Virus record (IMG/VR): IMGVR_UViG_3300024308_000004
Coordinates: 1-38,640 of that record
DNA from: a virus
Taxonomy: Duplodnaviria > Heunggongvirae > Uroviricota > Caudoviricetes
Length of the DNA stretch: 38,640 nucleotides
Reading direction: 5' to 3' (one strand)
Shown here: one piece after another, positions 1 to 38,640 of the stretch
How the letters are laid out: every line of letters starts with the position of its first letter
Numbering within the stretch: the stretch's first letter is position 1
The notes under the pieces: model-generated
The model's database searches: none
What the model was told of the DNA's origin: nothing
The model's input: the letters and a program-made list of their open reading frames with translations, nothing else
Program-made: the position numbers and the translations under genes

Positions 1-1284
1 GGACTCGGCCGCTTCCAGGATTGCCTGCTCGGACAGGTCGGTGATGACCTGACCCGCAGGGGTCCGGGACAGTTCAGCCAGCTTGGCACGCTTGATGACT
101 TCGGCGATGACAGCCGGAATCTGCCCGTCCAGCACGGCACCGGCCTTGCTCAGGTCGGTTTCCGGACGGATCGCAACGCCACCGTACACCCGCAGGAGCT
201 TCTGGACAGCCTTCGCGTCCGGCGCCTTCACTTCGATGATCGCGTCCAGACGACCCGGGCGCAGCATCGTCGGGTTGATGTTCTCGATGTGGTTGGTGGT
301 CAGGATGGTGATGATGTTGCAGGTCTTGGTGTCGATGCCGTCGATGATGTTCAGGATATCGTCCATTTCCTGGGTACGCTCGCCCTTGAGGGCGCGGTCG
401 ATATCCTCGCAGAACACCACGCAGGCCGGTGACTGGTACTGCTTGGAGAAGGCGATAGCCTTGGCCAGTTCATCAGCGTGGGTGATGTAGATGAAGGAGA
501 TGCCGTTCTGGACAGCCTTCTTGGCAGCGACCTTCGCGCCCAGGGTCTTGCCGGTGCCGTACTTGCCGGCGAGCATCACACCGCGCTTGACGGGGACGTT
601 GTTGGCGATCAGGTCAGCGACACGCTCGATCGGCGTCAGCAGGTTGTTGGTGATCTGGGTCTGCACGTCGTCCGAGTAGATCAGCATGTTCTCGTCCACG
701 TCCGTGAGGTCCATGAACTCGGGGATCGGCATTTCCAGCGCTCCACCGTCTTCGTCGTTGAAGCGGATCTTGACCGCCTTGCCCTTGTAGATCGAGTTGG
801 TCTCCAGGTACTCGCGGGTCTTGGCGAAGATGGACTCGACCACGTCTTCGTACTTGCGCTTGACGATGCCGGCCAGAGCGAACTTGACCATCGAACCGTC
901 CCACGCGGCGCTGCACTGGATCCAGCCGCCTTCGGTGCCCGGCAGTGCGAAGCGGCCCCACGGAACCTTCTTGAACTGCTTCGGAGCCACTTCGATGTTG
1001 ATGAGCTTGGGCGGCTGCTTGCCGAAGAAGCCCGGGGTCGGCTCAGCGATGGACCAACCGAACTGCTTTTCCAGCACTTCGTTGATGGCGTTGGCGCCGT
1101 CGTAGGGGAAGTACGCGAACTGCTGGGAGAAGTTCATCTCCTCTTCCAGGTACGTCTGACGACGTTCCAGGGTGGCGATCGCTTCGTCCAGGTTCATGCC
1201 GACCGGCAGGGTGATCTGCTCGCCGTGATGCACAACCTTTGCGATTGCGATGTTCTGCGGGACTTCCTTCAGGGTGTTACCCAT
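1..1284 (-). CDS. AAA+ ATPase, classical clade (3' end outside the window)
   Basis: Manual translation from ATG at 1284 (MGNTLKEVPQNIAIAKVVHHGEQITLP...) stays open to base 1 (428 codons). Walker A GKYGTGKT, Walker B VVFCEDID, sensor LTTN, SRH LRPGRLD. Absent from the ORF track because it has no stop in the window. Confidence 0.93.
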   Translation of the reverse strand, partial: MGNTLKEVPQNIAIAKVVHHGEQITLPVGMNLDEAIATLERRQTYLEEEMNFSQQFAYFPYDGANAINEVLEKQFGWSIAEPTPGFFGKQPPKLINIEVAPKQFKKVPWGRFALPGTEGGWIQCSAAWDGSMVKFALAGIVKRKYEDVVESIFAKTREYLETNSIYKGKAVKIRFNDEDGGALEMPIPEFMDLTDVDENMLIYSDDVQTQITNNLLTPIERVADLIANNVPVKRGVMLAGKYGTGKTLGAKVAAKKAVQNGISFIYITHADELAKAIAFSKQYQSPACVVFCEDIDRALKGERTQEMDDILNIIDGIDTKTCNIITILTTNHIENINPTMLRPGRLDAIIEVKAPDAKAVQKLLRVYGGVAIRPETDLSKAGAVLDGQIPAVIAEVIKRAKLAELSRTPAGQVITDLSEQAILEAAES

Positions 1285-1404
1285 GATTGCTTGCCTTTTG
1301 TTGTGTGAGATTTGAGTGGTTGACGCTGCGCAGCGCTTGTTTAAAGCATGTCTGCGCGACGTGATGACACTATAACTGAGGGTTCTCGCGGGTGTACTTG
1401 GAAA

Positions 1405-1869
1405 TTACGCTACGCCGTAAAATCGATGCCCGCGATACTGGCACAGATAGGGGAGTCGTGTAGACCAACCCGGTGGACGGCGTACTACCTTAGGAGCATA
1501 AAAGTATTCCGCTCCGGTACATGAGCCAAAGTCATATGCACCTGCATAGACTCGGTTGACTACCCTTACTGCTACTGCCCATGCGTCGGGGTTTTTCGCG
1601 CTGGGGTTCCGGCCCTTTGGCCAATTGAGAACGCCGTGGAACTGTGACGGCGCGTATGCGATGTTGCATACCGAGGTCTTACGTGTTTTGGCGCGATTAA
1701 GCACCGTATGGACTACAAGAGCCATTCCATGTTCACCTTCGGCACGTGCTTCGGTGAACGCTGTCAAAGCCAGACAAAATTCGTCGGACTTGGTTTGCTG
1801 TACGGCATGAGCCGAAGCGCTGACACCAAAGAACAACATGGTGGCCAGCAGGATCGAGCGGATACGCAT
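1405..1869 (-). CDS. SleB/CwlJ-like cell wall hydrolase (Hydrolase_2-like) with signal peptide
   Basis: Motif CLALTAFTEARAEG...VVHTVLNR...QF...GAEYFY...HRFY. N-terminus MRIRSILLATMLFFGVSASAHA resembles a Sec signal. RBS AAGGAGG precedes ATG 1869 (the track starts at 1914). Confidence 0.85.
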   Translation of the reverse strand: MRIRSILLATMLFFGVSASAHAVQQTKSDEFCLALTAFTEARAEGEHGMALVVHTVLNRAKTRKTSVCNIAYAPSQFHGVLNWPKGRNPSAKNPDAWAVAVRVVNRVYAGAYDFGSCTGAEYFYAPKVVRRPPGWSTRLPYLCQYRGHRFYGVA

Positions 1870-1934
1870 AAGCATTCCCTCCTTTACGCTGTGTGTATAT
1901 AAATGAACGCACACGCGCGCGAGAGTACCCTCAT

Positions 1935-1970
1935 AAAAAGGAAAAGCCCCGATGGGTGAGCATCGGGGCT
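1935..1970 (-). terminator. Rho-independent terminator, minus strand
   Basis: Minus strand reads AGCCCCGATG-CTCACC-CATCGGGGCT then TTTCCTTTTT, downstream of the helicase/small-ORF unit. Confidence 0.88.
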
Positions 1971-2025
1971 ATCTCTACGCGCTCACGTCACGATGACACA
2001 AGCGCTATTTGGGTGTTACAACTAC

Positions 2026-2310
2026 TTACAGGCTACCCTTGGCTTCCTTGAGCAGTTTTTCCAGCTGACCCACCGACAGACCGGCAGTCAGGTCTTCCAG
2101 CAGCTTGCGCTTTGCAGCCGTTTCAGCAGCCGTCGCCTTGCGCTTGGACACGATTTCCTGGAGTGCAGCAGCCAGGCGAACCTTGTCAACCGTCTGGATC
2201 ATACCATCAACCAGTTCTTGCTGGGTCACATCGAAGTTCTGAGCAAGCCGCATCAGGTGTGCATGGCACTCCGCAGTCAGCATCAGAGATTTACGTCCAT
2301 CACTTGCCAT
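2026..2310 (-). CDS. Small hypothetical protein, possible RHH-like DNA-binding protein
   Basis: ATG 2310 follows GAGG, which overlaps the helicase stop. N-terminal RKSLML then amphipathic helices and a basic C-terminus; the fold call is inference. Confidence 0.6.
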   Translation of the reverse strand: MASDGRKSLMLTAECHAHLMRLAQNFDVTQQELVDGMIQTVDKVRLAAALQEIVSKRKATAAETAAKRKLLEDLTAGLSVGQLEKLLKEAKGSL

Positions 2311-2315
2311 GTTTG

Positions 2316-3806
2316 TCACCTCTTGTAATCGAAATCAGCACCGTTGAGTATATTTTCGGCGAATCCTGGGGTGCTTTCCAAGATATACCGGCGTTGGTCG
2401 CTATGCCCTTGCAGGTGCTTGTTGAAGGTATCCTCGAATTCCAGGATGTAAGCCTTATTAGCCATCCCCTTGGGCTTCCGACGCAGACCACGACCGATCC
2501 GTTGACGTAATGCTACCTCAGCTTTGCCTGCGCCCGCAAGTACCACCATGCCCACAGCGGGCACGTCAACACCCACGTCCATGATGGTGGAGCCAATCAG
2601 CACGTCGATTTTGCCGTCTCGCAGGTCGTTCAGGGCGCTTTGTCGCTGATCCCGGGACGAATTACCCTGAATGTACTTGACACGGACGCCTCTAGCAGCG
2701 ATAGCCTTACGTAGGATATCCCCGTGATCTGTACGCTGGACCAGAACCATGCACGACAATCCGGCTTTTACTGCCGCATCGACTTCATCCACGATGATCC
2801 CGTTGCGTTCTTCCGCCTCAACGATCCCGTATTTGTAAGCCAGTTGCCAATTACTGGTCTTACGCACGCGCGCAGGCGGTCTTAACTTAACGATTTTGAA
2901 CTGTGGAGTGGCCAAAATACCCTTGTCGATCAGTTCCTTTTCGGTTACGCGGATACCAATGGGCCCTGAAACAGCCATCAGGCGCATATTGGCTTCCTCG
3001 TCTTCGCGCATGAAGGGCGTTGCGGTCAGAGCCAAGCGATAAACGGCATTCTTACAGGCGTTCAGGATGGTGTAGTACCCTTCACCTGAGGATTCATGGG
3101 CTTCTTCCAGGATCACAAACTCAAAATGCTCAAGGATCTTCCGCATCTTGGGTTCAGTAGCCGGGTCTTTCAGCTTCGCCATGATGGTTTGCACCATTGC
3201 CACGTTCAAGTGTGGAGAAACTTGCCATTCCGAGTCACCCATGACACCACAATAGACCTTATCCAAGCCCTCTTCGCCTTGAGACTTGCGGTAGTTGATG
3301 GATTTGTCGAAGGCGCGCTTCATTTGGTGCATCAGGACGCTGCGAGTGGTCAAGAACAGCGTTGGGCGCTTGATTTTGGCGAACGCGAGCGCACCGATAC
3401 GCGACTTACCACCACCGGTAGCAACCTGCGCGATCATTGCTCGGTGCTTAATCAGGTTGTTAACCGTCTTGTACTGGTAGTCATATTCCTCGGTGTAGCC
3501 GAATTCATCGATCTGCGGATCCTTTTCACCGAGCGGTTCGGGTGCGGGGTTGCGAATCAGGGAGACTTGATGGCCCTTTTGTTTGAGGTGCGAGATAACC
3601 AGATGCACCAGGCCAGCCGGAAACACTGCCCGATCATATACAAACAGGGTACTGCGGCCCGACCACGTGCCAGCCTTGAACGAACTGGAGTGTTCAGCAC
3701 CCGCGATCTGGAACGAAAGCAGGTCCGATAACTCCAATTTCAGGTCATCATCAATGTCCAACACGCGCGCATTGACGGCGTTGGCTGCGATACGGATATT
3801 TGCCAT
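2316..3806 (-). CDS. Superfamily 2 (DEAD/DEAH-like, UvsW/ResIII-type) helicase
   Basis: Motif I ATGGGKS, motif II ILEEAHE, motif III LTATP, motif V GVDVP, motif VI QRIGRGLR. Confidence 0.92.
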   Translation of the reverse strand: MANIRIAANAVNARVLDIDDDLKLELSDLLSFQIAGAEHSSSFKAGTWSGRSTLFVYDRAVFPAGLVHLVISHLKQKGHQVSLIRNPAPEPLGEKDPQIDEFGYTEEYDYQYKTVNNLIKHRAMIAQVATGGGKSRIGALAFAKIKRPTLFLTTRSVLMHQMKRAFDKSINYRKSQGEEGLDKVYCGVMGDSEWQVSPHLNVAMVQTIMAKLKDPATEPKMRKILEHFEFVILEEAHESSGEGYYTILNACKNAVYRLALTATPFMREDEEANMRLMAVSGPIGIRVTEKELIDKGILATPQFKIVKLRPPARVRKTSNWQLAYKYGIVEAEERNGIIVDEVDAAVKAGLSCMVLVQRTDHGDILRKAIAARGVRVKYIQGNSSRDQRQSALNDLRDGKIDVLIGSTIMDVGVDVPAVGMVVLAGAGKAEVALRQRIGRGLRRKPKGMANKAYILEFEDTFNKHLQGHSDQRRYILESTPGFAENILNGADFDYKR

Positions 3807-3880
3807 ATGTAGGTATTGTGTATTAGGTGAAATTAGCTTTATACTACCATCCTATGTGGCACACCTACAACAGGAATTCC
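3807..3880. promoter_or_regulatory. Divergent promoter region between the helicase (-) and the ParB operon (+)
   Basis: AT-rich 74-bp gap. Plus strand TTGTGT-N18-TATACT; minus strand extended -10 TGGTAGTAT. Confidence 0.5.
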
Positions 3881-4549
3881 ATGGAAACCATTAAAATCAA
3901 CCCCAAAGACCTCCAATTCTCTCCGTGGAACGTCAACACGGTGTCACCCGAGAACATGGAGAAGCTGAAAAAGTCGGTCGAACGTAACGGTATCTTCCGG
4001 CCCGTCGTCGTGCGCGAATTAGCAGACGGCACACATGAAGTTATCGCGGGTGAACACACCACGCGCGTGGCTATCGAACTGGGTCACGAAACCATTGACG
4101 TGTATAACTTGGGTGTCATTTCAGACCTCAAGGCAAAAGAGATTTCCATTATCGACAACCAGCACTTCGGTGTTGAGGATCAGTTCGGTATGGGTAAAAT
4201 CCTGCAAGAAATTCAGGACTCGGGCGACGTGATGGTCGGCGAATTCCTGCCGTTCAGCGACCGTGATCTGAATACCATCTTCCGGAGCACCAAGATTGAC
4301 CTGGAGACTCTGGATTTGGACGAAGAAGTCGATTCTCTGATCCCAGACTATCGCCCAGAAGACTCGGTTGCACGCGCTCCCGTTACGCACCAACAAATGC
4401 GGTTCAAAGTCCCACTCAAGGATGCTGAATTCGTGACCCGTGTAATCGAAGGCATCATCAAACGTCAGGGCTTGAAGCAGTCCGACTCCCTCGCATCTGC
4501 CGGTGACGCGCTTGTCTGGCTGTGCAATAACCGTGGTACGGAGGAATAA
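3881..4549 (+). CDS. ParB/Sulfiredoxin-like N-terminal domain protein (copy 1)
   Basis: SPWNVN...LKKSVERNGIFRPVVVRE...VIAGEHTTR...IIDN. Start moved to ATG 3881 after AGGA. Confidence 0.88.
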   Translation: METIKINPKDLQFSPWNVNTVSPENMEKLKKSVERNGIFRPVVVRELADGTHEVIAGEHTTRVAIELGHETIDVYNLGVISDLKAKEISIIDNQHFGVEDQFGMGKILQEIQDSGDVMVGEFLPFSDRDLNTIFRSTKIDLETLDLDEEVDSLIPDYRPEDSVARAPVTHQQMRFKVPLKDAEFVTRVIEGIIKRQGLKQSDSLASAGDALVWLCNNRGTEE

Positions 4550-5232
4550 TGGCTAAGCATCAACCCAAAATCCAGATGATGGACATTAACAAGATTTTCC
4601 CGTATGAAAAGAACGCGAAAATCCACACAGAAACGCAGGTTGCGTCGCTGGTGAAGGTCATTCAAACACAAGGCTGGGATGTGCCTATCGTCGTTGATCG
4701 TAACGGCGTGGTCATCAAGGGCCATGGTCGCCGTCTCGCAGCCCTGTCTATGGGGCTGAAAGAAGTACCGGTGATCGTTCGTGACGATCTGACCGATGAA
4801 CAAGTCAAGGCGGCGCGCCTGTCGGATAACCGAGTTGCTATGGGTGACTTTGACGTGAACCTGATGAAGGACGAACTGGCTGAACTGAATGATGGTGGTT
4901 TCGACATGACTTCCATGGGCTTTGGCGACAAAGAACTGGACATGATGATCGGCGACCTCGACAAGATCGACGTGACCGTGTTCGATGAAGCCCCAAGCAC
5001 GCCAGAAGCTCACCAGAACGCCCCTGCTGCGATTGCAGACGCTACCCCTAGCGAAGATGCTCCCAAAGAGAAAGCGCTGCTGGTGACTGATCTGCTGGGT
5101 TTTAAGCACGTCCCCGCAAAATACAAAAACGCCCTGGTGGAGTTCTTAGCCAAAGCCGAAGAAGCGACCAGCAAAGTTGGCGCGGAAGCATTTGGTGAGT
5201 TCATCGAGGCACTGGTAAACGGAGAGTTCTAA
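4549..5232 (+). CDS. ParB/Sulfiredoxin-like N-terminal domain protein (copy 2)
   Basis: PYEKNAKIH...GWDVPIVVDRNGVVIKGHGRRLAA...ARLSDNR; TAATG overlap with the previous gene. Confidence 0.92.
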   Translation: MAKHQPKIQMMDINKIFPYEKNAKIHTETQVASLVKVIQTQGWDVPIVVDRNGVVIKGHGRRLAALSMGLKEVPVIVRDDLTDEQVKAARLSDNRVAMGDFDVNLMKDELAELNDGGFDMTSMGFGDKELDMMIGDLDKIDVTVFDEAPSTPEAHQNAPAAIADATPSEDAPKEKALLVTDLLGFKHVPAKYKNALVEFLAKAEEATSKVGAEAFGEFIEALVNGEF

Positions 5233-6020
5233 TGAAACTTCAAGTATCCAAGTCGTTTGACACCGGGACTGTTAAATCACCCCGCGTGCTGGAAGTCGCC
5301 GAGGCTTTTGGACTTGGACTCACCGACAAGAAGTTCGTGGTGTACGAGAACCTGGAAGTGGATATCGAGCCTGGCGACGTGGTTTACGTCACAGGCCAGT
5401 CCGGTTCAGGTAAGTCGCTCCTGCTGCGCGATCTGTCCGCGCAGCTCAGGAACGCAGGTAAGCACGTTTACGACATTGCCGATGTGCCCATGCTGGAAGA
5501 ACCCCTGGTAGATCAGATTGGTGCCGACACCAACGAGGCCCTGGCCCTGCTTTCACAAGCCGGTGTGACTGACGCCTATCTGTTCGTTCGCAACCCTTCG
5601 CAGTTGTCTGACGGTCAGAAGTACCGCTTCAAGCTCGCCAAATTGATCGAGTCGGGCGCAGAAGTCTGGATTGCGGACGAATTCGCTGCGGTGCTGGATC
5701 GTGACATGGCTAAAGTGGTCGCTTACAACATTGCCAAAGCTGCGCGTGCAGCCGGAGCGATCTTGCTGGTTGCTACTACTCACACTGACCTCCGGGAGTA
5801 CCTGGGTGCCAGCATCACCATTGAGAAGCTGTACGGTACGCGTGTAGACGTTCGCCGTTACGCATGGAGTAAGGAAGATGAACGAATTGAATTGCCTGCC
5901 ACGCCCGAGCCTGCTCCAAAGCCTGAACGCAAGCCCCGAGTTCCAGCAGGAGACAAGCCAAAGCGAGTGGGTCGTCCAAAGAAGCCCAAAGACGGACACG
6001 AAGTTCCCGCTGCTGGCTGA
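5232..6020 (+). CDS. Stand-alone ABC-type ATPase (no permease partner)
   Basis: Walker A GQSGSGKS, signature LSDGQ, Walker B WIADEF, H-loop ATTH; Pro/Lys-rich tail. Confidence 0.9.
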   Translation: MKLQVSKSFDTGTVKSPRVLEVAEAFGLGLTDKKFVVYENLEVDIEPGDVVYVTGQSGSGKSLLLRDLSAQLRNAGKHVYDIADVPMLEEPLVDQIGADTNEALALLSQAGVTDAYLFVRNPSQLSDGQKYRFKLAKLIESGAEVWIADEFAAVLDRDMAKVVAYNIAKAARAAGAILLVATTHTDLREYLGASITIEKLYGTRVDVRRYAWSKEDERIELPATPEPAPKPERKPRVPAGDKPKRVGRPKKPKDGHEVPAAG

Positions 6021-6831
6021 CATGTATATCGAGCGGGGCACCAAGGAAGACTGGGACGTTCTGCACGAATTCCATTACAAGTCTGAGGGCTCTGCAATGG
6101 GTGCGCGTTATTACCGAGTCATGCTCGGTAAGATGCTCGTAGGTGTTTGTGTGATGTGTTACCCGCGTGGTCTGCTCAAGGATCGCCACAAGATGTGGCC
6201 CGCGATCAAGCCTGACGGTGATGACAACAAGATCACCAACACCTATCGATACAAGTGGCTGAACGCCAATGTTTCGCTGAACGCCCGGACTGTGAACGAT
6301 CCGTTGTTTCGCGGTATTGGCTTGGGCTACCGGATGTTGAATCTCGCCTCGCGCATGGACGGTCGTAAGTGGTGTGAGATTCAAAGCTCCATGTCCAAGT
6401 TCAATGGGTTCGCCCATAAAGCCGGTTATCAGTTCGTCGCTCCGAGTCCTAGCAAGTTCTACGACAAGGGTGTCGAGTTCTACGGTAAGTGGTTTGAATC
6501 AAACCCGGTCGACCAGGTAGCGCTGCTGGAAGAACTGAATGCCATGTCCCCGGCTGTACGTGAAAGGACATTGAAAGAAATGCGGCTTTTCTATTGGAAG
6601 CACTCCGCCCTGGAAAAGACCGGTAACAATCGCAACAAGGGTACGTCCCGGGTTGATGCGATGGAAGGCAAGGAGCTAATCAAGAATATCAACCAGCTGG
6701 CGTTTTCCAGTCCGCTGTTTGGTTCATACAAAAACCCTGACGCAGGGCGCATCATCCCGGAACGATTGCCGTTGATTGCGTTTGACGAACAGGGAGTAAA
6801 CGAACCTCTCAAGCGAGGGATGGATAAATGA
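5878..6831 (+). CDS. GNAT-fold acetyltransferase-like protein (start 5878 or 6022)
   Basis: Acetyl-CoA-binding motif A RTVNDPLFRGIGLGYRML and downstream NGFAHKAGYQF. ATG 5878 has GGAGTAAGGAAG upstream; ATG 6022 directly follows the ATPase stop. Confidence 0.72.
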   Translation: MNELNCLPRPSLLQSLNASPEFQQETSQSEWVVQRSPKTDTKFPLLADMYIERGTKEDWDVLHEFHYKSEGSAMGARYYRVMLGKMLVGVCVMCYPRGLLKDRHKMWPAIKPDGDDNKITNTYRYKWLNANVSLNARTVNDPLFRGIGLGYRMLNLASRMDGRKWCEIQSSMSKFNGFAHKAGYQFVAPSPSKFYDKGVEFYGKWFESNPVDQVALLEELNAMSPAVRERTLKEMRLFYWKHSALEKTGNNRNKGTSRVDAMEGKELIKNINQLAFSSPLFGSYKNPDAGRIIPERLPLIAFDEQGVNEPLKRGMDK

Positions 6832-7091
6832 GACTGACCGATAACCAACTGAAAATCTTAAAGGTTCTGAGTGACAAGAACCCTGATGGCACCGATGTTG
6901 ACCTGGACCAATTGCTGGACCGGTTAGCCGAGGAGTTCGACTGGGTGACGACCAAAGCTGCGTTGCAGTGGTCACTCCGGCAACTGATTTCCATGGAGCT
7001 TGTAGAACGCATGGAAAAAGAAGTCCGGCGTAAGCGAGCCCGGCGAATCCTGAAACTCTCCGGTCTGGGCATGAAAGTCATGGGCCCGTGA
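6828..7091 (+). CDS. Winged helix-turn-helix protein, putative transcription regulator
   Basis: LTDNQLKILKVL...LDQLLDRL...TKAALQWSLRQLISMELVER...LKLSGLG is a LexA/MarR-like wHTH pattern; ATGA overlap with the GNAT gene. Confidence 0.72.
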   Translation: MRLTDNQLKILKVLSDKNPDGTDVDLDQLLDRLAEEFDWVTTKAALQWSLRQLISMELVERMEKEVRRKRARRILKLSGLGMKVMGP

Positions 7092-7131
7092 AGCGACTCA
7101 CCAGTAAAAGCTAGAAGCTAGTAAGGTGTTA

Positions 7132-7204
7132 AACCTTGAAAGCAAAGCTGAAAGTCAAAAGCATTATACTGGGGTTTTTGAAGAATTAGCCCAGCCCGGG
7201 CCCA
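7132..7204 (-). repeat. Copy A of a bipartite inverted repeat/promoter-like element
   Basis: AGTCAAAAGCATTATACTGG (7153-7172), a 17-nt spacer, then CCCAGCCCGGGCCCA (7190-7204); both blocks are exact reverse complements of blocks at 32543-32594. Confidence 0.9.
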
Positions 7205-7219
7205 AATAAAGAGGGAAAG

Positions 7220-7813
7220 ATGGCAAGACTTACAAAACATGAGTGGCTCGAAGCCGAAGAAATGTACCGGCAGGGCTACACTCAGAAGCAGATTGCGGAG
7301 AAATTTGGGTGCCGGATTGAAACCGTTTCCCTTCACATGAATAAGGTGAAGGTAAAGGGTGGTGAATCGGTCGATGTAGTTAAACAAGAGATGGAAGCGG
7401 CAGTCAACCGGAAGGTAAAAGAGTTCGCCGACAAGCGAGCGTCCCGGCAAATCGACGCCAAAGAACGTTTCCATACCCTGACAACCACCATGATTTCCCT
7501 GTTTGTCAAGGAAATCAAAGACGCTCAGGCAGCCGGTAAGTCTTTAAGCTCCTTATCTGGTCATGCGAAAGCCCTTAAAGAAGCTATGTTCGCCTTACAG
7601 CTTGCCCGCAAAGAAGCGTATGTCATCCTGGATATCAAGGAAGACGATAACGGTGATGAAATGCCGGACCTGATGGTGTCGACCATGTCTGCGGAAGAAG
7701 AAGACCGTATTCGTGGTGCCAAGGGTATTTCGGAAGAAGATGAAGAAATGGAAGATATCCATGAAATGGAAGAGAACGCACTGGAGGACGAATTGAATGC
7801 CGGCCAAGAGTAA
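7220..7813 (+). CDS. terS: Terminase small subunit
   Basis: N-terminal HTH (EMYRQGYTQKQIAEKFGCRIETVS), helical core, acidic tail; overlaps TerL. Confidence 0.75.
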   Translation: MARLTKHEWLEAEEMYRQGYTQKQIAEKFGCRIETVSLHMNKVKVKGGESVDVVKQEMEAAVNRKVKEFADKRASRQIDAKERFHTLTTTMISLFVKEIKDAQAAGKSLSSLSGHAKALKEAMFALQLARKEAYVILDIKEDDNGDEMPDLMVSTMSAEEEDRIRGAKGISEEDEEMEDIHEMEENALEDELNAGQE

Positions 7814-9122
7814 GTCTCGGATTGGTGCCAACCCGAGCGTGGTCAAAATCGATGAAGGCGTACTGGCTGTGGACGGGGGTAAAACCTTCGTCCACACGCT
7901 GCATCGTGCCCAATCGGAAATTTACGCGGACAATACCCGCTTTAAGGTAGTCGTTGCGGGTCGTCGTTTCGGCAAGACAACGGTTTCTATTCAGCACCTC
8001 ATTAAAGTCGCAACCCGGAAGAAGAACGCCCAGGTCTGGTACGTGGCTCCCACGTACGGCATGGCACGAGAAATCGTCTGGACGAAGCTGAAAATGGCGT
8101 TACCTCAACAGTGGGTGGCTAAGACCCATGAATCCTTGCTGAAAATCACCTTGAAGAACGGCTCGGTGATTTCACTCAAGGGCGCTGACCGTCCGGATAC
8201 GTTGCGAGGCGTGGGCTTGGACTACATCGTCCTAGACGAGTTCCAGGACATGCGTAAGGGTGTGTGGGATGAAGTCTTGCGACCGACGTTAGCAACCACC
8301 GGTGGTGGTGCGCTGTTCATCGGTACGCCCAAGTCGTTCAACCATTTCCATAAGCTGTACGAACGTGGTCAGGCCCAGCGCAATCGCAAGAAGCCTGAAT
8401 GGAAGTCGTGGCAGTACCCGACGATTACTTCACCATTCGTGCCGACGGCAGAAGTTGAGCAAGCCCGGCAGGACTTGGACCCGCGCACATTCCGACAGGA
8501 ATTCGAGGCGACGTTTGAGACCATGTCCGGTCGTGTTTACTACCCATTCGACCGTGACAAGCACGTCGGCGACTACCCGTTCAACCCGAAATTACCAATC
8601 TGGATCGGTCAAGACTTCAACATTGACCCTATGTCCAGCGTTATCATTCAGCCGCAACCCAACGGTGAACTGTGGGTCGTAGATGAATTGGTGCTGTTTA
8701 ACTCCAACGTCACGGAAGTCTGTGATGCCCTGGAGCAACGGTACTGGCGCTACCTGAAACAGATTGAGATTTTCCCTGACCCGGCAGGTAATTCCAGGTC
8801 GCACGCCCGTGGTGAGAGCGCCCTGGACATTTTCCGAGCCCGTGGCTTCACGAAGATTTACTACCGCAAGAAGCACCCCTTCGTACAGGATCGTGTCAAT
8901 GCCGTGAATGCCAAGTTGTATTCTGCCACTGGTCAGATTACACTTAGGATCGACCGAAAATGTCGGAACATGATTGAGTCCTTTGAGCAGGTGATCTACA
9001 AAGAGGGCTCTACCGAAATTGATAAGTCCCTTAACAAGGAACACATCGCTGACGCCTTGGGCTATGCGATTGAATACCGGTTCCCGACGAAGGATTACAA
9101 GATGATGGGCTTGAAGATTTAA
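7797..9122 (+). CDS. terL: Terminase large subunit
   Basis: Walker A AGRRFGKT, Walker B IVLDEFQ, IGTPKSFNHF, RNase H-like GQDFNIDP and HIADALGY. Confidence 0.97.
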   Translation: MPAKSKSRIGANPSVVKIDEGVLAVDGGKTFVHTLHRAQSEIYADNTRFKVVVAGRRFGKTTVSIQHLIKVATRKKNAQVWYVAPTYGMAREIVWTKLKMALPQQWVAKTHESLLKITLKNGSVISLKGADRPDTLRGVGLDYIVLDEFQDMRKGVWDEVLRPTLATTGGGALFIGTPKSFNHFHKLYERGQAQRNRKKPEWKSWQYPTITSPFVPTAEVEQARQDLDPRTFRQEFEATFETMSGRVYYPFDRDKHVGDYPFNPKLPIWIGQDFNIDPMSSVIIQPQPNGELWVVDELVLFNSNVTEVCDALEQRYWRYLKQIEIFPDPAGNSRSHARGESALDIFRARGFTKIYYRKKHPFVQDRVNAVNAKLYSATGQITLRIDRKCRNMIESFEQVIYKEGSTEIDKSLNKEHIADALGYAIEYRFPTKDYKMMGLKI

Positions 9123-9132
9123 GGAACCCTTA

Positions 9133-10779
9133 ATGGCCAAGAAGAAACCCTCTGCGGCTACTCCAAAGTTGGAGTATCGCAACCTTTTAAATCGTAAGCA
9201 CCCTGAGTATGACAAGAAGCTGCCGCACTGGCACTTCTTGAACATGACCTATGAATCGCCCCGTGAGTGGTTCAAGCAAAACCTGTTCAGGTTCAACCGC
9301 GAAGGTGAAGAAACCTTCGCTGGTCGCTTGAAGCGTGCCTATCGTTTCAACCATACCCGCGAAGTCGTAGACCTGGTCAACAAGTACCTGTTCAAGACCG
9401 TGCCGCAGCGCAACCCGGATGTGCCGGAAGAAGTTCAGCGTTTCCGTCAGTCGGCTACTCTGTCGGGTCTGACCGTGGAACAGTTTGAGCGTCAGGTCGC
9501 CCGCGAAGCCAGTATTTACGGTCGTGTGTACGTGGTGCTGGACAACAATGTCGCGGCAGATACGATTGTGACCAAGGCTGACGAGAAGGCTGGCAACGTC
9601 AAGTTGTACGCCTACATCGTCACGCCCGAACATATGCGCGATTGTGGTTACGACAAGGACGGCAACTACGAATGGATCCTGATCGAAGAAAAGGCCCGTG
9701 ACGATTCCAACCCGTTCGACGCCTCTTGCACGATCTACTCCAAGTTCCGTCTGTGGACCAAGGACAAGTGGTTCCTGTTTACTACCCGTAACGAGGAATC
9801 CAAGGACGGCCCTGTTGTCGAACTGGAAGAATCGGGCACACATGGTCTGGGCGTTGTTCCGGTTATCAAGTGTGACCATATCGAATCGGACAACAAGTAC
9901 AGCGTTCCGGCTCTGATCGAAGACATTGCCTATCTGGATCGTGCGGTTGCGAACTACTGTTCCAACCTGGACCAGATCATCAATGACCAGACTTTCAGCC
10001 AGCTGGTTATTCCAGCCGGTGGTCTGTTGGGTGGTGTTAGCTCGACCCTGAGTATGGTTGACGGTAATGATCCGGACGTTCTGAAAAAGACTCGGGACAT
10101 TATTGCTCTGGGTACGGGTCAGATTCTGCTGTACGACGGTGAAGGTGGTTCGGCTCCGAGCTACATTTCGCCTGATCCGAAGCAAGCCGAAATGATCGTT
10201 ACTGCCATCAAGCAAATCATCAACGAGATTTACCACACCGTTGGTCTGTCGGGTGAACGCACCAAGCAGGACAACTCCATGGGTATCGATAACTCGTCCG
10301 GTGTTGCCAAGGCTTTCGACTTTGAGCGCGTTAACGCCTTACTGTCTGCCAAGGCAAATGCTATGCAGGCTTTCAGTAATCGTCTGGAAAACATGGTACA
10401 AGTTTGGCACGGTAAGGATCCGAATAAGCTGGATCCGACCAAGGTTGACGTGGAATACTCCACCAACTTCGACGTGCGAAGCCTGAATGATGACCTGTCG
10501 ATTGCCAATCAGTTCATGCTGCTGGGTGTTCCGATGGAACTGCGTCAGTATCAGGCGAAAGAAATGGTTGATAAGATTTGGCCGATGGCTAAAGACGCTG
10601 ATTTGCAGAAGGTTCGTGCCGCTATTGATGGCTGGGAAGACCCGCTTGAAAAGGCAATGAAGATGGCTGGTACACAAAATTCAGAAAATCCTAAAAAAGG
10701 TGTTGACAAGAAGGATCCAATGAATAAGAATACCAGCCAAGGCTTCCCTGGGACTTTACCCAAGGCAGCACAAAAGTGA
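9133..10779 (+). CDS. Portal protein
   Basis: Directly follows TerL, 548 aa, with SPP1-like portal features (GTHGLGVVPV, SGVAKAFDFE, VEYSTNFDV). Confidence 0.9.
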   Translation: MAKKKPSAATPKLEYRNLLNRKHPEYDKKLPHWHFLNMTYESPREWFKQNLFRFNREGEETFAGRLKRAYRFNHTREVVDLVNKYLFKTVPQRNPDVPEEVQRFRQSATLSGLTVEQFERQVAREASIYGRVYVVLDNNVAADTIVTKADEKAGNVKLYAYIVTPEHMRDCGYDKDGNYEWILIEEKARDDSNPFDASCTIYSKFRLWTKDKWFLFTTRNEESKDGPVVELEESGTHGLGVVPVIKCDHIESDNKYSVPALIEDIAYLDRAVANYCSNLDQIINDQTFSQLVIPAGGLLGGVSSTLSMVDGNDPDVLKKTRDIIALGTGQILLYDGEGGSAPSYISPDPKQAEMIVTAIKQIINEIYHTVGLSGERTKQDNSMGIDNSSGVAKAFDFERVNALLSAKANAMQAFSNRLENMVQVWHGKDPNKLDPTKVDVEYSTNFDVRSLNDDLSIANQFMLLGVPMELRQYQAKEMVDKIWPMAKDADLQKVRAAIDGWEDPLEKAMKMAGTQNSENPKKGVDKKDPMNKNTSQGFPGTLPKAAQK

Positions 10780-10834
10780 GGTCAAGCGATAGACCTCAGA
10801 TACGCCAAGAGATAGGCTAACTAAAGGAATCCCT

Positions 10835-11677
10835 ATGCCAGAAGATTTGACACCTGAACAGATTGCCGCTAATGAGAAAGCCGCTGCGGAAGCAAAGGCC
10901 AAGGCAGACGCGGAAGCTGCTGAACGGGAAAAGAATAAGAACAACATCACCGACCGCGAGGCTGAACTCCTCAAGGAAGTGATGGCGAAGAAGGAAGCTG
11001 CCAAGACTGCTACAGCAGCCGCAGAAGCCGCAAAGAAGGAAGCCGAGGAACTGGCTGCCCGACTGAAGGCTTATGACGGTATTGATTTGGAAGAAATCAA
11101 GGGACTGCTGAAGGAAAAGCAAGATCGTGAGCAGGCTGAACTGGAGAAGCGTGGTGAATTTGACCGTGTTAAGGAGCAAATCATTGCGGCGCACAAGCAG
11201 GAAATTGAAACCGTTCGCGGTGAATTGAATCCTAAGCTGGAAGCGCTGACAAGCGAAGTTGCCAAGCGCGATCAGGTCATTACTGAACTGACCATTGGTC
11301 GTTCGTTCTCTGAGTCGCCCTTCATTCGTGATTCGCTGGCACTGCCGGTGTCGAAGGCCCGTATTCTGTACGGTAGCCACTTTGAACTGACTGACGGTAA
11401 GGTCGTTGCATATGACAAGCCTGCTGGTTCTGCGAACCGCACCCCGCTTGTTGATGGTAACGGTGACCCGCTTGCGTTCGATAAGGCTATCGAAAAGATC
11501 GTGGATAGTGACCCGGATCGGGATAATCTGTTGAAGTCCAAGATTCGTAGTGGTGCTGGTTCGGATAACGACCACGGCATCGATACGAAGGATAAGAATA
11601 AGAAGCCTCTCTCGGGTATGGAGCGTATCCTTGCTGGAATCAAGGAAAACGGTATGCCAGAGTTGAAGGTGGTCTAA
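10835..11677 (+). CDS. Capsid scaffolding protein
   Basis: Ala/Glu/Lys coiled coil between portal and capsid; C-terminal NLLKSKIRSGAGS and MERILAG typical of scaffolds. Confidence 0.82.
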   Translation: MPEDLTPEQIAANEKAAAEAKAKADAEAAEREKNKNNITDREAELLKEVMAKKEAAKTATAAAEAAKKEAEELAARLKAYDGIDLEEIKGLLKEKQDREQAELEKRGEFDRVKEQIIAAHKQEIETVRGELNPKLEALTSEVAKRDQVITELTIGRSFSESPFIRDSLALPVSKARILYGSHFELTDGKVVAYDKPAGSANRTPLVDGNGDPLAFDKAIEKIVDSDPDRDNLLKSKIRSGAGSDNDHGIDTKDKNKKPLSGMERILAGIKENGMPELKVV

Positions 11678-11719
11678 TTAAGTAGTACCATCCCATACCT
11701 ATTTAAGGAGTAATACAAG

Positions 11720-12625
11720 ATGCCTCTGTTACGTGTAGAAGCCGAGAAGCTGTCGAATAACGACCTGCTGCGCGGCGTGATTGAAGAAGTGATCGACAAG
11801 GAAGACCTCTTTGCCGTTCTGCCGTTCGTCAAGACCGACGGTAAGGCTTACGTCTACAACCGTGAGAACGGCGTGGTCGAAGCTGAGTTCCTGGACCCGA
11901 ACGACATTGTGCCGGAAGGTGCTGCGAAGTTCACCGAGGTCGTGACCAAGGTTCGCATCCTGGCGCACGACGTTGACGTGGACAAGTTCCTGTCGGGTAC
12001 TATGTCGGACACCACTGAGCAGGTTGCTGTGCAGCTGGCTGCCAAGGCCAAGGGCCTGGCCCGCAAGTACCGTAAGACCCTGGTCATCGGTGACAACACC
12101 GCTAACCCGAAGGAATTCGACGGTCTCCAGGTGCTGGTTGCTGCCAACGCCGCTCAGAACATCAGTGCCGGTACCAACGGTGGCGCGCTGACCCTGGGCC
12201 TGCTGGACGAACTGCTGGACTCCGTGCCGAATGGCGCTGACGTGCTGCTGATGCGTCCGGGCACCATCCGTGCCTTCCGCGCTCTGGTTCGCCAGGCCGG
12301 TGGTAACACCGCTGTGGACCTGATGATCGAGGACTTCGGTCGTCCGATGCTGACCCACAACGGCGTGCCGATCCTGGAGAACGAGTTCATCCCGGTCGCT
12401 GCTCAGGGTACCGCAACCGACACCTGCTCGGTCTATGCGATCCGCCTGAACGAGACTGACGGTCTGCATGGTCTGTATGCCGGTCCGAATGCTGGTATGG
12501 TGGTCGAGCCGATCGGCACCGTCCAGAACAAGGACGCCTTCCGCTGGCGCGTGAAGTGGTATGCCGGTCTGGCCCTCAAGTCGACCCGTTCGGCTAGCCG
12601 CCTCGTCGGTATCACCAACGTCTAA
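11720..12625 (+). CDS. Major capsid protein (HK97 fold)
   Basis: LFAVLPF, YVYNRE, NPKEFDGL, FRWRVKWYAGLALKS motifs; strong RBS TAAGGAG; strong codon bias; terminator follows. Confidence 0.93.
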   Translation: MPLLRVEAEKLSNNDLLRGVIEEVIDKEDLFAVLPFVKTDGKAYVYNRENGVVEAEFLDPNDIVPEGAAKFTEVVTKVRILAHDVDVDKFLSGTMSDTTEQVAVQLAAKAKGLARKYRKTLVIGDNTANPKEFDGLQVLVAANAAQNISAGTNGGALTLGLLDELLDSVPNGADVLLMRPGTIRAFRALVRQAGGNTAVDLMIEDFGRPMLTHNGVPILENEFIPVAAQGTATDTCSVYAIRLNETDGLHGLYAGPNAGMVVEPIGTVQNKDAFRWRVKWYAGLALKSTRSASRLVGITNV

Positions 12626-12650
12626 TCGCAAGGTTAGTTAAACCCCGAAG

Positions 12651-12683
12651 GGGCCTGGGTAATCCCCAGGCCCTTTTCTTTTT
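12651..12683 (+). terminator. Rho-independent terminator after the major capsid gene
   Basis: GGGCCTGGG-TAATC-CCCAGGCCC followed by TTTTCTTTTT. Confidence 0.9.
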
Positions 12684-12700
12684 GCATAAGGAGTTACAAA

Positions 12701-13129
12701 ATGGCACAGCGTTTAAAGATTGTTGAAAAGGGTTGGGAAACTTTCTCGGATTACTTCGGTGGCTTTAAGTTCACCAACGGTCTGTCTGATGAAGCCATTC
12801 CGAGTGCAGACGCCCAGCGCCTTGGTTCGTGGATCCGCTTTGAAGGCGTAGATGATGAAGCTCAGGTTGGTGAAGGCGTAGTGCAGGTTGCTCTGACGGA
12901 CACCAAGGCTGATGTGGTTATCGCTGCTGGTGACAAAGAGCCTGAAACCGTGAGCGTTGAACAGGCTGCCGAAGCTGCCGTCGAAGCAACCAAGTACACC
13001 GTCGAAGAACTGGAAGCCCTGGCTGATCAGGGTGGTATCGCCGCTCTGCGTAAGATTGGTGACAAGATCGGCGTTAAGGGTCGTGGCATTCCGGAACTGA
13101 TCCGCGAAATCATCCAGAAGCAGGGGTAA
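12701..13129 (+). CDS. Hypothetical head-region protein with C-terminal Rho-N/HeH-like helical motif
   Basis: RBS TAAGGAG; C-terminus YTVEELEALADQGGIAALRKIGDKIGVKGRGIPELIREII. Confidence 0.7.
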   Translation: MAQRLKIVEKGWETFSDYFGGFKFTNGLSDEAIPSADAQRLGSWIRFEGVDDEAQVGEGVVQVALTDTKADVVIAAGDKEPETVSVEQAAEAAVEATKYTVEELEALADQGGIAALRKIGDKIGVKGRGIPELIREIIQKQG

Positions 13130-13135
13130 TCAATC

Positions 13136-13891
13136 ATGGAAAAGTATGTAGTTGGTGATTTGTTCCCGATCCCGTTGGTTGGTGAAGGTCTTCCCGAAGG
13201 TGCTGCTGTCAAGGTTTCGTACCGCTTAATTCGCATGGAACCGCCAGCAGACCCGAATGATCCTAATTCAAACCAAATCGGTGAATTCGAGGTTCAGTAC
13301 AACCCGTCCGGCAAGATCGGTCTGCCGTTCCCTGAAACCGTTGGTCGTCGCAGTATGTGGTTCTGTGGATGGACAATCCAGGACAACATGTCAGGCTTCC
13401 ATAACGGTCAGCAGGAGTTCATGATTGAGGCGTATGAAACGCTGGTGAAGGGTGAGAATTCCTTCCAGGGTTACTACGAAGCCCTCATGCGGACCGAAGA
13501 CATTCCGGGAATCGATGCGTTCAAGGCGCTGTCTAAGCAGGAGCAGATTGCTGCCCTGATTAACAGTTGGCGTCAAATCAGCTCCATGACGTTCATGTCG
13601 AAAGGCAAAATCATTTGGGATATTGGCTCGCTTAATGCCACTGAATTGGATAAACTGGACCCTAGGTTGCTTGAAGCCCTGTGCCTCGCACAGATTCTGG
13701 AAGCAAACGAAACCATGGATTCCAATTCGGCACACAACAAGCGTCTGGAAGGCATCATGTCCGAGACGATTGGCGAAAGCTCGATGATGTTCCGTCCGGG
13801 TAAGGTTGCTTCTAACACGGTCCTGTCGCGTCGTTCGATGGGCTTCTTGCGGAATTATTTGGTCTACACTGCAAGGATTACCCGTGTCTAA
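13136..13891 (+). CDS. Putative head-tail adaptor
   Basis: Position in the neck cluster; C-terminal GIMSETIGESSMMFR resembles adaptor proteins. Confidence 0.6.
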   Translation: MEKYVVGDLFPIPLVGEGLPEGAAVKVSYRLIRMEPPADPNDPNSNQIGEFEVQYNPSGKIGLPFPETVGRRSMWFCGWTIQDNMSGFHNGQQEFMIEAYETLVKGENSFQGYYEALMRTEDIPGIDAFKALSKQEQIAALINSWRQISSMTFMSKGKIIWDIGSLNATELDKLDPRLLEALCLAQILEANETMDSNSAHNKRLEGIMSETIGESSMMFRPGKVASNTVLSRRSMGFLRNYLVYTARITRV

Positions 13892-14561
13892 ACCCATCGA
13901 TCTTATCGAAGAAAGCGCCAATGCTATCGCGCGTAGCCTTGACGTTGTGGTCTACTCCCTGGACGGCTTGTTTGAGCGAGCCGTCCGGGATCGTCCTGAT
14001 TACCGTGGACTCACCGAGTTCATCAATCAGGCGTCTGCAATCAGCGACGACAACGTTAACCGCGTTGTCGCTCGCCTTGTAGAAAGTATGGATGCGCTGA
14101 AAGCGTCTCTGAGCGATTCTGAGCGCGTCCGCTTGTCTGAGCGCGACGACGACACAGAAGCATATGCTGGCGAAGCACACGAAGCGTTTGGGGCGTTTTT
14201 CGCGCAAGCCAAACTAGCTTATGCAAAGCGTTTGCGCGAAGTCATCGCGGCCAAGTCATTTGGCTTCGATACTTACAACGCCGATCCGCGAATTATGTTA
14301 CGAAACGGACAACAGTGGCATTTCTCAGTCTTCGCGTATCTCCAAACGCGCCAGATGTTGGTGAATTTCTACAACAACACCAAGATTGGCTTGTATGCAG
14401 ATGCCGGGATTGCCGAGTACACGCTTGATACCGAAGATGCCGAACTGATGTTTGAGCCATATTCGGTCGAGTCATACCCGGAAGATGCTGCGAAGTTGTT
14501 CCATCCGCGAACAATGAACCTTGTGGGAGCACCTTATGTTTCGTCCGAATCTGACGTGTAA
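13884..14561 (+). CDS. Hypothetical virion morphogenesis protein
   Basis: GTG 13884 (MSKPIDLIEE...) follows RBS AAGGA; overlaps neighbours on both sides. Confidence 0.6.
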   Translation: MSKPIDLIEESANAIARSLDVVVYSLDGLFERAVRDRPDYRGLTEFINQASAISDDNVNRVVARLVESMDALKASLSDSERVRLSERDDDTEAYAGEAHEAFGAFFAQAKLAYAKRLREVIAAKSFGFDTYNADPRIMLRNGQQWHFSVFAYLQTRQMLVNFYNNTKIGLYADAGIAEYTLDTEDAELMFEPYSVESYPEDAAKLFHPRTMNLVGAPYVSSESDV

Positions 14562-14883
14562 AATCGCCAAGTACGACAAAAAGGACGGCTACGGCAAACG
14601 CATCTACGGACCTTGGAAAACAACACCTTGTGCCATCGTAAAGCTGGTGCAAGAGACCAAGAAAACGTCGGTGCGTACGGACTCCAGCGCAACACGCGGC
14701 ACTGCGCAAGAAATCCTTGCCGATGCCCGACTGTTGTTCCCGAAATACGTGTCCCTGAAACCGGGCGACCGTATCTCAATCATGGGGTTTGAGCTGACCG
14801 TAGTGTCTGTTTTCCCCCGTCACAGCGTTCTGGGCAATCACGACCACTGGGAAGTGGACTTTGATGTTTACGGAGCAGAATGA
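14536..14883 (+). CDS. Putative head closure protein
   Basis: About 115 aa, beta-rich (DGYGK, LKPGDRISIMG, DHWEV), in the head-closure position; start ATG 14536. Confidence 0.68.
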   Translation: MFRPNLTCKIAKYDKKDGYGKRIYGPWKTTPCAIVKLVQETKKTSVRTDSSATRGTAQEILADARLLFPKYVSLKPGDRISIMGFELTVVSVFPRHSVLGNHDHWEVDFDVYGAE

Positions 14884-15347
14884 TGGGATTCAAAATCACC
14901 AATCAATCGAAGGTCATTACGACATTTAGGCTGATTGATAAGGAAGTGTCTTCGTCAGCCCGTGACGTTATGCGGGAATACGCTATGAAGATTCGTGACA
15001 CGGCAAGGGACTTTGCTCCGGTACTGGAACATCGTATCGAGAAAGCCATCAAAATCTTGCCGTCGCAGGGTAACCAGTATAGTCTTAGGCTGACAGTGGC
15101 AGTTGAGGGTATTGTGAAGGGTCGTGATGTGACCACTTACGCTGCTATTGTCCACGAATACCCCTGGGAAAAACGAGGAGTGTTTACACGCCTCAAAGGT
15201 CCGCAAGCTGGTCCAAGATACCTAAAGCGTGCGGTTGATTTACATCGAAAGGACTTGACCCGAGATTTACAAGCCGCAATGGGTGGAGCGATCGCCAAAG
15301 CGATTCGTAAGGGCGGTACAAACAACTCCAAGAGGCGTCGCAGATGA
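14880..15347 (+). CDS. Neck/tail completion protein (HK97 gp10-like)
   Basis: IRDTARDFAPV...YAAIVHE...AGPRYLKRAV pattern; basic. Confidence 0.75.
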   Translation: MMGFKITNQSKVITTFRLIDKEVSSSARDVMREYAMKIRDTARDFAPVLEHRIEKAIKILPSQGNQYSLRLTVAVEGIVKGRDVTTYAAIVHEYPWEKRGVFTRLKGPQAGPRYLKRAVDLHRKDLTRDLQAAMGGAIAKAIRKGGTNNSKRRRR

Positions 15348-15736
15348 CAATTAAATTGGAAGCAGTGCGGGAAATCCTTGAATCCGAAGGTATTGCCAAG
15401 TTCGGGGAGGACCTGTATATTTACACGATGCCGGAAGGTGTCCAGAATGGCGTTCTTTTGACTGATGATACCGACACTCCGACGGAAGTGGATGAATATA
15501 TCCCGAAGTTGAAGAAATCGGATTTCCGGGCGATTGTCCGGGGCAACGATTATCAGGAAGCCATGGCACTCGCTAATCGAGTGTCGGCCGCCTTGAATAA
15601 GTATGACTACATGGCGTCAAATGGCTTGAAGTTCCTGAGGCTCAAGCCTACTTACGATCCAATCGCTTACCCGCTTGCCGAGTCCGATGTGATCGAAGTT
15701 AGTGTGAACCTTTGGACCGCGTACATTGAACCCTAA
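15344..15736 (+). CDS. Putative tail terminator
   Basis: 130 aa directly before the major tail gene; FRAIVRGNDYQEAMALANRV pattern. Confidence 0.68.
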   Translation: MTIKLEAVREILESEGIAKFGEDLYIYTMPEGVQNGVLLTDDTDTPTEVDEYIPKLKKSDFRAIVRGNDYQEAMALANRVSAALNKYDYMASNGLKFLRLKPTYDPIAYPLAESDVIEVSVNLWTAYIEP

Positions 15737-15753
15737 TTGAGGAGTAATAAAGA

Positions 15754-16299
15754 ATGGCTTTAAATAGCAACCAAACCACAAACGTCAAGTTGGGCGTTTG
15801 CAAGGTTTTCCTGGGTGGTGAAGACCTGGGTTTCACCAAGGGCGGTGTTGAGGTTCAGGTTGAAACTGAATCGCGCGTTGTCTCGGTGGACCAGCTGGGT
15901 ACCACTCCGATTTCCGAGTACATTACCGGTCGTAGCTGCACCGTGACCGTTCCGCTGGCCGAAACCACCACTGACCACCTGGTTGCTATCATGCCGGGTT
16001 CTACTAAGGTCGGTACTGGTGCGACGGCTTACGCTGACGTTGAAACTGGCGTTGGTACCGAACTGCGCGACATTGCCAAGGTGCTGCGTCTGCACCCGGT
16101 GTCGAAGGCTGCGTCGGACAAGTCGGAAGACTTCGTTATCCCGCTGGCTGGTACCACTGGTGCCCTGTCGTTCAGCTACAAGCTGGATGAGGAGCGCATC
16201 TTCAACGTGGAGTTCAAGGCTTACGCCGATAACAACGGCAAGCTGTTCTACGTTGGTGCGGTCAACATCGATGACGCTACTGGCGTTATCACCCCGTAA
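15754..16299 (+). CDS. Major tail (tube) protein
   Basis: DLGFTKGGVEV, VDQLG, VTVPLAET, FSYKLDEERIFNVEFKA; RBS GAGGAG. Confidence 0.88.
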   Translation: MALNSNQTTNVKLGVCKVFLGGEDLGFTKGGVEVQVETESRVVSVDQLGTTPISEYITGRSCTVTVPLAETTTDHLVAIMPGSTKVGTGATAYADVETGVGTELRDIAKVLRLHPVSKAASDKSEDFVIPLAGTTGALSFSYKLDEERIFNVEFKAYADNNGKLFYVGAVNIDDATGVITP

Positions 16300-16312
16300 T
16301 TGACCCCTAAAC

Positions 16313-16334
16313 GCCCCCAGGTATACCTGGGGGC
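16313..16334. repeat. Perfect 22-bp palindrome (intergenic hairpin)
   Basis: GCCCCCAGGTATACCTGGGGGC between the tail tube and chaperone genes; no U-tract on the plus strand. Confidence 0.85.
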
Positions 16335-16346
16335 TTGGAGTATAAG

Positions 16347-16715
16347 ATGACCAAACTGTTAAACCTTGATGACATTCGCGTAGATAGCCAGCGCACCGTG
16401 ATTCTGCACGGCGTGACCTATGCCGTTCGCGACTTCACCGTAGAGGAATACCTGGACTTCCAGGTCGAATTCCAGAAGTTCGGCGAAGCGTACAACTCCA
16501 ACAATATTCAGGATCTGCGTACCGTGGTTCAGACCACCAAGCGCATGGTCCAGCTGGGCATCCCTGACTTCCCGCAAGAAGAAGTCGGCAAGCTGAACCC
16601 GCTCCAGATGCTCACTCTGGTTTCGATGATCGCTGGTTTCATGCCGGAACCGGATGAAGAAACACAGGAAGCCATCGAAAAAAAAGACGAGCCGGAGACT
16701 CCGGTAGCAGTGTAA
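16347..16715 (+). CDS. Tail assembly chaperone (lambda gpG equivalent)
   Basis: ATG 16347 after GGAG; lies between tail tube and tape measure; slippery A-run near the 3' end. Confidence 0.82.
   Translation: MTKLLNLDDIRVDSQRTVILHGVTYAVRDFTVEEYLDFQVEFQKFGEAYNSNNIQDLRTVVQTTKRMVQLGIPDFPQEEVGKLNPLQMLTLVSMIAGFMPEPDEETQEAIEKKDEPETPVAV
16678..16705 (+). promoter_or_regulatory. Programmed -1 ribosomal frameshift site (G to GT)
   Basis: GAA AAA AAA GAC (8 A), a 5-nt spacer, then hairpin GCCGGA-GAC-TCCGGT; the -1 frame (KKRRAGDSGSSVTAIDLPFFIVE...) is open into ORF 16727-17002. Confidence 0.85.
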
Positions 16716-16726
16716 CCGCAATCGAT

Positions 16727-17002
16727 TTGCCCTTCTTCATCGTAGAAACCATGCACTACTACGGTTGGAATTGGCAGCAGATCATGCAAACTCCTATCAA
16801 GCTGTTCTGGACTCTCCTCAAGCAAATGTATCGGTTACAGGCTCAAGAAGCCTTGCGCTGGATTCGTATTCTTTCCGTGCCCAATCTGACCGAAGATGCG
16901 AGGAAGTCTTTCATCGAAGAACAGGTAAGGGCGCTGGGCGTTATCCAAGTCAACGACGAACGTGACGAGGATGGCTTTAACAAGCTCAAAAACCTTTCGT
17001 AA
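16727..17002 (+). CDS. C-terminal part of the frameshifted tail assembly chaperone (gpT equivalent)
   Basis: No clear independent RBS; in the -1 frame of gpG; HYYGWNWQQIMQTP pattern typical of gpT. Confidence 0.8.
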   Translation: MPFFIVETMHYYGWNWQQIMQTPIKLFWTLLKQMYRLQAQEALRWIRILSVPNLTEDARKSFIEEQVRALGVIQVNDERDEDGFNKLKNLS

Positions 17003-17011
17003 GGAGGAAAA

Positions 17012-20000
17012 GTGGCAAATAATGTCGCCCGTATTCAGGCTGAGTTAGACCTCGATAACGGTCAGTTCACTGGCAAGATTTCCAGTTCGATTGGCCAGTT
17101 AAAGTCCTTCGGCGCAGCCGTGAATAACACCGACAAATCGATCCGCAACATTGAGCGCCGAGTCACTGGATTCGGCGCTAGTGTGCGTGATGCGATGGTC
17201 GTCTTAGGTCAATTCCGCGCATCCATGATGACTGTCTGGGCTGGTACCGGACAGTGGGTTGCTGCGATCATCAAAGCCAATGCGGAACTGGAGCGTATGC
17301 AGGCCCTGTTGAAGGGTGTTGCGTCCGGTACCGAAGCCCAGCGCAATGCTCAGGCTAACTCTGATTTGGCATACACCATCAAACTGGCTCAGGAAGCACC
17401 GTTCTCGCTGTCCGCTATCGGTGACTCGATGGTGAAGCTGCGTTCGGCTGGCGTCGAAGCAACCAGCATGATGAAAGCCATGACGGACGCCGTTGCTGCG
17501 TTCGGTGGTAATGACGAAACCCTTAAGCGCGCCACGATTGCTATCCAGCAGATGGCGGGTAAGGGCGTGGTCTCGATGGAAGAATTACGTCAGCAGTTAG
17601 GTGAAGCCGTACCGACTGCCATGAAGCTGATGGCTCGTGGTCTGAATGTCACGATGGCTCAGTTAACCAAAGAAGTGTCCAAGGGTACTGTCGAAGCGAA
17701 GAACGCACTGAAAGCCATGCAGCTTGAAATGGCTGCCGAGTACGAAGGTTCGGCTCTGCGCATGATGAAGACCTGGACCGGCATGATGGCGAAGTTGAAG
17801 ACTGAATGGCTGTTGTTCGCTAAGAACATTGGTGACGCTGGTCTGTTCGATGCTGCCAAGAATGCTCTCCGCGAATTATCCAATACGCTGTCCGACCCGA
17901 AGACCATTGCTAGTGCCAAGGCACTGGGCGTTACGCTGGGCGAACTGGTGGTCACAATGACCAACGGTGCGAAGTGGATCCTGGAAAACCAAGCGGCAAT
18001 CATTGCTTGGGGTAAGGGTATTGCCACCGTCGCTGCTGCCGGTTATCTGCTGTCCCTGATTAAGAACATGCAGCTTTGGAGCAACGTCATGCAAGGCATG
18101 GCTGGTTCCATCGTTTCTATTTCTGGCAAGAACCAGGGTCTGTGGCGTTCGTTCCAGGGCTTCACCGTGATGCAGCAGGCTACTGTCGCCGCGAACGGTA
18201 TGAAGGGCGCGATGAACGGTCTGCTGCAAACACTGACCGGCTTTAGCGGTCCGGTGGGTCTGGCTATCGTTGCGATTGGTGGTCTGATTGGCTGGCTGGT
18301 CAAGCTGCAATCCGAAGCGAAGCAAGCTGCCGCAGACATGCGCGCGGTTCTGGCTCTGCAAGGTAACGAAGTTCTGACCGATCAGCAGTACACCACTGCT
18401 ACTGAAAACCTGAACAACTACACCGAAGCCTTGAAGAAGGTTACGGAAGCTCGCCGTCTGGAAGCACAGCAGCAAGCCCAAGGTTTCAATCAGGTTCGTG
18501 GTAACCGTATTCGTGAACTGATGCAGGAAGCTGCCGGTTTGACTGGCGATTCCAAGATGGCTGATTCTGTTATCTACGGTCAGGATTCTTGGGACAAGAA
18601 GATCAAGGCGCTGGAAACGTATCTGATTCCACGCATGAACGAAGTGTCCAAGAAAGTCCGCATGTCGGTTGAGAACCAAACAAAGGCTGACGATCAGCGC
18701 TTTGTGAGTTCCTGGTCGGCCAAGATGGATGACAGCATCGTCAAGGTCAAGGAACGTTTCAGTGGTCTGAATGCCCAGCTGGAAGCAGATATTGAATCCG
18801 GCAAGATCAAGCAGGCGGACATGTTTGAAGCCCGTACCAAGCTGATGACCGATCAGGCTAAGGAAGAAAGTAATATTTACGCCGCACAGATCGCCGTACT
18901 GGAAGAGGGTTTGAAAAAGCAGACCGGTGTTGAGGCTCGTCGTACCCAAATGCTGTTGCAGGCTCGTCGTGAACAGAAGCTCGCGGCTGACCAACGTTAC
19001 AACGACCGTCTGGGTGCGCGTGAGCGTGGCATCGTTTCGCTGACCGAACCCGGCAAGGACAAGAACGCTGAGAAGAAGGCCAAGGCGCAAGCCCAAAGCC
19101 TGTCGGATCTACTGACCACTCTGCGCGGCAAGAACGCCCAGCTGACTGCGTCGTTGGAAGACGACAGCATCCCGGCGCTTGAGAAGTTTGAGGCGATACT
19201 GGAAGAGGGTAAGAAGTACGGTAACGCTGATAGCGGCATGGTTGCGGAAATCAAGGAGTTGATTGCTGTCAACGATGAACTGGCTGATAAGGTCAAGAAG
19301 AGCAAGGCTACCGAAAAGCTGAAAGGCGATCTGGAAGAAATGGCAGCGAAGGCTAGCGCCGACGTTATCACCGAATCCCTCAAGCAATCAGGCGACGTGT
19401 ACTCCAAGGTCGCTGCTGGCATGGTGGGTTTCAACCGAGAAGTCGCGGTGATGCGCGTCAATCTGGATAAGACCAACATGTCAAGCAAGGAATTTGAGGA
19501 GAAGGTCAAGGAGATTCAGGCGACTCTGTTCAAGGTAGATATGATCCGGTTCAGCGATTGGGTCAAGGATACCAATGTCGAGAACAACACCGCGATTCTG
19601 GAAGATCGGGATCAGGTCTTGGCTAAGCATATGGAAACCCTGCGCCAGTATGAAATCATGCGGCAGAACCTGATTAAGAGCGCTAACGGTGACAAAGCTC
19701 AGATCGACACCATCAACAAGGGCATTGACTCGGTAATTGCGACACAGGAAAAGCGGTTCAACTACGAGTCACGGACCTCCTGGCAAAAGTGGCTGGACGA
19801 CTACCGGGACATTACGCAGGAGATGGATGATGTTTGGGCGCAGTCGCTGGATTCTATGTCCAATTCGCTGGCCGATATGTTCGTCACTGGTAAGTCTGGC
19901 TGGCGTGATTACGCGACAAGCATCCTGAAGGAAATTGCTCGCGTTATGACCGCTAAGGTTGTTGGTCAGTTTGTTGAGTTCGCCATGTCGTTCTTCAACT

Positions 20001-20452
20001 TTGGTGGAGGTGGTGGCACCGCTGGCGCTTCCAAGGCTGGTATGACTGCCAATACTTCGGCTAGCTCTGCTGGTTCCAACGTGAAGGGTTATGCTAATGG
20101 TGGTATTCACTCGTCGGCTGGTTCACTCCCGCTGCACAAGTACGCCACCGGTGGTATTGCAAAGACCCCTCAGATGGCATTATTCGGTGAAGGTCGTTTG
20201 CCAGAAGCGTATGTTCCGTTGCCTGATGGTCGTTCGATTCCTGTTACAATGGAAGGGGCGACGGGAGGTGGCACACAGAACAACGTGTCGATCAATGTAA
20301 CCATCAACAACGAAGGTGGTGGCAGTGGTGATGCTCAGAGCGATACCGCACAGGGTCGCCAGCTGGGTAAGAACTTGCAGTCTGTCGTCATCAAGACCAT
20401 TCAGGAGCAGCAACGTCCGGGTGGTATTCTCTGGAACGGAAATACGAGGTAA
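17012..20452 (+). CDS. Tail tape measure protein
   Basis: 1146 aa, helical; tape-measure motif AIQQMAGKGVVSMEELRQQLGEA; lambda-like C-terminus YATGG...GEGRLPEAYVPL; GTG start after AAGGAGG. Confidence 0.95.
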   Translation: MANNVARIQAELDLDNGQFTGKISSSIGQLKSFGAAVNNTDKSIRNIERRVTGFGASVRDAMVVLGQFRASMMTVWAGTGQWVAAIIKANAELERMQALLKGVASGTEAQRNAQANSDLAYTIKLAQEAPFSLSAIGDSMVKLRSAGVEATSMMKAMTDAVAAFGGNDETLKRATIAIQQMAGKGVVSMEELRQQLGEAVPTAMKLMARGLNVTMAQLTKEVSKGTVEAKNALKAMQLEMAAEYEGSALRMMKTWTGMMAKLKTEWLLFAKNIGDAGLFDAAKNALRELSNTLSDPKTIASAKALGVTLGELVVTMTNGAKWILENQAAIIAWGKGIATVAAAGYLLSLIKNMQLWSNVMQGMAGSIVSISGKNQGLWRSFQGFTVMQQATVAANGMKGAMNGLLQTLTGFSGPVGLAIVAIGGLIGWLVKLQSEAKQAAADMRAVLALQGNEVLTDQQYTTATENLNNYTEALKKVTEARRLEAQQQAQGFNQVRGNRIRELMQEAAGLTGDSKMADSVIYGQDSWDKKIKALETYLIPRMNEVSKKVRMSVENQTKADDQRFVSSWSAKMDDSIVKVKERFSGLNAQLEADIESGKIKQADMFEARTKLMTDQAKEESNIYAAQIAVLEEGLKKQTGVEARRTQMLLQARREQKLAADQRYNDRLGARERGIVSLTEPGKDKNAEKKAKAQAQSLSDLLTTLRGKNAQLTASLEDDSIPALEKFEAILEEGKKYGNADSGMVAEIKELIAVNDELADKVKKSKATEKLKGDLEEMAAKASADVITESLKQSGDVYSKVAAGMVGFNREVAVMRVNLDKTNMSSKEFEEKVKEIQATLFKVDMIRFSDWVKDTNVENNTAILEDRDQVLAKHMETLRQYEIMRQNLIKSANGDKAQIDTINKGIDSVIATQEKRFNYESRTSWQKWLDDYRDITQEMDDVWAQSLDSMSNSLADMFVTGKSGWRDYATSILKEIARVMTAKVVGQFVEFAMSFFNFGGGGGTAGASKAGMTANTSASSAGSNVKGYANGGIHSSAGSLPLHKYATGGIAKTPQMALFGEGRLPEAYVPLPDGRSIPVTMEGATGGGTQNNVSINVTINNEGGGSGDAQSDTAQGRQLGKNLQSVVIKTIQEQQRPGGILWNGNTR

Positions 20453-20455
20453 ATA

Positions 20456-20797
20456 ATGGCGACAGAAACCTTTACCTGGGAACGCCAAGCGGGTGCGGTA
20501 GGTAAGATTACCTACCGCGTCCTGGAGGCAAAGTTTGGTGATGGTTATTCACAAGTCATTCCTGACGGCATGAATACCAAAAACCAAACTTGGCCCCTGG
20601 TGTTTGAAGGCAATATGGCTTACATCAAACCGATCTTGGAATTCTTCGACCGTCACAAAGGCGCGAAGTCTTTCAAATGGACCCCACCGGGAGAAGATTT
20701 ACCTTTGTTCTTCCGAGCAAGCGATCTTAGCCTGACTTCTATGGGTGGTGGCGTGTATCAATTAAGCGCGGAATTTAAACAGGTGTTCTATCAATGA
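20456..20797 (+). CDS. Minor tail protein (lambda gpM-like distal tail)
   Basis: AKFGDGYSQ...GMN...FFDRHKGAKSFKWTPPG...LSAEFKQVF. Confidence 0.93.
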   Translation: MATETFTWERQAGAVGKITYRVLEAKFGDGYSQVIPDGMNTKNQTWPLVFEGNMAYIKPILEFFDRHKGAKSFKWTPPGEDLPLFFRASDLSLTSMGGGVYQLSAEFKQVFYQ

Positions 20798-21495
20798 GTA
20801 CGGTTAAGTCGGAATTACAAAAACTCAATCCGGACGGCATCATCGAACTTTTCCAGTTGGATGCTACGTCCATTGGTGCGAATAGCCTGTACTTCCACGG
20901 CGATACAACCATGGGTACGATTGTCTGGCAGGGCCAGGAATACGACCCATGGCCCATCGAGGCAGTTGATTTCGCGCGTACATCCGACCAGCAACCGATG
21001 CCAAAGCTGACAGTTGCTAACCTGGATGGATCCATTACGCGCCTGTGTCAGGTCTACGACGATATGGTTGGTACTGTGGTCAAGCGTATCCGCACCTTCG
21101 TTAAGTTCCTGGATGCGGTGAACTTCCCTGATGGCAATCCGGAAGCCGATCCGAACGAACAGTTCCCACCTGAAATCTGGTACATCGAGCGCAAGTCCGG
21201 TGAAACCCAAGACAACGTTTCCTTTGAACTGGTGTCGGCGTTCGATTTGGGTGGCGTGCAGTTACCTCGTCGTCAGATCATCGCCAACTATTGCACCTGG
21301 AAATCCGTCGGTGGTTATCGTGGCGAATACTGCGGCTATACTGGTCCGGCCGTAGCCAAAGAAGACGGCACACCTACCACTAACCCCGGTGAAGACCGTT
21401 GCGGTGGCAAGTTGTCTGATTGTCGGTTACGCAAGTGGCCCGAGGACGTAATGAATTTTGGTGGCTTCCCGGCAGCGGGTCTGATGCGCACCTAA
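20794..21495 (+). CDS. Minor tail protein L (lambda gpL-like)
   Basis: YDPWPIEA, PKLTVAN, RIRTFVKFLD, LPRRQIIANYCTW...YRGEYCGY...CGGKLSDC...FGGFP with the Fe-S cysteines. Confidence 0.96.
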   Translation: MSTVKSELQKLNPDGIIELFQLDATSIGANSLYFHGDTTMGTIVWQGQEYDPWPIEAVDFARTSDQQPMPKLTVANLDGSITRLCQVYDDMVGTVVKRIRTFVKFLDAVNFPDGNPEADPNEQFPPEIWYIERKSGETQDNVSFELVSAFDLGGVQLPRRQIIANYCTWKSVGGYRGEYCGYTGPAVAKEDGTPTTNPGEDRCGGKLSDCRLRKWPEDVMNFGGFPAAGLMRT

Positions 21496-21504
21496 GGAGT
21501 TAAC

Positions 21505-22239
21505 ATGCAGGAACAAACTAAACAGGATGCAATTGCCCATGCGATTTCGGTGTTCCCAACCGAATCGTGTGGTCTGATTGCTGTGGTGAAGGGTAAAGAG
21601 AAATATTTCCCGTGTGTAAATCACGCTCAGACCAAGTCTGAGCATTTCATTATCTCGGGCGAACAATGGGCAGAAATCGAAGACCAAGGTGAAATCACTG
21701 GCGTAGTCCATTCGCACCCCAACGCCAGTTCCGATCCCTCACAGGGCGATAAGATCCAGTGCGAGAACACCGGCGTTAACTGGTACGTTCTTTCAATTGG
21801 TCAAGAGCCAGGGTCAGACCCGCATTTCCACGACATGTCTGCCATTGCTCCGTGTGGTTATGAAGCGCCATTGGTTGGTCGTGAGTTCTTCCACGGTTCT
21901 GCCGATTGTTTTTCGCTTGTTCGGGATTACTACAAGCGCGTGCTGGGAATCGAACTGACTAACTACCAACGCACTGATGGTTGGTGGGAGCGTGGTGAGA
22001 ACCTGTATATGAAAAATCTGGAAGCAGAAGGCTTCTATGAAGTATCCGAAAAGGATATGCGTAAGGGCGATATGATTGTCATGCAGGTTATGGCGAAAGA
22101 ACCGAATCATGCCGGTGTTTACTTGGGTGACGGATTGTTTTTACACCATCTGTACGGTAGACTTTCCAGTCGTGACGTGTATGGTGGTATGTGGCGAGAA
22201 GCCACCCGAGTTATTGTTCGACATAAGGATGCTCCATGA
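21505..22239 (+). CDS. Tail assembly protein K (JAB/MPN + NlpC/P60)
   Basis: ESCG, VVHSHP...SQGD (JAB); DCFSLVRDYY, NHAGVYLG, LHH (NlpC/P60). Confidence 0.95.
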   Translation: MQEQTKQDAIAHAISVFPTESCGLIAVVKGKEKYFPCVNHAQTKSEHFIISGEQWAEIEDQGEITGVVHSHPNASSDPSQGDKIQCENTGVNWYVLSIGQEPGSDPHFHDMSAIAPCGYEAPLVGREFFHGSADCFSLVRDYYKRVLGIELTNYQRTDGWWERGENLYMKNLEAEGFYEVSEKDMRKGDMIVMQVMAKEPNHAGVYLGDGLFLHHLYGRLSSRDVYGGMWREATRVIVRHKDAP

Positions 22240-22910
22240 ATGAGTTGAAGACAATTCGGTTATATGGTCAGCTGGGTGCGCGTTATGGGCGCGTCCATCG
22301 CTTTGCTGTGTCCAGTACAGCCGAAGCTGTACAAGCCCTGTGTAGCCAGATTCCCGGCATTGAGCGGTATCTTACTGAATCCAAAGAGAAAGGTTTAACC
22401 TTTGCGGTGTTCGTCGGTAAGAAGAACCTTACGGAAGACAATCTGCACGATCCGGTTGGTCAAGAAGACATTCGTTTCGCTCCAGTACCAATCGGCTCTA
22501 AGCGTGGTGGTGTTTTACAGACCATCGTCGGCGTGGTGCTGATTGTCGTCGGTGCGATTATTACAGGTCTGTCATACGGCTGGGCCGCTCCGGTTGGTGG
22601 CGCGATGGTTAAGATGGGTATTGCGATGGTCGCGGGTGGTATCGTCCAGATGCTGACACCAATGCCTAAATCCAGCGCAGCAGACACCAAGGATGCGAAC
22701 GCTTCCTACACATTTAATGGCGCAGTTAATACACAAGCGCAAGGTAATCCTGTACCATTGGTGTATGGTCGTATGATTGTCGGTAGTGCCGTCATCAGCG
22801 CCGCGATTATTGCCAACCAAGAACAGATCGCCGGTACCAGCCGTTATCTGAATAACCCAGTCAACGGTGGTGGATTCTGGACAGATCGTTTTGAATTCCT
22901 AAATGAATAA
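22236..22910 (+). CDS. Tail assembly protein I
   Basis: IRLYGQLGARYGR, GSKRGGVLQTIVG, SYTFNGAVNTQAQGNPVPLVYGRMIVGS. Confidence 0.95.
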   Translation: MNELKTIRLYGQLGARYGRVHRFAVSSTAEAVQALCSQIPGIERYLTESKEKGLTFAVFVGKKNLTEDNLHDPVGQEDIRFAPVPIGSKRGGVLQTIVGVVLIVVGAIITGLSYGWAAPVGGAMVKMGIAMVAGGIVQMLTPMPKSSAADTKDANASYTFNGAVNTQAQGNPVPLVYGRMIVGSAVISAAIIANQEQIAGTSRYLNNPVNGGGFWTDRFEFLNE

Positions 22911-25900
22911 GGAGAAGAGGGTGTTGGATTTAAAGAAGACCCCATTAGCTATTGCAGTACAGGGTTACAAAGGTGGTGGCAATCGCACACCGGTCGAAGC
23001 CCCCAACACCCTCAAATCTAGCGCTATCGCCAACCTTCTGGACCTGATTTCGGAAGGTCCCATCGTGGGTCTAGTTGATGGCTTGAAATCGGTGTATCTG
23101 GACGAAACCCCGGTTGAAAGCTCCAACGGTACGCGCAACTTCACCAACTTCCAAATCGACTACCGACTGGGTACTCCCGATCAATCCTTCATTCCGGGGT
23201 TTGATTCGGTCGAGAACGAAATCAGTGTGGGCGTCGAACTGAAACAAGGTTCCCCATTCATTCGCCAGTTCACAAACACCAACCTGGATGCTATCCGGGT
23301 TCGTTTGTCTGTGCCTGCGTTACATAAAACCAATAAAGAGAACGGCGATATTAGCGGCACGTCTGTCGCCTATCAGATTGCCATTTCGACCGACAACGGT
23401 CCGTACAACACCGTCCTGAGTACCTCGTTCAATGGCAAGACCATGAACAAGTACGAGCGCGACCATAAGATTGACCTACCTCCGGCTAATCAGGGCTGGT
23501 CGATTCGCGTTACTCGCTCTACTCCCAACTCAACCGCTTCGGAACTTCAAAACCAGACCTTTGTGGAATCGCTGGTCGAGGTCATTGAAGCCAAGCTGCG
23601 TTACCCGAACAGCGCCGTCATTGGCGTCAAGTTAGAGGCTTCGCAGTTCTCCAACATTCCTGGTCGTGCCTATGACGTGAAGGGTCGTATTATTCGCGTC
23701 CCGACCAATTACAATCCGGAAGACCGTTCGTACTCCGGCGTCTGGGATGGTACGTTCAAGCTGGCTTGGACTGACAATCCGGCGTGGATTTACTACGATC
23801 TGGCTACGCACCCGCGTTACGGTCTGGGTCACCTGATTACCGACCTGCAAGTGAACAAGTGGGTTCTGTACTCGATTGCCCAATACTGTGACGGCTTGGT
23901 GCCTAACGGTCGTGGTGGTCAGGAGCCTCGCTTCACTTGTAACATGTTCCTGCAAAAGCAGGCAGACGCTTACAAGGTGCTGCAAGACCTGGCTACTGTG
24001 TTCCGTGGCATTGCGTACTGGGCTAACGGTGAAATTCAGGCGATCCAAGATCGTCCGGACGAACCGGTGTTCATGTACTCACCTGCCAATGTGATCGCTG
24101 GCAAGTTCGGTTACGAAGGTACTGCGCGCAAGACCCGCTTCAATGTGGCGCTTGTTTCGTGGAACGATCTGACCAACATGGGTCGTGCTGCGATTGAGTA
24201 CGTGGACGATCCGGAAGGTATCGCTCGTTACGGCATTCAGCAGACCGACGTTACGGCTGTTGGTTGTACTTCGCAGGGCCAGGCTCAGCGTGTCGGTCGT
24301 TACCTGCTGGCTACTTCCAAGTACGAAACCCAAAGCGTTACCTTCCAGGTTGGTCTGGACGGTACCCTGGTTGCACCCGGCAAAATCATCTTGATTAACG
24401 ATCCGCTCCGCGCTGGCATTCGCCTGGGTGGTCGTATTACTGCGGGTCCGGATAATCATTCGGTGTTCGTTGATGGCGAACCGGGTCAGATTGAAATCGG
24501 TGATACCCTGCGCGTCGCGCTGCCAGACGGTACGATGGAAAGCCGTACGGTTTCCTCGATCAATGGCAATCAAATCATTGTTTCGGTTGCGTTCACTCAG
24601 GCCCCGCAAGACGATGCTATGTGGTCGGCTGAGCGTGCCAACGTGCAGGCTCTGCGTTACCGTGTGCTGGCTGTGACCGAAGAAGACGGCAAGGTCTTCA
24701 CAATCACTGCTATCCGTCACGTTGAGGGCAAGTTCTCCAACGCTGATAACGGTACCCGTATCGATCCGCCGAAGGAAAACCAGATGACTCCGGTGTCGCA
24801 AGACTCGGTTACCGATCTGGCCCTGACCAGCTACAACGCGGTTGACTACGTTTCTACCTCACAGGTGGTGGTCGCTTCGTGGAACGCTCCTAAGAACGCC
24901 GTTAAGTTCCAGGTGGAGTGGAAGCGTGACTCGGGTCCATGGACCAAGCTGCCCGAAACTGAATTCACCATTGCGGAAATCCGCGATGCGTGGTTTGGTA
25001 CCTACCTGGTTCGTGTTCGTGCGGTTAATTCCAATAACATTCTGTCGCAGCCGGTTACTTCGCAGCCGTTTGTTCTTAGCGCTCTGACCACGCCTCCGGG
25101 CGTCATCGTGGAAATCGATGACAAGGTGCAGGATAACTATGAGGAAATGATCCGCAAGGACGCTGAGAATGCTCAGGCGATTGTGGACGAAGCTCTGGCA
25201 CGTACCCAAAAGGACGTTGAACTGGCTCAAGCGGATGCCGATGAAGCTGCCGCACGCGCTGCTGCGGACGCTCAAGAGGCTATTGATCGCGCTGCTGCCA
25301 TCGACGCTGCTGTGGCTGACCTGGAAGCTCAGATTGCTGCCATTGATATTGGCGATATCCTGGGTGCGGAAAAGTGGGATAAGACCAAGTCTTACCTCGC
25401 TACGACACTGGTCGTGTCCGAAGGTAAGCTGTATCGCGCCAAGATCGACGTTCCGGCTAACACCGAAATCACCAATGCTACTTACTGGGAGCCGATCGGT
25501 AATTACGCTGAACTGGTTGATGAAGTGAAGGCGCAGGCTGCGGTCGTGAGCCAGCACACCACGCAGATCACCAACATCAACGGTCAGATCAGCACCCTCA
25601 GCACCGACATGACGCAGGTTAAGTCGCGTCTGACCAATGCTGAAGGCACAATCACTGCGAATAGCTCGGCTATCAATGCCCTGCAAACCAACGTGACCAA
25701 CCTGAACAACACCGTTACGGCTAATAGCTCGGCTATCACCCAGCTGCAAACCGATATGGTGGACGCAAAACAGGGTATTTCCGCTAACGCTGGTGCTATC
25801 ACCGGCTTGACTACGCGCGTGTCCAATGCTGAGGGTTTGATTACCTCACAGGGTCAGGCGATCACCAAGGTCCAGGCTGGTCTGGGTAACATTGGTGGTG

Positions 25901-28900
25901 ACAACCTGCTGAATAACTCCAGCTTTGAAAACCGTATCAATGACGTGACTCCTCCGACTGGCTGGGGTACGGCTTTTGGTGGCTCTATGGGTTCGATTGT
26001 CCATAGCTACGTTGACTCGCCTCTGGCTGGTTCGACTAAGGCTTGGCGTGTCACTGGTACTGCTGCTTCCGGTGGTGCTACGCAAATCCTGGGTCTGTCC
26101 GAGTCGGTGACTGCGGCGAACCTGATCAAGGCAGTTCCGGGCCAGAAGCATACCCTGAGCGCCTTCATGCGTGGTACGGCTACCAATGCTACGGCTCTGC
26201 TGATTATCTGGTACTACAACAGTGCCGGTACGTCGGTTGCTACGCATGTCAGTCCCGCCGTCACGCTGGATGCAGCCAACTTCAATCGCTTTACCTTTAC
26301 GGTTCCGACTGCTGCTCCTGCAAACACTGTCGAGGTTCGTGCCCAGCTTCGCCTGCAAACGACTGTGGCTGGCAATTACACCTTTGAAATTGACAACGCC
26401 CAGCTGCAATTAGGCGAAGTTGCTACCAACTGGATGCCGAGCGCTCTGGAAGTCGCGCAGCAGGCTGCAAATACCGCGTCTGCCCTCACTTCGCTGACTG
26501 CTACCGTTACACAACAGGGCAACACCATTACATCGCAGGGTAACGCGATTACCAATCTGCAAACCGCAGTGGCCGGTAAGGCTGACGCTCAGGCGTTGGT
26601 TGATCTGACCTCGCGCGTGGTTGTGACTGAGAATTCGATCACCAGCCTGAATAGCTCGGTGACCACGTTGAATTCCAACATGAGCAACATTGGTGGTGAC
26701 AACCTGCTGTCAAACAGCTCGTTTGAGCAGGGCGAACCTTCGGGCCTGAACGCTGGCCCGGGGTGGAACCTGGAGCGTATCCGGGGCGACATACCCTGCG
26801 CGTTCTCCCGGGTTCCGTCGATGCTGACCGGTGGTGGTAATGCTCTGCGTCTGGAGTGGACTGCTGCCAATGCAGAAGATTGGGCAGGCGTGAATCGTGC
26901 GGGTCCAGGTGCGGGCTATATGCGTATCAAGCCTCTGACCGATTATGTGCTGTCCACTTGGGTTCGCGGTACAGCGGGTACTCGCTTCCAGATTTACGTT
27001 GTGTGGTTCAACGAGACTGGTGGTACCGGTATGGGTACGATCACCTCGCAGTTTGTCTTTGCCACTGGCGAATGGCAGCGTCTGATTCTTCCTGCTCGTT
27101 CGCCGAGTGGCGAAGTAAAGCGCGCCCGCGCTTATGTGGGCCGTCAGTTCGCGGTCACTCCGGGCAACTACTGGATGGAAGTTGATAACGTCATGCTCCA
27201 GGAGGGTCTGGTTGCTACCGCTTGGACTCCGAGTGCCAACGAAGTGGCTACGCTGGCTAACGCAAGCGCGTCCGCGATTACTTCGCTGACCACTCGCGTC
27301 ACCAATGCAGAAGGCACCATCACAACTCAGGGCGGCCAAATCACCACGCTGAACAACAGCGTGAATGGCGTCGCCATGAACGGCGCAAACTGGATGTTCA
27401 ACTCCAACTTTGCGACCGGTCTGGAATGGTGGAGCGTATCTGCTGGCGCTGGTAACTCGATTGTTTGGGGTGCAGCTGCCGGTCAGACCGGTGGTGGTGT
27501 TACCTTCACTCGCGGCACTGGTACCTCTCAGGCGCCGTATGTGTTAGGTCGTAATGGTTTGTGGATGCCGAGTCAGACTGATAAGCCGCGCAACTTCCGT
27601 GCGGTCATTATCGCCAAACTGACCACTGGTTCTTCGGCGACCGTTACTGCCCGTATGCGCGTGCGGACAACCAATACATCGGACGGTGGTACTATCGGCG
27701 AGTCGAACAACGACCAGCAGATCACCATTACCGATACCAATTGGAAGCGGTACGTCTTCAATTTCGGCCCGGCTCTGAACACCCGTAACGAGTTCATGTT
27801 CCAGTTCTGGGTTGGTACAGAAGGGACTGCTGTGACCTTCGACCGCATCGAGGTCTACGACATGACCGAGCAGCTGGTGGGCGAAGCGAACGCTGCGGCT
27901 ACTACCGCTCTGACAACCCGCGTGACTGCGGCTGAGGGTGCTATTACCTCGACCTCGCAGAACATCACCCAACTGTCCAACAGCATCTCCCTGATTCAGG
28001 GTGGTTCTTCGTCCATCTGGCAACAGGGTACGTTTGAACAATGGGCTGATGGTACTGTGCTGGCTGGCAATCAGGCTGGTGGTACTAGCGCTACGGTCCG
28101 TGCGGCTGCCGCTCGTCAGGGTGTGCGGGGTATGGAGTGGAACGTTACCGCCAACACCTCGCCGACCACCAACGCTGATTTGTATATGGGCAATTTCGTT
28201 TCGATCAGTGGTGCTCGTAAGATTTATGTGGAGTTCTGGGCAAAGCTGGCTGATACCAGTATTGATGCGCCAACTGGTACGTTTGGTGTTGGTATCAATA
28301 CCCAGTCTGAGACCGGTGCTAATAACTGGCCGCGTACCAATACAGCCATCAACACTCTGTCCAAGACTGAATGGACCAAGATCAGTGGCTATCTGACCAC
28401 AAATGTCAACACCGCGCGTATGCGTATGTTCCTGTCGATCCCGGGTACGGGTTCGTCGGGCAACCGTCAGGTCGGCACCGTGATCTGGGTTGATGACATT
28501 GTTTGGATGGATGTGACCGACGCTGTGAACGCTCAGGCTTCTACAGATGCTCTGTCTACCGCACTGTCGTCGCTGACCAGCACTGTGACCACGCAAGGCA
28601 ACACCATTGCCTCGCAGGGTACGTCGATCACCAACTTGGATAACAAGCTACTTGGCGTGCGTAATCTGGGTGGTAACCTGATTCCCAACGCAGACTTCCA
28701 ATACAACCCGTTCATTCAGAACTGGTGGATGGCTGATGCTGGTGGTACAGGTAACGATATCCAGTGGGGCGCGGCTTACGGCGACGGCAAGTCCGGCGTT
28801 CGTATCACCCGTGGTGGCACTGGCGCTCCGTTCATTGCAACTGGTAACACCGTTAAGTCTGGCAATCAGGCTGCGGGTTGGTTCCCAGCTGTCGCGGGTA

Positions 28901-30714
28901 GCGTCTTCCGCGTCACTGCGCGTGCCAAGTTGTGGATGAGTGGTTCGGGTAACGTTCTGTTCCGTCTGTTCCGTAAGCTGGAAGATGGTTCGGTAAACGC
29001 CTATAACGACATTTACATCCCGGGTGGTGGTGCAACAAATGCTTGGGCAGATTACAACTTGGATTTCCCGGCATGTCCGGCGAATACAATTGGCGTCTTC
29101 CTGCGCGTTTATGTTCACCCGAACGCTGGTACTGTGGACTTCGACAAGATCGAGTTGCGGAACGTGACAGGTGAAGTTGCTGCCAACGCTGCCGCATCGG
29201 CTGTGAGTTCGCTCACTACCCGCGTGACGGCTGCGGAAGGTTCGATCACGTCGCAAGGCACTCAGATTACCTCCCTGCAAAACAGCATTGCTGGCGTGCG
29301 TGGTGGTAAGAACATGATTTCCAATGGTCTGTTTGACATGGGTGGTGATGTGGGTTGGACGATTGCGAGTGGTACTTGGACGTTCCCGGCAGAAGGTCGT
29401 AACGGCAGCTTGTGTGCCAAGCGTGTGGGTCCGGGCAACACCACACCTCATACGCTGCGTGCCAATGCTGACGCTTCGACGCCTGTAACTGCTGGCAAGA
29501 CCTACCGCATTAGTTGCTGGTACAAGAACGATGCGGCTTGGAACGGCACACCGGGCAACAGCAAGATGCGTTTGGCTGATCAGGGTGGTAACCTGCTGAA
29601 CACCGTAGGTAACATTTGGTTCGCACCGAACAAAACCGAGTGGACGTATACAGAAGGTTTGTATACGGTTCCTTCCGCGAGTAGCACCGTCACCGGTCTG
29701 CGTTTGACCATCGTGCTGGATAATGCGGCTGGTACCATTTGGATTGACGATGTGTGGTTAGAGGAAGTGTCGGGTGAAGTTGCCAACAGTTCTGCGATCA
29801 CTACACTGCAATCGACTGTGACCCAGCAAGGGAACACGCTGACTGGACAAGCCTCGCAGATCACTTCGCTGACCACGAGCATCGCTGGCAAGGCTGACGC
29901 CTCCATCGTGACCTCGCTGGAAACCAAGGTGAATGCGAACATGAATGGTGGTGGTAATCTGCTGGTCAATGCAACGTTCGCAACCGATATTAGCGGCTGG
30001 GGATTTGCTTGGAACCCAGGCGGTTGGTGGCTGAATCGTGACACAGCGGGCGCTGATTGGACGCCGTACGGTGGTCACACCATCGGTATGAACAAGGCTG
30101 GTGTGCTTGCGCAGGGCAATTACGGCGTGGTGTATCCATCCGTACCGATCCCGGCTACTGCTGGTAAGCGTTACATGTTCTCCTGCAAAACTGCTGGTCA
30201 TCGTAGTCGTCGGATGATTAGTATGAAGTTCATGGACGTTAACGGTAATAACCTTGCCGAACCACAGTCTACTTGGACCGATAGCGCTCAAACCGGCAGT
30301 AATGGTGGTAAGGCGTTGTCTAACTGGAACGATCAGGTGGTCACGGCTATCGCTCCGACAGGAACAGTGGCAGTTGTTGCTGGCTTCTGGGCTGACGGTC
30401 GTGGTGAAAGCGATCCGTACTGCTGGTACACGCAGCCGATGTTGGAAGAGGTGCCGTTGGACAAGACAACACCAAGTCCATATGCCCCCGGTGGTGCGGA
30501 TGCCTACGCCAGCTACTCGGTGTATACTGACGTTAACGGTTACATTGCCGGTATTCAGTTGAAGAACAGCGGCACTCAGTCCAGCTTCACCATCCTTGCG
30601 GACCAGTTCCGTATTGTGAAGCCGGGCAGTAACCTTCGGACGGAGTATTCCGACGGCAACTGGCGAGCTTACGACGGTAACGGTGTGTTGCGAGTCCGAA
30701 TGGGTGTTTGGTAA
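22903..30714 (+). CDS. Central tail fibre/host-specificity protein J with seven carbohydrate-binding-like modules
   Basis: gpJ N-terminus (LISEGPI, YRLGT, WTDNPAWI, EPRFTCN), FN3 region, coiled coil, seven GG-NL...F-initiated beta-sandwich modules, C-terminal DUF1983-like region (YIAGIQL...ADQFRI...LRVRMG). The real start may be GTG/TTG near 22921-22924. Confidence 0.93.
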   Translation: MNKEKRVLDLKKTPLAIAVQGYKGGGNRTPVEAPNTLKSSAIANLLDLISEGPIVGLVDGLKSVYLDETPVESSNGTRNFTNFQIDYRLGTPDQSFIPGFDSVENEISVGVELKQGSPFIRQFTNTNLDAIRVRLSVPALHKTNKENGDISGTSVAYQIAISTDNGPYNTVLSTSFNGKTMNKYERDHKIDLPPANQGWSIRVTRSTPNSTASELQNQTFVESLVEVIEAKLRYPNSAVIGVKLEASQFSNIPGRAYDVKGRIIRVPTNYNPEDRSYSGVWDGTFKLAWTDNPAWIYYDLATHPRYGLGHLITDLQVNKWVLYSIAQYCDGLVPNGRGGQEPRFTCNMFLQKQADAYKVLQDLATVFRGIAYWANGEIQAIQDRPDEPVFMYSPANVIAGKFGYEGTARKTRFNVALVSWNDLTNMGRAAIEYVDDPEGIARYGIQQTDVTAVGCTSQGQAQRVGRYLLATSKYETQSVTFQVGLDGTLVAPGKIILINDPLRAGIRLGGRITAGPDNHSVFVDGEPGQIEIGDTLRVALPDGTMESRTVSSINGNQIIVSVAFTQAPQDDAMWSAERANVQALRYRVLAVTEEDGKVFTITAIRHVEGKFSNADNGTRIDPPKENQMTPVSQDSVTDLALTSYNAVDYVSTSQVVVASWNAPKNAVKFQVEWKRDSGPWTKLPETEFTIAEIRDAWFGTYLVRVRAVNSNNILSQPVTSQPFVLSALTTPPGVIVEIDDKVQDNYEEMIRKDAENAQAIVDEALARTQKDVELAQADADEAAARAAADAQEAIDRAAAIDAAVADLEAQIAAIDIGDILGAEKWDKTKSYLATTLVVSEGKLYRAKIDVPANTEITNATYWEPIGNYAELVDEVKAQAAVVSQHTTQITNINGQISTLSTDMTQVKSRLTNAEGTITANSSAINALQTNVTNLNNTVTANSSAITQLQTDMVDAKQGISANAGAITGLTTRVSNAEGLITSQGQAITKVQAGLGNIGGDNLLNNSSFENRINDVTPPTGWGTAFGGSMGSIVHSYVDSPLAGSTKAWRVTGTAASGGATQILGLSESVTAANLIKAVPGQKHTLSAFMRGTATNATALLIIWYYNSAGTSVATHVSPAVTLDAANFNRFTFTVPTAAPANTVEVRAQLRLQTTVAGNYTFEIDNAQLQLGEVATNWMPSALEVAQQAANTASALTSLTATVTQQGNTITSQGNAITNLQTAVAGKADAQALVDLTSRVVVTENSITSLNSSVTTLNSNMSNIGGDNLLSNSSFEQGEPSGLNAGPGWNLERIRGDIPCAFSRVPSMLTGGGNALRLEWTAANAEDWAGVNRAGPGAGYMRIKPLTDYVLSTWVRGTAGTRFQIYVVWFNETGGTGMGTITSQFVFATGEWQRLILPARSPSGEVKRARAYVGRQFAVTPGNYWMEVDNVMLQEGLVATAWTPSANEVATLANASASAITSLTTRVTNAEGTITTQGGQITTLNNSVNGVAMNGANWMFNSNFATGLEWWSVSAGAGNSIVWGAAAGQTGGGVTFTRGTGTSQAPYVLGRNGLWMPSQTDKPRNFRAVIIAKLTTGSSATVTARMRVRTTNTSDGGTIGESNNDQQITITDTNWKRYVFNFGPALNTRNEFMFQFWVGTEGTAVTFDRIEVYDMTEQLVGEANAAATTALTTRVTAAEGAITSTSQNITQLSNSISLIQGGSSSIWQQGTFEQWADGTVLAGNQAGGTSATVRAAAARQGVRGMEWNVTANTSPTTNADLYMGNFVSISGARKIYVEFWAKLADTSIDAPTGTFGVGINTQSETGANNWPRTNTAINTLSKTEWTKISGYLTTNVNTARMRMFLSIPGTGSSGNRQVGTVIWVDDIVWMDVTDAVNAQASTDALSTALSSLTSTVTTQGNTIASQGTSITNLDNKLLGVRNLGGNLIPNADFQYNPFIQNWWMADAGGTGNDIQWGAAYGDGKSGVRITRGGTGAPFIATGNTVKSGNQAAGWFPAVAGSVFRVTARAKLWMSGSGNVLFRLFRKLEDGSVNAYNDIYIPGGGATNAWADYNLDFPACPANTIGVFLRVYVHPNAGTVDFDKIELRNVTGEVAANAAASAVSSLTTRVTAAEGSITSQGTQITSLQNSIAGVRGGKNMISNGLFDMGGDVGWTIASGTWTFPAEGRNGSLCAKRVGPGNTTPHTLRANADASTPVTAGKTYRISCWYKNDAAWNGTPGNSKMRLADQGGNLLNTVGNIWFAPNKTEWTYTEGLYTVPSASSTVTGLRLTIVLDNAAGTIWIDDVWLEEVSGEVANSSAITTLQSTVTQQGNTLTGQASQITSLTTSIAGKADASIVTSLETKVNANMNGGGNLLVNATFATDISGWGFAWNPGGWWLNRDTAGADWTPYGGHTIGMNKAGVLAQGNYGVVYPSVPIPATAGKRYMFSCKTAGHRSRRMISMKFMDVNGNNLAEPQSTWTDSAQTGSNGGKALSNWNDQVVTAIAPTGTVAVVAGFWADGRGESDPYCWYTQPMLEEVPLDKTTPSPYAPGGADAYASYSVYTDVNGYIAGIQLKNSGTQSSFTILADQFRIVKPGSNLRTEYSDGNWRAYDGNGVLRVRMGVW

Positions 30715-30720
30715 CATAAC

Positions 30721-30740
30721 GGGGCTCCCTAGGGAGCCCC
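30721..30740. repeat. Perfect 20-bp palindrome, possible weak terminator/processing hairpin
   Basis: GGGGCTCCCTAGGGAGCCCC followed by AACTTTT, directly after J. Confidence 0.8.
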
Positions 30741-30758
30741 AACTTTTAGGAGGTTAAT

Positions 30759-31034
30759 ATGGGTGTAGGAATCGAAGTCTATAATGCCGACGGGTCCTTG
30801 CAGTTCGACATTGGTACCCGTGTGTTCCGAGCGCTGGTCGTTGATTTCACAACCGGTGGCTCAGCGGGCTCGATCACCGTGGACAACAGTATTGGAACGA
30901 TTGTCCCACAGGTCAACGTTGACGGTCAGGAAGGCACCAGTAACGATGGCCCAGTGAACGAAATAACGGTAAATGGTGGTACTGTGTCTTGGGGTTCAGG
31001 CTCTGGACAGTCAGGCTCCATCCTAGTCTACTAA
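30759..31034 (+). CDS. Small tail-associated protein
   Basis: RBS AGGAGG; N-terminal GIEVYNADGSLQFD motif typical of post-J accessory tail proteins. Confidence 0.72.
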   Translation: MGVGIEVYNADGSLQFDIGTRVFRALVVDFTTGGSAGSITVDNSIGTIVPQVNVDGQEGTSNDGPVNEITVNGGTVSWGSGSGQSGSILVY

Positions 31035-31044
31035 GGAGTAAACC

Positions 31045-31740
31045 ATGCCAGCAGGCATTCAAGTAATCAACACGGCAGGCACTGTCACCATTGACGAGAA
31101 CTACCAAAATCTGGCACTACGAGCGTCGGGCGGTATGTACTTTTCTGAAAACGGTACTCAGTTGGCGTCATTCAATTATGGCTTGACTCTCAGAAAACCG
31201 CTTTGTGCGATCCGAGTTACCGGTCAACCTGCTGGTGTTGCCAGTTGCAGTACGTCGGGTGGCGTGACCAACGTGCGAATCACCGGCATGGCTGGTGCCA
31301 GCGTCACCTGGTATGTATTTGATGTGCCGTATGCCGTCTCAAATGCCGGTTTGCAAATCTTCCGGGGTGACGGTACGTTGTGTTTCGACGCTGGTAACAA
31401 GTACGCGCGCGTAGTGGATTACTGGACAGCCAGTCAGCGCAACCAGTGGGAAGGCATGACCAAGTATTACACTGACGGGCGCGTGTACGCTTCGGCATTC
31501 TTGTCGTCTGCCGAACGTAAGCAAAACCAATTCACCGCAAACTTGTGCGGTCGACAGCGGTACCGTCAAAACATCACTTGGTACCGTCAAATGTGCCAGA
31601 TCACTTCCGGCACAAACAACACCACGTACAGTTTCCCAGCGTGGCGTGCTGATGGTGAATATGGCGACTGTGAAGTATTTCGTGGGAGTTTCTCAAAATA
31701 CTCCACAGCTATCGCCATGATCGACGTTACCGGTTACTGA
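31045..31740 (+). CDS. Tail-associated protein (DUF6453-like)
   Basis: RBS AAGGAG; motif GIQVINTAGTVTIDEN repeated internally as GLQIFRGDGTLCFDAG. Confidence 0.7.
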   Translation: MPAGIQVINTAGTVTIDENYQNLALRASGGMYFSENGTQLASFNYGLTLRKPLCAIRVTGQPAGVASCSTSGGVTNVRITGMAGASVTWYVFDVPYAVSNAGLQIFRGDGTLCFDAGNKYARVVDYWTASQRNQWEGMTKYYTDGRVYASAFLSSAERKQNQFTANLCGRQRYRQNITWYRQMCQITSGTNNTTYSFPAWRADGEYGDCEVFRGSFSKYSTAIAMIDVTGY

Positions 31741-32027
31741 CAGCCACGCTTCGTGCGGCTGTAACGGGCGTCGATGTTCATTGCGCCGTTCTTGGACTTG
31801 AACGGGTCTTCGTTGCGGATGTAATCGCGCAGATGACGGTCGAGTTCGGGGGTCAGTGCCTCGCACAGCTTGTCGCGTGCAACGCAGGACTCCTGATCGC
31901 CTCGTTCGCAACCACGACCGGCGTCGATGAAGTTTCCGATGAAGGCGTATTCCTTGGTGAACTCCTCGCGCCCCTGGGCGCTGAAAGCTGCGAGGGCGAG
32001 AGTAGCGGCAATGAGGATCTTTTTCAT
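31734..32027 (-). CDS. Small secreted Cys-containing protein (moron)
   Basis: MKKILIAATLALAAFSAQG signal peptide, RBS AGGAG, TATAAT upstream; antisense to the flanking late genes; 3' end overlaps the upstream gene by 7 bp. Confidence 0.8.
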   Translation of the reverse strand: MKKILIAATLALAAFSAQGREEFTKEYAFIGNFIDAGRGCERGDQESCVARDKLCEALTPELDRHLRDYIRNEDPFKSKNGAMNIDARYSRTKRGCQ

Positions 32028-32088
32028 GATGGACTTCTCCTGTGTGTGCGTATATTATAAACGCTAGAAATCTCCCCTCCGCAGATGC

Positions 32089-32107
32089 CCGACAAGTTGA
32101 TTGTCGG
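32089..32107. promoter_or_regulatory. Operator-like inverted repeat in a divergent promoter gap
   Basis: CCGACAA-GTTGA-TTGTCGG immediately before TAGAAT (32109-32114, plus strand). Confidence 0.45.
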
Positions 32108-32127
32108 CTAGAATAAAGGTAGTATCC

Positions 32128-32352
32128 ATGTCAACCCCTAACCCTTATGAGGTGCCCATGCAACTTCGTCTTGATTCCCGTCAGGAGTTTTCATTCAACC
32201 AAGGCAAGGTCCAGCTGACCTTCGTCCGTGTGGATGGCACTGACCCCATGCAGTTCAGTTACTTTGACGAGCCGGCGTCTGCCTTCGCTCTGTCAGTTGG
32301 CTCGGTCTATGAAATGACCCTGACCAAGATTACACCTCCGCCTGCTGAATAA
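32128..32352 (+). CDS. Hypothetical protein (74 aa)
   Basis: ATG 32128 after AAAGGT; phage-like codon usage. Confidence 0.65.
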   Translation: MSTPNPYEVPMQLRLDSRQEFSFNQGKVQLTFVRVDGTDPMQFSYFDEPASAFALSVGSVYEMTLTKITPPPAE

Positions 32353-32375
32353 ACCCCAAATCCAAGAGGCCGAAA

Positions 32376-32540
32376 ATGAAAGGACAAGAGAACGATCCGA
32401 TCATCAATGAGGTATCTCTGGCTGCGATTACCGGGGTTAACGCCCCGGATGGTTTAACCATTGTGATTGGTAAACCGCCCAAGCCTGAGAAACTTATCAA
32501 GCGTACCTTTAAAAACAAGGTGCGTAAGAAATCTACATAA
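32376..32540 (+). CDS. Small basic hypothetical protein (54 aa, not in the ORF track)
   Basis: MKGQENDPIINEVSLAAITGVNAPDGLTIVIGKPPKPEKLIKRTFKNKVRKKST; RBS GAGG; fills the gap exactly. Confidence 0.6.
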   Translation: MKGQENDPIINEVSLAAITGVNAPDGLTIVIGKPPKPEKLIKRTFKNKVRKKST

Positions 32541-32542
32541 TC

Positions 32543-32611
32543 TGGGCCCGGGCTGGGTTTACTGAGCGTAAACACCAGTATAATGCTTTTGACTCTAACG
32601 CTTACAAGGTT
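32543..32611 (+). repeat. Copy B of the bipartite element; probable promoter of the lysis operon
   Basis: TGGGCCCGGGCTGGG-N17-CCAGTATAATGCTTTTGACT with a perfect TATAAT, 25 bp before ATG 32620. Confidence 0.88.
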
Positions 32612-32619
32612 AAACCAAC

Positions 32620-32892
32620 ATGTCTCAAAACCATAACGCTTTAAACCTTCTGGTTGCTGCCAGCGAGAAGTACGCTACCGGGCTTGATGAACTGGCCCAG
32701 CTGCTCGTCAAGGATCAAATCCGGGTCGCACACCAAACTCTGAATGAGGTTCTGAATCTCAACGAATCTCTGGCACACGAAGTATCCCGGCTCCAGGAGC
32801 AACTTACTTCGCGTCGTGATCCGGTTATCCCTGACAAGAAGGGCCCGGACTACGCTAACCAGGAACCCTTAGTCTTTGAAGAGGTCACCTAA
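32620..32892 (+). CDS. Hypothetical coiled-coil protein, first gene of the lysis operon
   Basis: ATG after AAGG; heptad pattern; TAATG coupling to the next gene. Confidence 0.68.
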   Translation: MSQNHNALNLLVAASEKYATGLDELAQLLVKDQIRVAHQTLNEVLNLNESLAHEVSRLQEQLTSRRDPVIPDKKGPDYANQEPLVFEEVT

Positions 32893-33281
32893 TGTTCTCC
32901 AAGATCAAATCGTGGTTCACTGAACCGCATCTGACCCAGCATCAGATTACCCCGCGTCATGTACGCCGGACCGGTGAAGTCGTGGAAGCAACTACGGCTG
33001 AAACTGAGACGGTCAAGCTCAAGAAGTGGGTTAAGTCTACTCTGGGCACGGCACCTTGGGCTGCTCTGGCGATTATCCTGTTCGCTCTGTTTGCCCACGG
33101 CGCGGTTGCTTCCGGCGCTCTGATGTATGGTCTACTGAAAATGGCTATTGCTGTGCTGGCAACGGTCATTGCTGATGAAACCATGTTCAATGGTCTGTCG
33201 CAGCCTCAGGAAGGTTGGGTGCCTATGATTCGTCGTAGCGCCGTGTTCCTGGGTATCTGCTGGGTTCTGGCAGTCACCTAA
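32892..33281 (+). CDS. Putative holin
   Basis: About three hydrophobic segments ending MIRRSAVFLGICWVLAVT; directly upstream of the endolysin. Confidence 0.72.
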   Translation: MFSKIKSWFTEPHLTQHQITPRHVRRTGEVVEATTAETETVKLKKWVKSTLGTAPWAALAIILFALFAHGAVASGALMYGLLKMAIAVLATVIADETMFNGLSQPQEGWVPMIRRSAVFLGICWVLAVT

Positions 33282-33946
33282 TGGGTATGCTGACCAAAGG
33301 GTTAGCAAAACTGGTACTCAGCGCAAGCCTGATCCTTGGGGGTCAGGCTTTTGCGTATGGGCAGACATTACCCGCGAAGTCATACCAGTACAAAGCCATT
33401 GTCATTGCCAACGCTCGACAGTATTGGGGTCCGAACGCTAACGTGGCCCTGTTCGCTGGTCAATTCCACCAAGAATCAGGTTGGAACAATGATGCCAAGT
33501 CAGCAGTCGGCGCTAAAGGTCTCGGTCAGTTCATGCCCGGAACTGCTGCTGACGTTCACCGCAAGTATAAAGACCTGAACGAACTGCCGATCTATTCACC
33601 GCTGTGGTCTATCAAGGCGTTGTTTTTGTATGACCGCGAGTTATACAATGCCATCAAGCCGATCCGCAGCACTACTCAAATCCCGGATTGTTCTAGGTAC
33701 GCTATGATGCTTTCGGCGTATAATGGTGGACTGGGTTGGTTGAATCGTGATCGCCAGTTGACCATCAAAGCAGGCATGAATCCTGATCGCTGGTGGGGCC
33801 ACGTCGAGAATTACTCTGGTCGCGCAAAGTGGGCCATCAAAGAGAACCGCGATTACCCCGTCCGTATCATGTTGCGTCACACCCAAACGTACTTAGCCGC
33901 TGGCTATCCAGGAGTGGATGTATGCAAAATGCCCTTCAATCCCTGA
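33281..33946 (+). CDS. Endolysin, SLT-type lytic transglycosylase with N-terminal signal/SAR segment
   Basis: FHQESGW, AKGLGQFMPGT, MLSAYNGGLG, ENRDYPVRI. Confidence 0.93.
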   Translation: MGMLTKGLAKLVLSASLILGGQAFAYGQTLPAKSYQYKAIVIANARQYWGPNANVALFAGQFHQESGWNNDAKSAVGAKGLGQFMPGTAADVHRKYKDLNELPIYSPLWSIKALFLYDRELYNAIKPIRSTTQIPDCSRYAMMLSAYNGGLGWLNRDRQLTIKAGMNPDRWWGHVENYSGRAKWAIKENRDYPVRIMLRHTQTYLAAGYPGVDVCKMPFNP

Positions 33947-34395
33947 AAGACTTAAACCCAGTCGCCCTGAAAGCTAAAGCCATTAAGGTTTTAGCCTACA
34001 CGGGCGTACTGGCCGTCTTGCTGACCTTATCGTATTGCACTGGCCGGTATGACGCTGCAAGCGCGTGTAAGCGCGACGCATATAAAGAAGCTGCGCAGAC
34101 ACAGCAGCAACGCGCGGACAACGCTACAGACGCAGGGAAGCGCTTTGGGGACTATACCAAGACGCAAGCGGAGTTAGATGCAGCAGTAGCAGCGGCTAAG
34201 AAAGAGGTCACCGACTACTATGCGAAGAACCCACAAGAACCCCGGGTGGTCGAAAAGACCAAGCTCGTACCCGTACCCGGCAAAGAGGAGTTAGTTTATG
34301 TTCCGATTGGCACTTGCCCTAACGATCTGTTTGGCTCTGACGAGTTGCGGCTATTTAACAAAGGCAACAAACGTTCAGACTTTAGTAATCCCTAA
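33922..34395 (+). CDS. i-spanin (Rz-like)
   Basis: ATG 33922 after GGAG; single N-terminal TM (VLAYTGVLAVLLTLSYCTG) then coiled coil. Confidence 0.82.
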   Translation: MQNALQSLKDLNPVALKAKAIKVLAYTGVLAVLLTLSYCTGRYDAASACKRDAYKEAAQTQQQRADNATDAGKRFGDYTKTQAELDAAVAAAKKEVTDYYAKNPQEPRVVEKTKLVPVPGKEELVYVPIGTCPNDLFGSDELRLFNKGNKRSDFSNP

Positions 34396-34561
34396 AGAGT
34401 ACCTCGTAAAATGCCAGCAAGACTTGCCTGATGCAGCGTCTGGTAGCAAAGAGGACGTACAGCAGAATCGCAAGGACCACCAAGCAATCTATCACCGTTG
34501 TGCCATTAAGGACGGCGCGTTGATTGATGAATTAACCAAACAAGGCGTTAAAGGATCCTAA
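34298..34561 (+). CDS. o-spanin (Rz1-like lipoprotein), overlapping type
   Basis: Lipobox MFRLALALTICLALTS-C; starts inside the i-spanin in another frame; RBS GAGGAG. Confidence 0.86.
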   Translation: MFRLALALTICLALTSCGYLTKATNVQTLVIPKEYLVKCQQDLPDAASGSKEDVQQNRKDHQAIYHRCAIKDGALIDELTKQGVKGS

Positions 34562-36618
34562 TGACCATTCCATCCAAAGACTACATTATTGCCGAGTTCA
34601 ATCGGCTCCAGTCGATGCTTGATCCCGGCAAGGTCTTAACCCGTGAGCAGTTCCGAAAGGGCGCAGCGGTATCGACCAGTCAGGTAGAGCATCAATTCGG
34701 TTCGTTCGCCGAACTTAAACGTGCCGCTGGAGCCGCTCCGACCCGCGCCGATACGAAGGTACTCAACGCTGTCGCCAAGATTGCGACCGTTTCACGACGC
34801 GACGACCTGATTGCCGAACGTGAGACTTATGGCGAAGACTACTTACGCACCGACGAATCGCGCTACAAGACCATGCTGGTCGCTACGGACTTACACGACA
34901 AGGAAATCGACCCGTTCTTCCTGCGTGTGTTCCTGGATACCGCGAAGCGCGTACAGCCGGAGACTGTAGTCCTGGGTGGTGACGTGTTTGATCTGCCGGA
35001 ATTCGGTCGCTACAACGTGGACCCGCGTGAGTGGGACGCAGTAGGCCGCATCAAGTTCACCCATGAAAACATCCTGGGTCCGCTGCGTGAGAACGTACCG
35101 GATGCGCAGATCGACCTGATCGAAGGCAACCATGAATGCGTCACGCCAGATACGGAAGTGCTGACTGACAAGGGCTGGATGACTGCACATGACTTCTACG
35201 AGGCGCACACGCGTTTACGGACAGAAGACGCCCCCAAGATCGCATCGTTCGGCGACCCGAGTTTCAAGGGCTTCCCTGAGCGTCTGAGTTACGCGCCACC
35301 AATTGCTGTTGCTCGCCAGAACGCACGCAAGGTCGTTGAACTGACCGGCTTATTCAAGCGCGAAAAGGTTACTCTGAATCACAACCTGGTTACTTACAAT
35401 GGTCTGAATTCAGTGGAATACATGATGCGAGAAGGTAGCCTGCGCGGCGAGAACCTGGTGCAGGCTATCGACAAGAAGACCGAAGACCAGGACCTGGAGC
35501 TTGACTGGAGCATTGTGCGTTTAGCCGTATGGGTTTCCACGACCGGGTCGGTGATGCGTGATGAAGAAGGCGTTCCGTATCTGCTGTTCAATAAGGTTCC
35601 GCGTCGCATGGTTCGTCGTCTCAAGTCCATTGCAACCAACTGCGATCTGAAATGGCAGACCAAGAATCAGTCCGTCGAACTGTTTGGCTCCAAGCTGCAA
35701 GGCTTACTGGAAGTCATCACTGGCGATCCAAAAGTCGAAGGCCGATGGGCAAAGGTACCGGACTGGATGGAACGTCTGCCGTGTCATTACGGCATGATCG
35801 TTGCGGAAGAACTGACTTGGGCCAGCACACTGGGCTTCATGTCGAGCCGGACCAATTACTACAACGGTCACGGTCATGAAACCGCAGACGCTTGGCAAAT
35901 GTTCCTGGTGATGCGTGACGTACCGTGTACGGTCAGAAAGCTCCCGCTGGGCCAATACACCCTGATCTTTAACCCCGAAAACATCATGGAACGTTATCGT
36001 GGTAACAAGATCAAGGTCAGCAAACCCGAACTGGCTCAGGTGATTTCGATCCAGACCGAAAACAGCACGCTGGTTACCCGTATGGATGGCTGCATCAACT
36101 TCACGGGTAACTGCCGACTGGTCAAGCACCTTGCTGATTTCAGCCCTGCAACCCGTAGTATCCTGGGTGATCTGCATGGCATGACGATTGGTGATTTGTT
36201 CGGTCTGCGGAAGTTTGAAATCAACTATGTCGCCAAGGCAGACCTGAAAGCGTACAGCGCCAAAGAACACGACAAGGAACTGGAAAACAACTATCGGGTT
36301 TATTACGATAACGTTCTGATCCATCACTTCCCGCACGCTCGACACATGGGTATGCCCGGCGTAAATGGTCATCACCATCGTCATCAGGTTTGGCCGATGT
36401 TCAACCTTCATCAGGGTGCGTATACGTGGCACCAGTTGGGTGCAGGACATAAACGATCCGCGTCGTATTGTGAAGGTGAACGCTGGCACACCGGGTTCGC
36501 ATTGATCCATGTAGACACGATGACCAAGTCGGTCAACATCGAATATATCCCGATCACGGATATAGCGGTCGTAGGTGGTAAGTGGTACGCGCGTGAAGCG
36601 ACAGAACTGGTTACCTAA
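34561..36618 (+). CDS. Calcineurin-like metallophosphoesterase interrupted by an intein
   Basis: TDLHD, GGDVFD, GNHE, GHHH motifs; N-terminal helical repeat (QFGSFAELKRAAG). Confidence 0.9.
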   Translation: MTIPSKDYIIAEFNRLQSMLDPGKVLTREQFRKGAAVSTSQVEHQFGSFAELKRAAGAAPTRADTKVLNAVAKIATVSRRDDLIAERETYGEDYLRTDESRYKTMLVATDLHDKEIDPFFLRVFLDTAKRVQPETVVLGGDVFDLPEFGRYNVDPREWDAVGRIKFTHENILGPLRENVPDAQIDLIEGNHECVTPDTEVLTDKGWMTAHDFYEAHTRLRTEDAPKIASFGDPSFKGFPERLSYAPPIAVARQNARKVVELTGLFKREKVTLNHNLVTYNGLNSVEYMMREGSLRGENLVQAIDKKTEDQDLELDWSIVRLAVWVSTTGSVMRDEEGVPYLLFNKVPRRMVRRLKSIATNCDLKWQTKNQSVELFGSKLQGLLEVITGDPKVEGRWAKVPDWMERLPCHYGMIVAEELTWASTLGFMSSRTNYYNGHGHETADAWQMFLVMRDVPCTVRKLPLGQYTLIFNPENIMERYRGNKIKVSKPELAQVISIQTENSTLVTRMDGCINFTGNCRLVKHLADFSPATRSILGDLHGMTIGDLFGLRKFEINYVAKADLKAYSAKEHDKELENNYRVYYDNVLIHHFPHARHMGMPGVNGHHHRHQVWPMFNLHQGAYTWHQLGAGHKRSASYCEGERWHTGFALIHVDTMTKSVNIEYIPITDIAVVGGKWYAREATELVT
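35137..36111 (+). mobile_element. Intein (325 aa) with a degenerate LAGLIDADG-like insert
   Basis: Block A C1-VTPDTEVLTDKGW, block B TLNH, C-terminal LVTRMDGCINFTGN followed by Cys+1; inserted right after GNHE. Confidence 0.9.
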
Positions 36619-36651
36619 CATGAAGTAAAATCTAGGTATAACTAGGTATCA

Positions 36652-36705
36652 AATGAAAAGCCCTGATGGTATGCTACGAACATACCCCGTCAGGGCTTTT
36701 TCATT
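36652..36705. terminator. Long hairpin, probable bidirectional terminator
   Basis: AATGAAAAGCCCTGATGG...CCGTCAGGGCTTTTTCATT with an inner GGTATG/CATACC stem; A-tract before and T-tract after. Confidence 0.8.
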
Positions 36706-36719
36706 AGAGGATCTACCAC

Positions 36720-37481
36720 ATGGCAAAAGGCCGTAACACCACTAAGCCGCAGCGTAGTAAGCAGGATCGCAATAGCGCCAACAAGATGCAGGAGTTAAAT
36801 CAGCAGGCGCAGGATGAATATCAGTACCAGCGTAAGCGTAAGCCAGTTAAGCCCCTGGCGCCTATCAATGAAGCTCAAGGTCAGTACATTTGCGCCATTG
36901 ATTCCAAGCAACTGACCTTCGGTCTGGGTCCTGCTGGCACTGGTAAGACGTACATTTGCACCCGCATGGCTTGTGACGCGTTGGATAACAAGGAGATTGA
37001 CAAGATCATTGTGACCCGCCCGGCTGTGGAAGCCTCCGACGGTGGTATTGGTTTCCTCCCTGGCGATATCCATGAGAAGTTCGCGCCTTACTTCGCACCA
37101 TTCCGTGCGGTCTTTGAAGAAGTTTGGGGTCCAGGCAAGACTGAGTACCTGATTAAGACCGGCGTGATTGAGATTGCCCCGCTGGAATTCATTCGTGGTC
37201 TGACCTTCAAGAACGCCTTTGTGATCCTGGACGAAGCGCAGAACACCACTCCGGGTCAAATGAAGCTGTTCCTGACTCGTCTGGGTGAAGATGCTCGGAT
37301 CGTTATCAATGGCGATATTTCGCAGAAGGACATTCCGGGCAAGTCAGGTCTGGAAGATGCGGTGAATCGTTTGAACACCGAATACATGCGGGATAATTAC
37401 GTGTATATCCATGAGTTCACCGAAGATGACATTGTTCGTTCCGGTATCGTAAAACAAATCCTGCTGGCTTACCGAGATTAA
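36720..37481 (+). CDS. phoH: PhoH-family ATPase
   Basis: GPAGTGKTY, VTRPAVE, IGFLPGD, APLEFIRG, LDEAQN, GDISQKD, DIVRSG. Confidence 0.97.
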   Translation: MAKGRNTTKPQRSKQDRNSANKMQELNQQAQDEYQYQRKRKPVKPLAPINEAQGQYICAIDSKQLTFGLGPAGTGKTYICTRMACDALDNKEIDKIIVTRPAVEASDGGIGFLPGDIHEKFAPYFAPFRAVFEEVWGPGKTEYLIKTGVIEIAPLEFIRGLTFKNAFVILDEAQNTTPGQMKLFLTRLGEDARIVINGDISQKDIPGKSGLEDAVNRLNTEYMRDNYVYIHEFTEDDIVRSGIVKQILLAYRD

Positions 37482-37531
37482 AGAAAACCAACCCTGACCA
37501 TGCGTATACTCTTGAAAACAATTCACAGGGT

Positions 37532-38215
37532 ATGCGCATGGTCAATGATTACTTCAAGGGTTTAGAAATGTCGGCATTGACTGCCGATAAGTTCACTCTT
37601 ACCAACATCGATCCTAAGGTCATCAAAGAAGATCGTGACCTTTTGGATTGCAAGTTCTGGGATTACAAGATGTGGCATCCAGCTGTTGCCACTATGTACT
37701 TCGTCCATCGCTATCACATCATCGCCGAGAAGGTGATTGAGCGTGAAGTGGGCGAGAAACAGGCTGCGAACTACAGGCGTATGGCAGGTCGTTATGATCT
37801 GCGACATATGCCACTACGCACGATTCGAGCCTTCTGGAAAGCCCGTATGCACGCAGACGCCATTGGGTGTACCTATGACGTGTATATCCGAGCATCCATC
37901 CGTAACTTCCGCGCGAACCATAAACTATACGCTACGGTGAAAGCCAGTGGTGGTAGACAAGTCATGCCCTACGCAAACCAAATGACCAACAAGTTTGTGA
38001 TCGAACAGGCGATTCTGGATTGGACCCAAGAAAAGAAAGCACGTTTCCCGTTACCTAAGTCTGAGGGGATTCGCAACAACCCGGACTTATGGTTCCGTCC
38101 TGAAATGGAAAAGTGGTTAGAAGAAGAAGCGAAGCGGTCCGAGTTTGTTAACTCACGACTCCGCGAAGCTAAACGGGAAGGGTTCATTCTTGAACCAAAT
38201 CATCCCGTCGTATAA
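37532..38215 (+). CDS. Conserved phage hypothetical protein upstream of the replicative helicase (start possibly 37568)
   Basis: 227-aa ORF in operon context; KFWDYKMWHP, ADAIGCTYDVYI. Confidence 0.68.
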   Translation: MRMVNDYFKGLEMSALTADKFTLTNIDPKVIKEDRDLLDCKFWDYKMWHPAVATMYFVHRYHIIAEKVIEREVGEKQAANYRRMAGRYDLRHMPLRTIRAFWKARMHADAIGCTYDVYIRASIRNFRANHKLYATVKASGGRQVMPYANQMTNKFVIEQAILDWTQEKKARFPLPKSEGIRNNPDLWFRPEMEKWLEEEAKRSEFVNSRLREAKREGFILEPNHPVV

Positions 38216-38239
38216 TTGTTGCAACGTATGGAGGTGTCT

Positions 38240-38452
38240 ATGACACAAGAACCGGTATTGGACGGCTACTTAGGAAGAGAAGTCGTCGTATTCATTGATG
38301 GGCACGACATTGCAGGCGAGTTTGCTGGATATGACCAGTGGTCCTACTGCATCAAACTGTATGAGGAGCTAGTCACTATCAACCGACGTGCGGTCGATAT
38401 GATTATGCCAGTAGCAATCTGGGAAAGAATCAAAGAGGAACGTAATGACTAA
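38240..38452 (+). CDS. Hfq/Sm-like protein (70 aa)
   Basis: RBS GGAGG; QEPVL...V...G..I.G...YDQW...K...INRRAV..I.P parallels Hfq QDPFL...V...G..L.G...FDQF...K...VYKHAI..V.P. Confidence 0.72.
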   Translation: MTQEPVLDGYLGREVVVFIDGHDIAGEFAGYDQWSYCIKLYEELVTINRRAVDMIMPVAIWERIKEERND

Positions 38453-38640
38453 GACCTATGAAGATTTCGGTGAGGACTTCCAGACTCAGATTCTGGCGTA
38501 CCTGTTCCGGGATACTCATTTCCTGAACCGTTGTGAAGGTCTGGTGCAACCGGAATACTTCACAACGGAAGTTCACGCATCGCTGGCGAAGGTTGCTAAC
38601 GATTACTTCGCAGTTCATAAGGGCCCGCCGTCCCGAGCCT
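38445..38640 (+). CDS. Probable DnaB-like replicative helicase, N-terminal fragment (runs off the right edge)
   Basis: MTKTYEDFGEDFQTQILAYLFRDTHFLNRCEGLVQPEYFTTEVHASLAKVANDYF resembles phage DnaB N-termini; overlaps the Hfq-like stop by 8 bp; catalytic motifs are outside the window. Confidence 0.62.
   Translation, partial: MTKTYEDFGEDFQTQILAYLFRDTHFLNRCEGLVQPEYFTTEVHASLAKVANDYFAVHKGPPSRA

Follow-up and report, generated by a model that had tools for sequence, protein, structure and literature searches.

The window analysed here, bases 1-38640 of a 109,675-bp record from a Stenotrophomonas phage (127-bp terminal overlap; genome of 109.5 kb), carries two inverted copies of a bipartite element that probably belongs to a family of co-regulated promoters requiring a dedicated factor. 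The element consists of a 15-nt GC box (block 1, TGGGCCCGGGCTGGG), a free spacer of 17 nt and a 20-nt block containing a perfect TATAAT (block 2, CCAGTATAATGCTTTTGACT). Copy B is located at 32543-32594 on the plus strand and copy A at 7204-7153 on the minus strand; 25.3 kb apart, they form the longest inverted repeat of the window. Re-checking of the sequence gave an exact match to the preliminary description, which had reported identical blocks of 15 and 20 bp separated by a conserved 17-nt spacer length. The spacers themselves agree at only 8 of 17 positions. A third block, claimed to match at 11 of 12 positions (GCTTACAAGGTT at 32600-32611 vs GCTTTCAAGGTT at 7143-7132), is likewise present as described, with an unequal offset from block 2 in the two copies (5 versus 9 nt).

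The motif scan of the full genome and relatives that had been proposed as a check returned a third copy, a degenerate fourth and syntenic copies in related phages. Copy C, at genome 74709-74760 on the plus strand, matches 34 of the 35 block positions of copies A and B, with one mismatch and without block 3, and copy D, the degenerate relative, is found near genome 99.3 kb. Both copies said to bracket the virion module are therefore real, but the apparent bracketing is a one-window view, because the third copy lies outside the window. This three-copy element is the only sequence of at least 15 nt that occurs three times in the genome. When copies A, B and C are compared with one another, 1 of 35 block columns is variable, against 15 of 17 spacer columns. 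The 20-mer of block 2 has no match in 100 shuffles with up to 3 mismatches allowed; the 15-mer of block 1 by itself is not improbable at 3 mismatches, but its exact occurrence in phase with the 20-mer is.

The element is under strong purifying selection, with the blocks fixed while the spacers drift. Copies A, B and C occupy syntenic sites, with orientations unchanged, in Stenotrophomonas phages BUCTxx99 and ANB28, and six metagenomic contigs carry further syntenic copies (A in L122 and L130, B in L123, L128 and L131, C in L129). In the orthologue tally, which covered four contigs besides the present genome, BUCTxx99 and ANB28, with the orthologues at about 82-92% genome identity, 0 of 105 block columns vary compared with 19 of 51 spacer columns (Fisher p=4e-11), which bears out the earlier view of a protein-recognised element rather than a recent duplication. 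TATAAT is perfect in all three copies and in all orthologues, and the distance from box to block 2 is exactly 17 nt in the 12 Stenotrophomonas-clade copies with an intact block 1. Only the GGGCCC core of block 1 is retained in copy B of BUCTxx99 and ANB28 and in Xanthomonas phage JGB6, and there the distance varies by 1-2 nt. In JGB6, at about 70% identity, the syntenic A', B' and C' retain a CC(A)GTATAAT-type block, with GGGCCC kept 27-29 nt upstream of such a block at A', B' and D'; four of the six GGGCCC sites of JGB6 are at these loci. The copy A spacer of L122 is similar to that of copy B in the same sample, and part of the identity between copies may thus be due to gene conversion.

The anatomy of the element resembles that of a factor-dependent promoter. 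With TATAAT taken as -12 to -7, block 1 of copy B spans about -48 to -34, its invariant core GGGCCC is placed at about -47 to -42, and an 8-bp palindrome, GCCCGGGC, is centred at -41.5; block 1 itself is not a clean dyad. In block 2, the perfect TATAAT is directly preceded by a conserved CCAG and followed by a conserved GCTTTTGAC over the discriminator and start site. The -10 is that of sigma-70 promoters, but the hexamers 17 nt upstream of it (GGTTTA, GGCTAA and GGTAAA) are not a sigma-70 -35, CAG stands in place of the TGn of an extended -10, and a sigma-70 consensus scan called none of copies A, B and C. A conserved box in fixed phase that touches or overlaps the -35 region is the arrangement of class II promoters, and the suggestion that copy B is an activator-type promoter agrees with its appearance: it looks factor-dependent, with a -10 alone and no -35 that could be used. 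The AAC-type -35 of ECF-type sigma promoters is absent, the -10 region being CCAGTATAAT and CGTA occurring only in the JGB6 copies. The two-block geometry with its 17-nt spacing nevertheless fits a two-domain sigma. The GGTATAAT promoters of this genome share the perfect -10 with the GC-box family but carry a TGCAA upstream element, and the common -10 points to one sigma for both promoter classes. A literature search for a transcriptome of this phage clade found none.

Copy B stands at the head of the lysis cassette, in keeping with the earlier assignment. Its block 1 (32543-32557), invariant in the orthologous copies in L123 and L131, begins 2 nt past the stop codon of the ORF at 32376-32540. 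The spacer (32558-32574) varies in 3 of 17 columns among the present genome, L131 and L123, and block 2 (32575-32594) holds the -10 at 32579-32584 and a predicted start at G32591. Block 3 (32600-32611) contains the ribosome-binding site AAGG (32606-32609) of the first downstream ORF, which follows copy B at a distance of 29 nt, starts at 32620 and encodes a soluble protein of 90 aa. The first genes putatively served by copy B (32620-34561, plus strand), recognised by profile matches, hydropathy and a lipobox, continue with a holin-like protein of 129 aa with 2-3 transmembrane segments by hydropathy (32892-33281), an SLT transglycosylase endolysin (33281-33946; Pfam SLT, 3.8e-11), an i-spanin-like protein with an N-terminal transmembrane segment (within the ORF 33793-34395) and an o-spanin lipoprotein (34298-34561); the spanin assignment draws on a phrog Rz-like spanin match, hydropathy and the lipobox. 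Copy C is found 67 nt past a strong terminator with a 13-bp stem, before the next gene, and heads another gene array. Copy B would drive the lysis cassette together with the genes that follow, and copy C would restart transcription beyond the terminator. Genes for replication and nucleotide metabolism also follow both copies, and the virion module lacks a sense-direction promoter of the family, no plus-strand GTATAAT being present between 3.8 and 32.5 kb; the label of a late switch is consequently not assignable.

Copy A faces away from terS (7220-7813, plus strand; Pfam Terminase_5/HTH_7), the first gene of the virion module, as had been noted, and is antisense to the gene of a PadR-like winged-helix protein. 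Its GC box (7190-7204, minus strand), invariant in BUCTxx99, ANB28, L122 and L130, lies on the strand opposite terS, 15 nt ahead of the start codon of that gene. The spacer (7173-7189) is changed at 9 of 17 positions in L122 with both blocks exact, and block 2 (7153-7172) contains TATAAT at 7168-7163. Transcription is predicted to run leftward from about G7156, 7 nt past the -10 and 65 nt before the stop codon of the winged-helix gene, an orientation retained in JGB6. This gene (6828-7091, plus strand; phrog_900) encodes 87 aa, and the predicted fold of its product (AF2 pLDDT 86.6; Foldseek matches to PadR, LmrR and MarR, TM 0.72-0.77) is a winged helix, as the preliminary description had it; an additional GGGCCC is located within its last codons (7082-7087). 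Block 3 of copy A (7132-7143, minus strand) is RBS-like but is followed by no start codon or credible minus-strand gene. The minus-strand ORF at 7081-6809, considered as a product gene, was rejected as a Ser/Arg-rich shadow ORF. The predicted RNA has no Rfam match even at E<=5, its consensus fold (-4.7 kcal/mol, 0 compensatory pairs) indicates no conserved structure, and no conserved terminator was found among the compared relatives. Copy A also adjoins, besides terS, a conserved ParB-ParB-ABC ATPase module with two ParB-domain proteins at 3827-5232. The conserved backward-facing copy A is the only real oddity of the promoter family, and its output would seem to serve no purpose if antisense transcription or interference were not itself the function. 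The winged-helix gene would be the target: copy A would fire leftward to yield a non-coding RNA antisense to this gene, and that transcription would collide head-on with any rightward transcription entering terS.

From these features we infer that the copies are active promoters. RNA polymerase would read block 2, and the GC box, replacing the -35, would be recognised by a dedicated factor keeping the polymerase at the fixed 17-nt phase; because one factor reads the box, copies A, B and C should all switch on together. Within this scheme, the combination of host sigma-70 holoenzyme with a phage-encoded activator, acting in a class II-like manner, has a little under an even chance of being correct, and the PadR-like product of 6828-7091 is one candidate binder of the GC box. 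Genes for the winged-helix protein and for a sigma-like protein are both present in 4 of 4 genomes bearing the GC-box family, and neither gene was detected in nickie, a phage without the family. No protein of the Mor/C family was recognised by a Pfam Mor search.

The sigma-like protein is the alternative factor, and it could read the family directly, without a separate activator, the two blocks then being -35-type and -10-type elements as for ECF-type two-domain sigmas. It belongs within the promoter interpretation, its probability counted inside the one given to that interpretation, and we consider it possible, yet distinctly less so than an activator. Its gene (genome 46700-47407) is the only sigma-70-family gene of the genome (Pfam Sigma70_r2, 25.6 bits vs a cut-off of 24; phrog_351, 1e-8); the product is divergent and two-domain, its best PDB matches are nearly all SigA region 2, and its C-terminal helix-turn-helix resembles region 4.2 by eye. 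Two invariant blocks around a fixed free spacer of 17 nt are classic sigma geometry, the JGB6 copies read CCGTATAAT, containing the CGTA typical of ECF -10 elements, and the gene accompanies the family in all four genomes and was not detected in nickie. However, clade-wide conservation of block 1 is confined to GGGCCC at -47 to -42, which is too distal for region 4 by one helical turn, and the 3' half of the block, in the place of the -35, is not conserved in JGB6 or in copy B of BUCTxx99 and ANB28. The perfect TATAAT is a housekeeping -10. Phage sigmas usually serve virion genes, and here the virion module has no sense-direction copy. Moreover, the sigma gene follows copy B in the same orientation, and another promoter would therefore be needed to start the system.

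Binding sites of a DNA-organising or packaging protein (the ParB-domain proteins of 3827-5232, or TerS), with TATAAT incidental and no transcription start, are improbable. The position of copy A next to the ParB-ParB-ABC ATPase module and terS and the short palindromes of block 1 (GGGCCC and GCCCGGGC), of the type bound by dimeric proteins, speak for such sites, and some linear plasmid-prophages have promoters at their dispersed centromere-like sites. Such sites, however, need neither a perfect TATAAT nor a fixed 17-nt phase nor 10 conserved nt over the discriminator and start; copies B and C each stand precisely where a co-directional gene array begins, C right after a terminator, and the -10 region is common to other promoter-like sites of the genome.

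The proposal that copies A and B are crossover sites inverting the 25-kb virion block, by a site-specific invertase or homologous recombination, draws on their exact inverted 15- and 20-nt blocks 25.3 kb apart and on the L122 copy A spacer, part of which seems to have been converted to the copy B type; occasional recombination between the copies does therefore occur. The proposal is nonetheless very unlikely and is largely refuted by the comparison with relatives: across 7.2-32.5 kb this genome is colinear with those of BUCTxx99, ANB28 and JGB6, and both flanks are parental in 5 of 5 contigs spanning A (L122, L130) or B (L123, L128, L131). Site-specific inversion implies exactly two inverted sites and both orientations in nature, but there are three copies, the third in direct orientation to B and 42 kb away, and one orientation. 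Six-frame searches of the whole genome with Pfam Resolvase and Phage_integrase gave no match, with control genomes positive, and inversion would deprive terS and the virion genes of the one source of rightward transcription able to reach them. Functionless neutral repeats, recently duplicated or gene-converted, can be given hardly any credence either. The third block shared by A and B (11/12) indicates common descent of a cassette of about 80 nt, and L122 carries signs of conversion, but all 105 block columns are retained at about 82-92% genome identity while 19 of 51 spacer columns change, the core persists to about 70% identity in JGB6, and conversion alone would homogenise the spacers too.

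Returning to the promoter family, we also consider, as a speculative and rather unlikely extension, that the GC box is a two-way switch, at which one bound phage protein recruits polymerase to start transcription beyond the box and, at copy A, also blocks rightward transcription. The box, on the opposite strand 15 nt before terS, would then bar transcription into the virion module, and at copy B, 2 nt past the last virion ORF, it would therefore also end late transcription. Copy A would replace the intrinsic terminator before terS of nickie-like and more distant relatives, and the timing of morphogenesis would be set by promoter collision together with antisense RNA against the gene of the phage's own regulator.

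In comparison with known systems, the GC-box promoters are a new family of a familiar kind. The Mu middle promoter Pm, dependent on Mor, and the Mu late promoters, dependent on C, have a good -10 and no -35. Like these and the class II promoters of the CRP/FNR type, the present copies combine a sigma-70-type -10 and no recognisable -35 with a short, GC-rich, partly dyad site overlapping the -35 region, centred near -41.5 to -44, in multiple copies per genome that would switch on together. Unlike Mu, there is no Mor/C-family protein, the box is of unrelated sequence, the candidate activator is of the PadR-type winged-helix class, and one copy is antisense without a gene behind it. T4 middle promoters, with a MotA box and a sigma-70 -10 ('sigma appropriation'), are also multi-copy and replace the -35 by a phage box while keeping the host -10; the comparison is conceptual only, and the MotA box is at -30, whereas the conserved core here is at -47 to -42. 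As with the late activators RinA (PMC3152322), ArpU and LtrC of Gram-positive siphophages, a small DNA-binding protein gene stands just before terS with a tightly conserved promoter element between. In the RinA type, however, the promoter is directed towards terS and transcribes the late operon; here it faces the regulator gene and leaves terS behind it, the protein folds like PadR rather than RinA, and the host is Gram-negative. The PeSL-type mobile promoter cassettes of T4-type phages are similarly repeated between modules with signs of recombination between copies, but the boundaries of the variable host-range segment here (25,016 and 32,890) are not at the repeats, and no shuffling is seen there. 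The closest parallels to copy A are lambda oop, opposite cII, and P22 sar, opposite ant, in which a promoter just past a small regulator gene is directed into its 3' end; those RNAs are short with a defined terminator, in contrast to copy A, for which neither a conserved terminator nor a conserved RNA structure was found and which is itself a copy of a promoter used for ordinary operons.

The element consists of a 15-nt GC box (block 1), a free spacer of 17 nt and a 20-nt block with a perfect TATAAT (block 2). Both inverted copies of TGGGCCCGGGCTGGG-N17-CCAGTATAATGCTTTTGACT named in the preliminary description are present, copy B at 32543-32594 (+) and copy A at 7204-7153 (-), and together they form the longest inverted repeat within the window. 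The block 2 20-mer does not occur in 100 shuffles, even with up to three mismatches allowed. The third block is also found, as GCTTACAAGGTT at 32600-32611 and GCTTTCAAGGTT at 7143-7132, with its offset from block 2 differing (5 vs 9 nt). The 109,675-bp record has ends overlapping by 127 bp, and the window, bases 1-38640 of it, covers about a third of the genome. A whole-genome scan locates copy C at 74709-74760 (+), with the GC box identical, the spacer again of 17 nt and block 2 altered at its last base only; no other word of at least 15 nt occurs three times in the genome. The inverted pair stands, but its bracketing of the virion module does not: the bracketing was apparent because a single window of a genome with three copies was viewed. 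Promoter D, at genome ~99,300-99,375 (sequence L036), comprises CCCAGCCCAGC (inverted), 27 nt, CCCAGTATATAAT and the leader word TTTTAACAC. It precedes an ORF in a gene-poor control region, is orthologous to JGB6 82826-82864, and is a looser relative, a fourth, degenerate member of the promoter family.

The records nearest to this genome are the Stenotrophomonas phages ANB28 and BUCTxx99 (~82-92% identity) and the Xanthomonas phage JGB6 (~70%), with Nickievirus and Rhizobium phages as more distant kin. The motif scan of the full genome and its relatives yields, besides the third copy, orthologous copies in BUCTxx99 and ANB28, where A, B and C all occupy matching places with orientations unchanged, and recognisable versions in JGB6. 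Scanning virome and metagenome collections for exact words adds six further orthologous sites in contigs (A in L122 and L130; B in L123, L128 and L131; C in L129). Among distinct orthologues of each site (A: own genome, L122; B: own genome, L131, L123; C: own genome, BUCTxx99, ANB28, L129), variable columns number 0/105 in the blocks vs 19/51 in the spacers (Fisher p=4e-11); among the three copies within the genome itself they number 1/35 vs 15/17. Copy B of BUCTxx99 and ANB28 is an exception and is omitted from the tally, having retained TGGGCCC (twice) and CCAGTATAATGCTTTT and lost the 3' half of block 1. JGB6 carries four versions, three at positions syntenic to A, B and C and a further one (D'), each with a CC(A)GTATAAT-type block. 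GGGCCC lies 27-29 nt upstream of TATAAT in A', B' and D', and C' has GGGCGC, closer in. Four of the six GGGCCC hexamers of JGB6 fall at family loci, the hexamer being otherwise under-represented.

This pattern is that of purifying selection on two putative protein-contact blocks held at a fixed distance. The preliminary description had taken the element for a protein-recognised type rather than a recent duplication, and the invariant blocks, drifting spacers and core kept in JGB6 argue for the same reading. In nickie, a more distant phage, a matching multi-copy GC-box family was not found, only a single diverged site resembling copy A. An exact 19-mer of block 2 also occurs, without the GC box, in unrelated soil contigs (L124-127, L132-136), and these matches look like chance or ordinary bacterial promoters. 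The genome is devoid of certain restriction-type palindromes (CTGCAG 0 vs 35.7 expected, CCGCGG 0 vs 21.4, GAGCTC 0 vs 6.6). GGGCCC is moderately depleted, at 12 vs 20.7 expected, with three of the 12 being GC boxes.

With TATAAT set at -12 to -7, the predicted start is the G of GCTTTTGAC, at 32591 in copy B and 7156 in copy A. By the same numbering, block 2 spans -16 to +4 and block 1 spans -48 to -34, so that the palindrome GCCCGGGC has its centre at -41.5 and GGGCCC, the core kept clade-wide, occupies -47 to -42. At the -35 position stand GGTTTA, GGCTAA and GGTAAA, all useless as a -35, and no TGn is present, so that a sigma-70 consensus scan calls no copy. Other promoter-like sites of the genome have the GTATAAT(G) core in common, with a TGCAA word ~19 nt upstream replacing the GC box, and strict TTGACA-N17-TATAAT promoters are almost absent. 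Were the element read the other way, with TATACT for its -10, two copies out of three would be antisense and the GC box would lie inside the transcript, which is less parsimonious than the forward reading. A second tandem promoter, in which the recurrent TTAACA word of the leader would act as -35, fits copy C only. On the minus strand, 3845-3836 reads AGTATAAAGC, one base off the family -10 region and 24 nt before the helicase start; it sits in the gap 3807-3880, from which the helicase block (leftward) and the ParB operon (rightward) diverge, and its bases give TATACT when read on the plus strand. The ANB28 paper contains no promoter or transcription analysis, and nothing was found in the literature on Nickievirus promoters.

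Nearly all genes lie on the plus strand from ~3.85 kb round to ~104 kb, and leftward from 3.8 kb there is a minus-strand block of 8 kb that extends from helicase to DHFR. The contexts of copies B and C fit starts of putative transcription units. Only 2 nt separate copy B from the last ORF of the virion module, and it lies 29 nt ahead of an ORF that has AAGG as its ribosome-binding site; beyond this ORF are encoded a holin-like protein of three TM segments, an SLT endolysin and two spanins. The earlier reading of copy B as an activator-type promoter for the lysis operon is thus borne out at the level of prediction, by a perfect -10, a GC box in place of the -35 and lysis genes downstream. The cassette is followed by PhoH and then by DnaB, primase and polymerase genes, with no predicted terminator between the cassette and the window end. 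Copy C is placed 67 nt past a terminator (genome 74613-74642) whose stem measures 13 bp, and ~70 nt ahead of the next ORF. The segment 25016-32890, comprising the distal tail-fibre region, small ORFs, promoter B and its first downstream ORF, is unalignable to BUCTxx99 and ANB28 between flanks 85-87% identical, and looks like a swapped host-range module.

Copies A and B had also been proposed as recombination sites able to invert the 25-kb morphogenesis block. This is rejected: whole-genome alignments show BUCTxx99, ANB28 and JGB6 to be colinear with it over 7.2-32.5 kb, every contig spanning A or B has the parental flanks, no serine or tyrosine recombinase is found in the genome, and the element has a third copy. 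As the one hint of exchange, L122 has a copy A whose spacer and upstream flank resemble those of copy B in L123, from the same metagenome (3300011223), the two sharing the run TTGCTGAG as well as the AATC that precedes the box; this likeness suggests occasional gene conversion between inverted promoter copies, not a switch.

Copy A lies upstream of terS but points away from it, leftward, as originally described. Every relative retains its orientation and both blocks, including JGB6 and L122 (the latter with 9/17 spacer positions changed), and nickie has a homologous leftward TATACTGCTTGT with an CTTAACAAC leader in the same gap before terS; because of this conservation, copy A is predicted to be functional as it stands. 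Facing it is the plus-strand gene 6828-7091, translationally coupled to the preceding gene and assigned to phrog_900. The predicted fold of its product (pLDDT 86.6) is a winged helix matching PadR, LmrR and MarR at TM 0.72-0.77. A protein gene behind copy A is rejected: the Ser/Arg-rich minus ORF 7081-6809 shares its wobble positions with the plus gene, lacks a family match and has a start not kept in JGB6. The plus gene is real and the minus ORF its shadow. A structured sRNA or known RNA family is rejected as well, the leftward RNA matching nothing in Rfam and showing neither covarying structure nor a conserved terminator; a terminator-like hairpin at 6748-6734 lacks its T-run in BUCTxx99 and ANB28. 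An additional GGGCCC at 7082-7087, in the last winged-helix codons (M-G-P-stop) and 116 bp from the copy A box, is kept in BUCTxx99, ANB28 and JGB6, and could be a second binding site or a coding constraint only.

No promoter of this family faces terS within 3.8-32.5 kb, and the interval from the winged-helix gene to terS shows no intrinsic terminator; for these reasons the virion genes probably receive their transcription by read-through out of the ParB-ParB-ABC-wHTH operon, which starts near 3.85 kb. Transcription from copy A would meet this rightward read-through head-on. Nickie and more distant relatives have instead a strong terminator hairpin just before terS. The hairpin, with a T-run, lies ~20-40 nt before terS in the IMG/VR relatives L052, L062, L067, L069, L071 and L076 and in nickie (L038); several of the IMG/VR relatives also carry, before it, a plus-strand TTGACA-N17 promoter inside the inverted repeat AAGTCA-N4-TGACTT, which suggests attenuation or antitermination control of their late genes. 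GC-rich hairpins at 12650-12683 (with a T-run, after the major capsid gene), 16313-16334 (after a gene located at ~16.3 kb) and 30721-30740 (after the 2603-aa tail-fibre gene) are internal punctuation of the virion operon, the one at 12650-12683 being a terminator or attenuator.

Two candidates for the factor are retained, with no choice made between them: the PadR-like protein encoded beside copy A and a phage sigma-like protein. The latter, of 235 aa, is encoded at genome 46700-47407 (L033:8060-8767) and has a region 2 followed by an acidic linker and, at the C-terminus, a helix-turn-helix similar to region 4.2. It is the only sigma-70-family protein of the phage, with Pfam Sigma70_r2 above the curated cut-off, a match to the phrog 'RNA polymerase sigma factor' at 1e-8 and best PDB matches that are nearly all SigA region 2; its identity is 97% in BUCTxx99 and ANB28 and ~55-60% in JGB6. 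The gene after it encodes a Cys-rich 198-aa protein (phrog_3616). Both candidate genes are present in 4/4 family-carrying genomes, which are not independent samples, and are not detected in nickie. As the reader of the element, host sigma-70 plus an activator is favoured over a phage sigma, because the -10 is the housekeeping consensus, the clade-wide block 1 core lies one helical turn upstream of the region 4 binding place, and the sigma gene is downstream of copy B. A Mor/C-type activator finds no match in the genome.

In conclusion, the regulatory element is real, multi-copy and under strong constraint, and the attractive idea of an invertible whole virion module is corrected. A testable first map of transcription control is provided for an unstudied clade of ~108-kb Stenotrophomonas/Xanthomonas siphophages, one member of which, ANB28, is in an experimental anti-S. 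maltophilia cocktail. The compact, constrained promoter (GC box, N17, TATAAT, start region) offers a handle for the regulator, the temporal classes and a phage-inducible reporter, and the conserved backward-facing copy ahead of terS provides a concrete setting in which to study control of late genes by antisense or collision. Judged from its sequence, the best reading of the element is a new family of factor-dependent promoters, in itself of a familiar type, whose only unusual feature would be the conserved, backward-firing copy at the head of the morphogenesis module.
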